64,000 nucleotides of DNA from Promethearchaeia archaeon (GTDB taxonomy: Archaea > Asgardarchaeota > Lokiarchaeia > Sigyniarchaeales > SOKP01), in contig JAHQWG010000048.1 of the NCBI GenBank assembly GCA_029856045.1, positions 31,298 to 95,297 of the forward strand, written 5' to 3'. The position numbers and the translations under genes were made by a program. This document shows, piece by piece, positions 1-64,000 of the stretch. The notes under the pieces were generated by a model that saw nothing but the letters and a program-made list of their open reading frames with translations, ran no database searches and had not been told where the DNA came from. Within the stretch, counting starts at the first letter, position 1. Every line of letters starts with the position of its first letter.

Positions 1-1445
1 AGGATTTAGCTTTAATGGGTATAGGAAAATTAATTTTAGTTGATATGGATAAAATTGAAACCTCAAATCTCTCAAGACAAATGTTATTTCATGCAGGAGA
101 TGAGGGGAGAACAAAAGTTGAGGTTGCTGCAGAGCGTTTAAAATTGATGGCTCCGTTTCTCGAAGTTGAGTATTATTTTGATAAATTACAAAATCTTCCA
201 ATGAAGGTGTATGAAGAATCGGATGTTATTATTGCTGCATTAGATAACGTTAGGGCAAGAATGGATTTAAACAAGATTGCTTTAAGATTAAAAAAACCAA
301 TGGTGGAGTCTGGTACGGTAGGATTTGAAGGTCATGTTCAAAACATTATCCCAAAAGGCTCAAATATAAAATTTCATAAGAGAGAAAAAGTTATAGATGA
401 AATAGTGCAAGAAAAATTATGGAATTTATCAGAAGAAGAATATACTGAATATTTTGCTGCTCAAGAAAGTATAGAAAAGCTTGAGGAGCGAATAGTTCTA
501 TTAAAATCTCAATTTATGGAGCCTGTTGTTGAAAAAGTACGAAAACAAGTTGAAAATGAGTTTGATGAAAAATATTCTGAAGATTATCTTGATCAAACAG
601 CTTGTTATAGGTGCCTAGTTCCTATTCCACCACCTGATGATAAATTAATTGCAGCATGCACATTAAAGGGTATTCCGAGAAATAGAAATCATTGTGTTTT
701 AAAAGCAGAGTTAAATTTTGAAAAGAAACATGGACGGATGCCAGATTTGGATAATGATGAGGATATATACAAATTAATGGAATTATCTCAAGAGGAATTA
801 AAATTATTACGAGAACGAGTTTTTAAGGAAAACGTCTCTGATGAGCAGTTATCAACATTATCAGAAGAAGAAATTCGAGAGTGGAAAATCAATATTCAAG
901 ATACATTCGGTCAAGATTATGTATTTGAAGATATGGAAAATATTTTAGGAAATAAAATCGCTGCCGTTCAGACAGTTAGTTCAATTATCGCAAGTATTCA
1001 GTCCCAAGAGGCATTAAAATTAATATTTAGAGCAAAGGGAAGAGATATTGGGCCCCCCATGGATCCTCCGTATGTTAATTATAGCGGAATTTATGGAATA
1101 TTCGAACAAGTCCCAGTGTTTAAGAGAAAAGATTGCATTGATTGTGGGGATATTGAAGGAGAGGAAAATGTTAGTATTGTGGTTCCATTTAATTCAAAGG
1201 TTAAAGATATTTTTAATGCACTAGATGTTTCTGGTTATAAATTCGATACCGAAAAGTGGATGATCACAAATTCAATGAATAAGGAGATTCTTTGGCACCC
1301 CTCAATTCCCACATTTAAAGATCCTGAAGCTCTATTACAAAGCTTAAAAATAACGAGTAATGACGTTGTAACACTCACACCTTTAAGTAAAGATGTAAGT
1401 AAATTAGAAATAAAGAAATATAACGTAATCGTTTCCTATTTATAA
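1..1445 (+). CDS. Ubiquitin-activating enzyme E1-like (ThiF/UBA family, Uba2/Uba3-like); 5'-truncated by window edge
   Basis: The frame is open to the window start (DLALMGIGK). It has the ThiF motif D.DKIETSNLSRQ, ALDNVRAR, two CxxC zinc motifs (CYRC, CIDC), a catalytic-Cys segment ACTLKGIPRNRNHC and a C-terminal ubiquitin-fold-like domain. Confidence 0.9.
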   Translation, partial: DLALMGIGKLILVDMDKIETSNLSRQMLFHAGDEGRTKVEVAAERLKLMAPFLEVEYYFDKLQNLPMKVYEESDVIIAALDNVRARMDLNKIALRLKKPMVESGTVGFEGHVQNIIPKGSNIKFHKREKVIDEIVQEKLWNLSEEEYTEYFAAQESIEKLEERIVLLKSQFMEPVVEKVRKQVENEFDEKYSEDYLDQTACYRCLVPIPPPDDKLIAACTLKGIPRNRNHCVLKAELNFEKKHGRMPDLDNDEDIYKLMELSQEELKLLRERVFKENVSDEQLSTLSEEEIREWKINIQDTFGQDYVFEDMENILGNKIAAVQTVSSIIASIQSQEALKLIFRAKGRDIGPPMDPPYVNYSGIYGIFEQVPVFKRKDCIDCGDIEGEENVSIVVPFNSKVKDIFNALDVSGYKFDTEKWMITNSMNKEILWHPSIPTFKDPEALLQSLKITSNDVVTLTPLSKDVSKLEIKKYNVIVSYL

Positions 1446-1461
1446 AACTTTCATTTATACT

Positions 1462-2085
1462 TCATTTTTTACTCCTTGCTTTCCTAATATTTGCAATGAA
1501 TTTATCAATCAAGTAAGTTTTTATTTTAGCATTTTTTCCTGCTTCCATATCAAACTCAGAATCTCCTACATAAATAGCTTGTTTGCTAGAAATATTAAAG
1601 TGTTTCAGAATTTTATAAAGACCTTCAGGATTAGGTTTCCATTCAACAACATCTTCTCTTCCTACAATATATTGGAATTTTCCCAAGAGATTTTGTTTAG
1701 TTAAAATAGAAAAAATTGTTGAGCGAAAGTTCAAAGAAAAAATTGCAAATTTTATATCTGAATTCAATCCCAACTCTTCTAAATTCTCGATAAAAAAAAC
1801 TATTTCTTCAAAGAATGAATATTCTTTTATATTTTCTCTTTCAAATTTTTCAATAGTTCGAATATAAGATTCAATTAAATCGGGATCTCCTCTCGCTACA
1901 ACTTTTTGTAAACCCAAAGTAATTCTGTTAAATGCTTGATCTTCTCCAAAATCATCCATATATTTATCACTAAGTAATTTACGCAAAGCATCCCAATCTA
2001 CATGTAGTTTTACAAGAGTTCCATCAAAATCAAAGACCACTACTCGCAAATCTTTTGGAAAATCCAATAATTCACTTAGCAACAT
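1462..2085 (-). CDS. HAD-family hydrolase (phosphoglycolate phosphatase-like)
   Basis: Motifs FDFDGTL, KPNPEG and VGDSEFD. Confidence 0.9.
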   Translation of the reverse strand: MLLSELLDFPKDLRVVVFDFDGTLVKLHVDWDALRKLLSDKYMDDFGEDQAFNRITLGLQKVVARGDPDLIESYIRTIEKFERENIKEYSFFEEIVFFIENLEELGLNSDIKFAIFSLNFRSTIFSILTKQNLLGKFQYIVGREDVVEWKPNPEGLYKILKHFNISSKQAIYVGDSEFDMEAGKNAKIKTYLIDKFIANIRKARSKK

Positions 2086-2194
2086 TTAATATTTTAATTA
2101 TTATTTTTTTATTCATTTATTATTTTGTAGGATTAATTTTTAAAAGGAAAAAAAAGAAAAAGGAAGTCATTAAAGATATTTCTATAAAAAATTC

Positions 2195-2704
2195 CTAATC
2201 CATTGCGTATTTTTTCGTCCAGTTCTCTGCTTTCTTATCAAATTTCGATTTTTGTTTAAAATATTGCTCTCCTGCTTCATGATTTAAAGGATCGCCGGGA
2301 TTAAAAAATGGTGGTTCCACATGCATCATTCCCTTCAATGCTTCGACAATATTTGTTAATGTTTTAGAAGGAGTCCACCCCGAAGCCCCAGTAGAGGCAT
2401 CAACCTTACCGACTAGATCGGGATTAATAAGATCAAGACAAATATTCAATTTTCCTGGTGGAATTGAAGAGTCGATATTAGGATGCCACATTAAAGTATG
2501 AGCATATACATATGGAGGTGCAAAAGGATAGTTCTCGGGCATTTTTATCTCGAATAAAAATTTACCTCCTGAATACGGAATTCCTGGCTTTCCTATTATT
2601 GAAAGCCTAAGGTGGTCTATTGATCTTCCCCAAGGTTCGATAATAACGAATTGATTATCTTTAAATGCCTCAAGCGCCTCTGCATAATCAGTTTCTTCTC
2701 TAAT
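2195..2704 (-). CDS. Ubiquitin-conjugating enzyme E2 (UBC fold), probable ATT start at 2704
   Basis: YPFAPP, HPNI, catalytic ICLDLI, WTPS, DPLN. The frame stays open 54 codons upstream of the track ATG (2542) and encodes the conserved core (IIGKPGIPYSGGKFLFEIK). An in-frame TAA follows an AGGTG RBS and there is no NTG start. Confidence 0.9.
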   Translation of the reverse strand: MREETDYAEALEAFKDNQFVIIEPWGRSIDHLRLSIIGKPGIPYSGGKFLFEIKMPENYPFAPPYVYAHTLMWHPNIDSSIPPGKLNICLDLINPDLVGKVDASTGASGWTPSKTLTNIVEALKGMMHVEPPFFNPGDPLNHEAGEQYFKQKSKFDKKAENWTKKYAMD

Positions 2705-2849
2705 TTTTTACACCTAATAAGTTTAATTGTAATCTCAATTTAAAATTAAATTAAAAATAATTATGTTAAGTAATTTTATAATATTAGAATATAGTTAAAA
2801 ATGTATTTAATATATAAACATGCTAATTTTTTTGCAAAATTTTCTAAAT

Positions 2850-4249
2850 TCGGACCCTTACGCGAGTTAAATTGTCATTATTCTTTATAGAATAATAATT
2901 GTGAATCTAACTCAAAAAATTCGAATATTTCCCTCAAAGAATCAAAAACTGATTCTGTGGGATTTGTCGGAAAAATGTCGATTAATATATAATTTTGCGT
3001 TAGCTGAAAGAATAGAAAATTGGAATAAAAACAAATATAAGCCAAAAGACGACAAAAAATATATATCTTATTTAGAGCAACAAAATAAATTAACTTTACT
3101 TAAAAAGAAATATCCTGAATATAAATGGGTTTATTCTAAAGTTTTACAAATGATATTGAAAAGACTCAACTCTGATTATAAATCGTTTTTTACGAAATGG
3201 ATAAATGGAGATAAACAAGCTCGACCACCTAAATTTAAATCAAAAAAAAGATTTACAACAATCTGTTATAATCAGAGTGGTTTCAAATTAGAAAAGAAAG
3301 TGATACAATTTTCGCATAAACACCCTTCAAAAATTCCATTAATATTTTCTCTTAAATATCCTTATTGTGCTGTTGAAATTGTTAAACAGGTGGAAATTTT
3401 TAAAGATTTCCAAAATCGATGGTTTATTTCTATTACATATGAAGTTCAAGCACTAAAATACAAAGATAACGGGCTATATCAAGCAATTGATTTAGGAGTT
3501 TCAAATATTGTATCTGCGGTGAATTTGCACTCTAAATTTATTCAAATTAAAAATAAAAGAGCAGATCTCTATTGGAAAAAGAAAATAGAAAGCATTCAAT
3601 CAAGGCGAGACCACTGTAAAAAATATAGTAAAAAGTGGAGAAAATATCATTACAAATTCAGGAAGATGCATCAAAAGTGTGCTTATCAAATGCGTGATTT
3701 TCAACATAAAATTTCAAAACATATTGTGACACATACCAAAGCAAATACAATAATTGTCGGAGACCTAAATGTGAAAGAGATGGCTAAAAAGAAAAAATCT
3801 ATGGGAAATGCTCAAAAAAATAAAGCTAACAAAACTTTAAACTATTCTGTTAACAATACGGGATCGTTGGGTCGTTTTGTCGAATTCTTAATTTACAAGG
3901 CGAGACTTGTAGGGAAAAGAGTTATAAGAATTGACGAATCGTATACTACTCAACGATGTTCAATTTGTGGAAAGCTTAAAAAAAGAAATCTTTCCGAAAG
4001 AATTATTCAATGCGATTGTGGAAATTATCTTGATCGTGATCTTAATTCTGTGATCAACATTATGATTAAATTTTTGAAACATAAGCATTGTTACGTATTC
4101 CTATCGCATCAACCCTCCTTGAACGAGGAATCCTTTCTACAAAAAAAGGATTTGCTACGATACACAGCCCCATCCGTAGTAAAAGTGATGGCGGACTCGT
4201 AGTGATACTAAAAAATTAGAAATATTTACTAATTTTTCAGTAAGTTCAA
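2850..4249 (+). mobile_element. IS200/IS605-family, tnpB-only (IS1341-like) element; left boundary approximate
   Basis: tnpB ORF with no tnpA. Subterminal hairpin at 4207-4241 (ACTAAAAAATTAG/CTAATTTTTCAGT) followed by TTCAA, a typical right end. A hairpin ATTATTCT-TTAT-AGAATAAT lies just before the start. Confidence 0.65.
2901..4202 (+). CDS. tnpB: RNA-guided endonuclease TnpB
   Basis: HTH_OrfB N-terminus (KIRIFP...CRLIYNFAL), RuvC-I AIDLG, RuvC-II region IIVGDL...IDESYTT, zinc finger CSICG...CDCG, RuvC-III DRDLN. Confidence 0.95.
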   Translation: MNLTQKIRIFPSKNQKLILWDLSEKCRLIYNFALAERIENWNKNKYKPKDDKKYISYLEQQNKLTLLKKKYPEYKWVYSKVLQMILKRLNSDYKSFFTKWINGDKQARPPKFKSKKRFTTICYNQSGFKLEKKVIQFSHKHPSKIPLIFSLKYPYCAVEIVKQVEIFKDFQNRWFISITYEVQALKYKDNGLYQAIDLGVSNIVSAVNLHSKFIQIKNKRADLYWKKKIESIQSRRDHCKKYSKKWRKYHYKFRKMHQKCAYQMRDFQHKISKHIVTHTKANTIIVGDLNVKEMAKKKKSMGNAQKNKANKTLNYSVNNTGSLGRFVEFLIYKARLVGKRVIRIDESYTTQRCSICGKLKKRNLSERIIQCDCGNYLDRDLNSVINIMIKFLKHKHCYVFLSHQPSLNEESFLQKKDLLRYTAPSVVKVMADS

Positions 4250-4270
4250 TAATACATCTCGATTTTTATT
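4090..4270 (+). ncRNA. Predicted omegaRNA (reRNA) of TnpB; scaffold overlaps the ORF 3' end and the guide starts at about 4250
   Basis: Established TnpB architecture. The ORF 3' tail is GC-richer and is followed by the right-end hairpin and TCAA. Boundaries are inferred. Confidence 0.5.
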
Positions 4271-4384
4271 AATAAATCTTTTTAATAAATTTTTAGTTTA
4301 GTTAATTTCCTTACCATTTAATTTAATGGACCAATGAAATATTTTTAAGAATATATTTAATAAATAGCTTAGTATTATTACCAA

Positions 4385-4831
4385 TTGGTTAATATGGGAA
4401 AAGAATTACCTAAGGAACATTTAAAGGAAAGAATTTTAAAATTTTTGAATAAGAGGAAGGTTTTAGTCTTATGCACATGCAATAACAATATTCCTCGCGC
4501 AACTCCGCTTGATTTCTACAATGATGGATTAGACATATATATGACACCTGCAGGTGGAGCGAAAGTTAAAAATCTAAAAGTGAACCCTATAGCAAGTATA
4601 GGAATATATACACCACTGTCCGAAGGTGAGATTCAAGGATTGCAAATAACATCAACTAAAATAAGATTTATTTATCCTGAGGATGATGATTATGAACATG
4701 CGAGAAAGATTGTTAAAAGGAAAGCTAAAATGTTTTTGAAGATAATTCCTGAAAAAATCGATTATTTAGATTATTCTTTAAGTAAAGAGGGATATTCAAG
4801 GTTTCAAGTTTTAGAACTGAAGGTAGATTAG
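4385..4831 (+). CDS. Pyridoxamine 5'-phosphate oxidase-like flavin/F420-binding split-barrel protein
   Basis: VLCTCNNNIPRATP...KVKNLKVNP pattern. The real start may be the ATG at 4394. Confidence 0.8.
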   Translation: MVNMGKELPKEHLKERILKFLNKRKVLVLCTCNNNIPRATPLDFYNDGLDIYMTPAGGAKVKNLKVNPIASIGIYTPLSEGEIQGLQITSTKIRFIYPEDDDYEHARKIVKRKAKMFLKIIPEKIDYLDYSLSKEGYSRFQVLELKVD

Positions 4832-4951
4832 AAGAAGTAAATCTTGGATTATTATCTATAAATATTTTTTAAGCTAAGTTTTATAAAAGACTTATAAACT
4901 GACAAAAATTAAGTATTTTATAATTTTTTAAAAAAAATGGTTTATTAAAAA

Positions 4952-6301
4952 TTGGTTACAAAAATTGTAGTCATTGGAATGGGATATGTTGGAATTCCTA
5001 TGGCAGTACTTTTAGCGGATATTGAAGATTTTCAAGTCTTAGGAATACAACGTCGCTCAGAAAGGTCTGGTTGGAAAATTGATTACCTTAATGCTGGAAA
5101 GAATCCATTCGAGGGTGAAGAACCTGGGCTCGATAAATTAATTGCCAGAGTAGTAAAAAATAAAAAATTTCGGGTTATTGATGATTATTCAGTTTGTAAG
5201 AATGCAGATTATATTTTAATTGATGTTCAAACTCCCGTAGATGCAAAAAAGATACCTCGTTATGAATCCTTAAAAAAAGTTTCAGAAAATATATCGAAAA
5301 ATTTATCCAAAGGGACTACTATAATAATTGAATCAACTGTAGCTCCTGGAACAACCGATTATTTTGTAAAACCAATTTTGGAAGAGGGAAGTGGTTTAGA
5401 AAGGGGTAAAGACTTCTATCTGGTATTTTCATTTGAAAGACTAATGCCTGGAGCGTTAATTGATTATATTGTGAATATGCCAAGAGTAATTGGTGGAGGC
5501 TGTGAAGAAGCAAATAAGCGAGCATTAGCATTATATAGTCGCGTGATAAAATCTGAACTTCATTTTACAGATACATTGACCGCAGAATTAACTAAAGTTA
5601 TAGAAAACACATATAGAGATATTAATATCGCATTTTCAAACGAAATGGCATTATTATGCGAAGATTTTAATCGAAATATTTTTGAAATTATCAATCTTAT
5701 CAATATGAGAAAAGATAGAATGATGCATATACCTGGTTCAGGCGTTGGAGGTCATTGTTTGACGAAAGATCCATGGTTATTAGTTCATGGACATGATAAA
5801 TACACAGAAAAGAAGTATTGTACAAAAATGGTGCCACTCTCAAGAAAAGTTAATGAATTTATGCCAGTTCATACAAGTGAGTTGCTTAATGAAGCTTTTA
5901 TGGAAGCAGGAATAAAAGAAAACCCTTTTAAAATTGCAATTTTAGGAGTTGCATATAAAGCAGATTGTGATGATACCAGAAATACTCCCGTAGTATCGAT
6001 TGTTGAAAAGGTTAGACGTCTATTTTCATATAATAAAATCGAAATCATTGCTCATGATCCATATGTTAAAACGAAGGACTATAATAATTCGGAATTGACA
6101 AGAGATCTTGATAAAGCAGTAACGGATGCTGATGGAATAATTATCGCTACAAATCATAGTATGTATAAACATTTAGATTTAGATGACATCAGAAAGAAAA
6201 TGAGGCATCCCGTAATTATTGATGGTCGCAATATTCTTACAAAAAAAGAATGCCAAGACCATGGTTTTATCTATAGAAAAGTCGGAGAAGGACCAAATTA
6301 A
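4952..6301 (+). CDS. Nucleotide-sugar dehydrogenase (UDP-ManNAc/UDP-GlcNAc dehydrogenase, WecC-like)
   Basis: IGMGYVG Rossmann motif, ESTVAPGTT, GVGGHC catalytic Cys, GVAYKADCDDTRNTP. Confidence 0.9.
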   Translation: MVTKIVVIGMGYVGIPMAVLLADIEDFQVLGIQRRSERSGWKIDYLNAGKNPFEGEEPGLDKLIARVVKNKKFRVIDDYSVCKNADYILIDVQTPVDAKKIPRYESLKKVSENISKNLSKGTTIIIESTVAPGTTDYFVKPILEEGSGLERGKDFYLVFSFERLMPGALIDYIVNMPRVIGGGCEEANKRALALYSRVIKSELHFTDTLTAELTKVIENTYRDINIAFSNEMALLCEDFNRNIFEIINLINMRKDRMMHIPGSGVGGHCLTKDPWLLVHGHDKYTEKKYCTKMVPLSRKVNEFMPVHTSELLNEAFMEAGIKENPFKIAILGVAYKADCDDTRNTPVVSIVEKVRRLFSYNKIEIIAHDPYVKTKDYNNSELTRDLDKAVTDADGIIIATNHSMYKHLDLDDIRKKMRHPVIIDGRNILTKKECQDHGFIYRKVGEGPN

Positions 6302-6386
6302 TCCTAACTTCTCTTTTTAGAAAAACTAAAAAATAAATATTAATTTACACATATTAATTGATATTTGTTGGAAAAAATTATAACAA

Positions 6387-6518
6387 CCCCTGGTAGCTCA
6401 GTGGTAGTAGCGCACGGCTGTAGATTTTTATCGCGTATTGAGAAAAAGATCAATGAAAATACGTCAGCTAAAGCGAATAGATACCGTGTGGTCGCTGGTT
6501 CAAATCCGGCCCAGGGGA
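6387..6518 (+). tRNA. tRNA-Tyr(GTA) with a 59-nt intron at 37/38 (6424-6482)
   Basis: Acceptor CCCCTGG/CCAGGGG-A, anticodon stem CACGG/CCGTG, T arm GCTGG-TTCAAAT-CCGGC. BHB helix CTGT/ATAG with bulges AGA and ATA. Confidence 0.95.
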
Positions 6519-6556
6519 CTTTCTATTTTTTTTTATTTTTAGAAAACTTAGAAAAT

Positions 6557-7645
6557 TTAAAGCTTTTCAGTTGATTTCTCCCATTTTTTAAATTCTGAGT
6601 CAAGTGTTGCGATAAAATCATCTGTTTTATCTACATCGAACTCTATTATATCTTTATCAATTTTAAAATTAAATTCCTCAGCCCAATCAAAAATAAAGTC
6701 CCATAGATCGCTTTCTTTCATCTTAAGAACCTCAGCCATCCGAGATACCTCCAATCGCCGTGATACTCTAACTATTGTCGCCAACTTTGCTAGCCTTTGT
6801 TGTTGTAGCTGCTCTTGTTGTTGTTCTTCCGTGATGGGTTGTAATTTTTCTGGAACTGCTTTTATTTCTTTTTCCATTGGTGTGATGGGTTGTAATTTTT
6901 CTGGAACTGCTTTTATTTCTTTTTTAGTCGGTCTAAATTTATATAAGCTTATCGTAACAACAATATATCCGCACCAAGTGATTTGTATTGGAAACATATA
7001 GTAAAACCTTAAAATACCTGTTGTGATTATTAATAATATGCATCCAAGTATCCCAAATACAATAGAACTATTTACTTTTAACAATTGTGCAAATAAAATT
7101 GAGAGAAAAATGAAAAGGGGGCTACTCCATAAAAGAATGAGATAGAAAAAAGAATAGGGGGCTACTCCATAAAACACTGTTAGTATAAAAATTATAAGAA
7201 AGATTAAATGAATTAATCCTATCCTGCGAAATATTCGTTTGTATTTTTCCTGAATAACCGAATATGTTAATGTATCCTTTAATTCCATCAATTTATATAA
7301 ATATAAGTTAATTGTAACCAAATAAAAACCAACAAATAAAGGTAATAATACTACATCAGCAGAACCAAAAAAAGCATCACCAATAATCAGGTTAATTCCA
7401 ATTCCAATACATCCAAGTGCCCCTGATACTATAGCTTTATTTACTCTTGTAAAAAAAGCAAATATAATTGAAAGAAAAATAAAAAAAAGACCTTGCCAGC
7501 CACCATAAACGAAAAGCATATATCCCCCTCCAGGTGGGATTGGTAAAAACGCGACTATTATAAAAAATATAATAACGATTAAATGTTTTAATCCAATGTT
7601 GCGAAACTTCTGTTTATTTTTCTCATTATCCAATAAATTTCTCAC
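6557..7645 (-). CDS. Polytopic membrane protein (two internal 4-TM repeats) with a C-terminal winged-helix/PCI-like cytoplasmic domain
   Basis: Repeated FR.IGL.HLI TM blocks and a C-terminal LEVSRMAEVLKM...WAEEFNFKID segment. The likely start is TTG at 7633 after GGTGA. Confidence 0.7.
   Translation of the reverse strand: MRNLLDNEKNKQKFRNIGLKHLIVIIFFIIVAFLPIPPGGGYMLFVYGGWQGLFFIFLSIIFAFFTRVNKAIVSGALGCIGIGINLIIGDAFFGSADVVLLPLFVGFYLVTINLYLYKLMELKDTLTYSVIQEKYKRIFRRIGLIHLIFLIIFILTVFYGVAPYSFFYLILLWSSPLFIFLSILFAQLLKVNSSIVFGILGCILLIITTGILRFYYMFPIQITWCGYIVVTISLYKFRPTKKEIKAVPEKLQPITPMEKEIKAVPEKLQPITEEQQQEQLQQQRLAKLATIVRVSRRLEVSRMAEVLKMKESDLWDFIFDWAEEFNFKIDKDIIEFDVDKTDDFIATLDSEFKKWEKSTEKL
6831..6924. 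repeat. Exact tandem duplication with a 51-nt period (KEIKAVPEKLQPIT x2) in the linker
   Basis: GTGATGGGTTGTAATTTTTCTGGAACTGCTTTTATTTCTTTTT occurs at 6831 and 6882. Confidence 0.95.
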
Positions 7646-8022
7646 CGAATAATTTAAATTATTAATTAATCCTTTCTGATCAATTATAATATTTGATTAT
7701 ATCAAATTTAATTTATTCCAAATCTGTATAAATATTTTTTAAAAATTTATGTAGCAAACCATATAGCGAATTAAGTGGAATTGATATTATTTACTCAGTT
7801 ATTAATAATTAATATTTCCATAGGGAGCAAGGATGCCCTAATATTTCTAACAATTTTTATATTGATATTGCCCAATTCTTAGAAGTTAATGGAATTCTTA
7901 TTTAATTTTAAGGATTAAACTTTTTATGAGTTAAATTTCTGCGCAAATTTTATTTTCTTTAATAATAATACTTTATAATAATCTAAATTTGCTAATCTTA
8001 AAAAAAAAAATTAGGAGCAAAC

Positions 8023-8955
8023 TTGCTAAAAAACAATGATAAGATTGATATAAACGATTTAGAAATCAATCCTTTATTACAACAACTTAGGGAAAACCCT
8101 ATTGCAGGGAATGGAGAAAATCATTATTTCACAAGTTTTGATGGGGCAAAAATTTTTTATCGAGTTTGGAGACCGATTATTAAGATAAATAAGATTTTAA
8201 TTGTAAGTCATGGGATGGGGGGACATGGAGAGTTTTTTGTGCTCTTGGCGGATAAAGTATTTAATGAAGGAATTATGGTTATCGCTCCAGATTACAGGAA
8301 TCATGGTCATTCGGATGGAAAAAAAGGAGATTTAAAGAGATTTAATTATATTTTACAAGATCTTCATGAATTCATAAATTATATTTCTGAGCAATATCCA
8401 GATACGCCAATTTATTTGTTGGGAGAAAGCATGGGCGGTGCAGTCAATATAAATTATGTAGCAGAATACCCTGAAAATTTAACTGGAATGATTTTATTTT
8501 CTCCAGCTGTGAAAATAGAATTTTCACTAAAGAGAAGAATATTATTGATACTTATTGCACTACCTTTACTAATTTTAAGAATTTTTGCACCAAGTTCAAG
8601 TATAATTGGCGCAAGAGGAAGTGAGGATGAGGGAATTAGGAACCCCATTCATCAACAATATGATAAAACAGATCCAAATCATTTAAAAAAGATATCAGCA
8701 CGATATTTAATTCAACTTTTAAAATATATTCGCAAATCAGTCTCAAAGGCTTCAAAAATAAATATTCCTACTGTAATTTTTCAAGGAACATCAGATGTGG
8801 AAGTTTCACAAGAGGGGGTTTCTAAATTTTTTGAAAGACTAAATTCAGATATGAAAGAGTTGTATTTAATTGAGGGAGGTTATCATTGTCTTTTGACAGA
8901 TCCAGATTTTCAAGATAAATGGCATATTTTAATTGAATGGTTAAAAAAGCATTAG
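8023..8955 (+). CDS. Alpha/beta hydrolase, lysophospholipase/monoglyceride lipase family
   Basis: HGMGGH, DYRNHGHSDG, nucleophile GESMGG, GYH. Confidence 0.9.
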   Translation: MLKNNDKIDINDLEINPLLQQLRENPIAGNGENHYFTSFDGAKIFYRVWRPIIKINKILIVSHGMGGHGEFFVLLADKVFNEGIMVIAPDYRNHGHSDGKKGDLKRFNYILQDLHEFINYISEQYPDTPIYLLGESMGGAVNINYVAEYPENLTGMILFSPAVKIEFSLKRRILLILIALPLLILRIFAPSSSIIGARGSEDEGIRNPIHQQYDKTDPNHLKKISARYLIQLLKYIRKSVSKASKINIPTVIFQGTSDVEVSQEGVSKFFERLNSDMKELYLIEGGYHCLLTDPDFQDKWHILIEWLKKH

Positions 8956-9024
8956 TAAAGGATTATTTATTATTTGTTATTTGACTATCTAAGACTAGAT
9001 GTTAAAAAAAAATTGATTTTCGAA

Positions 9025-9948
9025 ATGAAAGATAAAAGAACTGCGGTTGTTGGAGCGGGATGGTTTGGTCGAGCGCATATAAGGAATTATAATCAACTTT
9101 CCAAATTAGTTGCTGTTTGTGATGCAAATAAAGAGAATTTAGAGCTTGTGAAAACACTTTATGATAATATTAACGTTTATACTAATGTAGATGATATGAT
9201 TAAAAGTGAAGATATTGATGCAGCTAGTGTAGTTACACCACCATCAAATATTCCAGCAATATCTAGGAAATTTGCTGAGAAAGGTATAGATGTATTGATG
9301 GAGAAGCCAATGGCATTAAGATTATCTGATTTAGAACAATTTAAAGAATTTACAAATTGCCGTATCATGCCTGGTTTTATTGAATTATATAACCCCGTTT
9401 TTGATAAACTATTAGAGAATCTTCCAGAGATTGGTGAGATCATTACTGTTGCCTCAAAAAGGATAGGTCTTTATCCCAAAAGAGATTGGAATATGGGAGT
9501 TATTTTGGATTTATCAATTCATGATATTTATTTGCAAGAGAGAATTCTAGGTGAAGTAAAAAATGCTATTGGAATGGTAAATCGGTTTGTTGATAACAAA
9601 CATGAGGATGCGGCATTTATTTTATTAGATTTTGGAAAAGCAAAAGGTTCAATTGAATCTAATTGGTATACTCCAACAAAATTTCGAAGAATGTATGTTC
9701 ATGGAGCTAATGGAACTATTGAGATAAATTTTATATCTCAAACATTTAATTTTCAAAAAGGTTTGAATTTATTGGGAGACAACCCAGCGACTAAGGATGA
9801 GACATATTCTCCATTAAAACTGGAAGAACCATTAAAAAGGGAAATCTTAAATTTCCTATATGATAAGGATAAAGATATTAAGGTAACTCTAGATGATGGA
9901 ATACGAGCTCTAAAGATTGCATTGGAAGTTATTGAGAAAGCAAATTAA
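9025..9948 (+). CDS. Gfo/Idh/MocA oxidoreductase (UDP-GlcNAc 3-dehydrogenase-like)
   Basis: VVGAGWFG, EKPMA, DLSIHD. The ATG at 9025 is preferred over the track TTG at 8974. Confidence 0.88.
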   Translation: MKDKRTAVVGAGWFGRAHIRNYNQLSKLVAVCDANKENLELVKTLYDNINVYTNVDDMIKSEDIDAASVVTPPSNIPAISRKFAEKGIDVLMEKPMALRLSDLEQFKEFTNCRIMPGFIELYNPVFDKLLENLPEIGEIITVASKRIGLYPKRDWNMGVILDLSIHDIYLQERILGEVKNAIGMVNRFVDNKHEDAAFILLDFGKAKGSIESNWYTPTKFRRMYVHGANGTIEINFISQTFNFQKGLNLLGDNPATKDETYSPLKLEEPLKREILNFLYDKDKDIKVTLDDGIRALKIALEVIEKAN

Positions 9949-10029
9949 AAATGGAAAGATTAATTATTAATAAATTATTGGATTAAATTAAGTCTTGATA
10001 AACTTTTAGAAGAACTGGTGAATTAGAAA

Positions 10030-10449
10030 TTGCCTGAAGATGAAAAAGAGGAACATGAATTGGAGAAAATTCGAATGAATAAATTAAAAATGATGTTGGA
10101 AAGACAAAAGATACACGAAATTCAAAATGTACAAGAAAAACAGATTTATGATAAAATTGATGTGATATTTCGTGCAATTCTCAGCCCCGATGCTTATAAT
10201 CATTTAATTAATTTAAAAAATTCAGATCCAAAAGTTTATTGGGCGATCTTTAATACTTTAGTGACTCCAAGTGTAATTGAACAGATCGATTTATTATTAA
10301 TGATAATCAATGAAGGAAATGCCTTATTAAGAAGAATGCCTCTTGAAACTATCGTATATCTAGAAAGAAAGTTTAAAGGGACAAAGATATCAATTAAAGT
10401 CAAAAGACGAGACGAGGAAGCTGTTGACCTATCGTCTTATTTAAAATAG
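10030..10449 (+). CDS. PDCD5/TFAR19-like DNA-binding protein (divergent)
   Basis: ELEKIRMNKL...ILSPDAYNHLINLK...IKVKRR pattern, with a GGTGA RBS. Confidence 0.7.
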   Translation: MPEDEKEEHELEKIRMNKLKMMLERQKIHEIQNVQEKQIYDKIDVIFRAILSPDAYNHLINLKNSDPKVYWAIFNTLVTPSVIEQIDLLLMIINEGNALLRRMPLETIVYLERKFKGTKISIKVKRRDEEAVDLSSYLK

Positions 10450-10475
10450 ATGGATTTTTAAAAAAAATACATTAA

Positions 10476-11030
10476 TTATTGTTCTCTTCCTGAAATAATT
10501 GCAGTCACTTTATAACTATTATTATTTATCTTTTCTCCGTCAATTGAAAAAAATTGAAATGCAAATGGTCGTTTAAAGATTTGTTCGACCATATATCCAT
10601 AGGAACTTATTGTAAAAATAAAAAGTCGTTTAGAGATACTCTCAACAGAAACATCAAGATTTAATTCATGTAGGACCTCCTTTAAGGTCTCAATTTCTTT
10701 TTCGTTATATTGATAAGAAAATACAAGTTTGAAATCTACTGGCGTTGGAGCTTCAGGATCATCATATGTAAGGTCAGATTTTCGAAAAGGAAAAAGTGTA
10801 GATAAATAAAAATTGAAAAATTCACGATAATGATTTTTTAAGAGATAAGAGATTTTGAACCCCTCAGCATATTTTGGCCAATGTTCTCTCATGGCTTCAA
10901 ATAATTTGGGATAATTTTTTTTCTTTCGTTCGCTTTCTTTTTTTAAAAATAATAATAGCTTATTCTCTATTGGTTTAAACTCACATTCTTTTCCAACTCG
11001 TAATAAAAATTGCTTAAAGCGAACGGACAT
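10476..11030 (-). CDS. Hypothetical protein
   Basis: 184-aa ATG-initiated ORF with no recognised motif. Confidence 0.7.
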   Translation of the reverse strand: MSVRFKQFLLRVGKECEFKPIENKLLLFLKKESERKKKNYPKLFEAMREHWPKYAEGFKISYLLKNHYREFFNFYLSTLFPFRKSDLTYDDPEAPTPVDFKLVFSYQYNEKEIETLKEVLHELNLDVSVESISKRLFIFTISSYGYMVEQIFKRPFAFQFFSIDGEKINNNSYKVTAIISGREQ

Positions 11031-11330
11031 AATTTTCTTGATAAATTAAGTTAATTTATGATATATTTTTAGACAGTAAGAACTTAATTCTTATGTTAAC
11101 ACCTATTAAGATCTATTAAATTTTATTTTTTTTGATTTTATATTTAGTTATATTATGAAAATATTATATTACGCCTTTTTTTATCTTCTTGTTATAAATT
11201 TTGAATATTTTTTTGATAAGTAAATTTATTTAAATTTAAAATGGAATTTAAAGTAAATATTATTATGCAAATATAGTTAATTCATTCCTATTGAATGATA
11301 TTACACTTTATTAATCCTTGAGAATAAATT

Positions 11331-12821
11331 ATGAAAAGACACATAACTTCTCTATTATTAATTATACTCTTATTTTTCAATGTCATAATTGTTGGAAATT
11401 CTTTAGTCTGTGCAAATGAGAATGAAACAATTGATGAGACAATAGTAAATGTAAGAGCAAAAAATATTTTTCTACAGACTAAATTATTTTTATATGAAAT
11501 AGAAAACGGATTAAAAGGAGTTGGATATGATGATTATATCGGGTTAATTGATATTGAAGCAGAAAATAATTCATATGCCCAAGAAAAAATCTTTACATTG
11601 GCTGCGTTTTATCATAAATATTTTATATCAGGAACTACGATGACTTATGCATGGGCAGAAAATGAGCTATTAACACCATTACAATCAAATTTTTGGAAAT
11701 ATCACAAGATTTTGAGAGCGGAAAGTGAAGAAAATGGGAGTAAATATTTTACAATTGATAGTATGATTGCTTTAGAATTTTTATCAAGTGCATATCGTGA
11801 TTCTCAAAACAATATTATTAAAAACCAATTAATAGAACCTTTATTCATTCAGCGAGAATCTATGAAGGCAAATAATACACTTGAATATCACGGTCCCTCT
11901 CAATCTGATCATTTAGCATTCTGGACTGCAATTGAAGGAGTAGGTTATGAAACAGATCTTAATTCTTATCATAAATATATATCTGGAGGAGATCCGAATC
12001 TTCAATATTGCTTAGCGAATACCTCTTTATGGGCAATTGCAGGTATGCTAAATTATGGATTGTTGGGTAGAGAAACTTCAATCGATGTTGAGAAAGAAGT
12101 TTTTAATGCATCTCTTAACGATGCTCAAAAAACAATGAAATATCTTGAAGATATATTATTTATTAATGGAACTGGGTTTAAAGAATATAATATTGCTTCA
12201 ACAGATAAAATCATCTTCAGAACGCAAGCTCTATCATTATTATCTTATGCAAGACTATATCAAGCCACTGGAAATGTGGTATATATTGATAAAGCAGAGA
12301 ATGTTATCGTTAATATTATAAAACCTTATTTTATTGATTCTGAAGAAGGGGGAGCTGTTTTATGGTTTAACTCAACTTCAGGAATAGGTGCAAATATTAA
12401 AGAAGGTTATGGGAACGCACTCTATGCATATAGTTTAATTGAATTATATAAGGCAACTGGCAGAGAAAGATATTTAATACTATCTTTGGAAGTAATTAAT
12501 TTCTTAAATAATTATATGTATAAAAAAAGCGCTGATGGATTAATCGAAGGATATATAGAATATATTCGAAAAAATGGAACAATTTACGATCCCCCCGGAT
12601 TTCTCAGTAATACAACTAGATTGTGGAAAACAAATGCACTTATATTTTATGTTAATGAGGAAATATATTCCACCTATAGACCTTTGCATGTTAAATACAT
12701 ATTATGGATGATTATCGGCATAACAACTGTAATTGGAGTAATAATAATTATAAATATCGCCGTTAAACGAAAAATTGTCTATAAAAATTTATCCAAATCA
12801 ACAAAAATTTTGACTAAATAA
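11331..12821 (+). CDS. Secreted, C-terminally membrane-anchored (alpha/alpha)6-barrel protein (GH76/AGE-like)
   Basis: Signal peptide, repeated LY.ATG...Y motifs (ARLYQATGNVVY, ELYKATGRERY), C-terminal TM helix and basic tail. Confidence 0.7.
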   Translation: MKRHITSLLLIILLFFNVIIVGNSLVCANENETIDETIVNVRAKNIFLQTKLFLYEIENGLKGVGYDDYIGLIDIEAENNSYAQEKIFTLAAFYHKYFISGTTMTYAWAENELLTPLQSNFWKYHKILRAESEENGSKYFTIDSMIALEFLSSAYRDSQNNIIKNQLIEPLFIQRESMKANNTLEYHGPSQSDHLAFWTAIEGVGYETDLNSYHKYISGGDPNLQYCLANTSLWAIAGMLNYGLLGRETSIDVEKEVFNASLNDAQKTMKYLEDILFINGTGFKEYNIASTDKIIFRTQALSLLSYARLYQATGNVVYIDKAENVIVNIIKPYFIDSEEGGAVLWFNSTSGIGANIKEGYGNALYAYSLIELYKATGRERYLILSLEVINFLNNYMYKKSADGLIEGYIEYIRKNGTIYDPPGFLSNTTRLWKTNALIFYVNEEIYSTYRPLHVKYILWMIIGITTVIGVIIIINIAVKRKIVYKNLSKSTKILTK

Positions 12822-13142
12822 TTCTAATCGAATTTTTATTTTCTCTTTAATATTAAATGTAAAACCCATTTCTAAGAGTTATTTAATCTTAGATTTTAAA
12901 AAGTTTTAAGAACATGCTCTATTATTTATTTTTTTTTAATTCTCTTATTTTTTCTACTTTTAACTAAATTCCATTAATTTATCGTGTTGAATAGTTATGA
13001 ACAAAAAATAAAAATTCGGTGGATAATTGAGAAAAAAAATTAAAAATAAACATAATTTTTATTTGATAATTGTGACAATATTTAAAAACATATAGAGAGA
13101 GATCTATACATTTAATTAAACTTCATATGGGTGTAATAATCT

Positions 13143-15989
13143 ATTAAACGAAACAATTTTAAATTAGTCTTATTGATCTCTTTGATCATTTTTTTTAGTG
13201 GCTTCACAGCTATTTCTCTCTATAATAACATCAATTTATTGAAGGATAGTGTCGTCGAAGATTTAGAGAGATTTTCAGATGAATTAAAAATTTCTGCTTG
13301 GAATTGGAGCACGACCAAGGTTGTCTCCACGGAAAGCACAGAGGATTCTGGATATCCAACAATCGCAGTGGACGGTTCCGGAAACGTGCACATCGCATGG
13401 TATGATGAGACGGAATATGGTGGATCGGGAGATGATTGGGATATATTTTATAAGCACTGGAACATGACCACGGCGAACTGGACTACGACGGAGGTGATCT
13501 CCACGGAAGGCACTAATGTTTCTTATACTCCAACAATAGCAGTTGACGATTACGGAAACGTATTTATTGCATGGGAAGATCTTGCGGATTATAACAATTC
13601 GGGAGTGGACCGTGATATATTTTATAAGTATTGGAACGCGACTACGGCGACCTGGACCACAACCGAAGTCGTTTCCACGGAAAGTACTGGTTCTTCTTAT
13701 TTTTCAACAATGGCAGTGGACGGTTCAGGAAACGTACATATTGCGTGGAATGATTATACGAATTATAAAAGTTCAGGAGGGGATCTTGACATATTTTATA
13801 AGTATTGGAACGCAACCACGGCGACTTGGAACACGACCGAGGTGGTCTCCACGGAAAGTACTGCTTTTTCTTCAGAGCCAACAATAGCAGTGGACGGTTT
13901 CGGAAACGTATATATTGCGTGGGAGGATCAAACGGATTATAAAAGTTCAGGAGCGGACAATGATATATTTTATAAGTATTGGAACGCGACTACGGCGACT
14001 TGGAATACGACCGAGGTCATCTCTAATGAAAGCACTAGTGATTCTTGTTCTCCAACATTAGCAGTGGACGGTTCCGAAAACGTGCACATTGCGTGGCATG
14101 ATGAGACGGAATATGGTGGATCGGGAGATGATTGGGATATTTTTTATAAGTATTGGAACGCAACCACGGCGAACTGGACTACGACGGAAGTGATCTCCAC
14201 CGAAAGCACTGATGATTCTTTTTCTCCAACATTAGCAGTGGACTTTTTGGGAAAATTGCACATTGCATGGCAGGATGAAACGAATTATGGCGGTTCGGGA
14301 GGTGATTATGACATATTTTATAAACACTGGAACGCGACCACGGCGACTTGGACCACGACCGAGGTAATCTCCACGGAAAGCGCTGGTAATTCTCATTCTC
14401 CAACAATAGCAGTGGACTTTTTGGGAAAAGTGCATATTGCATGGACTGATAAAACGAATTATGGCGGTTCGGGAGGCGATGATGATATATTTTATAAAAA
14501 ATTCATATTATCTCCATCGGATCCATCAATAGTAATAAATAATGGAGATGCGAGTACAAATTCCACCTTAGCGAATCTCACGCTCTCGGCGGATGGAGCA
14601 GAAGAAATGTGTTTTAGAAATGGGACATCCATATTTTGGACTAATTGGGAAGCATACGCCACAACAAAACAACTATATTTAGAAGGCTCTACAAATAATA
14701 CGGGATATTCAATCTATGTGAAATTTCGAAATGCAACAGGAGTATCTCCCCAAGTCGGTGATAGCATTTTATTTTTAATTTTCACACCCTTGAATCCATC
14801 AATAATTATAAATAACGGAGATGCAAGTACAAATTCCACCTTAGTGAATCTCACGCTTTCAGTGGATGGAGCAACAGAAATGTGCTTCAAAAATGGGACG
14901 GATGTTACATGGACCAGTTGGGAGGCGTATATTACGACAAAACAGTTGTATTTAGAAGGGTCTACAAATAATACGCAATATTCAATCGATGTGAAGTTTC
15001 GAAATGCAACAGGAGAGACCTCCCCAGTTGGTGATAGCATCCTCTATTTAATTTTCACACCATTGAATCCATCAATAATTATAAATAATGGAGATGCAAC
15101 TACTGATTCTGTCTTAGTGACTCTCACGCTCTCGGCGGATGGAGCAACAGAAATGTGCTTTAGAAATTGGACGGGTGGTTCATGGACCAGTTGGGAGGCG
15201 TATAGTACAACAAAACAGTTGTATTTAGAAGGCTCTACAAACAATACGGAATATTCAGTCTATGTGAAATTTCGAAATGCAGCAGGAGAAACTTCCCCAG
15301 TCGGTGATAGCATCCTATATTTAATTTTCACACCATTAAATCCATCAATAGTAATAAATAATGGAGATGCAACTACTGATTCTATCTTAGTGAATTTAAC
15401 GCTCTCGGCGGATGGAGCAACAGAAATGTGCCTTAGAAATGGGACGGGTGGTGCCTGGACCAGTTGGGAGGCGTATAGTACAACAAAACAGTTGTATTTA
15501 GAAGGCTCTGTAAACAATGTGGTATATTCAATCTATGTGAAATTTCGAAATGCAATAGGAGAGATTTCCCCAGTCGGTGATAGTATCCTATTCTTAATTT
15601 ACACACCATCGAATCCATCAATAATTATAAATAATGGAGATGCGAGTACTGATTCTACCTTAGTAACTCTCACACTCTCGGTGGATGGAGCAGACGAAAT
15701 GTGTTTCAGAAATGGAACAACTGGTACATGGACCAGTTGGGAGTCGTATGGTACAACAAAACAGTTATATTTAGAAGGCTCTGTAAACAATATGGAATAT
15801 TCAATTTATGTGAAATTTCGAAATGCATTAGGAGATACTTCCCCAGTCAGTGATAACATTCTATATTTGATCACGGAAGAAACGGTAATCCCTGGATATC
15901 CAGTCGGATTTATTATCATTTCATTACTTGCAGGAATAGGAGTAATTGTAATTCTTAATAAATCTAAGAGAATAAAATTGAGAAACTAA
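13143..15989 (+). CDS. Cell-surface glycoprotein: signal peptide, 7-blade beta-propeller, 5 Ig-like repeats and Loki-CTERM-like anchor; probable ATT start at 13143
   Basis: 7 x 58-aa repeats, 5 x 91-aa repeats, many N-X-S/T sequons and a C-terminal IPGY + TM + KR tail. The n-region (I/M)KRNNFK lies upstream of the track TTG (13173). Confidence 0.88.
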   Translation: MKRNNFKLVLLISLIIFFSGFTAISLYNNINLLKDSVVEDLERFSDELKISAWNWSTTKVVSTESTEDSGYPTIAVDGSGNVHIAWYDETEYGGSGDDWDIFYKHWNMTTANWTTTEVISTEGTNVSYTPTIAVDDYGNVFIAWEDLADYNNSGVDRDIFYKYWNATTATWTTTEVVSTESTGSSYFSTMAVDGSGNVHIAWNDYTNYKSSGGDLDIFYKYWNATTATWNTTEVVSTESTAFSSEPTIAVDGFGNVYIAWEDQTDYKSSGADNDIFYKYWNATTATWNTTEVISNESTSDSCSPTLAVDGSENVHIAWHDETEYGGSGDDWDIFYKYWNATTANWTTTEVISTESTDDSFSPTLAVDFLGKLHIAWQDETNYGGSGGDYDIFYKHWNATTATWTTTEVISTESAGNSHSPTIAVDFLGKVHIAWTDKTNYGGSGGDDDIFYKKFILSPSDPSIVINNGDASTNSTLANLTLSADGAEEMCFRNGTSIFWTNWEAYATTKQLYLEGSTNNTGYSIYVKFRNATGVSPQVGDSILFLIFTPLNPSIIINNGDASTNSTLVNLTLSVDGATEMCFKNGTDVTWTSWEAYITTKQLYLEGSTNNTQYSIDVKFRNATGETSPVGDSILYLIFTPLNPSIIINNGDATTDSVLVTLTLSADGATEMCFRNWTGGSWTSWEAYSTTKQLYLEGSTNNTEYSVYVKFRNAAGETSPVGDSILYLIFTPLNPSIVINNGDATTDSILVNLTLSADGATEMCLRNGTGGAWTSWEAYSTTKQLYLEGSVNNVVYSIYVKFRNAIGEISPVGDSILFLIYTPSNPSIIINNGDASTDSTLVTLTLSVDGADEMCFRNGTTGTWTSWESYGTTKQLYLEGSVNNMEYSIYVKFRNALGDTSPVSDNILYLITEETVIPGYPVGFIIISLLAGIGVIVILNKSKRIKLRN
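13305..14504 (+). repeat. Seven 174-nt intragenic repeats (propeller blades)
   Basis: W.TTEV.STE...P.IAVD..G..HIAW.D...Y..SG.D.DIFYK occurs seven times. Confidence 0.95.
14514..15870 (+). repeat. Five 273-nt intragenic repeats (Ig-like stalk)
   Basis: PSIIINNGDA...GA.EMC..NGT...WT.WE.Y.TTKQLYLEGS occurs five times. Confidence 0.95.
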
Positions 15990-16522
15990 CTTCCAAAAAG
16001 AGAACTGGAAATTGCTTTTTTAAATTATAACTCTTTTCCTTTTCGTATAAATCAAGCTACTAATTCATTGCATTTAAGAGAGTTATTTAAAACTTGAATT
16101 TTTTCCATGATATTAAGAGCACATGAAAAATCCATTTAAGGGTATAATATCCAATTGATATGAAGGAGAAATCTTATAGCATGTGAAATTATCTAATGCG
16201 TTATATTAATCAATACAAAAATATTAGAAATTATATTAATTACCAAATTTTCATAAATATTTGTAAGGTTAAATTTATAAAATAAGATAAAGAATTCTTT
16301 CTAAAGTGATTAGATAAATGTAAAAATAACCCAATAAATTATATACATCATTTTTTACCTCCTTTTTTCGAGTAAATTCAATTTTATATTAGATAAAAAT
16401 TTTCAATACTTCCATTTTATAAAAAATTAATCTCCAGAAAGACTATGATTAAAAGAGAAAAAATCCTTAAAATATTCAAAGAATATAAAATTTTCTAATA
16501 AAAGAGTGAAAATAAGATAGAT

Positions 16523-16816
16523 ATGATTAGGAAAGAAGAAATTTTAAAAACTCTAAAAAAGTTTAAACAAGAAGTGAAAAAGAAATATAAAGTAAGAGAA
16601 TTAGGTCTTTTTGGCTCATACATAAATGAAAAACAAAAAGAAAGTAGTGATATTGATATTCTTGTAGAATTTGATGAAAAAGCTGACCTTTTCGATCTTA
16701 TAAGACTTTCGCTATTTCTTGAGGAAAAATTAAATAAGAAAGTTGATATTGTTCCAAAAAGTGCATTAAGGGAGGAGATTAAGGAGAATATCCTTCAAAA
16801 GGTAATATATGCATGA
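16523..16816 (+). CDS. Minimal nucleotidyltransferase (MNT) antitoxin
   Basis: LFGSY...SDIDILVEF. Overlaps the next gene (ATGA). Confidence 0.92.
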   Translation: MIRKEEILKTLKKFKQEVKKKYKVRELGLFGSYINEKQKESSDIDILVEFDEKADLFDLIRLSLFLEEKLNKKVDIVPKSALREEIKENILQKVIYA

Positions 16817-17115
16817 GAAATTATAGAATCTACTTAAAGGACATATTTAATGCATTAGAAAGCATAGAAAAATTCATACAAGAGATGAATTTTGAAGAGT
16901 TTAAGAAAGACGATAAAACCTCAAGCGCTGTTATTAGAAAGTTTGAAATAATTGGGGAAGCTGCAAAAAATATTTCAGAAGGGTTAAAACAAAAATATCC
17001 TCGAGTTCCATGGAAAGAAATGGCAGGAATGAGAGATAAATTGATTCATTTTTATTTTGGAGTGGATTATAAATTAGTTTGGATGACGATAAAAGAAAGG
17101 TTAATCAAAATTTAA
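16813..17115 (+). CDS. HEPN (DUF86) toxin, possibly slightly C-truncated
   Basis: IIGEAAK...PWKEMAGMRDKLIHFY with the Rx4HxY motif. Confidence 0.9.
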   Translation: MRNYRIYLKDIFNALESIEKFIQEMNFEEFKKDDKTSSAVIRKFEIIGEAAKNISEGLKQKYPRVPWKEMAGMRDKLIHFYFGVDYKLVWMTIKERLIKI

Positions 17116-17232
17116 TTTTCTCTTTAATAATAATTATAAAATCAATCTCTCTTCCGCCACCTCCTTGAATCATAATCAATTTTTTAAAAGTATAAAAATG
17201 AAATTAAAATAAAACAAAGCATATGATTATTT

Positions 17233-18447
17233 ATGGAAAAAAAGGTGGGATTACTATATTCAGAAGACTTCATAACATATAATTTCGGTAAAACACACCC
17301 TCTAAAACCAATAAGATTAGAATTAACTTATAAATTATTTAAGGAGCTTGGTCTTATGTCCCACCCTAAAATTGAGATTATTGCTCCAGAAATGGCAACC
17401 GAGCAAGATTTGATGATGCTGCATTCGGAAGAATATATAAAAGCTGTAAAAAAATTAAGTGAAGATCCAGCTAATCCAACCGTTAAAGGTTGGAAATACG
17501 GTTTAGGTCCGGGAGATAATCCAATTTTTAAAGGAATGTATGAAGCTTCCGCTTTAATCGCGGGTGCAAGTATTAAAGCTGCTGAAATGATCATGAATCA
17601 ATCTGAAAATTATGAGGTAATTTTCAATCCTGCTGGAGGCTTGCATCATGCACATAAAGATCAAGCGTCAGGATTTTGTATTTTTAATGACGTGGCTTTA
17701 GCTATCAAGAAAATGAAAATAATAAAACCCGATATAAGAATCACATATTTAGATATTGATGCACACCATGGGGATGGCGTACAATGGTTTTATTATAATG
17801 ATCCTAATGTTTTAACTATATCTTTTCATGAAAGTGGAAGGTATCTATTCCCCGGAACTGGCGATGTAAATGAAATTGGAGATGGAGATGGGAAATATTT
17901 CTCTATTAATTTTCCGTTATTACCTGGTTTTTACGATGATTTATATCTAAACCTTCTAAGAACCATTATTCCAGAAATCCTTAATATATATAAACCAGAT
18001 GTTTTAGTTACACAACTTGGTGTAGATGCTTATAATATGGACCCCCTTACTCAATTGGGTTTATCTCTTTCAGGTTACCGCGAAATTGCTAAAGAGATAC
18101 ACCAATATAGCAAAAAATATTGTAAAAATAAATGGCTCGCCGTTGGCGGAGGAGGCTATTTAGTAACGGTTGTTCCTCGGGCTTGGTCAATTTTTCTTGC
18201 AGAAATGCTTGACGTTAAGCTCAATAATGATCTTCCTACAGAATGGAAAAATGAATGCCAAAAAAATGCTGCAGATGAAATAGCTCCAACAACAATGTTC
18301 GATAAAAATGATAAGTTGGTATTAGAACTTTTTTCCCACACAGAATTGAAAAAAAGAATGATGGATTATTATAACATGTTAATGAAAGTTAGTCGTGAAA
18401 AATATATACCTAATTTAAAAAACGCCGTAGAAAAGTTGAATTTTTAA
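17233..18447 (+). CDS. Histone deacetylase family protein (AcuC/class I-like)
   Basis: HPLKPIR, GGLHHA, SGFCIFND, DIDAHHGDG, FPGTG, GGGGY. Confidence 0.95.
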   Translation: MEKKVGLLYSEDFITYNFGKTHPLKPIRLELTYKLFKELGLMSHPKIEIIAPEMATEQDLMMLHSEEYIKAVKKLSEDPANPTVKGWKYGLGPGDNPIFKGMYEASALIAGASIKAAEMIMNQSENYEVIFNPAGGLHHAHKDQASGFCIFNDVALAIKKMKIIKPDIRITYLDIDAHHGDGVQWFYYNDPNVLTISFHESGRYLFPGTGDVNEIGDGDGKYFSINFPLLPGFYDDLYLNLLRTIIPEILNIYKPDVLVTQLGVDAYNMDPLTQLGLSLSGYREIAKEIHQYSKKYCKNKWLAVGGGGYLVTVVPRAWSIFLAEMLDVKLNNDLPTEWKNECQKNAADEIAPTTMFDKNDKLVLELFSHTELKKRMMDYYNMLMKVSREKYIPNLKNAVEKLNF

Positions 18448-18748
18448 AACAAAAAAAAATAAAATCATCAATAATTACTAGAAAAAGAGTATATCTAAAA
18501 AAAAATAAAAAAAAAAATCAGTAAAATATTTACTTTAATTTATTTATCTTTAATAACACGTTAATTATAATAAAATTATTTGTTTCTAAAATTGGCGTCA
18601 AATTTAGATTTTTTTTACATTAATATGTACATTGTCGATTTTCCCGTTTTTCTCGGGAAAAGAAAAACTTTAAATAGTTTTCGAGTTCATATAGAACTTA
18701 AGAAGTTTAAAACTTTGATTTAAATATTCGGATACTGGAGAAATAAAA

Positions 18749-18814
18749 ATGTATTCTTATACCTCAACCCTTAACCCTATTGTTAGAAACTACATCTCCC
18801 TCATTCTAGAATAG
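18749..18814 (+). CDS. Candidate 21-aa small ORF (MYSYTSTLNPIVRNYISLILE) inside a fold-back RNA
   Basis: GGAG RBS at 18737, ATG...TAG, and an upstream BRE/TATA-like sequence GAAAAACTTTAAATA at about 18662-18676. Confidence 0.35.
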   Translation: MYSYTSTLNPIVRNYISLILE

Positions 18815-18967
18815 TTTTTAAATTATTTCTTCAAACCGAATATCTCCCTTTTCCTTATTACGCCGACATTTTTAATCATTTTACCAAATTTAAAAATCTA
18901 GTTTGAATTATCAAGAAATTGTAAAAATACTTCTTTTTTCTAGATTTTTATTTTATATCTCTCCTTT

Positions 18968-20083
18968 ATGATAAATATGAGAATTAAAAAACTTTTTTTG
19001 AATGAGAAAATTACTTCTAACCAAATAAAGGTCGATGCGTTTTATATTAAGAAACAAGAGAATTTATTATACTTACTGGGCTTAAAAATTGAATCCGATT
19101 CACTTTTACTAATACCAAATGTGGATTTTAAAAATTTTAGTATTCCAAAATTTTTTGTTACTGAATTGGATTATGAGCTGACTCATTTGAAGCTTAAGGA
19201 CTTGGGTATTTCAGATAAGTTAGAGTTGGTAAAGATACCTAAGGGAAATCCGGATTTTGTTAAAAAGGAATTAGGTAAATTAAAGCTAAGAAGATTAGGA
19301 TTTGAAGATGGATTCGTATCATATAATAATTATAAAGAATTAAAGGAAAAATTTAAAGATATTAAGTTTGAAGGAATATCGAGCATAATCCAAGAAGCAC
19401 GCATGAGCAAAGATGAAGATGAGATTATAAAAATAAAGGAAGCTGCCAGAATAGGAGATATTGGTCTTAAGGCTGCGATTGAAAATACTAAAGTTGGAAT
19501 TACTGAATTGGACCTTGCCGCGGAGGCTGAATATTATATGAGAAAAAATGGTTCAAGTAGGGTGGCATTTGAAACGATTGTTGCTTCAGGTGAAAGGTCT
19601 TGGTTTCCCCACGGTACTTCAACTTCACGAAAGATAAAAGATGGAGATATAATTACTATAGATATTGGAGCGGTATATGATGGATATTGCTCTGATATGA
19701 CGAGAACTTTTATTCATGGAAAAGTCTCGGATGAGAAAGCGGAAATTATTAACTTTGTTAATAAGGCACAACAAGCTGTTTTAGACGTTATTAAGGCAGG
19801 TGAGAAATGTTCAGAAATGGACCGCATTGCACGTGATTCGTTTAATGAAGATGGAGTTGCAGAGTATTTTATTCATGGATTGGGGCATGGGGTAGGGATT
19901 GATATTCACGAAGATCCCTATTTAAACACAACCTCAAAATTCGTTTTAAAAGAAAATATGGTTGTAACAGTCGAACCAGGAATTTATATACCTGGGAAAG
20001 GCGGTTCTCGCACAGAGGATTTAATAGTTGTTAAAGAAAACGGTTTCGAGTGTTTATCTAAATCAGAAGTTAAGCATTATTAG
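18968..20083 (+). CDS. Xaa-Pro aminopeptidase/prolidase (M24B)
   Basis: DIGAVYDGYCSDMTRT, HGLGHGVG, HEDP, TVEPGIY, RTED. Confidence 0.95.
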   Translation: MINMRIKKLFLNEKITSNQIKVDAFYIKKQENLLYLLGLKIESDSLLLIPNVDFKNFSIPKFFVTELDYELTHLKLKDLGISDKLELVKIPKGNPDFVKKELGKLKLRRLGFEDGFVSYNNYKELKEKFKDIKFEGISSIIQEARMSKDEDEIIKIKEAARIGDIGLKAAIENTKVGITELDLAAEAEYYMRKNGSSRVAFETIVASGERSWFPHGTSTSRKIKDGDIITIDIGAVYDGYCSDMTRTFIHGKVSDEKAEIINFVNKAQQAVLDVIKAGEKCSEMDRIARDSFNEDGVAEYFIHGLGHGVGIDIHEDPYLNTTSKFVLKENMVVTVEPGIYIPGKGGSRTEDLIVVKENGFECLSKSEVKHY

Positions 20084-20239
20084 TGAAAAAAAACTCGGGA
20101 TCTTTTGAATAAAACTAGATATTGATTTTTTTTTATATTTTGGACTTTTTAAAGTTTAAGTATTTATATTAGAAGAGTTATTAATGGGTTAGAGCCGATT
20201 AAGACAAAATAAATTCGAATAAAGATATATATAAAATAA

Positions 20240-21307
20240 TTGAAGATTTTTATAAAGATGGAAAAAAACCCAATTAGAGGAATTATTTATTCGCAATTCC
20301 ATGAAATCGAAGGTCCAACAACACTGTTATGGGAACCTGATGGTTTATCTGAAGATATAAAAAGGTTGGTCAATAATAAATCAATTTCTCTACTAAGAGG
20401 TGAAAGTGGATTAATTCCCAAATCGTTAATTATCATTCCATTCCCATCCTTTAACCTAAAAAGTATTGTAAAATATTTACTTGTTAAAGATAGAAGTTAT
20501 CCGGGAGGATTTCGAGTTTCTGCGATCAATTTACTATTCAATGATATTGAGGATGTTATTTTTTACAAGTATCATAGAAATTTTGAATCAGTTTTTAAGA
20601 AAATTACTAAAAAAATCACTCAATTAGAAAAATCGAGAGCCGGTATAAAATTGATTGCAGGAGAACTAAAGATTTTTAAAATTGATTTATTAAATTTAAT
20701 AAAAGAACTGCGAGATGAAGAAATTTCCACTTTCCATGGAGAGGAATTTCCTGAAACTAAAGTGGATTTATCTAAATTTAGTGATTTTAGATTTAAGTTA
20801 ATTATTTGCGGCGATCCAGAGGTTGGAAAGACCTCAGCGGTCTTAAGATTCACGGATAAAGCGTTTAAGAGAACCTATCTTCCAACAATTGGGGTAAATG
20901 TAAGCGAGAAAGAAGTTCAATTAAAAGAATTTAACATAGAAATCGCTTTTACGATTTGGGATATAGCTGGGCAACAAAAATTCCAATCTATGAGAAAACA
21001 TTTCTATACTGGAGCTGAAGGCGTGTTTTTAATGTTTGATTTAACAAGTCACGAATCTTTTCAGAATATATCTAATTGGTATGAAGATATTAAATTAAAA
21101 TTAAAGGATGATTTTGTAGGTTTTTTATTAGGAAACAAAAGAGATTTAGTTACTGAGAGAAGAGTAGGTATAGAAGAGATACATAAACTCGCAAAAGATT
21201 TGAATATGGATTATATAGAGACATCTGCTTTAACGGGGATAAATATTGATAAGGCCTTTTATGATATGAGTAAGGCTATAGTCTCGCTTAATGAGTTAAA
21301 ATCTTAA
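20240..21307 (+). CDS. Longin/uDENN-like domain fused to a Rab-like small GTPase
   Basis: N-terminal YSQFHEIEGP motif. G1 GDPEVGKTS, G2 PTIG, G3 WDIAGQ, G4 NKRD, G5 ETSA. The start may be the ATG at 20258. Confidence 0.88.
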   Translation: MKIFIKMEKNPIRGIIYSQFHEIEGPTTLLWEPDGLSEDIKRLVNNKSISLLRGESGLIPKSLIIIPFPSFNLKSIVKYLLVKDRSYPGGFRVSAINLLFNDIEDVIFYKYHRNFESVFKKITKKITQLEKSRAGIKLIAGELKIFKIDLLNLIKELRDEEISTFHGEEFPETKVDLSKFSDFRFKLIICGDPEVGKTSAVLRFTDKAFKRTYLPTIGVNVSEKEVQLKEFNIEIAFTIWDIAGQQKFQSMRKHFYTGAEGVFLMFDLTSHESFQNISNWYEDIKLKLKDDFVGFLLGNKRDLVTERRVGIEEIHKLAKDLNMDYIETSALTGINIDKAFYDMSKAIVSLNELKS

Positions 21308-21330
21308 AATTAGAAATAAAATGGAAAGGA

Positions 21331-22146
21331 TTATGACACATCAACTAATTTTGTTATTCTATTGATTGTTGTATCTAGAAAAGTACTATCTTCGATTTTT
21401 AATTCAATCGCATTTTGAGGACAAATTAGAACACATCTTCCACATCCTCTGCATTCATTACTAATAGTGGCATGTTTATTAATTAATTTGATTGCATCAA
21501 CAAAGCATATATTTTTAGTGCATGTTCCGCAACCTACGCATTTCTCAGTAACTTTAATGGAGACACCAGGCATCTTTGTAAATTTTTCTCCAATTTCTGA
21601 TTTGACATGAGGTAATATTCTATAAAGACAACAGCATGGACAACAATTACAGATACTTAAAAGCTTATTTCCCGGGTTAACATTTAGCCAAGACGAATCT
21701 AACTTATTTCTGCCTATTAAATGAACAAGACCGGCTTCTCGACAGCGTCTCACATGTTCTAATGCTTCCTCTTTTGTAACACGACGTCCTAGTTGTGGAT
21801 TGATGCCCATTACGGCTTCTCCAAGAAAGAGACAACCAAGATTAATAGGATAATCTTTACATTTCATGGAATCTCGACATATACAGAAATTCATGATCCA
21901 ATGATAATTGGCTTTCTCAATGAAATATTCGACTATTTTAGATGGTAATATTATTTCATCCTGAGGCTCCAAGCTTTCATTAATTTGTATTACTTTATCC
22001 TTGGGCAAAAAAATTATATTATCGCCCTCAAAGAGCATCTTCTCAATTAATTTTCCTATGATTGGAACCCTTGTCATCTTAGCAATAATAATTATATGAG
22101 GAAATGTCTTTTTTAGAATTTCTACAAACCATAATGGACGTGCCAT
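21331..22146 (-). CDS. 4Fe-4S ferredoxin-domain protein
   Basis: CICR, ICNCCPCCC and two CxxCxxC...CP/CF ferredoxin motifs. Confidence 0.88.
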   Translation of the reverse strand: MARPLWFVEILKKTFPHIIIIAKMTRVPIIGKLIEKMLFEGDNIIFLPKDKVIQINESLEPQDEIILPSKIVEYFIEKANYHWIMNFCICRDSMKCKDYPINLGCLFLGEAVMGINPQLGRRVTKEEALEHVRRCREAGLVHLIGRNKLDSSWLNVNPGNKLLSICNCCPCCCLYRILPHVKSEIGEKFTKMPGVSIKVTEKCVGCGTCTKNICFVDAIKLINKHATISNECRGCGRCVLICPQNAIELKIEDSTFLDTTINRITKLVDVS

Positions 22147-22175
22147 ATTATATCATTATTGTTGTGTAATAGAAA

Positions 22176-22979
22176 TTAGATATTTATTTTTTTAGCCGTA
22201 TTATATAAGTAGCTATAATAATATGTTGCAGCGGGTCCAAAGGCAAGGTGGTCTGTAACTATTCCAAAATATGAAATTTTTTCAAAGAATTGTTGAGAAA
22301 AGATTAAAAATGCGTTTTTTCCACCATCAATAACAATACCATTTCCAAATATTTGATCTCTTTCTCTAACTTCTGCAATTTCGGTGTATTTTGTTAAAAT
22401 TTCTTTATAACTATCATCTTTAACTGATTTTTCTTCAACTAATAGTTTGATTTCAATAACGCCTCTTGCACGAGCCTTCTTTATTGGTTCATAACAATCT
22501 ACTAAAAATTCCAGGTCTGGAGAAGCAAAAGATATCGATTTTTTTGCTAGTTTAAATAGACTTAAGACAGTATTTAAACAAGTTTCCTTACCTCTATGTA
22601 TATAAAGTGCTATTTTAATTGGACTTTTTTGGCTTTGATATATTGGATTTAACTCTCTTATAACAAGATTAGAATCTTCTTCATAATCTTTTAACATTTG
22701 CTGTTTGGCAATTAATAAGGCTTCATCGGGTGATTTTGCATGATATTTTGAGGGTCTAGATTCTTCTTCTTTTATAATAAAAGATTTTTCTTTTTCCAAA
22801 ATGCTTAAAATATTATAAATTCGGGAATATGGAACACCAGATACATCAGAAAGATTGCGTGCATCCATAGCTCCCTCTGAAACAAGTGCTAAATAGATAG
22901 AAATTTCATAATCCGTCAAACCAATTCTCTTTAGACTTTCTTTGACATTTTCTGGAATTCCACTTTCTTCTTGCTCCAT
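22176..22979 (-). CDS. TrmB-family transcriptional regulator
   Basis: GLTDYE..IY.AL...SGVPYSRIY.IL HTH plus a PLD-like C-terminal domain. Confidence 0.92.
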   Translation of the reverse strand: MEQEESGIPENVKESLKRIGLTDYEISIYLALVSEGAMDARNLSDVSGVPYSRIYNILSILEKEKSFIIKEEESRPSKYHAKSPDEALLIAKQQMLKDYEEDSNLVIRELNPIYQSQKSPIKIALYIHRGKETCLNTVLSLFKLAKKSISFASPDLEFLVDCYEPIKKARARGVIEIKLLVEEKSVKDDSYKEILTKYTEIAEVRERDQIFGNGIVIDGGKNAFLIFSQQFFEKISYFGIVTDHLAFGPAATYYYSYLYNTAKKINI

Positions 22980-23209
22980 TTTTTTATAACCTTTTCATTA
23001 AAGGTAATCCTAATTTTTTCTTAAGATTAATTCAAAAATAAATTAATTAAATATTAATAGTTTTTCTGTACTATTAAAAGTTCATCACTTTATTATTTAA
23101 GAGTAATTTTAATAACTTAAAATTATTGAGGGAGAGATCGATAAAAGGATTAGATATAAAAGGGGCACAAAATAAATTTCTTTTAGAGAAATTAAAGATG
23201 TTATAAGTT

Positions 23210-24394
23210 ATGGTTGATGAGTTAGATATTTTAACAAAAAAATTAGAGGAAAGAAATATTAAAATTGAAATGGTTCTTCAAAAACTAGACATTTTCAAGA
23301 TTGCAACGCCATCTTGGGGTTATTCAGAAGGTGGAACTAGATTTCATATATTTCGGGATAAATTTGCAGCAAGAGATTTAATGGAGAGGCTAGATGATGC
23401 AGCGCAGGTGAACAAATTTACAGGGATTGCGCCAGATGTTGCTATTCATATACCATGGGATAAAGTTGATGCATTCAATGAGATTGCCGATTATACTCAG
23501 AATTTAGGTCTAAAAATAACAGCAATAAACCCAAACTTATTTCAAGAAGAAGAATATAAATTTGGAAGCATAACCAATTCTAAACCAGAGATTAGAGAGA
23601 AGGCGATTGGCCATATCATGGAATGTATTGATATTGGTCGAATTTTAAGGATTCCTTATCTAAGTCTTTGGTTCGCCGATGGGACAAATTTTCCCGGTCA
23701 GGGAGATTTTATAAAACGAAAAAAGTGGATGTTACAATCACTTCGAGAGGTTTATTCAGCAATGCCTGATTTTATGAATATGTTATTAGAATATAAGTTT
23801 TTTGAGCCTGCCTATTATCACACGGATTTACCAGATTGGGGACAATCCTATATATTTTGTAAGAATCTGGGAGAAAGAGCAAAGGTTTTAGTGGATTTGG
23901 GGCACCATCCTCAAGGGACAAATATTGAATTCATTATTGCAAATCTGATAGATGAAGATATATTAGGAGGATTTCATTTAAATTGTAGAAAATATGGCGA
24001 TGACGATTTAACAACAGGTTCATTGAATATATATGAATTATTTCTAATTTTTCATGAATTAATTAAAGGGAATGCTGATGATTACAGAAAGACCGCATTT
24101 ATGTTGGATCAAAGTCATAATATTAAACCAAAGATCGAAGCAATGATTCAATCAGTAATTTCTACACAAGAAATATATACTAAAGCTCTTACAATTGATA
24201 ATGAACGTTTAGAAGAAGCCCAGGAAAATCAAGATATTATCAGAGCAGAATCATGTTTAAAAGAAGCATTTTTTACAGATGTCAGTTCAATATTACTAAA
24301 ATACAGAGAGGATAAAGATATACCAAGAAATCCTCTTAAGATGTTTATAGATTCTGGATATAAAGCTCAAATATCAAAAAAAAGAAATATCTAA
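23210..24394 (+). CDS. rhaI: L-rhamnose isomerase (RhaI, xylose-isomerase-like TIM barrel)
   Basis: TPSWGYSEGGTRF, HIPWD, WFADGTNFPGQ, EYKFFEP, DLGHH, KYGDDDL, DQSHN. Confidence 0.9.
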   Translation: MVDELDILTKKLEERNIKIEMVLQKLDIFKIATPSWGYSEGGTRFHIFRDKFAARDLMERLDDAAQVNKFTGIAPDVAIHIPWDKVDAFNEIADYTQNLGLKITAINPNLFQEEEYKFGSITNSKPEIREKAIGHIMECIDIGRILRIPYLSLWFADGTNFPGQGDFIKRKKWMLQSLREVYSAMPDFMNMLLEYKFFEPAYYHTDLPDWGQSYIFCKNLGERAKVLVDLGHHPQGTNIEFIIANLIDEDILGGFHLNCRKYGDDDLTTGSLNIYELFLIFHELIKGNADDYRKTAFMLDQSHNIKPKIEAMIQSVISTQEIYTKALTIDNERLEEAQENQDIIRAESCLKEAFFTDVSSILLKYREDKDIPRNPLKMFIDSGYKAQISKKRNI

Positions 24395-24590
24395 AAAAAG
24401 AGAACAATATTTATTACTGAATTAATAAAAAAATATATTTTAACTATTTAATTCCACAATTTTTTCTTATTTGATATATCTTATTTTTAAAAATTAATTT
24501 TTTTATTTATGAAATTGAAAATTTTTATATAGAAAGTAAATTTCATTTTCCATAGTATAAGTAAGTTTATCAAAAAATAACATAATAAAA

Positions 24591-25040
24591 ATGGAAGTTG
24601 TTAAAAAAATGGACCCTATTGATATAAGAATTTTAGAAGAATTAAAAGATAATTCTAGAAAGTCTTTTAATGATATTGCTGAAAGTGTTGGCAGAACTGA
24701 GGCAACTGTTCGAAGAAGAGTTAATCATTTGAAAGAGGGTGGAGTAATAAAAAGGTTTACAATTGTATATGAAGCAGATAGTAAACCCAAAATAAAGGCA
24801 ACTGTAAAAATTGAGCCAGATTTTAAGAGGATAAAAGAAATTTGTGCAGCACTTTCGAAAATTGAAGAGGTTACTGATATCTGGCGCCTAAGTGGAGATT
24901 GTGGTATCTTTTTAAAAGTTGAAATTGATTCTATAGAGAAATTTAATCCATTAATCGAAACAAAAATCTCACAAATTGATGGAATATCTATTAAAGAAAC
25001 ATGTTTTATCACACAGGAGATAAAGAGTAAATTTCTTTAG
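24591..25040 (+). CDS. Lrp/AsnC transcriptional regulator
   Basis: MDPIDIRIL..L..NSRKSF..IA...EATVRRRV..L...GVI HTH plus a RAM domain. Confidence 0.93.
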   Translation: MEVVKKMDPIDIRILEELKDNSRKSFNDIAESVGRTEATVRRRVNHLKEGGVIKRFTIVYEADSKPKIKATVKIEPDFKRIKEICAALSKIEEVTDIWRLSGDCGIFLKVEIDSIEKFNPLIETKISQIDGISIKETCFITQEIKSKFL

Positions 25041-25203
25041 TTTCTTCTGCCGCTTTCATTTGCCCTTCACTAGCTAAGGGTTTTTAATACCCAACTCAAT
25101 TTTTATATCTTCTTCTTTTATTTTAATTACAGCTTGTTTTATAAAAGATAAAAATAATAAAATATTTTCTAGTTTAACAGTTTGAAATCATCTATAAATT
25201 AAA

Positions 25204-26535
25204 ATGAGCTATAAATTCACAAAAGAGGAATTATCAAAATTACTTTTTGATTATAATTCCCTTAAAGATGTGCTCCCTATATATAAACCTTCAAAAGTAT
25301 ATATTTGGGATGAAACTTTACGTGATGGCGAGCAATCTCCTGCAGTCTTCCTTACATTGGATGAAAAAATCCATCTTTCAAAACTTCTTGATGAAGCTGG
25401 AGTAAAATTGATAGCAGTAGGTTTTCCTGCTGTCTCTAAATCGGAAAAAGATATTGTTAGGGCATTAATGAGAGAGAAACATAACAATGCATCTATATTA
25501 GCTATTGCAAGACCAAAAAAAGAAGATATTGATGCTTGTATCGATAGTGATGCAAAAGAGATTGTAATTTTTATGCCAATTTCCGATTTTTTTATGAAAC
25601 TACTAAAATTGGATGAAGAGCAAGAATTGTCAATAATCGAAGAAGCGATTATTTATGCTAAAGATCATGGTTTAAAGGTAAATTGGGTATCTGAAGATTG
25701 TACAAGAGCAAAATTGGCCCATATCTTTAATGTGTTCAACACAGCGATAGACACTGGTGCGGATCGTATTGTAATAGGTGATACTGTTGGCGTATTAACT
25801 CCATATTCAACAAGATTCCTCGTCAACCAGATTATGGAAAATGTAATAAGAAAAAATAAAAACACGGCAGATATTGGAATACATTGCCATGATGATTTCG
25901 GATTAGCCACAAGTAATACCATTGTAGGAGTATTTGAGGGTTGTGTTTATCCTCATACATGCATTAATGGTTATGGCGAAAGGGCTGGAAATGCAGCTCT
26001 CGAAGAGGTTGTTTTAATATTGGAAAGGAATGGAATTGATACTGGTATAAAAATGGACAAATTAATGGAGTTAAGTGAAATAACAGAGAAATATTTTAGC
26101 CAACCCCTCGCCTTAAATAAAGCAATAGTTGGACGTTATGCCTTTTCTCATGAAAGTGGACTTCACATCGCAGGAATTCTTGCACATCCTTTAAGTTATG
26201 AACCAATAAATCCAAAAATAATTGGTAGACGACGAAAATTTTATCTTGGAAAGGGGAGTGGTTCTCATTCAATTATTAACGCAATTAAAGAGAAGATTAA
26301 AGTACTTGATTTAGATATTCCTGATGAGATTATTAAAAAGATTGTAGCTGCAGTAAAAGCAGCCCATGAAGAATCGAGTAAGGGAGATATACAAAAAAGT
26401 TTTCAAATAATAAAGAAAGAGTTAGATAAGATATCCAAGGGAGTTTCTGATAAAGATTTTTTTGATATTGTTAATAAATATGCCCAACCATATGTACCTG
26501 ATGAATTTAAGCCAAAAAAAAAAATAAACGAATAG
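25204..26535 (+). CDS. Homocitrate/isopropylmalate synthase family (DRE-TIM) protein without a regulatory domain
   Basis: DETLRDGEQ, HCHDDFGLA, GYGERAGNA, HESGLH. Confidence 0.9.
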   Translation: MSYKFTKEELSKLLFDYNSLKDVLPIYKPSKVYIWDETLRDGEQSPAVFLTLDEKIHLSKLLDEAGVKLIAVGFPAVSKSEKDIVRALMREKHNNASILAIARPKKEDIDACIDSDAKEIVIFMPISDFFMKLLKLDEEQELSIIEEAIIYAKDHGLKVNWVSEDCTRAKLAHIFNVFNTAIDTGADRIVIGDTVGVLTPYSTRFLVNQIMENVIRKNKNTADIGIHCHDDFGLATSNTIVGVFEGCVYPHTCINGYGERAGNAALEEVVLILERNGIDTGIKMDKLMELSEITEKYFSQPLALNKAIVGRYAFSHESGLHIAGILAHPLSYEPINPKIIGRRRKFYLGKGSGSHSIINAIKEKIKVLDLDIPDEIIKKIVAAVKAAHEESSKGDIQKSFQIIKKELDKISKGVSDKDFFDIVNKYAQPYVPDEFKPKKKINE

Positions 26536-26673
26536 AATGATATTATTATCAGTTTTCTCGTTAGAAGATGATTTTAATAAACAGTTGTAATAAAAATTTT
26601 AATAAATAGTTAGAAATTTATTTGAAATTTTTTATTAAATATTTAGTATTCATTATTTTTATGAGAGATTTCA

Positions 26674-28254
26674 ATGTCTAAACAAGAAGATATAATTGCT
26701 GGAAAGTTAATTGGTAAAACAACAACACACACGGTTAATTTGTTAATTGTGGATAAAAATGTAGGACGAAATGATCATTTGGTAATTTATACTGATTCTG
26801 ATAGTAATGAAGACAAAAATTATTATTTATTTAAGATAATTGATATCTGGAATGATAAACAAGGATTAATGGCAACACTAAAAGTTCTCGGCCATATGCC
26901 GAAAAGACCCTTTAAGATTGGAACAGAAGTTTATCTTGCTAAAAAGAAGCAAATCATAGAAACTTTAGGGATTGATAATCCCGAAGAAGAATCATTATAT
27001 TTTGGGTCACTACTCGGTTATTCTAAATATGATGTGCACTTATTAATAAAAAATTTTGGTAGAATTTTTATTACGGGTAAATCTGGCTCGGGTAAATCAT
27101 ATACTATGGGAGTGTTAATTGAAGAATTCCTCAAAAAAGGAATCCCTGTAGTCATTTTTGATCGACATGGTGAATATTCAAGTTTAAAAATTTCTAGAGA
27201 AATTTCAGAATCTGATGAAGAAATCCCTGCTGAAGATTCAGAACCTGAATATTGGGATATAAGTAAATCTTCAGAACCAATTGAAGAATTAACAAGTATT
27301 ACTTCAGATTCCGAAATGGAAATTCCAATTGAAGAATTAGAAAAGGAAAAAATAAATCCCAGTGAATTTGTTGAAAAAATAATAGAATTTGCTGATTTGA
27401 ATATGAATGAGGGAGCGGATGTGGACATAAAATACATTTTTTCTTTAGATGCAACTGATTTAGTATCTTCAAATTTATGTACAATTATAAATTTTAGAGG
27501 TTTACCATTGGAACTTCAAGAGGTTATTGCCAATGATATTCTTATGAAATTATATAATGCAAGCACCTCAAAACAAATTCAGCCATTCTATCTTTTTATA
27601 GATGAGGCTCATCTTTTTGCAGGTAAAAAAAAAACAGACACATCTGAAACTGTAAAACTATTTTCTCAAGAAGGAAGGAAATTTGGAGCAAATCTCGTTA
27701 TCTCTACTCAAAAACCCCAATTATTAGATGTTACGATAAGAGGTCAGGCAGGAACATGGATAATACATCAATTAACTGATATTAGAGATGTTGATATAAC
27801 TGTTTCAAGTGCTGAAGATTTAGGTCCAGAATATAAAGAAGAAATTCAAAGATTAGACCCAGGTGAATGTATAATTTGTGGCGATGCCGTTAAGATAGCA
27901 CCGTTATTTCTAAAAATTAGAAAACGAAAAACCGAACATGGAGGTATAGGATTTAATCCTCTCGATTTTCTTTCCAAAGACACTATTGAAGATATAAAGA
28001 AGAAAAGACTAAAAATTTTAGAAGCCAAATCAGAAGGTGAATTGGCAGAAGCGGAAAATCTCTTTCAAAAATATTTTACTGGAAAAGAAATACAAAAATC
28101 GGCTAAAGAAATAGAACTTTTAACAAAAATGATTGAAGAATTAGATGCTGAAGTTAAAATATGGAAAGATAAATATAAAAAACAAAAAGAAAAGGCAAAT
28201 AAAGCTACAAAATTAGCAGAAGAAGCTTTAATTGAAGCAAAGAGAAAATCTTAA
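26674..28254 (+). CDS. HerA/FtsK-family ATPase (DUF87) with HAS-barrel, acidic insert and C-terminal coiled coil
   Basis: Walker A GKSGSGKS, DRHGEY, IDEAHLF, EGRKFG...STQKP. Confidence 0.9.
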   Translation: MSKQEDIIAGKLIGKTTTHTVNLLIVDKNVGRNDHLVIYTDSDSNEDKNYYLFKIIDIWNDKQGLMATLKVLGHMPKRPFKIGTEVYLAKKKQIIETLGIDNPEEESLYFGSLLGYSKYDVHLLIKNFGRIFITGKSGSGKSYTMGVLIEEFLKKGIPVVIFDRHGEYSSLKISREISESDEEIPAEDSEPEYWDISKSSEPIEELTSITSDSEMEIPIEELEKEKINPSEFVEKIIEFADLNMNEGADVDIKYIFSLDATDLVSSNLCTIINFRGLPLELQEVIANDILMKLYNASTSKQIQPFYLFIDEAHLFAGKKKTDTSETVKLFSQEGRKFGANLVISTQKPQLLDVTIRGQAGTWIIHQLTDIRDVDITVSSAEDLGPEYKEEIQRLDPGECIICGDAVKIAPLFLKIRKRKTEHGGIGFNPLDFLSKDTIEDIKKKRLKILEAKSEGELAEAENLFQKYFTGKEIQKSAKEIELLTKMIEELDAEVKIWKDKYKKQKEKANKATKLAEEALIEAKRKS

Positions 28255-28277
28255 GAATTTAAATGCTTCGATTACAC

Positions 28278-29660
28278 TTATTTTTTTTTAAGTAATTTTT
28301 TAATCTCTTCAATTTTATTGGTAGCATTTTCTAAATCATACTTCAATTTTTTCATTTGTTTATTGTAATCATTTTGTTTAATTTTTCCGTCTCCTTTCTT
28401 TTTCTTAAGGAAGTTAATTAAATTCTTAACTGAATTTATTTTACTCTCTAATCCTTCTAATTCAGCATTTAATTCTTTTTTAGACTGTTTCTTTTTTGTT
28501 GAAGGCATTCCTTTCGGTCTTGGGGGTAACGGCTTTTCAGTTGATGGTTTTTTAGGTAATTCAGTTAATTCTGATAATTCATTGTCCTCTTCAACGGTTT
28601 CCGCTTCAACTTCTCTTTTTAATTTCTCAAAATCTATTCCAAGATCTGGGGCTTCTTCTAACTGTGGCGGTTGTTGAACCTTTTCTTGCATTTCTTTGAT
28701 TGCCTGTAATTCAATGATTTCATCTTCTGATCCGATTACTGAATCTATTAATTTATTTACAACATCACTTAAAGCATTTAATTCATCTAATACTGAATAC
28801 AGAGTCTGTATAAGGTCACTTTTTGAGGAGATTTTAATTTCTGACTTTACCGTAATTGGGGAATACATTTGAGAACCAACCTCCCCTTCAGCATCAGAAA
28901 GTGAAGGATGTAAACTTGAACCATAACCCAGTCCAGGTTTTTTGGATGGAATTGTAGAAATCCCTTTTTTCTTCATTGTTAATCGATATTCAGAAATCAA
29001 CCAAGTAAATAAATTTAAGGCAAGTTTTTTATGTTGATCATTTTCAATTCCACAGCCAATCTCATCTCTAAATATTTCATAACTACCAATTGCACATACT
29101 AATCCATTATCAGCTTCTGATACAATTATCAAAGGAACTGAGAAGGGATCTGCATCTTGATCACTCATTGCAATTGGAACAGAACCCCCAATTGTTGTAA
29201 GAGAACAACCCGCACGATAGCAAATTTCATTAATTTCTTCAGTGATTTGATGAGGTGGTGTAAATGTAGAGGCTTTTGGTAAATTTTCCATGCCATAATT
29301 ATTAGGTGAAAGCACTTGATCATTTTCAAATGTAATTCCAAACCGTTCCGCTAGAGCGGAAAGGTTAGTTTGACGACCCTTATCACCTCCAGCATGACTT
29401 AATAATAATAATCCACCACCATCTTCTCTCACCCAATTCTCAATCTCATTTATTTCCTGAGGTGCAATCTTTGCAAAATCAGGACAAGCAAACACCAAAA
29501 TATCGTAAGGTTTTAGAGTTTTATGGGTAATTGGAAATTCTGAAAATTGATATGATTCAAAACCTTGAGAATCCAAGAGTTGTTTTATCGTTTTGTAGTT
29601 GATATCAATTCTCCCTCTTGGTTTATGGCTCTCATTCCAAGCTATGAAATTTCCAACCAA
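28278..29660 (-). CDS. Cytosolic GIFT (GldG/IFT52-like) domain protein with a Pro-rich linker and C-terminal coiled coil
   Basis: WNESH...YDILVFACP...EINEIENWV..GGGLLLL...TNLSALAERFGITFEND. No signal peptide. Confidence 0.7.
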   Translation of the reverse strand: MVGNFIAWNESHKPRGRIDINYKTIKQLLDSQGFESYQFSEFPITHKTLKPYDILVFACPDFAKIAPQEINEIENWVREDGGGLLLLSHAGGDKGRQTNLSALAERFGITFENDQVLSPNNYGMENLPKASTFTPPHQITEEINEICYRAGCSLTTIGGSVPIAMSDQDADPFSVPLIIVSEADNGLVCAIGSYEIFRDEIGCGIENDQHKKLALNLFTWLISEYRLTMKKKGISTIPSKKPGLGYGSSLHPSLSDAEGEVGSQMYSPITVKSEIKISSKSDLIQTLYSVLDELNALSDVVNKLIDSVIGSEDEIIELQAIKEMQEKVQQPPQLEEAPDLGIDFEKLKREVEAETVEEDNELSELTELPKKPSTEKPLPPRPKGMPSTKKKQSKKELNAELEGLESKINSVKNLINFLKKKKGDGKIKQNDYNKQMKKLKYDLENATNKIEEIKKLLKKK

Positions 29661-29778
29661 TTGTTAAAAGTCACCTTTTTTCATTAAAAATAAAAATTAT
29701 ATAAATAATCAATAAATCTTCTTGCTTTAATCTTTATTTTTATTTCATTTAAAATTTTATTTCAATTCTGACGTTTAA

Positions 29779-30903
29779 TTATTTATCATTGTTTAAAACT
29801 AGTTGGCATTTATCGCCAATCATCAAATTATCTTTAGAAAGATTATCAATTTTAACATAACTCCCGATAATTGAATTTTCTGTAATTATATTTGAGAGAT
29901 AGGCGCCATCTTCGATTATGCAATTTTTTAAGATACATTTCTTTAATTTACAATTTTTACCAATCGAAACATATGGTCCAATAATAGAATGAGTAATTTC
30001 AGTGTTTTCTTCAATATTTACTGGTGTGTTAATTACGCTATATTTGAAATTTCCATATTGTGTTGGGGATTTTTCATTTATTTGAGCCATATGCTCTAAT
30101 ATATAGCGGTTGCCTTTCAAAAGTTCGGTAGTTCTCCCAAAATCCAAAATCCCTTTTTTCAATTCGACTGCAGCGATTTTGTAGTTTTGATCTATCAAAT
30201 CTTGAAGTGCTGGAGTCATATAAATTTCACCAGAATCTTCAGATTTGTTGTCCAAATAATTTTTTATGTTGTTAAATAAAGCTTTGGTTGTTTTTCTACT
30301 AAATGCATAGATTCCTGCGATTGCCAGATCAGAGATAAATTCCTTAGGCTTCTCAACCAAATTCTTGATTATCATATTATCATCAACAGACACAATTCCA
30401 TAAGAACTAGCTTCTTCTTTTGGAACTCTCATAACGGTTATTATTCCATCCACATCTGATTCATAATATCGATATAAAATAAATGAATACTCATCAAGTG
30501 GAATCATATCACCTAAGAAAATCAAACATCCATCTTTTTTTTCATTTATACTTTTTTTATTTAAATCATCTTCTTGAAAATTGAATTGTTTCTTGGCTAG
30601 ATAAATAGCTTCGCCGAGACCCCAATAATATGGTACATCTCCATCAAAACCTCTGGGAGTTTGTTCAATAAATGTTAAATTAAAATCCTTTGAGTAATTT
30701 TTATTTATGTAATCAATTATTTGCTCTTTCTTATAACCAACGATCAATATTAATTCGGTACTCTGATCGAATGTGTCTTTTAATTTATCTAAAATGTGAT
30801 CTAAGACAGTCTTTCCTGCAACTTTGATAAAAGCCTTAGGTTTCTTAAAAGTAAAAGGTCTTAAACGCGTTCCTGTGCCTGCTATTGGTCCAATAATTTT
30901 CAT
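29779..30903 (-). CDS. Sugar-phosphate nucleotidyltransferase with C-terminal hexapeptide repeats
   Basis: AGTGTRLRPFT..KPK, LGD, EKP, and a left-handed beta-helix tail. Confidence 0.92.
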   Translation of the reverse strand: MKIIGPIAGTGTRLRPFTFKKPKAFIKVAGKTVLDHILDKLKDTFDQSTELILIVGYKKEQIIDYINKNYSKDFNLTFIEQTPRGFDGDVPYYWGLGEAIYLAKKQFNFQEDDLNKKSINEKKDGCLIFLGDMIPLDEYSFILYRYYESDVDGIITVMRVPKEEASSYGIVSVDDNMIIKNLVEKPKEFISDLAIAGIYAFSRKTTKALFNNIKNYLDNKSEDSGEIYMTPALQDLIDQNYKIAAVELKKGILDFGRTTELLKGNRYILEHMAQINEKSPTQYGNFKYSVINTPVNIEENTEITHSIIGPYVSIGKNCKLKKCILKNCIIEDGAYLSNIITENSIIGSYVKIDNLSKDNLMIGDKCQLVLNNDK

Positions 30904-30970
30904 ATTAAGGATACAATTCTTTCTATGCTATTTTTATAAAAAAATCTTTAAAATTTAAAACTATTTTTAT

Positions 30971-31747
30971 TCAATAAAACTCTGATTTATCCGAATCAAA
31001 AATGCGTTGAAGAGTCCCAAATAAAATGTCTAAACCATCCTCTCTTAACGTTGTGATTGGAATTAATTCAGATGTAGAGCCGAGTTGAGAAAATACTTCG
31101 GATATTAAAAGAGATAATTCACGTATTAAACCTTTTTCCCTTTCATTGGTAGCTTCACTTAATTTTTGAAAGTCTGTGCTCCACTCGAGAACCATATCAA
31201 TTAAATCATCATCTAATAAATCGATTTTGGAAAGAGCGTTAATTTGTGGAATATTTATAAAACGATATTGAACTGAAGCAGCTAATAGCAGGGTAGAAAT
31301 AAACCCATTCGGTCGTTTTACCATATTGGAATCAAATAAAAAAGTTGTTGATCTCTGAACATCACCGAAACCTAAGGAACTTGCGATAATTGGACCCACT
31401 TCCCTGAAAGCAAATAATTCTAACTGACCTGCAGTGTCAATTAAAACCCAATCAGGTTGATATTGACCGATTTCATACTTAATATCGTCAATAAAATTTA
31501 TCATTAGATCCGAGGCTAAAACCATCCCTCCATTTGGACCTAAATTATACTTCCTCATAACTTCATCTAACGTGATATAATCCCTTATATCAATCTCTGG
31601 ATTAAACTTTAAATCTAAAGCTCCCGGATCCAAGTTAATTGCAATTACAGTTATTTCTGAATCTCTCATCGAGATGTAGTGTTTTAACTGAGCAACCAAT
31701 GTGGATTTTCCGCTTCCGGCAGGTCCGATTACATAATTAAATAACAT
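30971..31747 (-). CDS. GPN-loop GTPase
   Basis: GPAGSGKST, NLDPG, LGPNGG, DTAGQLE, SKID. Confidence 0.95.
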   Translation of the reverse strand: MLFNYVIGPAGSGKSTLVAQLKHYISMRDSEITVIAINLDPGALDLKFNPEIDIRDYITLDEVMRKYNLGPNGGMVLASDLMINFIDDIKYEIGQYQPDWVLIDTAGQLELFAFREVGPIIASSLGFGDVQRSTTFLFDSNMVKRPNGFISTLLLAASVQYRFINIPQINALSKIDLLDDDLIDMVLEWSTDFQKLSEATNEREKGLIRELSLLISEVFSQLGSTSELIPITTLREDGLDILFGTLQRIFDSDKSEFY

Positions 31748-32041
31748 TGGGCTTGAAAATTGTGATTTGCTCTGTAATAAGTAAAATAATCTTTTAAAGA
31801 TTATAAAATCTATTGATACGATTTGTATTTTATTTTTTACTCAATGAAAATTATTCTATATTTAATAAATTCATTAAAAGAAGGATATTATTGAGTCGCT
31901 CTAATGCAATTAAAGAGAGTAGAGATGAAAAATATTAGAATTATTTGTGAAAAAAAATATAAATGAAAAGAAAATTCTAAAAAAAAGCATTTATATTTGT
32001 AAAACCTATTATACTTAGGTATAAGAAGGGTTTCTACCGAT

Positions 32042-32197
32042 TTGAGAAATAAACAAACCATATTGAATGATAAAACAGGTTTAAAATTATGCGAAAAGTG
32101 TGGAAGTATATTAGTTAACCGCGTATTAATCTTAAAAAACGGCAGAAAACAGAAAATACATCAGTGCATTGTCTGTAGGCATTGGTATCCCGTTTAA
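32042..32197 (+). CDS. Small zinc-ribbon protein (51 aa), not in the ORF track
   Basis: TTG start; MRNKQTILNDKTGLKLCEKCGSILVNRVLILKNGRKQKIHQCIVCRHWYPV has two CxxC motifs. Confidence 0.75.
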   Translation: MRNKQTILNDKTGLKLCEKCGSILVNRVLILKNGRKQKIHQCIVCRHWYPV

Positions 32198-32293
32198 ACT
32201 ATTATATTTTAATTTTAAAATATTTATTATTTCTTAGAAAATTTTAAATTTCTAAGATTTTATTTATTTAATAAAATTATTATTCTTAAATAG

Positions 32294-32557
32294 GTGATAA
32301 AAATTAATCTTGAATCTACTGTAAGTGATAAAGGATTAACCACAATACCAAAGGAGATCCGAAAAAAACTCAATATTAAAAAGGGAGATAAATTATATTG
32401 GATTTTTAAAGAACAAGAAAGAACTGAATTAATTGTTATTAAAAAACCACTTAAATTTCTAAAAGGAAGATATGCTCAAAAGGATCTAACTTATGAGAAA
32501 CTAGAACACAAAGCTGATGAACTAATTGAAAAAAAGGTGGAAAATAAATCCCGCTAA
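32294..32557 (+). CDS. AbrB/MazE/SpoVT-family antitoxin (VapB-like)
   Basis: STVSDKGLTTIPKEIRKKLNIKKGDKL. The track GTG lies inside the GGTGA RBS, so the start may be the ATT at 32303. Confidence 0.9.
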   Translation: MIKINLESTVSDKGLTTIPKEIRKKLNIKKGDKLYWIFKEQERTELIVIKKPLKFLKGRYAQKDLTYEKLEHKADELIEKKVENKSR

Positions 32558-32988
32558 TCGAATTAGATTTAATGATTGGATTAGTTTCTAAAACTGATAG
32601 ATTTCATGAACTTTCAATAAAGATTTTTGATAAGATTAAAAAAAATTACATTAAAAATGTGTATATTCCATCTAGCGCATATTTAGAATATGAATTACTG
32701 CTAAAAAGCCGAAATATAGATGAATTGGAAATAATAAGAGATATTGTTCATTTCAAGAATATTAAAAATATAAAAGAAATTCCAATTGATTCCTCAATAA
32801 TAATACTTGCATCTCAATTAAGAGATGTGTATAATTTAACTTATTTTGATTCATTACATTGCGGAAGCGCCATACATAAAGATGGAAGCATTATCAGTTC
32901 TGATAAAGATTTTAAAAAAATTTCTAATTTAGTAGTTATTGAACCTGAAAGTTTAATAAATGGGGACGATGGGATTTATTCAAAATAG
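32548..32988 (+). CDS. vapC: PIN-domain (VapC) toxin; probable ATC start at 32548
   Basis: First PIN strand PLIELD lies upstream of the track ATG, then YLEY, LTYFDSLH and SSDKDF. Confidence 0.88.
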   Translation: MPLIELDLMIGLVSKTDRFHELSIKIFDKIKKNYIKNVYIPSSAYLEYELLLKSRNIDELEIIRDIVHFKNIKNIKEIPIDSSIIILASQLRDVYNLTYFDSLHCGSAIHKDGSIISSDKDFKKISNLVVIEPESLINGDDGIYSK

Positions 32989-33093
32989 CGAAGCGCCTAT
33001 TTTTTTGAACCCATGATCACCAACTCTGGAGGCTGGCGCCGTTTCTCGTGTCCTGAGACTACTCAGAATCAAACCGGGCTAGGCCACGTCCCC
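32961..33093 (-). tRNA. tRNA-Trp(CCA) with two non-canonical introns (20/21: 33043-33072; 58/59: 32976-33004)
   Basis: Acceptor GGGGACG/CGTCCCC-A, anticodon arm CCAGC-CTCCAGA-GTTGG, T stem ATGGG/CCCAT. Removing the 30-nt and 29-nt hairpin inserts leaves a 74-nt cloverleaf. Confidence 0.92.
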
Positions 33094-33200
33094 TTACTTT
33101 TAATAATAATAAATTATCTAATTCTAAAAAATTTAACTAGTAAACATTTTTTTCAATGAAACATTATCTTTAATTGTTTTTAAAAAAGTGATTAGGTTTA

Positions 33201-34013
33201 ATGAGCAACAAGGAAGATGAAATAGTCTTTTTAGGATCGGGAGGTGGCCGTATTCATATTAGAACGCAATATCGAGCAACTGGAGGTATTTTATTTAAAT
33301 TCAATGGAATCCAAGCACACATAGATCCTGGTCCCGGAGCAATTGTAAGAATAAATCAATATAATGAAGATCCATTAAAGACCGAATTATTTTTTGTGAC
33401 TCATTTTCATGTGGATCATTTTAATGATATTCAAGTTATGATCGAGGCTTCACGTGATAGATTTTATGATAATGAGAGAAAACTCGTAAAAAAAGGCATA
33501 TTATTTGCTCCACATAATGTTATTAATTATATTAGTCAATATCACCAAAATATGTTAGAAAAAATTATTCCATTCAAGGTTGGAGATACTTATGATTATA
33601 ATGGAATAGAAATCATCGGAACAAAAGTAGTACATACTAAAGCTCCTGGTTTTGGCATAAGGTTTAGATTAAAAGACTATTCCATTGCATTTTCAAGCGA
33701 TACAATGGTATTTGATGAATTTCCGGACCAGTTTCATGGTATTGATATCCTAGTATTAAATCTTTTAAGACCTAATTCGGCCTTTTGTAAACGACATCTT
33801 TGCACAGATGAAGTAATTCCTTATTTAAATAAGATTAATCCCACTCTAAATACACTGATTATTACACATTTTGGTGCATATATGGACAGCCCAACATCAG
33901 AGAGAAATTTTGTGCCTTCCCAAGTTAAAAAATTACAGGAACAAACTGAAATAAAAAAAGTTATAGCCGCAGAGGATGGGATGAAATTGAAGATTTTTGA
34001 AATATTAATATAA
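33201..34013 (+). CDS. Metallo-beta-lactamase-fold hydrolase
   Basis: FLGSGGGR, IDPGPGA, THFHVDH, SDT, THFG. Confidence 0.9.
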   Translation: MSNKEDEIVFLGSGGGRIHIRTQYRATGGILFKFNGIQAHIDPGPGAIVRINQYNEDPLKTELFFVTHFHVDHFNDIQVMIEASRDRFYDNERKLVKKGILFAPHNVINYISQYHQNMLEKIIPFKVGDTYDYNGIEIIGTKVVHTKAPGFGIRFRLKDYSIAFSSDTMVFDEFPDQFHGIDILVLNLLRPNSAFCKRHLCTDEVIPYLNKINPTLNTLIITHFGAYMDSPTSERNFVPSQVKKLQEQTEIKKVIAAEDGMKLKIFEILI

Positions 34014-34076
34014 AATTAAAAAAATTAGAATTAAATTGTATTAAACAAAATATACCTAATTGAATAAGGTGTAAAA

Positions 34077-34964
34077 ATGGAATTTAATTTTGAAGAAAAA
34101 TTGTTTAAAAAAGTATCTCCCATTGTTTTAAAAGAATTTCAAGAATTTCAAGAAGTACATCATTTTAAAAGTCTCGAGTTTAGGGGATATCAATGGAAAT
34201 ATTACTTTGAAGGAACTGGAGATAAAATAATTCTATCACTCCCAGGTGGATTGAGATATCCTTTTTTTAATTTTAAGATTATTACTGAGCTAGAGAAATA
34301 TTTTAAGGTTTTAGCACCTGCATATCCAAGAATAGAAAGTTTGGATGGATTAGTTGATGGGATTCAAGTTATTCTCCAAAAAGAAAATATAGAACAATTT
34401 AACTTATGGGGTACTTCATTTGGAGGCATATTAGCACAGTGCATTTTGCATAAATTTACCGAAATGGTTGATAGAATTATTATTGGAAATACAGGAACAA
34501 CGATTAACAATGAAGATATAGTCAATAAAAAAGTCAAGTCGATGAAAAAAGCAATAAGAATTCTATCATTGCTACCTTCATTTATAATTAGACCAGTTGT
34601 TAGTAAATCCTTATTGAAGTTATTTAGCTGCCCAGAAGAAGAAAAAGTTCTATACGAAACTTTACTAAAAAATGCTGTTGCAAAACACATTCTTGATAAA
34701 CCAGATATGTTATGCCACTTCAAATGCTTGATGGATTTTTTTCAAAATTATCGCTTCTCTTCTTCAGATTTGATTAATTGGAACGGTAAAATTTTTATTA
34801 TCGAATCTGATGATGATACAGCAGTGGGTGAAGAATCTTCAGACAGATTAAAAGAAGTTTATCCCCAAGCAGAACATTATTTATTTCATGAGGCTGGTCA
34901 TATGCCCATTCTCTCTCGTAAGGAAGAGTATTATTCGGTTGTTAAGAAATTTCTTAGTATATAA
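34077..34964 (+). CDS. Alpha/beta hydrolase
   Basis: LPGG, GTSFGG nucleophile elbow, DD, AGH. Confidence 0.85.
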   Translation: MEFNFEEKLFKKVSPIVLKEFQEFQEVHHFKSLEFRGYQWKYYFEGTGDKIILSLPGGLRYPFFNFKIITELEKYFKVLAPAYPRIESLDGLVDGIQVILQKENIEQFNLWGTSFGGILAQCILHKFTEMVDRIIIGNTGTTINNEDIVNKKVKSMKKAIRILSLLPSFIIRPVVSKSLLKLFSCPEEEKVLYETLLKNAVAKHILDKPDMLCHFKCLMDFFQNYRFSSSDLINWNGKIFIIESDDDTAVGEESSDRLKEVYPQAEHYLFHEAGHMPILSRKEEYYSVVKKFLSI

Positions 34965-35078
34965 TAAATTTAATTTATAAAACTCTTATAATCTTGAAGA
35001 TTTTTGATTTATTAAATTAATTTATTTAATCAAAACAATAAAAAAAAGTAGAATTAAAATTAAAGTTTATTAGGATTA

Positions 35079-35408
35079 TTATTCTAATGAAGCTCCACAT
35101 TCATCACAAAATTTCGCTCCAGAACGTAGCATTTTTTTACATTTTGGACATTCTTTATAGAATTGAAAGCCACATTTTTTACAAAATTTTGCATCTCTAC
35201 TAATATTTCCCCCACATTGAGGACATTTCTTTCCTTCAAGGATTAAAAATCGTAATATTGCACCTAGGAAGCCAATCCAAGAAAATGCAATGACCATATA
35301 GATCCACCATTGCCATCCCAATAATAACTCAGCTAATAATCCCATAATTAATGTTACAACTATTGCTCCAATAGCAGAACTTGCTAACGAATACGTATAA
35401 TTTCTCAT
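35079..35408 (-). CDS. Two-TM membrane protein with a double zinc ribbon
   Basis: Two hydrophobic helices followed by four CxxC motifs. Confidence 0.85.
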   Translation of the reverse strand: MRNYTYSLASSAIGAIVVTLIMGLLAELLLGWQWWIYMVIAFSWIGFLGAILRFLILEGKKCPQCGGNISRDAKFCKKCGFQFYKECPKCKKMLRSGAKFCDECGASLE

Positions 35409-35494
35409 TTTTTACTCCATGAATTTTTTCTCTTGATTTTTATTTTATTAGAAAATAATGATATTGAATTTTATTAAAAAAGAAAAAATTTTTT

Positions 35495-35971
35495 TTATTT
35501 TAAGGCGGTTCCGCAGTAGGAACAATGTTTTGCGCCAGGATTTTCGACTTTCTCACCGCATCCAGGGCAAAAATTAATTATTGCTCCTTTTACTTCTTCA
35601 GATGGAATTGGTGGTTCTACTTTTTCAGGTTGTTTAAGCTCAGTCCCACATTCTTCGCAAAATTTTGCTCCAATTGTAACCGGTTTCTGGCATTTAGGAC
35701 ACATATTGAGAAATTCATGACCACAAACTTTACAAAATTTATCGAATTTATTAGCAGGTGAACCACAGCTTGGACAATTAACTCTTTCTACCATATAATA
35801 TCTAAGAACATTAGAGATTGTTCCAATCCAAATAAAGCCAATGATCATATAAATCCACCAAGTACCCCAACCAAACAAGGTTGCAGCTAATACAATAAAA
35901 ACAAGTGTCCCAATAAATGCACCAATTACACTACTTCGCAAAGCTATTATTCCACGTTCTTCATCTTTCAT
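35495..35971 (-). CDS. Two-TM membrane protein with triple zinc ribbon (paralogue of the neighbour)
   Basis: Shares GW..WWIYM.I.F.WIG and KFC.ECG with the 35079 ORF; has six CxxC motifs. Confidence 0.85.
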   Translation of the reverse strand: MKDEERGIIALRSSVIGAFIGTLVFIVLAATLFGWGTWWIYMIIGFIWIGTISNVLRYYMVERVNCPSCGSPANKFDKFCKVCGHEFLNMCPKCQKPVTIGAKFCEECGTELKQPEKVEPPIPSEEVKGAIINFCPGCGEKVENPGAKHCSYCGTALK

Positions 35972-35979
35972 TTTTTATT

Positions 35980-36180
35980 TCAATCCTCTAATTTATTTTT
36001 GATAATTTTATAATTAGTTTTTATATTATTAAGATTTGTTTTACAATTTGGACATAAAATTGCATTTTTATCCAAAATAGTAGCACTACATGCAGGACAT
36101 AATTTTATTTTATCTCCAAATATGTCACTTTTATTAGAATTTAATAACTTTTTTATCTTTTTATTTTTTTTTCTTTTCAT
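35980..36180 (-). CDS. Small basic zinc-ribbon protein
   Basis: CPAC...CPNC, with a GGTGA RBS. Confidence 0.7.
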   Translation of the reverse strand: MKRKKNKKIKKLLNSNKSDIFGDKIKLCPACSATILDKNAILCPNCKTNLNNIKTNYKIIKNKLED

Positions 36181-36404
36181 TTATAAATATCACCATTCAG
36201 CGTTCAATAAACAAATCCTTTAAATTAACAAAGAAAAGAAATATATTAAAAAGATCTTTAGACCGATTTTTGAGAGAAAAATACTTTTTTCAAAAAGAGG
36301 AAAATAAATATCGAAGTCTTTGAATTAACTTTAAAAAATGAGAAGTAAGTTAATTAAAAAGTTTGAATAAATATAATTAAAATTGGATGATTAATAAAAA
36401 AGAG

Positions 36405-36605
36405 TTACTTCCTATATCTACGACTGGCGCCAATAGATCCTTGTTGGCCTCCATATTCACCTTTTATCATTCTTTTTTTATAGTTATCTCGATATCTGAT
36501 TCTGGGGATTTTTTTTGGGCGGGCATTAACACCCCGTTTTTGAACTTTAGGTGTTTGAGTTTTAACTTTACCTGCTTTCGTTAAAGAACCATGAGAACCG
36601 GGCAT
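36405..36605 (-). CDS. rps30e: 30S ribosomal protein eS30
   Basis: HGSLTKAGKVKTQTPKV...PRIRYR.NYKKR. Confidence 0.97.
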   Translation of the reverse strand: MPGSHGSLTKAGKVKTQTPKVQKRGVNARPKKIPRIRYRDNYKKRMIKGEYGGQQGSIGASRRYRK

Positions 36606-36698
36606 ATTCTTTTCTTTATTTATTTATTTTAAGTTATTATATATTAAGAATACTTAACTTAGCTTTTAAAATCATTAAGCGATTAAAAATTTTTGGTT

Positions 36699-38573
36699 TT
36701 AAATTGGAACACCAATGACGTTTAATTGATTTTTAATACTAAGAGCTTGATCTAAAAAATAATTTGACATATTATCATCTTTTAAGAGAAATTTATGGTA
36801 ATCTGATTGCATTTGATAATATTTATGCATCATTTTCAAGTTAAAAATCGTATCAGAAGTCAATAATTTTTTCATATTATTGAGAACAAGATAAGCATTT
36901 TTTGTATCTTTTCGAAAATAGATAAAAATCTTTGCTAATAATTTATTAATCTTTAAAATTTGCTTTTTATGCTGTTGAGTGGTGGTTTCATTAAGCCCAG
37001 ATAGATTTAAAGCTTGTTTTAATAACTTTATTGCATAAGCAATTTTTTCTGTTTTTTTATTGTATTTTGCTCTTTCATAAAAATATTTTAATTGAATCTT
37101 CAAGGAACCTTTAGCAATATTTAATGCTTTATTAAATTGAAGTTTAGCTTCACTTAGGTTTTCTTCTTTTAAGTTAATTTTTGCTTGGCTCAAATATGTA
37201 TCAGCGAGAATTTCTTGATCATTTATATCAGTTACATTTGATTCAAGAAAGTTTATGATTATATGAAAGTGAGTCTTAGCCTTATTTAATTGGTTAAATA
37301 ACAAATAAGTTTTTCCTATTTTTTTGTGCAATTTAATAATAAGAGCTAATGGGACATTTCCGCTTTTACATAGATCTAATCCGTTTTCTAGATATTCCAA
37401 TGATTTCTTTGGTTGGTTTAGGATTTTGGCTATTCTACTTAAATGTAGGAGAATTAAAATTACAATTTTCCTTTGTTTAAATTTGTTAAAAATTTTCATA
37501 CTTTCAACAAACAAATTAATTGCTTCAGAAAACTTATATGTACTATATTGTTCCAAAGCTCGTTGATAAAGTTCAATAGAAATGATTTCTTCAAAGTTGG
37601 ATGGTGGATTGCCTAATAATTTATATTCTACTTGGTGTAATTCTTTTGCGATTTTACTTTCATAATTAAGGGGAATAAAAGAAAAATTTAAGTCTTTTTC
37701 AGAATTGAGAGCAATTTCCTTAAAATTACCTGGTAAGAAATTCAACTTTTTAATTTCTTCAGATTCTATCAATCCAATAATTGAATTTAAAATCATACGA
37801 GAGAATTTAATCCATGAAGTAATTAATAATTCAAAATTGAAATTCTCTTCATTATATAATTCTAATAAAAGATAAGGAGTATAACAATACCAAGAACTCC
37901 TTACATGTATGTTTTTAATAACAAGATCATTGAAATAGGTTAGAAACCCTTTTTCCAATATAAGATATTCATTATTGGAGTCTGTATTTTTAAAGAAAAG
38001 AACATTATTTACGCGAAATTTTGGAATACCATTCTTTATATCCAATGGTAAATCATTAGTAGATTCCATACTTAATTTTTTAATTGAATTATTAACGTTG
38101 GTTGAAATTATTGTATTATAGTGTTCAAACTGTGATTGTTTGTTAAAAATTGATATTCTTATTCGATTCAACCATTTCGGTTCAAGCTCGTTATTTATCG
38201 CTTCTGGCATGAGTTGATTTAAAATTTTTAATAACTCTTGTTCTTTTCCTTTAATGGGAAATTCATGTTCTAAATTTGATTCAATTCCAATTTCTCTAAG
38301 TTTTTCTATTAAATAATTTAAGTTTTCTAGTGTGGAGAAATCTGTAATTCTAATCATAAAGATAAGTGAAATTTTGAAAGAGATTATTTCAAATGGTATA
38401 TTTAATCTTAGAGGTAGTTCAATAGGTTTTTTTATTGTGATTGCAATTATATTATTATCTAATATGGAATATCGAAAATTATTAGTTGATTCAAGGTTAT
38501 CTTTAAAACCTTTTTCAATAAATAATTTATTTAGAAAATTTATATCTTTTTCAGAAAAATGTGTTAATGACAT
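36699..38573 (-). CDS. TPR-repeat protein with an uncharacterised N-terminal domain
   Basis: C-terminal helical repeats (A..LF..S, YLENGL, AK..FNKAL). Confidence 0.75.
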   Translation of the reverse strand: MSLTHFSEKDINFLNKLFIEKGFKDNLESTNNFRYSILDNNIIAITIKKPIELPLRLNIPFEIISFKISLIFMIRITDFSTLENLNYLIEKLREIGIESNLEHEFPIKGKEQELLKILNQLMPEAINNELEPKWLNRIRISIFNKQSQFEHYNTIISTNVNNSIKKLSMESTNDLPLDIKNGIPKFRVNNVLFFKNTDSNNEYLILEKGFLTYFNDLVIKNIHVRSSWYCYTPYLLLELYNEENFNFELLITSWIKFSRMILNSIIGLIESEEIKKLNFLPGNFKEIALNSEKDLNFSFIPLNYESKIAKELHQVEYKLLGNPPSNFEEIISIELYQRALEQYSTYKFSEAINLFVESMKIFNKFKQRKIVILILLHLSRIAKILNQPKKSLEYLENGLDLCKSGNVPLALIIKLHKKIGKTYLLFNQLNKAKTHFHIIINFLESNVTDINDQEILADTYLSQAKINLKEENLSEAKLQFNKALNIAKGSLKIQLKYFYERAKYNKKTEKIAYAIKLLKQALNLSGLNETTTQQHKKQILKINKLLAKIFIYFRKDTKNAYLVLNNMKKLLTSDTIFNLKMMHKYYQMQSDYHKFLLKDDNMSNYFLDQALSIKNQLNVIGVPI

Positions 38574-38575
38574 AT

Positions 38576-40453
38576 TTATATCCTCAGTCGTAATAACTCT
38601 CGACTTGTATATAATTGCATAAGTCCACTCACACTAATTGCTAAACCAAAGAAGGTTAGAACCATTATGGAAAGATATTCCGCAGCCTGTTGAGAAATGA
38701 GTGTATTCCCTAATAGGATCTGTTCAAGAGTTATAATATCTGTACTTATTAGACCTATAACGAAAAAGACAAATAAGCCGCCAATTAATTGAAGAATTCC
38801 TATAATATAATTAGCATTGTGAATTAATTTTAATCTGCCTTCCTTAATTTCAATAATTTGGCCATCACCAATAGCAATCATATCTCGATTCATCTTTTTA
38901 ATATAATAATAAATCATTTCTCTAAGTGGTATTACATCAAGAAGAACCGTTCCAAAAGTAAAAATACCAATATATATTAAAATTCGAAGAAATATCTCTC
39001 TAAATATTACATTAAATCCATCTATTGGAGAATTAATAATTGCAAAATTGGCGATAACAAAAATAAAAACACCCAAAGCACAAGTACTTATAAATTTTAA
39101 ACCGGATATAGTTAGAACTATTGAATTCCGATCAGCAATCGTTAAAGCATAATAGCTGATACCTGCGGTAAGTATGATAATACCTAACAATACAGCAATT
39201 GGTGGTAAGATAAATACGAAGATTAAACACATAGAACCTACAAAAATAGGTAGGTAGGGAAAGAATGGAGCTTTAAATGGGCGATCTAATTCTTTTCTTT
39301 TATTTCTTAATATGACAGCTCCAAAATTTATAAATGCCAACCCAAATAAATAAATAAAACTTGTCAATTGAGCAGCTAATCCGAAGGAGGTTGTAAAAAT
39401 TGTAAATAAAATAGCAATTATTAATGTGATAATCAATGAGTATATTGGCATTCCAGTTTTTTTACTTACTTTTTTTAGTCTTTTTGGGACATAGTTGTCT
39501 CGAGCTAAAGCAAATATGATACTCACAGCAGAGCCTATTGCAGCATTCATTGAAATTAATGTTGATATTATTGCAGCAATACCCATAAGAATGAATCCAA
39601 AAGGGCCTAATATTTTTAGTAGAATTTCAGATAATAACACAGGGGAATTGATTATTTCTTCTGCATTGTTTCCGATATTTATCAAAACTACAAATGTGAT
39701 TAATAAATAAAGAAATAGTGTTATGATAATAGCTGATATAAAAATTTTCGGAATAGTTTTTGATGGATTTTTAAGGTCTGAACTTAAATACGCTAAATTA
39801 GAGGTAATTGAAGTAAAACCAATAAATAAAATTGGAAATACAAAAATGATTCCAATCATTTTATCTATATTCATTTCTGATAAAAGATAATCAAAACTGA
39901 AATTATCTATATTAGTAATGGGTGCAATTGTAATTCCAGAAATAATAAAAATTACCAAAAATAATATGAGGAGAATTGTTAATAATATTAATATTTTAGT
40001 TGCCCTCTGGCTTGTACGGAATATTAAGATCCCCATAAAAAGAATTGATAATATTCCAATAAATAATAAGTAATCATGTAAAAACGGGAAAAATACATCT
40101 ATAGTACTGATAAATACTTGTGCAGAAAATGAACACGAAGCAATATTTGCAATCCAAAGGAAAAAACCGATAATAAAAGCCCAGAACCCACCCAACGCTT
40201 CTTTAGAAAAGGAATATCCACCACCGGAAACAGGAAGACTTGTTGCAAGTTCAGAAAAATTTAAAGCCGTTAAAAAAATCAAAATTCCTCCCAAAATCAA
40301 ACTAATTAAAACTCCTGGACCTGCATCACCTATTGAGGGTCCCAGGAGAGTAAATATTGTTCCTCCAATTCCACAACCAACACCATATAAAATTCCACCT
40401 AGAATTCCAACTGTTCTTTTAGGAGGTATTTTTTCTTGTTCAGAATCACTCAA
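38576..40453 (-). CDS. APC-family amino acid permease with four extra C-terminal TM helices
   Basis: GCGIGGTIF, FSELATSLPVSGGGY, LKNPSKTIP, ALARD, RPFKAP. Confidence 0.9.
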   Translation of the reverse strand: MSDSEQEKIPPKRTVGILGGILYGVGCGIGGTIFTLLGPSIGDAGPGVLISLILGGILIFLTALNFSELATSLPVSGGGYSFSKEALGGFWAFIIGFFLWIANIASCSFSAQVFISTIDVFFPFLHDYLLFIGILSILFMGILIFRTSQRATKILILLTILLILFLVIFIISGITIAPITNIDNFSFDYLLSEMNIDKMIGIIFVFPILFIGFTSITSNLAYLSSDLKNPSKTIPKIFISAIIITLFLYLLITFVVLINIGNNAEEIINSPVLLSEILLKILGPFGFILMGIAAIISTLISMNAAIGSAVSIIFALARDNYVPKRLKKVSKKTGMPIYSLIITLIIAILFTIFTTSFGLAAQLTSFIYLFGLAFINFGAVILRNKRKELDRPFKAPFFPYLPIFVGSMCLIFVFILPPIAVLLGIIILTAGISYYALTIADRNSIVLTISGLKFISTCALGVFIFVIANFAIINSPIDGFNVIFREIFLRILIYIGIFTFGTVLLDVIPLREMIYYYIKKMNRDMIAIGDGQIIEIKEGRLKLIHNANYIIGILQLIGGLFVFFVIGLISTDIITLEQILLGNTLISQQAAEYLSIMVLTFFGLAISVSGLMQLYTSRELLRLRI

Positions 40454-40494
40454 AATTTATTCCATTTAATATGCAATTCATATTAATTTAAAAG

Positions 40495-41946
40495 CTAAGA
40501 TTTTTCTAAATGAAATATACCTGAAATTATAATTAGACATCCACCGATTAATGATAAAATCATAATTATTAATGGGTTTGATTCACCAAAATCAATAAGA
40601 TTAAAAAAAAATCCAAATCCTATGATAAAAAAGATTATACTCATTCCAATTAATATTCCACCGAAAAATTTTGATGCTCTATAAATTAAAGATAATATTT
40701 CCAATCTATTTATTCGGCTTTCTTTATCTCTAATTTCTTCTTCTTGACCATCTAATTGCTTTTTTAGCTGTTGAAATATTTCTTTTGATTCACTTATACT
40801 TTTATCTATGGTATCTTTTGCTTTAGTTAATTTTTCATGTTCTTTTTCTGTATATTCTAACTTTTCAGTTATAGATTTTAAGTGATTTTCACGTTCGTTA
40901 TGTTCAGCAATAGCTGTTTCAATTTCTACCTTTAATTCATTCAATCTTTTTTCATTTAGACTTATAAGGTTCTCTTTTCCTAAAATTTGTTCTTTTATAG
41001 ACTCTATTGACTCATTTAATTCTATGATTTTTGTTTCTAAAGTTAGTATTTTTTGTTGTCTTTCTTCTACTTGGATTACATAGTTTCTAATAATTTGATC
41101 ATAAACATCTTTTCTCTTTTCTAATTCAGGAATCTGTTCATTATACTCCTGAAATTTGAGTTCAACACTATTTAATCTCTCTTCTTTATTCTCAATTTGT
41201 TCATTTAAAAGTTTTATTTCATTTTCTTTCGCTCCAATTAAATTATTAATATTAGAAATCTCATCTTTATTTTTATTAATAGTCGTTATCAGCCCTTCAT
41301 TTTCTGTTCTCAAACTTATTAATCGATTATCTAAAGTTTTAGATTCTTCTTTTAAAAGAGCAAACTTTTCTTCATTTTCTTGTATTTCTAGATTAAATTT
41401 TGCAATTTGGTTTCGTAATTCATCTTGATTCGTTAATTTTTCTTTAACTTTATCTTGGAGTACTGTTAAATCAATCTTTCTGGCTTGATAAGCATTATTA
41501 AGATCAGTGATCCTTTTTTGGAGGTCATTATATTCATTTTCTAATTTTTCTTTATTTTCAATTACTATCGCTAACTCTTCATTCAAAGTATTCGAACTTT
41601 CAACTTTTCGATTATATATTTCTTCCAACCCAGAAATCTTTTCCTCCAAAGCAATAAGATATTCTTCTTTATCATTTATTCTTTTAGTAACTACTTCAAA
41701 TCTTTTTTCTAACTCTTCAATTTCTTCACTTTTCTCAAGAGTTATCTTCTTATCTTCTTCCTTTTCTGATTCTGCTTCGCTTTTTCTCGCATTTGATACT
41801 GTATCAATACTGTTTTCGAATGTCCTCAATTTTTTATCGATAAGATCCCTACTATTTTTCGCCTTTATTAATAGATCTTTATCAATGCGATCTACTTCTT
41901 TCTCATTTTTTTTTTCCTTCTCTTCTTCGTTGAATTCTTCAGCCAT
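40495..41946 (-). CDS. Long coiled-coil protein with two C-terminal TM helices
   Basis: About 400 aa of E/K-rich heptads followed by a hydrophobic hairpin at the C-terminus. Confidence 0.85.
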   Translation of the reverse strand: MAEEFNEEEKEKKNEKEVDRIDKDLLIKAKNSRDLIDKKLRTFENSIDTVSNARKSEAESEKEEDKKITLEKSEEIEELEKRFEVVTKRINDKEEYLIALEEKISGLEEIYNRKVESSNTLNEELAIVIENKEKLENEYNDLQKRITDLNNAYQARKIDLTVLQDKVKEKLTNQDELRNQIAKFNLEIQENEEKFALLKEESKTLDNRLISLRTENEGLITTINKNKDEISNINNLIGAKENEIKLLNEQIENKEERLNSVELKFQEYNEQIPELEKRKDVYDQIIRNYVIQVEERQQKILTLETKIIELNESIESIKEQILGKENLISLNEKRLNELKVEIETAIAEHNERENHLKSITEKLEYTEKEHEKLTKAKDTIDKSISESKEIFQQLKKQLDGQEEEIRDKESRINRLEILSLIYRASKFFGGILIGMSIIFFIIGFGFFFNLIDFGESNPLIIMILSLIGGCLIIISGIFHLEKS

Positions 41947-42249
41947 AAATTTCGCTCTAAATAATCAGTTTGATTATATATTCTAAATTTTAACGCATTA
42001 GTACTAATAATTAGATAATTACTAATTAAAAAATTTATATAATTCTTTATAAATGGAAATATTGTTAAAATTCGATTAAAATAATAAAATGAATTATTTT
42101 AAATAAAAACATCCCAAAAAATGACTTTTCTTTAAAAAAAAAATTATAGAAAAATTGGAGATAAAAACATTTATCAGACCGATCAGTTTTATTTAAAACA
42201 AATTAATCTTTAAAATTTACTTAATAATTCAAATCAAGGCGCTCAATAA

Positions 42250-42879
42250 TTGAGTTATATCGTTACTTTTAATGAAAAATTAAAAGATTTGATTGATAAA
42301 GCAAAAGGATATGATAATTTAAAGAATTACAAAAAGTCAATAAAAGCCTGGATTGAAATCAGTGAATTTTGCTTACAATTTATGAAAAATCCTAAAATGG
42401 ATACAACTTATAAAAATATGCTTGTAAAGAAAATAAGAAATATTATTAATCACGTAAAATCTTTAAAATTAAAAATGCAACAAATAGAACAGAAAGCTAT
42501 AGAAATTGAGGAAGAGAAAATATCTACTTTAATAAATAATCTACCAGAACCTCCTATAGGTGAGCCTGAAGCATTAGATTCATCAGTTGATAATGGAATA
42601 ATAAAGGATGATATTATTAGTTCAGATCAAAAAGTTAAATCTGTACAAGAATTAAAAAATATTCCAAATGGATTCAAACCAATTAAACCAAAGAATTATG
42701 ATTTTGAAACGATAATTCCGAAAAATAAAACAAAACCTACTGTGAATTCACAGAAAAAAAGTCTAAAAAAAGATGATAAATTAAAGAAGCCGACTCGGTC
42801 ATGTCCATTTTGTGGTGGAGAAATTGGAATTGACGAGAAAATATGTTCTCATTGTGGAACACCGTTGAGTAATGGATAA
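42250..42879 (+). CDS. MIT-like domain, disordered linker and C-terminal zinc ribbon
   Basis: Three-helix N-terminus (LIDKA..YD...NY..SI..W), then CPFCG...CSHCG. Confidence 0.7.
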   Translation: MSYIVTFNEKLKDLIDKAKGYDNLKNYKKSIKAWIEISEFCLQFMKNPKMDTTYKNMLVKKIRNIINHVKSLKLKMQQIEQKAIEIEEEKISTLINNLPEPPIGEPEALDSSVDNGIIKDDIISSDQKVKSVQELKNIPNGFKPIKPKNYDFETIIPKNKTKPTVNSQKKSLKKDDKLKKPTRSCPFCGGEIGIDEKICSHCGTPLSNG

Positions 42880-42910
42880 TTTTTCTTTTAATCAAATTTA
42901 AAGTCGTATC

Positions 42911-43720
42911 TTATTTTCTTATTAAACCCAATTCTTCCGGAATTGGAGTATATAACTCCTCACCGGGATGGTTCACTAATTTAAAGAAAAAACAATATCT
43001 CAATTTTTCCCTTATCGATTTAATTGGATAATGTTTTTCAGGTTTTCCACCAATAAAACGAGGTTCTCGGAAGCGAACTAAAAATGCTCCGGTTTTAATA
43101 AATTTATGGATTAAGAAAATTCTTCTAAAAAATAAGAGTAATTTGGAATGTAAGGGAGTTGTTTGACTTTTATGCTGAGACATAGATTCAATCGCGATTT
43201 TTACATCTTTAAATCGAATTCTAATAGATATATTTGGTTTAAATGAATAAAAGAAAAACACTCGTTTTGGTAATTCGGGTTTTTTTAGTTTTTTAAGAGC
43301 AAAATATACAAGTCTTGCGGTATTCAGATGATCCCGATGAAAATCAATAGCGTACCAAGGATCAGGAGCAAAAATAATGTCTGGTTTCTCTTTTCTAATA
43401 ATATCTAGTACAAAATTTAATGAAATTTTATTTAAAGGAAGGAATCCATCAAAAAAACCTGCCCAAATCAAATTGATTTGATTGCCGGTATATTTTTTAT
43501 ATACATCTGCTGCCTTCTCCATCTCATGCATTCTGACTCTTTTGATCCGCTCTCCTTTAAAATCATTTCTTTTGGTTCCATATTCATCATTTGTCATTAT
43601 AACTTCTGTTACGTTATTGCCTAGTTTTAAAGCCTCTAAACACATAAAAGGTGCGCCCATTTCAATATCATCTGCATGTGGTGCGAAAAAAAGTGCTCTA
43701 ATATTTTTACGCTTAGACAT
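42911..43720 (-). CDS. PIG-L/LmbE-family deacetylase
   Basis: PHADD, HRDH, HKSQ. Confidence 0.9.
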   Translation of the reverse strand: MSKRKNIRALFFAPHADDIEMGAPFMCLEALKLGNNVTEVIMTNDEYGTKRNDFKGERIKRVRMHEMEKAADVYKKYTGNQINLIWAGFFDGFLPLNKISLNFVLDIIRKEKPDIIFAPDPWYAIDFHRDHLNTARLVYFALKKLKKPELPKRVFFFYSFKPNISIRIRFKDVKIAIESMSQHKSQTTPLHSKLLLFFRRIFLIHKFIKTGAFLVRFREPRFIGGKPEKHYPIKSIREKLRYCFFFKLVNHPGEELYTPIPEELGLIRK

Positions 43721-43809
43721 ATAATTTAAAGAAATTTTAAGAAATTATTAAATCTATCATATTAGAGTTCAATAAATTCTAATCTTTTGGTTGAATTATT
43801 TTTATCAAC

Positions 43810-44361
43810 TTATTTTCTTAATCTTTTTTTTTTATCCTTTTGATAATCTTCATATTTCTCAATGGCTCGATCTCTCCATATGGTTCGCCATCTTTTGAAT
43901 CCAGATTTTACGTATTTTTCTCGTCTATAGAAGTCTCTGCAAACCCAGCCAAATAGAATAAAAAAACGTTTTTTACCGCTTTCAATCGTTAAATTTCTTG
44001 ATTTTACACCTAATTCTCTTAGATGATTTACATACCTACTTTCTACAGCATCTTGTAATTTCCCTTCTATTTTTGTGTCTTCATAATTTTGGTTGGTTTC
44101 TATAAAGTAACTTCGAACTTTATCAAATATATTTCCGCGACATATTTTTATTAATTCGTCCGTAGAAACATTCATTTCAGTAAAAGTTTCTTTTACTAGT
44201 TCTACTGCTTTTTTTAGCGGTTGCTTGTTCTTAAACGGCTCTTCAAAAAATAACTCAACTGGTATGGTTTTAAAGATCATTTGATCAGTTTCTTTTCGAT
44301 AAAAACCTAAAAAAGCTGCTCCAACTAAGTCTCCAGTTCCAGAATCATCAATTTCAATCAA
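43810..44361 (-). CDS. Conserved archaeal RNase H-like fold protein
   Basis: N-terminal IEIDDSGTGDLVG resembles the RNase HII/HIII first strand. Confidence 0.55.
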   Translation of the reverse strand: MIEIDDSGTGDLVGAAFLGFYRKETDQMIFKTIPVELFFEEPFKNKQPLKKAVELVKETFTEMNVSTDELIKICRGNIFDKVRSYFIETNQNYEDTKIEGKLQDAVESRYVNHLRELGVKSRNLTIESGKKRFFILFGWVCRDFYRREKYVKSGFKRWRTIWRDRAIEKYEDYQKDKKKRLRK

Positions 44362-44502
44362 ATTTTATTTTCAGTCTCATAATGCTTCAAATTTTCTTTA
44401 TTTTGATAAGATTTTAAAATTTTTAAATCTAATCTATATAATATTGAAAAAAAAAAATAATATTTCAATATAAACAAACTAATAAATTATAGGTGATATT
44501 TT

Positions 44503-44709
44503 ATGCCTTTTGTTCAAGTAAATGTATGGAAAGGGATTTCGGAAGAAAAGATTAAACAAATTATAGCTGGAATAACTAAAGTTTTTGTTGATATGGGCAT
44601 TCCTACCCATGCAGTAGAGGTTATCGTTTATGAAATTCCAAAAACTCATTGGGGTATTGAAGGAAAGCCAGCTACAGAATCCCGTCCAGGTGGAAAACCA
44701 CCTCAATAA
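44503..44709 (+). CDS. 4-oxalocrotonate tautomerase family
   Basis: N-terminal Pro, V.VIVYEIP..HWGIEG, GGTGA RBS. Confidence 0.92.
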   Translation: MPFVQVNVWKGISEEKIKQIIAGITKVFVDMGIPTHAVEVIVYEIPKTHWGIEGKPATESRPGGKPPQ

Positions 44710-44733
44710 TCGTAAATAAAAAAATGAACGAAA

Positions 44734-45525
44734 ATGAAAAAGACAGAGATCATAACCATCGGAAACGAGATCTTAATAGGTAAAACACGAGATACAAATT
44801 CATCTTGGTTAGCCAAACGTATAACTAAATTTGGGCACATTGTTACTAGGATTACCACAATTCCAGACGATATAGATATAATAGCTGCAACCCTTAAGGA
44901 ATCTTTAAACCGTTCGCCTGATGTGATAATTACTTCAGGAGGTTTAGGGCCTACATGGGAGGATTTAACATTAAAAGGTATAGCAAAAGGGTTAAATAGA
45001 GAACTGAAACTTGATAAAATGGCATATGGTATGCTTAAGAGAAGGTATGATAATATTTTTAAAAAAGGCATTACAAAAGTTGGAGGAATGACAGAAACTC
45101 GTGAAAAAATGGCTTATTTACCAGAAGATTCTTATCCTTTAAGTAATCCTGTTGGAGCCGCCCCAGGAGTTGAAATTAAAGAGGGCACATCGATAATCAT
45201 TTGTTTGCCAGGAGTACCAGCTGAATTAAAGGGTATATTTAAACAGCATATAATTCCAATTTTAAAAAAAGATGCAGGAAAATTTATTGAAAGAACTTTA
45301 TTTTTCCAAGGAATAGGTGAATCGGAAGTAGCTCCTATGATTTCAGCAATGCAGAAGCAATTTCCTGAAATCTATTTAAAAAGCCATCCGAAACTTACAG
45401 AGAAATTAGATATTGAGTTATCAATTACTGCATTCAATATTGAGAATGCTGAAGAGATTATAAATCAAGTATTAAAAATAATTAAGAAGAAAATAATAGA
45501 ATTGGATGGCAAAATAATTGCGTAA
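44734..45525 (+). CDS. CinA N-terminal-like molybdopterin-binding domain protein
   Basis: IGNEILIG..RDTNS.WLA, SGGLGPTWEDLT, LPGVPAE. Confidence 0.92.
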   Translation: MKKTEIITIGNEILIGKTRDTNSSWLAKRITKFGHIVTRITTIPDDIDIIAATLKESLNRSPDVIITSGGLGPTWEDLTLKGIAKGLNRELKLDKMAYGMLKRRYDNIFKKGITKVGGMTETREKMAYLPEDSYPLSNPVGAAPGVEIKEGTSIIICLPGVPAELKGIFKQHIIPILKKDAGKFIERTLFFQGIGESEVAPMISAMQKQFPEIYLKSHPKLTEKLDIELSITAFNIENAEEIINQVLKIIKKKIIELDGKIIA

Positions 45526-45527
45526 TT

Positions 45528-48473
45528 TTAAGTGAATAAGAGATCTAACCGTCTTGTTAATTTTTTCAAATTTTTTAGAGCGTCACGAAAATAGATATCT
45601 AGCTTTACTTCATGAGCATCCATTGCTTGGTTAAATTCATTATTATCTCGATCAATTCTTAAAATATATTTAAATTTTTTAACAGAACCTGGTGGAAATT
45701 CGTCAATACTAAAAAATTTTGGATTAGGATTTTCCTTTAAGAATGATAAATATTTTGGGTGGTTAAACCGAATAATAACATCTTTTAAAGTGTTATTAGT
45801 TGGATTTGTGATTTTAAAATTAAAGAAAACTTTATTTCCAAGGAGTTTAATGTTTTTAAATAATAATAAGTTATTCTCATCTGCCAAATCAATCTGCCTT
45901 TTCGAAGAATAAAGCTTATTTCCAACAATTCTTCCTTGAATTTTATTATTTCTAATCAATTCGAAAATTTTACTCTTTAGAATTTTGCGATTCGTATTAA
46001 ACTTAGTTGCTATAAGCTCCATTGAAATAGGATTCATAATTTCTAGAAATTTATTTAATCGCCCAATAAATAAATGATCTTGAGTTGTGTTATTAAAATT
46101 ATTCAACTTTTTTTCTAATACATTTTTAGAACTACTCCAATTTTCTAAATAAGGTCTGAATTGACTTATCATAGGTTTTTGGTATTTAAGTTGCTTATTT
46201 TCAAAGATCAAATGATTAAGTTCATAATCAATATCTTGAATAAATTTTTTTATTCTTTCTGAAGTTAAGTTTTGTATATTTGTTATTTTTTCAAAATCAC
46301 TACTTTTAAGGAGAGTTTGAACTTTAATATGAAGATCTTCGAACTCCGCATAAAATTCATTAATTTTCTCAATTGCTTGAGAAGTTATATTTTGAATTTG
46401 ATGTTCAATAAGTTGAGATGCTATTAAAGAATTTAGGAAAGCATTTGAAAATTTACTTTTAAGATTAGTTTCACTAACGGGCATCTCTTTTTTAATATCT
46501 TCCTTATCTAGATTGGTAACTATATTCTCAAAAGCCAATAAATTCTCATTTATATTATATAATTCTTTTTGGATGTCTAATTTAACATCAATCCATTGGA
46601 TTATTAAATCATTAAATAAATCCTTAAACTCAAGATTTTCTAACATTATCTGACCGATTTCAGATTCAAATTTGAACAACTTAGAACGAACTGCTGTGAT
46701 TTGATTAAATTTTACCTTTAAATCAGAGGAGTGAAATGAAGATAAATCCTTTTGTGTTTTTATTAGATTATTTAATTTTTTATCAAAATCCTTTATGAGA
46801 TCAAATTCAATTGATAAGATCTTAATGCGATCTTCAATATTTCTTATTTTATCATTTAATTTTAATTTATAATTATCTTTTTTCTTCTCTAATTTCTTAA
46901 ACTCATATTCTTTTATTATACTTATTTCTTCAATTAGTTGAATTTTAATATCCTCCCATTCTTCCAAGATATCAACAACAAGATGTTTAACATTAAAAGA
47001 TTTAATTTCATTATCAAAATCATCTATTTGCTTAAGAAAATCTTTAAAACTCTCATTTAACTCGATTTCGGCCTTATTAAATTGGAGATTCCTAATATGA
47101 GAACTTATTGTTTCTCTAAACTCACTTGGATAATTAGTAAATCTTAAAAAATTATAATTAAAAAACTCAACATCTTGTTGAACTTTATCAATTTCAGTAT
47201 CTAGATTTTCATAAGCATCTTTTAATTGGAGTAAATTAATTTCAATTTCTTCTTTTACTTCTATATCTTTTTCTTTTGAAAGTATTTTTTTTAATTCAGA
47301 ACCAATTAAAACGTAGATTTTCTCACTTTTCAAAATTAATGCAATATCCGTTAAGAAATTAACTAAATTCTTGCGTTTTCTCCACAGTTTTGACTCAAAT
47401 TTATTAAATAATTTTAAGATCTCATTTTCAATATCATTTTCATTCTCATCATATAAGTTTGTTAAAACCCTGGAGATTGTAGTCCTTATTTTAAGTGAAG
47501 GATTGTTTAATTCTTCAAAAAAGAAACTAGATACACTTTCAATATTTTCTTGTCCTAAATAAAATAATGTTTCTTCAATATTATTTCTTAGTTCTATATT
47601 ATCAGTATCCAACTTGACTATTAGGTTAGAGAATAATTCATCAAAATGGATTTTTGCAATCTTTATAAGTGAATTTATTGTTTTAGATTGAATAACATGA
47701 CTATGATCTCCTAATAAATTGATTAATTGTGGAATTAAATCTTTAATCTCTGAGGAATATTTATTACTAATTTCCCCAACTATATCAATAATAGTTTCTC
47801 TAACTCGCCAATCATTATCTTTTAATAAATTATGAATTAATTTAAAAAATTCTTCTTTTGGTATAGATGAAAATCCCAAAAGTTTGAAAATTTTTCCTGC
47901 AAATTCTCTTATTTCTTCATTTTCCTCTCTAAAATTATTTACGACATTTTTTATTAGAGCATCGGTTTCTTTAACTTTAGAAGGATTTTCGGTTAATATC
48001 TTAACTATTCTTTTTGATGTTAATAATTTTACCCTCCATTCTACATCATTCAATTTTGATATGAAATCTGAGCCAATTTCTGAGAAATCTAAATGAGTAG
48101 AATTAATCAATACCCCTAAAATTTTAACACTTAGGCTTCTTACAAAAGAATCCTTATCCCATAGTCTTTCCTTAATAGGATCAAGTAAATCTAGAATATC
48201 ATTGGGACGATATATACTAATTTTATAAAGAATCTCTAATGTAACTAATCTTATCCATTCATCAGGATAATTGATAAATGGTTCAATTTCATTAATTATT
48301 TTAGAAACTACAGAAGGATTCTTGTCGCAAATTAAGTTGAGCAGTTCTAAAGATTTATATGTAGTATCCTTATCTGATTTTGTTTCTGCATAATTAATTA
48401 AATCAATAAGATCATCAGTAGCATTTTCATATTTCTTTTGTCCTATCTTTACAGCGATTTTTCCGTATTCCAT
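45528..48473 (-). CDS. HEAT-repeat protein with helical middle, winged-helix/PCI-like module and C-terminal Ig-like domain
   Basis: HEAT motifs D.DSFVR, D.EWRVK, DNDWRVRE; IATKF...IFELIRNNKIQGRI; FNFKITNPT..TLKDV.I. Confidence 0.8.
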   Translation of the reverse strand: MEYGKIAVKIGQKKYENATDDLIDLINYAETKSDKDTTYKSLELLNLICDKNPSVVSKIINEIEPFINYPDEWIRLVTLEILYKISIYRPNDILDLLDPIKERLWDKDSFVRSLSVKILGVLINSTHLDFSEIGSDFISKLNDVEWRVKLLTSKRIVKILTENPSKVKETDALIKNVVNNFREENEEIREFAGKIFKLLGFSSIPKEEFFKLIHNLLKDNDWRVRETIIDIVGEISNKYSSEIKDLIPQLINLLGDHSHVIQSKTINSLIKIAKIHFDELFSNLIVKLDTDNIELRNNIEETLFYLGQENIESVSSFFFEELNNPSLKIRTTISRVLTNLYDENENDIENEILKLFNKFESKLWRKRKNLVNFLTDIALILKSEKIYVLIGSELKKILSKEKDIEVKEEIEINLLQLKDAYENLDTEIDKVQQDVEFFNYNFLRFTNYPSEFRETISSHIRNLQFNKAEIELNESFKDFLKQIDDFDNEIKSFNVKHLVVDILEEWEDIKIQLIEEISIIKEYEFKKLEKKKDNYKLKLNDKIRNIEDRIKILSIEFDLIKDFDKKLNNLIKTQKDLSSFHSSDLKVKFNQITAVRSKLFKFESEIGQIMLENLEFKDLFNDLIIQWIDVKLDIQKELYNINENLLAFENIVTNLDKEDIKKEMPVSETNLKSKFSNAFLNSLIASQLIEHQIQNITSQAIEKINEFYAEFEDLHIKVQTLLKSSDFEKITNIQNLTSERIKKFIQDIDYELNHLIFENKQLKYQKPMISQFRPYLENWSSSKNVLEKKLNNFNNTTQDHLFIGRLNKFLEIMNPISMELIATKFNTNRKILKSKIFELIRNNKIQGRIVGNKLYSSKRQIDLADENNLLLFKNIKLLGNKVFFNFKITNPTNNTLKDVIIRFNHPKYLSFLKENPNPKFFSIDEFPPGSVKKFKYILRIDRDNNEFNQAMDAHEVKLDIYFRDALKNLKKLTRRLDLLFT

Positions 48474-48842
48474 TTTGTATTCCTATTATTCTTTAGTTGT
48501 AATAAGGCGACAAAAATTAATCAGTTGTTTTTCTATAAACATAACAAAAAAATATAGATTTAAATAATTATTTTAAATGATTTTATAACGAAATTCAATT
48601 TCAAAAACGAATATTCTTAATCATATTTTTAAAAAAAAAATTATTTACACCGAGAAGAAAATCAGTAAATATTTTCATTTAAAAGGAAATTATTCATTCT
48701 TTAATTTACTTCTTCAAGATTTGAAAATAACATTAAACTCTTATATCTCAGTTCGTATTTAATTTTAATACGATGAAATATTATTATTTTTATAAACTTT
48801 AATTTAATAAAAAGAATTAAGCTATAGATTCAGAATTTTTAT

Positions 48843-48944
48843 GGGAAGGTAGTCTAGCTTGGTATGATACTATAAAGATATTCTTTTTAGCAGAAATCTA
48901 GCTTTGGGAGTTAGAGGTCGGGGGTTCGAATCCCTCCCTTCCCA
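48843..48944 (+). tRNA. tRNA-Pro(TGG) with a 28-nt intron, best placed at 25/26 (48869-48896)
   Basis: Acceptor GGGAAGG/CCTTCCC-A, anticodon arm CTAGC-TTTGGGA-GTTAG, T loop TTCGAAT. Relaxed BHB TATG/CAGA. Confidence 0.92.
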
Positions 48945-49042
48945 TTTTTCACAAAATTTTTAAAAAAATTTGGAATAAAAGCAAAAATCCTAATAGAAAG
49001 AGAGATTTTCATTAATAATTATACTTTGGAATTTTTTACTCA

Positions 49043-49618
49043 ATGAAAAAAGAACTAATTATAATAAAATTAAACCCTTTAATTGCCGAAATTATTGAAA
49101 ATCTTCAGTTAGACTTAATAAAACTATTTAACGGAATTTTTGAAGATATACATATTATCGAGAATTCTAAAGGGATTTTAAAAAAAAATTACAATGAACA
49201 TAGAAATCAGTATAATGCTTCGAGAATTTTGGATGATATGAAAGAGATAGGAATAAAAGAAGAATATTACAGGGTATTGGCCATTACTTCAGAGGATTTA
49301 TATACTGAAAGGTTGAATTTTGTTTTTGGTGTTGCTTTTATCCCATCGCAATCAATAATTCCAGAGAGTGTTTCGGCGATCATTTCTTTTAAAAGATTAA
49401 AAGAAGAATTTTATAATCTATCGAAAGATGATGTACTTTTTAGAGATAGAGTAATCAAGGAGGCAGCTCATGAGTTAGGGCATACTCTAGGACTTAAACA
49501 CTGTATAAATGAATGTGTTATGCGATTTTCTAACTTTATTGATGATACTGATGAAAAGCCGGCAAGATTTTGTGATAGTTGCCTTAATAAAATTAAGAAA
49601 AATTATGGTTTAGGTTGA
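49043..49618 (+). CDS. amzA: Archaemetzincin (M54 metalloprotease)
   Basis: HELGHTLGLKHC..CVM.FS...D.K..FC..C. Confidence 0.95.
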   Translation: MKKELIIIKLNPLIAEIIENLQLDLIKLFNGIFEDIHIIENSKGILKKNYNEHRNQYNASRILDDMKEIGIKEEYYRVLAITSEDLYTERLNFVFGVAFIPSQSIIPESVSAIISFKRLKEEFYNLSKDDVLFRDRVIKEAAHELGHTLGLKHCINECVMRFSNFIDDTDEKPARFCDSCLNKIKKNYGLG

Positions 49619-49738
49619 AAGATTTAAACGCAAAATATTAAATTTTCATATAAATAACCTTCAAATTTAAAATGAACAAATTTTATATCCATATTGTTAA
49701 ATTTATTGTTGGAAAATTTTTATAGAAGAGGGACTTTC

Positions 49739-50638
49739 TTGGAGGAATTGATTAGATATCTAAAAGAAGGAAAATTCATTAAATCAAAGAAAGTAGAAGA
49801 GGCTTTTAGGCAAGTTCCCTTCACAAATTTTGTTCCGAAAGACCAAGTTGAGCGGTATTTATTTGATACGCCGGTTATATTTCCCCATTTAGGGCGAAAT
49901 ATTTCAGCTCCACATATGAACGCAATTTTATTGGAACTACTTAATTTGGATTTTGATGATAGGTTATTAATAATTGGTTCAAAATTAGGATATATTGGAG
50001 CCTTAGCCCGAAATATTATTACTGATGGATTTGTTGTAATTATTGATGCAAACTCTCTGGTTGTAGAACAAACTAAAAGAAATTTGGAAAGAATTAAGTT
50101 AAATAACGGGATTAAAGTTATAAACGCACAACCCCTTGAAGGAGATATTGAGAATTCTCCTTGGGATAGAATTATAATAACTGCAAGTATAAAAGAGATT
50201 TCATTAGACTTATTAGCTCAATTAAAAGTTGGTGGCTCTATTTTCGCCCCAGTAGGTGATTTACATCAACAAGAATTACTACAATATTTTCGACAAAATC
50301 TCAGTTTGAATAAAAAAGATTTCCTCAAAAAGGTTTGGGGTTCTGTTGTATTTGGTCCATTAGATACAAATCTTGACACTAGTGAGGTTTTAGAAAAGGA
50401 TTTGATTGATTCAAAAGAATTTTCCTCAGAATTTCATGAAGGTTTAAGAACTACAGAAGATTTAACCTTTTTTTGTCCGTATTGTCAATTTAAATTTATT
50501 CAGTTGCCTCTTTCTTTAAAATCCGCAGAAAAAAAGATGAGTGTGAATTATAAGATTGAATGTCCTAAATGCAGGAAAAAATTCAATTTACGTGCTAAAT
50601 TGAATAATAACGGAGATTTAGAAATAAATATAGAATAG
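49739..50638 (+). CDS. pcm: Protein-L-isoaspartate O-methyltransferase-like protein with a C-terminal zinc finger
   Basis: ISAPHM, WDRIIITA, QLKVGG..FAPVG, VVFGPL, then CPYC...CPKC. The TTG at 49739 is preferred over 49694. Confidence 0.85.
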   Translation: MEELIRYLKEGKFIKSKKVEEAFRQVPFTNFVPKDQVERYLFDTPVIFPHLGRNISAPHMNAILLELLNLDFDDRLLIIGSKLGYIGALARNIITDGFVVIIDANSLVVEQTKRNLERIKLNNGIKVINAQPLEGDIENSPWDRIIITASIKEISLDLLAQLKVGGSIFAPVGDLHQQELLQYFRQNLSLNKKDFLKKVWGSVVFGPLDTNLDTSEVLEKDLIDSKEFSSEFHEGLRTTEDLTFFCPYCQFKFIQLPLSLKSAEKKMSVNYKIECPKCRKKFNLRAKLNNNGDLEINIE

Positions 50639-50677
50639 ATAATTTCTTCTGCGAATCTCTTATTCCAGCGATATTTT

Positions 50678-51673
50678 TTAGCGCAATGAAACTTGATATA
50701 ATTCCTTTCCTAATTGCATTATTTCTTTTGAGTTTTTAACTAACGCAATTAATTTTTCAGGTATATTTTTAAAACCAAAATATGAACCTGCAATGGATCC
50801 ACCAATAGCACCACATGTATCTGTATCTCCTCCGACGGTTGGCAAAATATAAATACATTTCTTAAAAGAATCAAGATTTTTTAAAAAGATAAAAAGAGCA
50901 CAGACAATAGTGGAGAGCGTATAAGGATGAATAAAGCACTTATTTTCTAAACTTTTAATATAGAAGGGAGATTTCACACCAATTTGAGCATATTTTTTTA
51001 ATCCTTCGATTAAATCCATATCTAAATTAGTCTGTAAGTCATTTAAAATTTCAATAAATTCTTCCCAAATCCTATCTTTTTTTTCGGAAATTACCTTAAT
51101 TATATTTTGAAAAAACTCATTAATTGAAAATCCCTTATTGGGATCCTTGTCAAGGAGGAAAGCAATGCTTGCAGCCACAACTCTTGCTCCAGCTTCTGCA
51201 GCAGGATGAGAATGAGTAATATTGCTATTTAAACTTGCTGCTTTCTTTAACTGCTCAGGATTATTAGAATAAAATAAGCCAATAGGTGATATCCTCATCG
51301 CTGTTCCATTCCCACCAGAGTTTGAAGCTGCACTTTTCCATGGAATTCCTTCAGCTAACTTTCGAATACTTGATAAACATCCAAATCCTGGGCCGATGGG
51401 TGGATCATTTAACCATTTAATAAATTCATCTATTAAGATTTCTTCCTCAATGCCGCCAGCTCTTATTATTGCTTTTGCTGTATGTATTGTCAGCTGGGTA
51501 TCATCGCTATAAGTTCTGAAAATGCCACGATTCTTATCGATAAATTCATCAAAATCATCAAAATTCCTAATAATTTGTTCTCTTATTTGTCCTTCAAAAG
51601 GAACACCTAATGTATCTCCTATTGCTGTTCCTACAAGTGTTCCAACAAATTTATCTTCAAAATTTATCTTCAA
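50678..51673 (-). CDS. ADP-ribosylglycohydrolase (DraG/ARH family)
   Basis: GDTLG.PFE, YSDDTQLT, GNGTAMR, GDTDT. Confidence 0.95.
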   Translation of the reverse strand: MKINFEDKFVGTLVGTAIGDTLGVPFEGQIREQIIRNFDDFDEFIDKNRGIFRTYSDDTQLTIHTAKAIIRAGGIEEEILIDEFIKWLNDPPIGPGFGCLSSIRKLAEGIPWKSAASNSGGNGTAMRISPIGLFYSNNPEQLKKAASLNSNITHSHPAAEAGARVVAASIAFLLDKDPNKGFSINEFFQNIIKVISEKKDRIWEEFIEILNDLQTNLDMDLIEGLKKYAQIGVKSPFYIKSLENKCFIHPYTLSTIVCALFIFLKNLDSFKKCIYILPTVGGDTDTCGAIGGSIAGSYFGFKNIPEKLIALVKNSKEIMQLGKELYQVSLR

Positions 51674-51746
51674 AATTCAATCTTATAGAAATTAGTATTA
51701 CTAAAAGTATTTTATGATTTAATATATCATAATTGATATTAACTAA

Positions 51747-52874
51747 TTAAGTAAACAGTGAACTTATTTTAATGCTTATTTCTTCCTTCTGAGTTTCTTT
51801 TGTTTTTGATATCCCTTTATTTTTTAATTTCTCCCATAGAAAATCATGCAATTGTAATTTCTCTATTGTTCTTCCCTCTTTATAGAAATCAGTACCACAC
51901 AGAATACTTGATAATTTTATAATTGAATCAATTAACGGAGTTTCTAGATGGAGATATTTACCTAAAGAAGCAATGGGTACAAGCCCGTTTGGAACATCTT
52001 CAGTAAAATATCTAGTTATCAAATGATTAGGTGCAACTATATTTTCATATACCTCAACTTTTTTTATCGAATCAAAAATTGAATTGGCTTTTATACCATA
52101 TGCTTTTTCTGCCCATTTATGATACCTTAAGAATTTTATGCCTAATTTCTGGAATATATAACTAATTTCCAATTCAATATTCTCGAGAACTTCACAAATA
52201 CGAGGTGTTGCTCCTTCACTATAAAACAAGAATTCTTTACCTATATCCATAAAGCCAGCATTAAATAAAGAAATCGCTGGATGTAAAAGCATCCCCGTGT
52301 TATTTAAGGTTATTTCTAAGTAATCATCTACAGGTGATAATTGAGGAAAAACATTTTTTATTGAATTATAAGGAAAATAAGTAAATATTTCTGGATAAGT
52401 AGAATAATTAACTGAATTTTTTATTTTTAATATATTTACTTTATTTCCAGGTAATTCTCTTGATGTAAAAAGAAGAGTTTGGGTTTCACCAACAATATTG
52501 TGGGAAAAACGTCTTTTTTTTTCTAATACTTTCTTAAATTCTACAGATCCAAATGTTCTTCCTGGATTTAATAAGATAATTTGATCTTTTGATAAGTAAG
52601 GTGCCATCTTTTCAGCAATAGACTTGTGAGCAAAAGCTGGAGTTACCACCATTATAACATCCGCATCTTTTATAGCAAATTCAATATCTTGGGTAACTCT
52701 ATTAATTGGAAAAAATCCTTCTAACTCTCCTTTAGCTACTATTCCTTTCTTTTTCTTGATTTCATGTATTCTTGATAAAGATCGATTATAAAGTGAAACT
52801 GGATATCCCTTTGATGAGATATAAGCAGCAAATGCTCGACCTCCAGAACCTGCACCTATCACGCAAAATCTCAT
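51747..52874 (-). CDS. NAD/NADP-dependent opine (octopine/nopaline) dehydrogenase family
   Basis: IGAGSGG, LNPGRTFG, N.G.LLHP, RYFTEDVP.GL. Confidence 0.92.
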   Translation of the reverse strand: MRFCVIGAGSGGRAFAAYISSKGYPVSLYNRSLSRIHEIKKKKGIVAKGELEGFFPINRVTQDIEFAIKDADVIMVVTPAFAHKSIAEKMAPYLSKDQIILLNPGRTFGSVEFKKVLEKKRRFSHNIVGETQTLLFTSRELPGNKVNILKIKNSVNYSTYPEIFTYFPYNSIKNVFPQLSPVDDYLEITLNNTGMLLHPAISLFNAGFMDIGKEFLFYSEGATPRICEVLENIELEISYIFQKLGIKFLRYHKWAEKAYGIKANSIFDSIKKVEVYENIVAPNHLITRYFTEDVPNGLVPIASLGKYLHLETPLIDSIIKLSSILCGTDFYKEGRTIEKLQLHDFLWEKLKNKGISKTKETQKEEISIKISSLFT

Positions 52875-54625
52875 TGAGCAATCACCTTATTATATTTTAG
52901 TTCCCTATTAAGATTATTATCAAGTAAAAATTTATCAGGATTACTCTCAATAATTCTTTTAATCCTTTCTATCTCATCTAATTTGCTATTTATTTTATTA
53001 TCCCAGGAATAACATGCTCCATCAATTATTTTTGTTTTAATCTGCCCTAAGGCGAATGGATTGTTAATCAGATGAGGAGCATCAAAAATGCCATATTTTA
53101 CGACTCGTGTTAATACCTTATAGTTTATCCATGCATTATCACGTTCTTTCTCCGATCTTACTAACCGGGGTATTATATTGACAATATATTCAGCTTGTTT
53201 TATTAATTCTTCTTTTCTTTTCTTTATTCTATCATCAATAATATTAATTTTACTCGAATATACACGATTTATTACTTGATCTACTATATTACAACTTTCT
53301 ATTATATCTTCTGGACGTGCTGCATGATTAGCTTCACTGAAACTAACTACATGGACAATATCAGGTTTTAAAGTTAGTTGGATTAATGTAGCTGCTGCTA
53401 ATTGCCCTTTTGCTTTGTTTAAATTTAATGGAAAACTCGCCAATCCAGTTCTCACCTGTCTAATTATGGAAAATGATTTACTGGATAAAGTGTGAAGAAG
53501 TTCATCTTTTGCTAATATCTTTGCGAGATCCATTTCAAAGGAAGTTGATGACGGTGTATTAAACATATACTGAGCAATAAAATGTCTAATGCCCAATTTC
53601 TTCGCAATTATACCACATAGATACATATCTGCAACAACAATTGCATCTGATGCATCTCTAAGACTCCAATGGTGAGGATCATTAATCTCAACGGGAATGT
53701 TGTTTTCTCCATGCCATTTTATCGCCTCTAAGTGTTGTTTTATTGAATCCTCTAGTGTTAAAGGGCCTCTCCCATCCATTTGATTAAACCAGAAAATAGG
53801 GATGGCAGTCCAAGCATTCTGAATCGTTTTTTTATATAATTTTGCTAATTTAATAAAATCTCTTGTTCCCGCATAAATCCGCAACAATGGGAAATTACCT
53901 TGTAATCTTGCTTGATGTAATTTATGAAAATCTTCTTGACACCTTAATGGAACGCCACCAGCACCGATTAGTCCTTCAACTTGATCCTCTGGATGGAAGT
54001 AATTTGATTGAGTATTTTGATCGGGTGCGATAGAGATAACATCCAAAACTTCTGCGTTTGCGACTTTTTTTATTCCTTCTGCTGTTTCTTTGAAACTTGG
54101 TAAACCAAAATGAGCTCTGATTATAGGATACGGTTTTTTCCATTTTATTCGAGAAATTAAATCCATTGGAATTTTTAATTTCTCTTTAGCACTATCTTTT
54201 TCACTTTTCAAGATTGATATTAATTTATATTTTGATTCTTCCCCAACAAAGTATTCTTCAAATTTATCAAACTCTTTCGCAACTTCAACAACTTCTGGAG
54301 TTCCAGCAAAAAATAACCTTGGAAGTTTTTTTTGTAATTTTTCAAATTTTTTGAAGAAGTCATCAAGTAAAGGCCTGATTGTTGAGGGAGTTAAACGATA
54401 ACTTATTCCTACAATATCCGGTTTATATTTTTTAATCTCATATATTAATTTTAATATTGAAGTTGCGGGTCCTAAAAATTTACAATCAAAACCTAATTGA
54501 GTTGCAATATTAATAAAATTATACGTACCTACAACATGAACACATTGGCCAATACTTGCTGTTAATATCTTTTTTCTTATTTTACTTTTTAATTTAAAAT
54601 CGTTTATTTTTTTCAGAATAATCAC
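52871..54625 (-). CDS. Cobalamin-binding domain fused to an uncharacterised TIM-barrel-like domain
   Basis: N-terminal B12 Rossmann domain (GQCVHVVG, LGP, VGISYRL, FAGT). Overlaps the downstream gene (ATGA). Confidence 0.8.
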   Translation of the reverse strand: MIILKKINDFKLKSKIRKKILTASIGQCVHVVGTYNFINIATQLGFDCKFLGPATSILKLIYEIKKYKPDIVGISYRLTPSTIRPLLDDFFKKFEKLQKKLPRLFFAGTPEVVEVAKEFDKFEEYFVGEESKYKLISILKSEKDSAKEKLKIPMDLISRIKWKKPYPIIRAHFGLPSFKETAEGIKKVANAEVLDVISIAPDQNTQSNYFHPEDQVEGLIGAGGVPLRCQEDFHKLHQARLQGNFPLLRIYAGTRDFIKLAKLYKKTIQNAWTAIPIFWFNQMDGRGPLTLEDSIKQHLEAIKWHGENNIPVEINDPHHWSLRDASDAIVVADMYLCGIIAKKLGIRHFIAQYMFNTPSSTSFEMDLAKILAKDELLHTLSSKSFSIIRQVRTGLASFPLNLNKAKGQLAAATLIQLTLKPDIVHVVSFSEANHAARPEDIIESCNIVDQVINRVYSSKINIIDDRIKKRKEELIKQAEYIVNIIPRLVRSEKERDNAWINYKVLTRVVKYGIFDAPHLINNPFALGQIKTKIIDGACYSWDNKINSKLDEIERIKRIIESNPDKFLLDNNLNRELKYNKVIAQ

Positions 54626-55234
54626 TTCTTAAAACTTTATAGAAGGCATTAAGAGTGAAACTATTTTAATTTCTTGTTTCAATCTGTAAAAGATGGAAAT
54701 ATCCATAATTTACTAAGGTGTATAAATTTGAGATATTAAAAAAGGGATTCATAATTAAACCACAAGTTAAGGAAGTAATAATATTTTGTAATCGATATTT
54801 TTATGCCTCAATTTATCACACATCAATCTAAATATATAAATTTATTGGTTCCTTTATATATAATTAGTTCAAGTTTTTTATCAAATAGATATTAAGTTAT
54901 ATAAATTAAAAGATCACTATTTCATGAATAGATATAGTTTTCTATTCTGATTTCAATCAATATTTTTGAGAAATTTTTAATTTAGTAAATTTAATTATTT
55001 TAATGGGGTAATATCCATTATCTTTTAAAACTTTTAATGAAATTAAATTATTATATAGTAATTATAAACTAAATATTATTAAAACTGGTAAAAATTTTAT
55101 CTTATAAGTATTAATTACAATTCAAAAAATGACGTTCTTTGATTCTTCTACGTTATAATTATAAATTTGGACTTTTCTAGAAGTAAGAAATAAATCTAAA
55201 ATTGATTCTACCTTGATTAAAAAAGATTTGAAAA

Positions 55235-56173
55235 TTATTCTTTTTTCTCTCTTACAATAAAATATATGGATATGATAATTATGAATAACCCGATTAGATG
55301 AAAACCAGTGAAAATCTCTCCAAGGAATATCGCAAAAAATGCGGTGACTATGGGAGTGGGAGACCCGAGGACTGATGCTTTAGATACATCTAAATATGTG
55401 ATAACTTTATACCAACAAAATAAGTCAATGCTGTAAACTACGCCCATAGCTAAAAAGTAAAAAATATTGATGGGGTTAAATAATAAATTAAAATTTTCTA
55501 AGGGAAAGAATAAAAAATATGAGCTGAATAAGATTATTCCACTTAAAGCATTTCTTGAAAATACCAATTGAATTGGTGATGCTTCATTTTTATCGAAAAC
55601 TGTTTTTGTAATGGCGTGTCCTAACATCCATATGGCTGCTGTTATCAACATTAATACTACACCTAAATTAAATTCGAGCAAATTAAATGAACCTTGCGTA
55701 ATAGCAAGAGTTAAGCCAAATAATAAAAGAAAAGAAAATAATATTTGAGATTTTTTAATGGATTCTTTATTAATAATGTATCCAAATAATAAAGCAAAAA
55801 TCACAGTTGTTTTTTGAGCAAGAGAACCATTAATTGCTCCAGCGAGTTGAAATGATTGGAAAAACAAAATTTGAGCAACTCCAAAATTGATGCCAAGATA
55901 GATTAAAAATAATTTATGCTTTTTCCAGCCGTTTAAAAGAGATTCAATCTCAATTGTTTTATGTGGGTCTTTTTCTTTCGAAATTTTAAAACTTCTACGT
56001 TCTATCATTATAATAGGGAAAAATATGATGGCTTCAATAATACAAGTCATTGCAGCAAAAATATACGAGTCAAGCTCAGCAGGTCTTGAATTTGCGATTA
56101 TTGGTTGGAGTCCCACTAAGATAACCATCACAATTGTGTAAAAAAGACCTTTTTTTAAATTTTCATTTAGCAA
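55235..56173 (-). CDS. DMT/EamA-family transporter
   Basis: Ten TM helices in two EamA repeats. Confidence 0.85.
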   Translation of the reverse strand: MLNENLKKGLFYTIVMVILVGLQPIIANSRPAELDSYIFAAMTCIIEAIIFFPIIMIERRSFKISKEKDPHKTIEIESLLNGWKKHKLFLIYLGINFGVAQILFFQSFQLAGAINGSLAQKTTVIFALLFGYIINKESIKKSQILFSFLLLFGLTLAITQGSFNLLEFNLGVVLMLITAAIWMLGHAITKTVFDKNEASPIQLVFSRNALSGIILFSSYFLFFPLENFNLLFNPINIFYFLAMGVVYSIDLFCWYKVITYLDVSKASVLGSPTPIVTAFFAIFLGEIFTGFHLIGLFIIIISIYFIVREKKE

Positions 56174-56205
56174 GATATTAAAAAAAAAGAGAAAAGATAT
56201 AAAAA

Positions 56206-58023
56206 TTATTTGGAATAAGTTCCAAATTTGGGGAATTTTCTCAATTGGGTAGAATCGAATATGGGGCCATCTTTACAAACTGAAACATTATTTTCTTCCC
56301 CAATACAGCATGAACCACACAGACCAACTCCACATTTCATTTTTCTTTCTAAGGATGCTTGAATATTAATGTTTTTTAATTCAGCAATTTCTAATACTCG
56401 TTTCATCATAATTTCGGGACCACAAGTGAGTATTAAATCAATGTTGTTTTTATCTATGATATCCTCGATTATGTCCGTTACAAAACATTTTTTTCCAATT
56501 GAGCCATCATCAGTTGTATATTGGGTATTAGGGATTTGTAGTTTCAGTCTATCACCAAATTTTAGGAAATATTTATCCTTAGCTCCAATTGCAGCAAAGA
56601 TATTTTTATTGCTTTTCTTTAAAGACTCAATAACTGAAGTAAGTGCAGCAATTCCCATTCCCCCACCAACTATAAGAATATTTGACGCGTTTTCGCAATT
56701 CCACGCGTTTCCAAAAGGACCTCTGATTCCAATACTATCGCCTTCCTTTAATCCAAATAGTGTAGCTGTCCCTTCGCCGATTTTTTGTACGGTTATTTCA
56801 ATTACATTCCCATTAACATTTGAGATTGACATGGGTAAGAAATCTGCGTTTAAAACCCATAAAATAACGAACATCCCAGGTCTATATGCCTTAGCAATTC
56901 TTTCGTTTTTTATGAGGATACTTTTTATTTCTGAAGAGTGTTCAACAACTTTCTCAATTTTAACTATATCCGTTCTATTTCTAGTTATATCCAACACTAA
57001 TTCTTCGTTATCTTTCGTAAGTTGTTTTGCCTTTAAGAGCCCATTTTCAATGGCTAGATTAAAAACCTCCTTTCCTCTCTTAGTCCTGATTATAAAGGTT
57101 TTATATCCATCTTCGCTTCCCACATTCCCAACTGATATATCTGCAAACTCAGAAACATAATCAGAGCAAGAAAAACAAGCATTTCGTATAGATTTATCGT
57201 AGAGATAATTAAGAGGGATCTCTTTATTTCCAGATTTAGTTGTTATGACCATTTTAAAATTATTCTGGTCGGTTTTAATGTTTAATATTTCGCTACGATT
57301 TATACCATATTTATTGAAACAATCCGATAATTGTTTATTGTGGAAAGTCCCGAAACAAAATGTCCCAATTGCTAAAGAGACCAGATCAAAAGCCTCAAAA
57401 TCAAATCGAGGGTGATTTTGCATTTTCCTTAGAGCTTGTATTTGGCAACCATTACCTACAATGGCTATATCAGAAAACTCTTGATTTATTGCCTTACCTA
57501 TTATTGAAAGAATAGGACTTTGACAAGGTTTAATTTCGATTCCGTCAGAAAGTTCTTGTTTATTTTTTGCTATGAAAGGAATGAATCGAAAATTATCATC
57601 TTTTTTACTCGTTATCACACAATCAATTAAACCCGCTTCCATTGCTGCGGATAATAAAGCAGTAATAGGCCCCGCTTCTGGTGGTAAATTTTCTCGCGCA
57701 ATATCTGTGAGTTTTACTGATAAAATCTTTTTATAATGACCAAGAATTTTATCGTGTTGCTTACCAAATGTCCATCTATCCATTTTACAGACCGGGTATT
57801 GGTCAATATTGGTTTTAAGGCATAAATTGTAGCAGACACCGAAACCGTCCCTGCATGTATTCACATCTTTACAAGAGCCATCCTCAATAGGAATTTCTTT
57901 TTCAAAATCAAAATTGATATTTTCACAAAAGGCGCCACAAGCTCCACAATATACACATTTTTCTGTTTTGATTATTTCTTCTTCTAATTCCTTCCATCCT
58001 TTTTGGATTTTCTCGAACTGCAT
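56206..58023 (-). CDS. Fusion of an F420-dependent FrhB/FdhB-type beta subunit and a PyrK-type FAD/NAD(P)-binding [2Fe-2S] domain
   Basis: CVYCGAC ferredoxin, GNGCQI.ALRK, GTFC, CFSCSD..ADISVG; then RGPFG, VGGGMG, CGPE.M and MKCGVGLCGSC...VC.DGP. Confidence 0.9.
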   Translation of the reverse strand: MQFEKIQKGWKELEEEIIKTEKCVYCGACGAFCENINFDFEKEIPIEDGSCKDVNTCRDGFGVCYNLCLKTNIDQYPVCKMDRWTFGKQHDKILGHYKKILSVKLTDIARENLPPEAGPITALLSAAMEAGLIDCVITSKKDDNFRFIPFIAKNKQELSDGIEIKPCQSPILSIIGKAINQEFSDIAIVGNGCQIQALRKMQNHPRFDFEAFDLVSLAIGTFCFGTFHNKQLSDCFNKYGINRSEILNIKTDQNNFKMVITTKSGNKEIPLNYLYDKSIRNACFSCSDYVSEFADISVGNVGSEDGYKTFIIRTKRGKEVFNLAIENGLLKAKQLTKDNEELVLDITRNRTDIVKIEKVVEHSSEIKSILIKNERIAKAYRPGMFVILWVLNADFLPMSISNVNGNVIEITVQKIGEGTATLFGLKEGDSIGIRGPFGNAWNCENASNILIVGGGMGIAALTSVIESLKKSNKNIFAAIGAKDKYFLKFGDRLKLQIPNTQYTTDDGSIGKKCFVTDIIEDIIDKNNIDLILTCGPEIMMKRVLEIAELKNINIQASLERKMKCGVGLCGSCCIGEENNVSVCKDGPIFDSTQLRKFPKFGTYSK

Positions 58024-58024
58024 A

Positions 58025-58624
58025 TTAGCTCATTCCCTCCTTTAATTGAGTTAAAAACTCTTCAGCCTTTTGCTTTCCAAATTTAAAAGCTTCCATATTC
58101 TTTTCCAATGTTGAACCTGGAACAAATTGCTTTAAAGTTTCTATCGCAGATTCTTCGGAGAAGATCTTAGTTACAACTGTAAATATTCCAAATAAGATTG
58201 CATTACCATATACTATGTTTCCGAATTTTTCTAATGCCATTTTTTGGATTGGTAAACCAAGATTTTTCATTTTACTTGCTGCTCGAAATTTCCCTAATAT
58301 GGTGGATGAATCCCAAATGAGGAGTCCTGTATTTTCTTCTTTTTTAATTACTTCCTTTTTAACCTCTTTTGTTGCAGCATCTGAAAGAATAACAAGAAGA
58401 TCATAAGGTTTTAACGCTTTAGGATAATCAATCTGTTTGGATTCTCTATCTAAATCGACAACAACTTCAGCCCAGCTTCTTCCACCTCTTGCTTGCGCCC
58501 CATACGCTTCAGTTTGTGTCACTAATAATTCTTCACAGATGCCACTTGCATAGGCAATCATTTTACTCAAAGTAATTATACCTTGCCCACCATACCCGAC
58601 AATTCTAATTTCGTATCGGTTCAA
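58025..58624 (-). CDS. korC: 2-oxoacid:ferredoxin oxidoreductase gamma subunit
   Basis: GYGGQG, YGAQARGG. Confidence 0.92.
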   Translation of the reverse strand: MNRYEIRIVGYGGQGIITLSKMIAYASGICEELLVTQTEAYGAQARGGRSWAEVVVDLDRESKQIDYPKALKPYDLLVILSDAATKEVKKEVIKKEENTGLLIWDSSTILGKFRAASKMKNLGLPIQKMALEKFGNIVYGNAILFGIFTVVTKIFSEESAIETLKQFVPGSTLEKNMEAFKFGKQKAEEFLTQLKEGMS

Positions 58625-58627
58625 TTT

Positions 58628-59536
58628 TTAATCACCTTTCATTGCGATATTTTGAATTTTTTTATATTCTTCAGAATATTCAGACTTGCTTGGGTTATAG
58701 CGGAATTCTCCTATAATATATTTATTAAATAATTCCTCTTTACTCATGAATTTCGCTTGATTTATATGAATAGAATTTTTTTTAATCCACTCAAACATTT
58801 TCCCTCCAGTATCCATAATCTCCCCAGGTTCTCCTTCAGAACCCAGATTATCAAGATTTTTCCGCCCAAAATACGTAACACATGGAGTTATTACCTCAAT
58901 TACTGAAGTTCCCTTGTGTTTTAATGCTTTTTTAAAGTATTTCATTAGAGTCCGAGGATGCGCAATAGTTGTACGCGCTACATAGCTTGCACCCGCAGCT
59001 AAAGCAAGTTCTACACCGTCAGATCGTGGTTCAAACATTTTATATGGGGTCGTTGTGCTGATAGCTCCGTATAGAGTTGTTGGAGCTGCCTGACCACCGG
59101 TCATTCCATAAATAGAATTATTAAAGATAAAGAGTATGCAATCTAGATTTCTACGACATAAATGAATAAAATGGTTCCCACCTATTCCTAAACAATCACC
59201 ATCTCCTGAAAAAATGATGGGCTTCATTTTCGGGTTTGCCATTTTCATTCCAGTTGCGATTGCTGGGGCTCTACCATGGAGAGTTAACATTTTCTGAGCA
59301 TTTTTATGAACTAAGAAAAAGATTTGACTGTAGCACCCTATCCCAATAACTAAAGGATATAAATTAGGATCTAACTTCTCATCTTCAAAAACTCTCGTAT
59401 ATAATTGTCCAATACTACCATACCCACAACCTGCACAGAATCGTGAAACAAGGGTTCCTAAAAGCATTCCTGAAAAGGAACTATCAAGATATGGATGTTC
59501 TGGTTTTTCACTTGGATATCTAATATCATCAGACAT
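58628..59536 (-). CDS. korB: 2-oxoacid:ferredoxin oxidoreductase beta subunit
   Basis: CAGCG, HGRA, TPP motif GDGD...NN, YGMTGGQ. Confidence 0.95.
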   Translation of the reverse strand: MSDDIRYPSEKPEHPYLDSSFSGMLLGTLVSRFCAGCGYGSIGQLYTRVFEDEKLDPNLYPLVIGIGCYSQIFFLVHKNAQKMLTLHGRAPAIATGMKMANPKMKPIIFSGDGDCLGIGGNHFIHLCRRNLDCILFIFNNSIYGMTGGQAAPTTLYGAISTTTPYKMFEPRSDGVELALAAGASYVARTTIAHPRTLMKYFKKALKHKGTSVIEVITPCVTYFGRKNLDNLGSEGEPGEIMDTGGKMFEWIKKNSIHINQAKFMSKEELFNKYIIGEFRYNPSKSEYSEEYKKIQNIAMKGD

Positions 59537-60715
59537 TTATTTCGCCACCTCCTCAATCGCTTTTAAAATATCATCTGGATGATGTAAAGTAGCCACTTTA
59601 GGCACTTTTATAATCGGAATATTAAGATCAGTAACTCGTTCGACCTGTTCTGCAATCACTCCAGTATAATTCATTTCTGGAACAATTATAGCTTTAGCAC
59701 CAACAACAACTTTTTTAACTTTTTCTTTTGGAAATGGCCATACAGTAATTAACCTAAAAATTCCAACTTTAATTCCTTTCTTGCGAGCTAAATCCACAGC
59801 CCTATAACTTGCCCGGACGGGGAGACCATATGAAATTATGATAATTTCTGCATCATCCAGTTTATATTCTTCTGTTAAGCTAATTTTATCTATATTATCT
59901 CTGATTTTATCAATCATAATTTTCATAAATCTTAATGAATTTTCTTCTGGCATTAGTACGCCATCTTGGTTATGCGGTAAATGAATGATTAAAGGAGGAC
60001 AGAACTCAGTTCCTACGATATAAGGCTTTGGAATCATTAATTTATGAGTATTAATATCCTCATATGTAAATTTTGCACCCTTGGTATCTTCTGGGATTGT
60101 ACGATCAATAACTCTTTTTAAAATTTCTTCCTTTGGGGGGATATTTACTACTTCATGAATATGTCCCAAATAAGCGTCTGATAAAATGAAAATTGGACAT
60201 CTATACGTTTCCGCATAATTAAACGCCGTTATTGTTAAATCAAATAATTCTTGGCACGACATAGGGGCAAAAGCTATTACTTCAAACTCTCCATTTCCAG
60301 CAAATCTGGTTAAGCCTACATCGTTATGATGTGGAACAGTTACAAATCCTGTGCCCGGACCACAACGTTGAACATCGCAAAAAACAAATGGAATTTCAAT
60401 ATTTGCTGCCATTGAAATAGTTTCTGTCATAAGTGAGAGACCGGGGCCTGATGTAGCAGTCATTGCTTTAGCACCAACTAATGATGCACCCATTACTGCA
60501 TTTATAGATGCTAATTCATCCTCCATTTGCATACAACAACCTCCAACTTCCGGTAATCGTTTTGCAAGATGTTCAATTACTTCTGTACTCGGCGTTATTG
60601 GATATCCTCCAAAAAATTTTAAACCTGATGAGAGAGCTCCTTCAGCCATAGCCACATTGCCCATCATCAAATATTTGCCCGGTTTTAAAAATCTTTTACC
60701 ATTTCCATTACTCAT
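59537..60715 (-). CDS. korA: 2-oxoacid:ferredoxin oxidoreductase alpha subunit
   Basis: GYPITPSTE, MEDE, TATSGPG. Confidence 0.95.
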   Translation of the reverse strand: MSNGNGKRFLKPGKYLMMGNVAMAEGALSSGLKFFGGYPITPSTEVIEHLAKRLPEVGGCCMQMEDELASINAVMGASLVGAKAMTATSGPGLSLMTETISMAANIEIPFVFCDVQRCGPGTGFVTVPHHNDVGLTRFAGNGEFEVIAFAPMSCQELFDLTITAFNYAETYRCPIFILSDAYLGHIHEVVNIPPKEEILKRVIDRTIPEDTKGAKFTYEDINTHKLMIPKPYIVGTEFCPPLIIHLPHNQDGVLMPEENSLRFMKIMIDKIRDNIDKISLTEEYKLDDAEIIIISYGLPVRASYRAVDLARKKGIKVGIFRLITVWPFPKEKVKKVVVGAKAIIVPEMNYTGVIAEQVERVTDLNIPIIKVPKVATLHHPDDILKAIEEVAK

Positions 60716-60730
60716 ATAATATCACCCATT

Positions 60731-61027
60731 CTAAATTTTTACCTCCTCTTTTTTAATTGTAGTTTCATTCTCAATTTCAGTTACAATATATATTGCCCAT
60801 ACAGGACATGCATATTCACATCTTTTACAAGCAGTACAATATTTTTCCTTTCCCTCTTTCACTTTTGGCAAAAAAGCTACACGCATATTCAATTGATCAG
60901 ACATTTCTAATATTCCTGTTGGACAAACTGAAACACAAATTTCGCATCCTTGACATCTATGCTGATTTAACATTAATGAAAATCCTTTTTCTTTATTAAT
61001 TATCAATTTTGGGATTTTTTTCACCAC
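60731..61027 (-). CDS. korD: 2-oxoacid:ferredoxin oxidoreductase delta subunit (2x[4Fe-4S] ferredoxin)
   Basis: Two CxxCxxCxxxCP motifs. Confidence 0.9.
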   Translation of the reverse strand: MVKKIPKLIINKEKGFSLMLNQHRCQGCEICVSVCPTGILEMSDQLNMRVAFLPKVKEGKEKYCTACKRCEYACPVWAIYIVTEIENETTIKKEEVKI

Positions 61028-61283
61028 TTTAATTAAATTTGTTTAAATTGAAATTAAAAATAATACTATTCTTAATTAGATTAGGATAAATTTAATCATT
61101 TCTCTTATTATTTTAAGTAAATAAAACTATAACAAACCATCTAATTATAAAAAAAATAAACAAAGAAAGCCAATTCTTACTTAATCTTTTAATAAATAGT
61201 TAATTTTTTTAAAAAATTGTGTCATTATCTTTCTATTTGTCCCAAAATATATTTAATTGAATTGAAATTAAAAATAATAGAGA

Positions 61284-61703
61284 ATGAAACTTAAAGAAAT
61301 TGAGAATATTTCTAAAGATATTTTTTTAGAAAAAAGTGAGATAATAGCAGCCTATGTTTATGGGTCTTATTTGAAAAGTAAATTTTTTGAGGATATAGAT
61401 CTAGGTTTGTTGGTTAAAGATGGATTTAATCCAGAAGTGTTGTTTGAGGAAAAAATATCTATATTATTTGAGAAAAGACTTAAAGGTAAATTTAAAGCTT
61501 ATAAACCTATTGATATAAGAATATTAAATGGAAAATCTTTAAGATTTCTTTATTCAGTTTTGAAAAATTCAAAACTAATTTTTTCTAGAGATGATTATAA
61601 AAGGATTCAATTTGAAAGTAAAGTTATAAAAGAATATTTAGATATAAAGCCCCATCATGATTTATATGATGCAATGAGGAGATTAAGATATGCAATTAGA
61701 TAA
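61284..61703 (+). CDS. MNT nucleotidyltransferase antitoxin (MntA-like)
   Basis: AYVYGSY...DIDLG...IDIRILN. Confidence 0.9.
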   Translation: MKLKEIENISKDIFLEKSEIIAAYVYGSYLKSKFFEDIDLGLLVKDGFNPEVLFEEKISILFEKRLKGKFKAYKPIDIRILNGKSLRFLYSVLKNSKLIFSRDDYKRIQFESKVIKEYLDIKPHHDLYDAMRRLRYAIR

Positions 61704-62112
61704 GAACTTGATTGAAGGTAAAATTGATATAATAGAAAGAAATCTAGATTTTTTGAAAAAATATAAAGAAATGAATGATGATGACTTTATTAATAGTTAT
61801 AAGGATGTTCAAGCTGTAAAATATTCGTTATTTGAAGTAATAGAAGCATGTATTGATATTACATCTCATATAATATCCGTTAAAGGATTTGAAAGGGCAG
61901 AGAGTTATGCCGAAATGTTTGAAATACTTGGTAAAAAAGAAATTATTAATTCAAAATTGGCTAAAAATTTGTCTGAGATGGCAAAATTCAGAAATATTCT
62001 TGTACATGGCTATGCAAGAGTGGATAACTTCAAGGTGCTTAAATTTATCAAGGAAGAATTAGAGGATATTATATTATTTGTTAAGAAAATATTAGAGTTA
62101 TTTAATAATTAG
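61690..62112 (+). CDS. HEPN (DUF86/HepT-like) toxin
   Basis: EACIDI..HII, FRNILVHGY (Rx4HxY). Overlaps the MNT gene. Confidence 0.92.
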   Translation: MQLDKNLIEGKIDIIERNLDFLKKYKEMNDDDFINSYKDVQAVKYSLFEVIEACIDITSHIISVKGFERAESYAEMFEILGKKEIINSKLAKNLSEMAKFRNILVHGYARVDNFKVLKFIKEELEDIILFVKKILELFNN

Positions 62113-62273
62113 AATTAATAGAATTAATTTTAAAGAAAATTTTATTTGATAATGCAACTAAAGCCTTCCTTTATTTTACACTCGATTTTTTCTATTTAAG
62201 AATCTAATATTAAAAGGTTATTCCAAAAGATTATTAAATAAATTAGACATATCTTATTTTCAAACAATTTTAT

Positions 62274-63206
62274 ATGACGTTAACTGGTTATAATTTGATT
62301 ACAATGTCTAAAAAATTAGAAAAACTTAAAAATGTTATTACCGCTTTAATTACGCCATTTAAGGAAGACTTTTCTCTGGATGAAGAGAAATATCGGGAAT
62401 TTATAAGGTTTCAAGTTGATAATGGTGCAAATATTTTAACTATGGGTACGACGGGGGAGGCGGCAACTCTCTCTCATGATGAACATATTAAAGCAGTAAA
62501 AATTGCCGTTGACGAGGCAAGAAAAACCGGGAAAGACCCCTTTGTGTTAGCTGGAACTGGAAGTAATTCCACAAACGAGGCAATCTCGCTGACAGCCAGA
62601 ACAGAGAAAGCTGGAGCCGATGGAGCATTAATTGTTGTTCCTTATTACAACAAGCCCGTTCAACATTCACTTATTGAACATTATAACACAATTGCCGAGC
62701 AAGTAAAAATTCCCATAATTGTGTATAATGTTCCTGGACGTACGGTTAGGAATATTAATCCCGAAACGGTAGCTACTATTGCAAAGAAGAATGATAATAT
62801 TGTGGGTATAAAATGTGCAAGTGGAAATATTGACCAAATTACCAAGATTTTCAAATTGTGCCCTGATGATTTTATTGTTCTTAGTGGAGATGACCCACTG
62901 ACATTTCACATTATGTCTCTGGGTGGTAAGGGAGTAATTAGTGTCGCATCGAATATAATCCCGTTTAAGATGGTCGAATTTTGCGAAACAATGGAAAAAG
63001 ATCTTTGGAATAATGCAAGAAAACTACAATTACTATATTATAATCTTTTTAAAGTATTATTTGTTGAAACAAATCCAGGTCCGGTAAAATTTGCGGCTGA
63101 ATTGCTCGGTTTAATGAATAAACGTATGAGATTACCTTTAACTCCACCATTAAAAGAAAATGAGGAGAAAATTAAGAAAGTACTCGAAAATTTAAAATTA
63201 TTATAA
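62274..63206 (+). CDS. dapA: 4-hydroxy-tetrahydrodipicolinate synthase
   Basis: GTTGEA, PYYNKP, YNVPGRT, GIK, SGDD, TNPGPVK. The start may be the ATG at 62304. Confidence 0.95.
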   Translation: MTLTGYNLITMSKKLEKLKNVITALITPFKEDFSLDEEKYREFIRFQVDNGANILTMGTTGEAATLSHDEHIKAVKIAVDEARKTGKDPFVLAGTGSNSTNEAISLTARTEKAGADGALIVVPYYNKPVQHSLIEHYNTIAEQVKIPIIVYNVPGRTVRNINPETVATIAKKNDNIVGIKCASGNIDQITKIFKLCPDDFIVLSGDDPLTFHIMSLGGKGVISVASNIIPFKMVEFCETMEKDLWNNARKLQLLYYNLFKVLFVETNPGPVKFAAELLGLMNKRMRLPLTPPLKENEEKIKKVLENLKLL

Positions 63207-63262
63207 AAATATTTTAATTTCAAATAATAATATCAATTTCAGGTAAGGAGATTATATTAAAA

Positions 63263-64000
63263 ATGATAAAGATTTTAATTTTAGGGGCAAATGGCTCCAT
63301 GGGTCAATTAGTTGGTCAGTTAGTGTTAGATGATCCAGAGATTGAATTAATTGGGGCATTTGATATAAATAATATAGGCAAAAATTACTCAAGATTGATA
63401 GGATCCTCCATTATGAAAGATATTTTAGTGGAAGATATTAAAAATTTAGAACCTTTCATAAAATTCAATAAACCAGATATTGCTGTGGATTTTACAACTG
63501 CTGAAGCCACAGAAAACAATTGTTTGATATTAGTAAAAAATGGAATAAGAACTGTTATTGGTACAACAGGCTTATCAGAGAAATTTCTAGAGGAATTTGA
63601 ATCTTTAGTGATTGAGAAAAAGGTTCCCTCAATAATATCTCCAAATATGGCAACAGGAATGAATATCTTTTTTAAAATGGCTTCTATCCTCACATCGTAT
63701 TTAGAAGATTGGGATATTGAAATTATTGAATCTCATCACCATAGAAAACATGATTCACCAAGTGGAACTGCTTTAACTATTGCACATATTATTGCCAATA
63801 CATTAGGAGTTAGATTAGAGGAAGTTGCAAAATATGGACGAGATAAAGGTCCAAATAAAAGAAAACCTGGTGCTAAAAAAGAGATTGGAATTCATGCTAT
63901 CAGAGCAGGAGATATTGTAGGAGAGCACACGATTTTATTTGCAGGGGTCGGAGAAAGAATAGAACTTAAACATATAGCTCATAGCAGGGATGCCCTAGCT
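63263..64000 (+). CDS. dapB: 4-hydroxy-tetrahydrodipicolinate reductase; 3'-truncated by window edge
   Basis: Translated by hand from the ATG at 63263: LGANGSMG, VDFT, IGTTG, SPNMATG, ESHHHRKHDSPSGTA, IRAGDIVGEH. Confidence 0.95.
   Translation, partial: MIKILILGANGSMGQLVGQLVLDDPEIELIGAFDINNIGKNYSRLIGSSIMKDILVEDIKNLEPFIKFNKPDIAVDFTTAEATENNCLILVKNGIRTVIGTTGLSEKFLEEFESLVIEKKVPSIISPNMATGMNIFFKMASILTSYLEDWDIEIIESHHHRKHDSPSGTALTIAHIIANTLGVRLEEVAKYGRDKGPNKRKPGAKKEIGIHAIRAGDIVGEHTILFAGVGERIELKHIAHSRDALA

Follow-up and report, generated by a model that had tools for sequence, protein, structure and literature searches.

Mitochondria initiate translation at AUN codons (NCBI tables 2 and 5), and ATT, ATC, and ATA are rare starts in tables 4 and 11. 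In E. coli, near-cognate starts still use Met-tRNAi, and the few bacterial cases known rely on an SD anchor and on pairing of Met-tRNAi with the first two bases of the codon. A handful of bacterial genes, two confirmed in E. coli (infC and pcnB, AUU) and four in S. aureus (infC, AUA; cvfC1, AUU; ccpN and citZ, AUA), carry a near-cognate AUH codon behind an above-average Shine-Dalgarno (SD) sequence at normal spacing, without a canonical alternative and with the codon conserved among relatives. Work in E. coli counts AUU, AUA, and AUC among the near-cognates of AUG and puts AUU/AUA-type starts at 0.1-3% of the efficiency of AUG (bioRxiv 10.1101/063800), and AUU and AUA starts in S. aureus have ∼10% (PMC13009471); in both species these codons need an extended SD. 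AUN initiation has also been described in mammalian mitochondria (PMC11775629).

In archaea, the initiation factor aIF1 has been reported to discriminate against non-canonical starts, and the aEF1A gene of Pyrococcus abyssi provides an example of a natural strong SD, GGUG-N6-AUG (PMC6237735). A 2020 review stated that SD sequences seem not to be prevalent in the annotated Prometheoarchaeum genome (PMC7531240). A full-text search of open-access literature and bioRxiv returned nothing on non-canonical starts in Asgard archaea or Lokiarchaeota. AUU-type starts as such are known, and what would be new in the case described here is their pervasive and archaeal use.

The gene in question encodes a ubiquitin-conjugating (E2, UBC) enzyme and lies on the minus strand of a 64,000-nucleotide stretch of DNA, hereafter the window (G000:C47:31298-95297), from a genome of 3.34 Mb and 30% GC. 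Protein matches of the window are to Loki-type Asgard archaea, labeled 'Promethearchaeota' or 'Lokiarchaeota'. The minus strand of the E2 region reads ...TTATTAGGTGTAAAAAATTAGAGAAGAAACTGATTAT..., and the frame runs TAG (2716-2714), GTG (2713-2711), TAA (2710-2708), AAA (2707-2705), ATT (2704-2702), AGA GAA GAA ACT GAT TAT, in agreement with every checked detail of the AGGTG-TAA-AAA-ATT-AGA-GAA reading in a preliminary description of this DNA. From the ATT the frame stays open to a TAG at 2197-2195, a coding sequence of 169 codons plus stop (2195..2704, -) that is also supported by a Pfam domain match, indel-free orthologs of 169 amino acids, and a confident structural model. The only nearby canonical start, the GTG at 2713-2711, is directly followed by TAA and is thereby ruled out; this in-frame GTG-TAA (2708..2713, -) consists of the GTG of the SD and an immediate stop. 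As previously claimed, there is no ATG, GTG, or TTG between the TAA and an internal methionine, the earliest being the ATG of codon 55 (Met55, 2540..2542, -), from which an open reading frame of 115 amino acids extends (2195..2542). From base composition, 55 stop-free codons are estimated to arise by chance in ∼1% of cases in non-coding DNA of 30% GC.

The 16S rRNA of this genome ends in ...GGATCACCTCCT, which makes the full SD AGGAGGTGATCC. The AGGTG at 2715-2711 (-) is a 5-nt match to this SD, complementary to the 16S 3′ end and invariant in the genus, and 6 nt separate it from the ATT. Among 774 genes of the genome with unambiguous ATG starts, G is enriched at positions -14 to -8, and the spacer behind GGTG has a mode of 7-8 and a range of 4-12. 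The E2 spacer is below the mode, a point against the ATT start, but within the range; the aligned spacer is 6 nt in most E2 loci across genera, and the natural strong SD of P. abyssi has this spacing as well. A possible TATA box, ATTATAAAA, lies at 2775..2783 (-) inside an upstream block conserved among close relatives, and it would mean a 5′ leader of ∼45 nt for the E2 transcript. The leader had no Rfam match at E ≤ 1 and no significant RNA fold (z = -0.64).

Read from the ATT, the product appears to be a normal, functional-looking UBC enzyme. Pfam UQ_con (PF00179) matches residues 23-163 of the 169, covering profile positions 19-139 of 140, with E = 7e-25 and a score of 87.6 bits against a curated cut-off of 27, and 277 E2 sequences in the PDB match the protein at E ≤ 0.001. 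As in other eukaryotic-type UBC/E2 proteins of Asgard archaea, for which the nearest structures are yeast Ubc1 and UbcH5/UBE2D, the UBC fold, HPN motif, and catalytic cysteine are retained. The HPN motif (residues 74-76, 2477-2485, -) and the catalytic Cys89 within NICLDL (2438..2440, -) are well conserved in a 43-sequence alignment, with H74, N76, and C89 invariant and P75 nearly so. The alignment with Ubc1 (PDB 1fxt) begins at residue 27 of the query and residue 29 of Ubc1, and the protein differs from Ubc1 in a segment of ∼13 extra residues after the catalytic cysteine. An AlphaFold model built on the 43 sequences (mean pLDDT 93.8) shows the α/β UBC fold with an N-terminal helix and four-stranded sheet, comprising helix 1 at residues 2-13 and strands at 20-25, 28-37, 48-54, and 65-68, followed by the C-terminal helices. 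Met55 falls just past strand 3. In the model, a product begun there would lack helix 1 and three of the four strands, and since these elements lie upstream of Met55, the 115-residue fragment cannot fold as an E2. The earlier view that the first 54 codons encode an indispensable part of the UBC core is borne out by the model and by the UQ_con match from residue 23. Five genomes of the window's genus (g1) were searched for additional E2 homologs; this E2 was the sole homolog found in G000, G008, G019, and G027, and an additional match of 40% identity was present in G034, which is 69% complete.

Orthologous loci place the start at the same codon. Public E2 ortholog proteins are mostly 169 amino acids long and begin MREETDY, and when the start region was read in E2 DNA from 30 genomes (13 genera, all of one family with the window's), the codon directly before R-E-E-T-D-Y was ATG in 10 loci, GTG in two, and TTG in four. 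Within the window's genus, this position (2702..2704, -) is ATT in ∼17 assemblies. The sequence AGGTG-TAAAAA-ATT is identical in all four species genomes (G000, G008, G027, and G019) and recurs in L083-L094, ∼12 more independent NCBI and Logan assemblies of different samples. The public 90%-identity cluster of the 115-amino-acid product has 21 members, and 12 of 13 further contigs from it read AAGGTG-TAAAAA-ATT. SD, spacer, and ATT are thus invariant in the genus while the flanking DNA varies. No ATG was found at this codon in the four species genomes or the ∼12 further assemblies, so the comparison of orthologs suggested earlier as a check turned up no ATG in close relatives; the variants seen were TTT and a TAA-to-GGA change, never ATG. 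The latter belongs to one allele (L082) that reads GTG GGA AAA ATT and is called as MGKIREE.... The unrelated genus g3 (G047) independently carries GGTGA-CAAACG-ATT, with an in-frame stop and no in-frame canonical start. Genera g11 and g7 have ATC or ATT at the E2 start and an in-frame GTG within the SD as a possible start, and by their sequences these loci do not force an ATT or ATC start. The SD match is 5-7 nt in ATT and ATC loci compared with 3-4 nt in ATG loci, a difference that is only suggestive because the loci are related. Together with the selection on the upstream codons described below, these observations favor the original claim of an apparent ATT start.

The gene is 169 codons long and indel-free in 33 of 33 loci or alleles that gave a readable gene. 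Nei-Gojobori comparisons of the window with three other ATT-bearing species gave dN/dS of 0.14-0.15 at dS ∼0.7 for codons 2-54 and 0.02-0.05 for codons 55-169; judged by these ratios, purifying selection acts on the 53 codons that follow the ATT. A sister lineage (L003, L004, and L005; Logan SRR28246151, SRR25383458, and SRR22580806) reads AGGTG-TAAAAA-TTT-AGA at the start. It is separated from the window by a dS of 0.17, and its gene is otherwise intact: no decay was found, with one private change at conserved columns, and the N-terminal dN/dS of 0.34 comes from only 12 substitutions. An out-of-frame ATT, with TAG after it, remains one base upstream in this allele. Either the ATT is dispensable for E2 or the TTT allele is a recent null; if translation does start at the ATT, the TTT allele would be a recent null or a strong hypomorph.

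Starts of this kind are widespread in the genome. The genome has 2539 stop-to-stop frames of 150 codons or more, and in 161 of them the first ATG, GTG, or TTG is preceded by 20 or more codons of coding-like usage. Where GGTG stands at the head of one of these 161 frames, an isoleucine codon (ATT 14, ATA 10, and ATC 2) follows in frame after 5-9 nt, with a spacer of mostly 7, in 26 of 35 cases, representing 24 genes, compared with two of 49 and one of 47 in the other two phases. As background, 10.8% of all in-frame codons, and 8.3% of those at internal GGTG+7 sites, specify isoleucine, which gives the 26 of 35 a binomial p of ∼2e-18. Across all coding-frame heads, the codon at GGTG+7 is ATA in 13, ATT in 10, ATG in 10, and TTG in nine, and CTG and ACG are rare among non-canonical starts both in this tally and at the V-ATPase D loci discussed below. 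A Pfam scan of ten ATT-, ATA-, or ATC-start genes, each read from its proposed start, found domains that match from profile position 1-4 in all ten; the matches begin 4-69 residues after the proposed start and ahead of the first canonical start, itself 21-99 codons in. These genes encode an SDR, an XPD-like helicase, aldehyde:ferredoxin oxidoreductase (AOR), 2-oxoacid:ferredoxin oxidoreductase (POR), a glycyl-radical enzyme, V-ATPase D, EtfA, an ERCC4 nuclease, an AAA ATPase, and an acyl-CoA ligase. When any 4-nt match was accepted as an SD, the count was 100 of 528 in frame, with 40 of 599 and 53 of 509 in the out-of-frame phases; taken as a lower bound, this suggests 35-60 forced non-canonical starts, or 1-2% of genes. 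This definition is noisy, and the GGTG-based counts (at least 24 genes) are therefore quoted as the firm lower bound.

The same anomaly extends across the family in a housekeeping gene. At 30 V-ATPase D loci in 13 genera, the start codon is ATT in 17, ATA in five, ATC in two, ATG in four, ACG in one, and TTA in one; ATT, ATA, or ATC stands behind GGTG in 24 of the 30, representing most of the 13 genera, and the ACG is confined to one genus. GGTG precedes nearly all of these starts, and in many loci a stop codon separates the SD from the start. Further V-ATPase D loci gave the same picture. Three sister-family genomes have ATG. Because housekeeping genes such as this one are affected, the genes concerned cannot all be pseudogenes. 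The preliminary description had presented the ATT start as a feature of a eukaryotic-signature gene; the start itself is upheld, but its peculiarity to such a gene is not, and on the genomic and family-wide pattern the ATT of E2 is best described as one instance of a lineage habit and not as an oddity of E2.

An SD of the form GGTG placed 6 nt before a start brings its own GTG into frame, and very often this GTG is followed at once by TAA or TGA, as in E2 throughout the genus and in V-ATPase D at 11 of 30 family loci. A GTG-stop inside the SD may guard against N-terminally extended products, although the loci compared are related.

Taken together, these data make it likely that the gene is intact and that its translation begins at the AUU at 2704-2702 by SD-placed initiation with the ordinary initiator tRNA, as many genes of the family would be. 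The E2 mRNA would have a leader whose AGGUG pairs with the 3′ end of 16S rRNA, and this pairing would bring the AUU that lies 6 nt farther on into the P site. There, the ordinary initiator tRNA (anticodon CAU) could pair with the first two bases of AUU, AUA, or AUC, and the product would have 169 residues, the first probably methionine. ATT, ATA, and ATC would replace ATG behind a good SD at tight spacing both in this archaeon and in its family, and such starts are probably weaker than AUG and may keep E2 levels low. AT mutation pressure would account for ATA and ATT exceeding CTG and ACG. The start arrangement, its conservation, the selection on the upstream codons, and the pattern across genome and family are observed, whereas reliance on Met-tRNAi, what the first residue is, how efficient ATT starts are, and whether they have a regulatory role are inferences. 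The initiator tRNA gene is standard, with A1:U72, a GGG/CCC anticodon stem, anticodon CAT, and a 24-nt intron. An unusual initiator tRNA was considered and rejected after an Rfam tRNA search and inspection yielded this normal initiator with anticodon CAT. The gene (G000:C27:220560-220656, -) has its intron after position 37/38 and was missed by aragorn, which reported no tRNA-Met and only 17-25 tRNAs in the whole genome; tRNA-Met escaped detection because these genes contain introns, and most tRNA genes in the genome probably carry them.

The simplest competing explanation is an assembly or base-calling error at a true ATG, as one G-to-T error would explain a single genome and the start codon adjoins an A6 homopolymer. 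Such an error would have to recur in four species genomes and ∼12 independent assemblies of different samples and sources, where the only variants are TTT and TAA-to-GGA and never ATG, and dozens of other genes in the genome have the same pattern. Conservation of the start region, dN/dS, and the intact alleles exclude a miscalled base, and the same evidence makes it very unlikely that E2 is a pseudogene with a lost start or that the 115-residue Met55 product alone is made. The latter reading draws on gene callers that give 115 amino acids, on the TTT lineage, which shows that the start-codon position can mutate, and on the higher dN/dS of the N-terminal part (0.15) relative to the rest (0.02-0.05). 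The preliminary description had itself named an N-terminus at 2542 as an alternative, against which stand the 53 upstream codons, on which purifying selection acts in species none of which has a canonical start and which form helix 1 and three of the four strands that a Met55 product would be without. Neither stops nor indels occur in any of ∼20 alleles, SD, spacer, and ATT are invariant while the flanks vary, and the housekeeping V-ATPase D gene is affected likewise across the family.

Initiation at the ATT by another route, for example with an isoleucine tRNA or modified initiator that would leave isoleucine at the N-terminus, is about as improbable as a pseudogene. The observation that ATT, ATA, and ATC, all isoleucine codons, account for nearly all non-canonical starts, with CTG and ACG rare, fits such a route, but a 30% GC genome alone would favor ATA and ATT over CTG and ACG, one genus has ACG where V-ATPase D begins, nothing about the initiator tRNA gene looks unusual, and AUU, AUA, and AUC are regarded as near-cognates of AUG in E. 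coli (bioRxiv 10.1101/063800). Less probable still is recoding, either by initiation at the GTG at 2713 with read-through of the TAA or by an upstream frame joined to that of E2 through frameshifting or slippage on A6. An in-frame GTG-TAA does lie directly upstream, the A6 run is present, and the L082 allele with GGA for TAA is called as MGKIREE...; yet most long frames (1051 of 1376) end in TAA, the main stop codon of the genome, the GTG at 2713 has no SD ahead of it, no Rfam match or significant RNA structure (z = -0.6) was detected, and orthologs start exactly at the ATT position. Frameshifting or transcriptional slippage on A6 was rejected because the other two upstream frames are closed within ∼12 codons and have no conserved start, and the TTG in one of them is TAG in relatives. 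Removal of the 5′ end of E2 by an IS insertion was also rejected: ∼200 bp upstream are conserved, orthologs start at the same codon, and the TnpB gene at 2901-4202 is absent from relatives, with a GIY-YIG gene there in L003.

Compared with the described systems, the proposed SD-dependent AUU initiation at E2 resembles that of the bacterial genes, which share its near-cognate AUH codon behind an above-average SD, normal spacing, absence of a canonical alternative, and conservation of the codon, and by analogy the reduced initiation efficiency of those starts would be expected for E2. Unlike the handful of bacterial cases, at least 24 forced GGTG cases, probably 35-60, occur here, housekeeping genes included, and the phenomenon is family-wide (V-ATPase D, 13 genera). 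The archaeal host also has eukaryotic-type initiation factors (aIF1, aIF1A, and aIF2), as opposed to bacterial IF3. Autoregulation of the infC type is not implied, as aIF1 of this genome has an in-frame GTG. The aIF1 (SUI1) gene (G000:C27:190727-191116; L081 1384-1773, +) has no ATG near its N-terminus, its in-frame GTG reads MYRTIPNDQNICPKC..., and an ATA lies four codons beyond; a forced non-canonical start was rejected for it in G000 because of the available GTG. Mitochondria likewise use AUU, AUA, and AUC as initiators in an AT-rich genome, but their mRNAs are mostly leaderless and are read with a modified tRNA-Met, whereas the starts described here would be SD-dependent and the initiator tRNA gene is standard, tRNA modifications being invisible in DNA.

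These starts have consequences for annotation. The claim that standard gene callers truncate E2 is confirmed by public records, where NCBI, JGI, ENA, and Logan carry the window's 115-amino-acid call on 11 contigs. Because this fragment cannot fold as an E2, surveys of the Asgard ubiquitin system would score the genus as having a broken E2 or none. It is somewhat likely that start stringency is relaxed in the whole Loki-type family, with AUU, AUA, and AUC as regular initiators behind a strong SD in a few percent of genes, essential ones such as V-ATPase D included. If true, Asgard proteomes, including those used in surveys of eukaryotic-signature proteins, are systematically truncated at the N-terminus, and gene finders limited to ATG, GTG, and TTG mis-annotate a few percent of genes in such genomes. 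The pattern would also bear on start-codon choice by a eukaryotic-type initiation apparatus and would offer a case in which the offsetting of weak start codons by a stronger SD can be tested.

Several other genes of the window were noted. A PIN-domain toxin gene (32548-32988, +) overlaps the end of an AbrB/MazE-type antitoxin gene (32294-32557), and its start is probably the ATC at 32548, with AGGTGG 7 nt ahead and an in-frame TAA as the preceding codon. The Pfam PIN match of this toxin starts at residue 12, corresponding to profile position 11, and the first ATG is codon 9; the alignment thus puts D7, the first acidic residue, ahead of that ATG. Divergent from E2 is a gene for a TnpB protein of 433 amino acids (IS605 OrfB/Cas12f-like, 2901-4202, +), which is present in some relatives (L083 and L084) and absent from others; in L003, the variable region upstream of E2 contains a GIY-YIG gene and not TnpB. 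On the other side, a ThiF-type E1 gene (3..1445, +) lies 750 bp from E2, a gene neighborhood in which it may be the cognate E1 for thioester transfer to the E2. The order of E2, a HAD-family hydrolase gene (1462-2085, -), and the convergent E1 gene (3-1445, +) is kept in all close relatives examined, and the HAD gene may belong functionally with the E2/E1 pair.

Follow-up and report, generated by a model that had tools for sequence, protein, structure and literature searches.

Probable ATT, ATA and ATC start codons behind strong Shine–Dalgarno motifs in a Loki-type Asgard archaeon

The window analysed here, a 64,000 nt stretch of the metagenome-assembled genome of an uncultured Loki-type Asgard archaeon, carries three, possibly four, genes at which ATT or ATC occupies the position of the start codon. 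The first encodes an E2-like ubiquitin-conjugating enzyme of 169 aa on the minus strand (2195..2704; Pfam UQ_con at residues 22–162), predicted to start at ATT 2704–2702. Its leader (2708..2715, minus) reads AGGTG (2715–2711), an in-frame TAA (2710–2708), AAA and then the ATT, such that the Shine–Dalgarno sequence (SD) lies 6 nt before the start. This SD is complementary to the 3′ end of the 16S rRNA (GGATCACCTCCT) and is identical in three related genomes (G001, G002 and G004). The first ATG, GTG or TTG of the frame is ATG 2542, at codon 55. The second gene encodes a surface protein of 948 aa on the plus strand (13143..15989), in which ATT 13143 would provide the signal peptide with its K/R-rich n-region, whilst the first canonical start, TTG 13173, falls inside the hydrophobic core of that peptide. 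Its leader (13129..13139) consists of GGGTG (13129–13133), the in-frame stops TAA TAA (13134–13139) and TCT, with the SD 9 nt before the ATT. Paralogues or orthologues of this protein, two copies in G004 and one on another contig of the same genome (C41), share the KR..KFKL..LL leader and carry ATG where the window gene has ATT, and the homologous leaders carry GGGAG or GGGGG ahead of that ATG.

The remaining two genes form a vapB–vapC toxin–antitoxin pair on the plus strand. The VapC toxin (146 aa; 32548..32988; Pfam PIN at residues 12–126) would start at ATC 32548 and overlaps the vapB stop codon (32555–32557). Its SD, AGGTGG (32535–32540), is embedded in the 3′ part of vapB, and the leader (32535..32547) ends with a TAA (32545–32547) in the vapC frame. 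The first ATG, at 32572, comes after the Asp of the first catalytic PIN strand. Orthologues at 55–56 % identity in two other genomes also have ATC, preceded by AAGGTGG (G008) or AAGGTGA (G024), extending this codon across three genera, whilst in VapC paralogues (one on contig C36 of the same genome, others in G021 and G008) this codon is ATG and the protein begins M-P-L-I-E/D-x-D/S. E2, VapC and the surface protein each have a GGTG-type SD 6–9 nt ahead of the start, and in none of them could an in-frame ATG, GTG or TTG encode the conserved N-terminus. An earlier sequence-only reading of this DNA had assigned these three starts, crediting ATT 13143 with the signal-peptide n-region and ATC 32548 with the first catalytic PIN strand, and all three assignments were confirmed. 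Its fourth, more tentative case, ATT 32303 of the AbrB/MazE-type antitoxin vapB (32303..32557; Pfam MazE_antitoxin), held only in part. The ATT fits the pattern and lies at a suitable distance from the SD AGGTGA (32292..32297), but this motif itself includes an in-frame GTG (32294), on which that reading was silent; three codons upstream and immediately after a TAG, it is an alternative canonical start candidate. The orthologue in G008 has ATG at the codon of ATT 32303 and TAA in place of the GTG, and that in G024 has ATT at the homologous codon.

We tallied ATH codons (ATT, ATC or ATA; AUH in the mRNA) at SD distance across the genome, as the sequence-only reading had proposed. Codons were counted when they lay 5–9 nt after GGTG, opened at least 100 codons and had no canonical start either upstream or in the 9 codons that followed. 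This returned 51 ATH codons (ATT 22–25, ATA 24, ATC 5) against 86 canonical starts (ATG 55, TTG 25–26, GTG 6), whereas eight composition-matched permutation-control codons gave 11 in total, or ~1.4 per codon. GGTG stood 6–8 nt upstream of 40/2319 in-frame ATH codons and of 10/3433 off-frame ones (odds ratio 6, p = 1e-8; 6–7 and 1e-8 to 1e-10 over the in-frame versus off-frame comparisons), and the spacing peaked at 7 nt for ATG, TTG, ATT and ATA alike. SDs of 5 nt or more preceded 33/380 in-frame versus 6/548 off-frame ATH codons; in contrast, 4-nt SD cores were not enriched before ATH (39/380 versus 43/548). Neither CTG (0/70) nor any second-position variant was enriched behind an SD. Coding scores rose from 0.08 upstream of SD+ATH sites (non-coding) to 0.26 downstream (coding), and the SD motif is complementary to the 16S rRNA 3′ end. 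The GGTG-type motif followed by an in-frame TAA does recur in E2, the surface protein and VapC, as had been noted, but the stop largely follows from the motif itself, since at 7 nt spacing GGTGA places its TGA in frame automatically. TTG starts are likewise as common as had been stated, making up ~20 % of unambiguous canonical starts. One further window site, an ATA behind GGTGA at 63726 (minus), was discarded: it is the antisense shadow of the start of a plus-strand gene and had no match in Pfam. As a limit on SD+ATH as an explanation, ~119 of 177 ORFs with long heads lacked it; by eye, some of these resemble weak-SD ATH starts, some frameshifts and some spurious ORFs.

Domain positions supported the upstream starts. 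Among 20 candidates searched against Pfam, the domain began 4–22 residues after the ATH, well before the first canonical start, in 12: a short-chain dehydrogenase/reductase (SDR), Ras-like GTPase, ABC ATPase, AOR, OFOR, response regulator, PFL, ETF-alpha, DUF7065, PAS kinase, CitMHS and Zn ribbon protein. The other eight were uninformative and none was contradictory. These data bear on the proposition that the first downstream ATG, GTG or TTG is the real start, yielding truncated proteins, or that the genes are pseudogenes with a lost start. Gene-finder calls match such truncation (the 115-aa E2 entry P0053), and neither the surface-protein change nor that in PFL is seen outside this genome. 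Truncation would, however, cost E2 its UBC helix 1 and strands 1–3, VapC the first PIN Asp, the GTPase its P-loop and the SDR its TGxxxGxG motif, among others. It is also at odds with ORFs of up to 948 aa that are intact and conserved, with purifying selection on the upstream codons (pN/pS 0.24 for E2 codons 2–54 in ATH lineages) and with seven ATH-type E2 lineages from which the internal Met is absent. We regard it as very improbable.

Comparison with relatives revealed that ATH codons are homologous to ATG or TTG starts of orthologues or paralogues in E2, VapC, the surface protein, AbrB, PFL and OFOR. In 32 E2 orthologues aligned from codon 1, the start codon was ATG in 15, TTG in three, ATT in 13 and ATC in one, having switched among ATG, TTG and ATH many times. 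GGTG or GTGAT preceded 14/14 of the ATH starts versus 1/18 of the ATG or TTG starts, a contrast representing only a handful of independent events since the orthologues are phylogenetically related. Similarly, OFOR has ATA with GGTGA independently in G008 and G009, whilst the others have ATG with weaker sites. ATH was kept in sister genomes for 9 of 11 informative genes (E2, ETF-alpha, OFOR, aIF1, SDR, Ras GTPase, AOR, DUF7065 and CitMHS), at a divergence of pS ~0.47 for E2, and the SDR start changed from ATT to ATA between sisters.

Read errors were a caveat raised in the sequence-only reading, and the presence of the same codons in sister genomes answers it. In favour of ATG having been misread or misassembled as ATH, the metagenome-derived assembly comprises 55 contigs and two cases, the ATG-to-ATT changes in the surface protein and PFL, are unique to it. 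Set against this, the same ATH and SD contexts occur in independent assemblies (G001, G002, G003 and G004) and other genera, closed genomes included, and the enrichment is specific to frame and spacing. Error as a general explanation is extremely improbable. Contigs of four runs covered all bins over 13050–33040 and, among the 40 differences listed, none fell on 13143–13145, 32303–32305 or 32548–32550; with 261 more beyond that listing, we base no conclusion on this comparison. The surface-protein and PFL codons could be recent start losses, and are less likely to be consensus errors.

Most likely, then, AUH codons act as starts in three to four window genes and in at least ~50 genes genome-wide, which would amount to some 2 % of the ORFs that reach 100 codons and to about one in three genes led by GGTG. 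The reading we favour, and consider highly probable, is SD-dependent near-cognate initiation, which would join the anatomy of these sites and their genome-wide enrichment with their homology to ATG and TTG, their conservation in sisters and the co-variation of start codon and SD. AUU, AUA and AUC differ from AUG at the third base only and would be decoded as near-cognate starts, presumably by the ordinary initiator tRNA (Met-tRNAi). A strong SD, comprising at least 5 nt of GGAGGTGATCC with the GGTG core, would pair with the 16S 3′ end and keep the ATH codon in the P site at an optimal spacing of ~7 nt, so that the weak codon, probably initiating at reduced efficiency, is compensated by a strong SD on which it may causally depend. 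SDs of this kind precede only ~14 % of canonical-start genes in this genome; the association of ATH with them is partly built into the search, as candidates were found through their SD. AT-biased mutation (29 % GC) would continually produce ATG-to-ATH changes, which might be tolerated given a strong SD and, in some genes, be long-lasting.

Low stringency of the initiation machinery had been the first explanation offered for these starts, and it stands in one respect only. The lineages do differ quantitatively: the ratio of ATH to canonical starts behind GGTG is 51:86 here versus 5:41 in 1.2 Mb of a closed sister-family genome, G032 (odds ratio 4.9, p = 7e-4), an approximately five-fold difference in use. 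An aIF1, aIF1A, aIF2 or initiator tRNA intrinsically less stringent than in other archaea could let ATH accumulate in this way, and the continuing appearance of ATG-to-ATT changes (PFL, surface protein) is in keeping with that. So is the essential, single-copy aIF1 gene, which in 14 genomes of the family, spanning at least nine genera, could start only at ATT or ATC; made from a weak start, aIF1 could be held at a low level. In this genus the codon is ATA. Four of its five genomes (all but G003) also carry an in-frame GTG, which in the present genome lies four codons upstream of the ATA.

aIF1 and the initiator tRNA appeared ordinary, and an altered or missing aIF1 was not borne out on inspection of its presence and sequence: it is single-copy, its Zn knuckle is intact, and its loop 1 keeps a basic-aromatic character, K-W-G-R here versus R-Y/F-G-K in solved aIF1s. 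The initiator tRNA is canonical, with a CAU anticodon, an A1:U72 pair and an anticodon stem that contains three G:C pairs. It was among the 25–35 tRNAs recovered with ARAGORN and the Rfam tRNA model, many of them with introns, a yield adequate for the initiator tRNA but too low to rule out a second, unusual tRNA of initiator type; searching for contiguous anticodon arms by pattern gave no match. The confinement to SDs of at least 5 nt and the restriction to third-position variants also speak against relaxation, and the three other family genera sampled (G020, G014 and G022; 780 kb in all) yielded 5 ATH versus 17 canonical starts, samples too small to place the shift. A strong SD, a sharp 7-nt optimum and third-position variants only together fit SD compensation better than general laxity, leaving intrinsically relaxed stringency a rather unlikely account. 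Equally tentative is a combined scheme in which third-position start stringency would be a tunable, lineage-specific trait in this family, with the level of an AUH-started aIF1 feeding back on global stringency, strong SDs rescuing AUH on ~50–100 genes, including E2 and Ras-like GTPases, and the five-fold gap between sister families reflecting different set-points. If true, it would provide a prokaryotic model for the evolution of start-codon stringency on the line to eukaryotes.

Alternatively, ATH may have been selected gene by gene for low or regulated expression, as with a toxin kept at a lower level than its antitoxin or infC-like feedback on aIF1, and not just tolerated. The retention of ATC in VapC across its three genera at only 55 % protein identity, of ATT or ATC in aIF1 and of ATH in most informative sister comparisons all suit selection, and there are established precedents in the AUU of infC and the poor-context autoregulation of eIF1 (PMC4705826). 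As a general account it fits less well with the functionally unrelated set of ATH genes (metabolic enzymes, GTPases, kinases and transporters), the interchange of ATT and ATA in the SDR gene, the frequent switching of the E2 start, and the two drift-like changes specific to this genome. Selection for expression level therefore seems a less probable general explanation than SD-dependent near-cognate initiation, albeit the strongest of the alternatives, and for VapC and aIF1 in particular such tuning is plausible.

The suspicion that such starts lead to mis-annotation proved real. NCBI genetic code table 11 includes ATT, ATC and ATA as rare alternative starts. Proteins whose starts are ATT, ATA or ATC are cut short by standard gene finders, and elsewhere the GTG inside the SD is taken as the start by gene callers. 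Gene finders limited to ATG, GTG and TTG would truncate or mis-start ~2 % of this genome's genes, as they would in relatives throughout the order. Those affected include eukaryotic-signature proteins used in arguments on eukaryogenesis (E2 and small GTPases); the closest public E2 entry, P0053, is a fragment lacking one third of the fold. Asgard archaea possess a eukaryote-type start-selection core (aIF1, aIF1A and aIF2), and SDs have been reported as rare in Lokiarchaea. The tie between strong SD and weak AUH codon would expose the trade-off of SD pairing versus codon–anticodon checking in an Asgard system.

A close counterpart is E. coli infC, whose AUU start goes with autoregulation by IF3 (Butler et al. 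1987, as summarized in the review PMC4705826). As there, AUH here stands a few bases behind an SD in the place of AUG, is probably weaker than AUG, is missed by gene finders and is presumably decoded by the initiator tRNA. The differences are that initiation here relies on an archaeal, eukaryote-like apparatus (aIF1/aIF2, with no IF3), and that ~50 or more genes, a third of the GGTG-led ones, would be involved rather than one or two, with ATA as frequent as ATT. In Sulfolobus solfataricus 30S complexes, aIF1 discriminates against AUU, as cited in PMC4705826 and PMC6237735. The same factor family should oppose AUH initiation here, yet AUH starts would be common and the family's aIF1 gene would itself be AUH-started, or GTG/ATA-started in this genus. 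Fidelity factors are autoregulated through their own weak starts in bacteria (infC, AUU) and eukaryotes (eIF1, poor Kozak context) (PMC4705826). The parallel is that aIF1 is the eIF1 homologue and has ATT or ATC as its only possible start in those 14 genomes; in contrast to both, feedback on aIF1 is putative in archaea, and the present genome has the GTG upstream of its ATA. Our literature search for systematic ATH starts in Asgard archaea or Lokiarchaea found none and returned one single-gene case, the Kariarchaeaceae tubulin AtubA, for which a ‘rare ATT start codon’ was proposed (Sci Adv 2026, PMC13394414). Like the genes here, AtubA is an Asgard gene with a truncated deposited protein: the first beta strand is lacking, and an upstream ATT at a plausible RBS distance restores the fold. 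Relative to that precedent, a single gene in another Asgard class, the use of ATH starts in the present lineage would differ in being systematic, statistically enriched, conserved across genomes and co-varying with SD strength.

A sequence-only reading had claimed that ATT or ATC recurs as an initiation codon at three or four sites in the window, those of E2, a surface protein, VapC and possibly AbrB (VapB). We confirmed this claim by locating the four sites, identifying homologous codons and finding genome-wide enrichment of ATH codons (ATT, ATA or ATC; AUH in mRNA) over background at ribosome-binding distance. The genome under study (G000; 3.34 Mb in 55 contigs, GC 29.4%), in which the window occupies C47:31298-95297, has a 16S rRNA 3' end of GGATCACCTCCT, which predicts GGAGGTGATCC as the full Shine-Dalgarno (SD) site. 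Codons were tallied 5-9 nt past every GGTG where they opened at least 100 codons, with no canonical start (ATG, GTG or TTG) back to the preceding stop and none in the next 9 codons. ATT was found 22-25 times, ATA 24 times and ATC five times, an ATH count of 51 vs 11 for eight pooled control codons of the same composition; ATG, TTG and GTG numbered 55, 25-26 and 6. ATH was over-represented in frame relative to off frame (odds ratio 6-7, p = 1e-8 to 1e-10), spacing peaked at 7 nt for ATG, TTG, ATT and ATA, more sharply for the weak codons, and coding scores were non-coding upstream of ATH candidates and coding downstream. When the SD core had to span 5 nt or more, 2806 likely genes yielded 61 ATH candidates vs 243 canonical starts. 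Enrichment before in-frame ATH was limited to such SDs; in this genome 4-nt cores displayed none, nor were CTG or second-position variants enriched at SD distance. SDs of at least 5 nt precede just 14% of its genes with an unambiguous canonical start, and reviews describe SDs as rare in Lokiarchaea (PMC7531240, PMC12993045). The best explanation is very probably SD-dependent near-cognate initiation, whereby an AUH start would depend on a strong SD upstream.

At E2 (minus strand), the leader reads AGGTG, TAA, AAA, ATT 2704. Its stop-to-stop frame comprises 170 codons, with ATG 2542 as the earliest canonical start, and Pfam UQ_con spans residues 22-162 of the 169-aa product. Truncated products from downstream starts, for which ATG 2542 would serve here, are unlikely, as this start would cost 54 residues of the fold and Phe replaces the internal Met in seven ATH lineages, leaving their E2 types without a downstream canonical start. 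Orthologues were alignable from codon 1 onward in 32 genomes of the order, codon 1 being ATG in 15, ATT in 13, TTG in three and ATC in one; the closed genome G032 likewise begins its E2 with ATT. GGTG or GTGAT was present 6-8 nt upstream in 14/14 ATH orthologues vs 1/18 of those with ATG or TTG. The AGGTG-TAA-AAA-ATT arrangement was identical in three sister genomes (G001, G002 and G004), and codons 2-54 displayed a pN/pS of 0.24 among ATH lineages. The predicted mis-annotation of such genomes was borne out by public relatives of this E2 protein, which are labelled Lokiarchaeota or Promethearchaeota: the closest, P0053 (97% identity), is 115 aa long, with the internal Met as its first residue, whilst the call for a relative, P0001, starts at a GTG within the SD. 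We also observed that, where GGTG and ATH are 6 nt apart, the internal GTG of the SD falls in frame and is picked by gene callers, adding approximately three spurious residues, as at window 32292-32305, in P0001 and in SDR orthologues at two comparison loci (L269 and L270). With 7-nt spacing, GGTGA instead contributes its TGA as an in-frame stop.

Pfam models began 4-22 residues past the ATH, well ahead of the first canonical start, in 12 of 20 ATH candidates (SDR, Ras-like GTPase, ABC ATPase, AOR, OFOR, response regulator, PFL, ETF-alpha, DUF7065, PAS kinase, CitMHS and Zn ribbon); the remaining eight were uninformative and none was contradicting. Assembly errors of ATG and pseudogenes, both of which could leave ATH sites absent from sister genomes, are unlikely readings: at a divergence of pS ~0.47 (E2), ATH is retained there in E2, ETF-alpha, OFOR, aIF1, SDR (ATT here, ATA in the sisters), Ras GTPase, AOR, DUF7065 and CitMHS. 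ATT is confined to the genome under study, with ATG in its sisters, in two genes. The first encodes a 788-aa PFL-like glycyl-radical enzyme (G000:C51:22749-22752, minus strand; compared in loci L048 and L142), for which ATG follows an identical AGGTGG in three sisters and in every other orthologue; on this comparison its ATT arose recently from ATG, and the gene is otherwise intact. The second is the surface protein (plus strand), with the leader GGGTG, TAA, TAA, TCT, ATT 13143 and its earliest canonical start, TTG 13173, inside the signal-peptide hydrophobic core. Paralogues or orthologues with near-identical leaders, two in sister genome G004 and one on contig C41 of the same genome, carry ATG at this codon, indicating that ATT 13143 is specific to the genome under study. 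For OFOR, ATA with GGTGA occurs independently in G008 and G009, where other genera combine ATG with weaker sites.

A pair of coiled-coil paralogues whose N-termini are similar (G000:C43:7899-8717 and G000:C15:13672-14571, both plus strand) have ATT and ATA starts, respectively, at a spacing of 7 nt from GAGGTG and AGGTGA. In three P-loop proteins, the conserved N-terminus begins ahead of every canonical start, yet no clear SD and ATH was seen: ParA/MinD-like (G000:C32:121428, plus strand), YchF-like (G000:C27:179877, minus strand) and a small GTPase (G000:C36:152436, plus strand). Each may reflect a near-cognate start that lacks an SD, a frameshift or a break in the assembly. Separately, an intron-containing tRNA (Rfam tRNA, 46 bits; ARAGORN Tyr-GTA, 133 nt) lies at window 6387-6518, plus strand (G000:C47:37684-37815), beneath a 69-aa TTG ORF (6365-6574) that is therefore probably spurious. 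Standard tools yielded just 25-35 tRNAs genome-wide, many with introns.

In the vapB-vapC pair (plus strand), VapC is preceded by AGGTGG, four bases, TAA and ATC 32548; the first ATG (32572) lies past the Asp of the first PIN strand. ATC is also present in VapC orthologues of two other genera (55-56% identity), behind AAGGTGG or AAGGTGA, and more distant paralogues have ATG at the matching codon. The two genes share 10 nt, from the vapC start to the end of the vapB stop (32555-32557), and the SD of vapC is located within vapB, a layout that would suit translational coupling of toxin to antitoxin. For AbrB, ATT 32303 follows AGGTGA by six bases. An in-frame GTG (32294), inside this SD and immediately after a TAG, offers a canonical alternative, but in G008 the GTG position is TAA and the codon homologous to ATT 32303 is ATG, whilst G024, from another genus, has ATT at that codon. 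These homologous positions make ATT 32303 the likelier start and GTG 32294 the less likely.

Low-stringency machinery or start-tuned expression had been offered as causes. Behind GGTG, the ATH to canonical ratio was 51:86 here vs 5:41 in a 1.2 Mb sample of G032, a closed genome of the sister family with GC 31.2% (odds ratio 4.9, p = 7e-4); pooled counts from three further genera within the family under study were 5 vs 17, too few to place the shift. The raised share favours an intrinsically lax machinery in this lineage, which is possible, but neither aIF1 nor the initiator tRNA displayed any sign of a defective fidelity system. The single-copy aIF1 retains the Zn knuckle when aligned to the solved Methanocaldococcus protein, with K-W-G-R in loop 1 vs R-Y/F-G-K in solved aIF1s (functional residues from PMC6237735), and the initiator tRNA (C27:220557-220656, minus strand) has CAU, A1:U72, three anticodon-stem G:C pairs and an intron. 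Gene-specific tuning of expression by the ATH start is plausible for VapC and aIF1. The aIF1 (SUI1) gene (G000:C27:190754-191113, plus strand; locus L061 1384-1773) contains no ATG. Its sole potential start is ATT or ATC in a further 14 genomes from the family, where this codon follows a conserved AAGGTTGTGA and precedes the Zn knuckle by five codons; judged from these sequences, AUH initiation must be efficient enough to supply this essential factor. Within the genus, the candidates are GTG in a conserved AAGGT(A/T)GTG, in frame in 4/5 genomes and missing from G003, or ATA 9 nt later; the sister family mostly has TTG or GTG.

Our literature searches turned up no description of ATH starts being used systematically by Asgard archaea. 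A single-gene precedent is an Asgard tubulin with too short a deposited protein, for which a 'rare ATT start codon' was proposed (PMC13394414). The near-cognate start of aIF1 recalls infC and eIF1, autoregulated start-codon fidelity factors (PMC4705826), and by analogy its own weak start may provide similar feedback.
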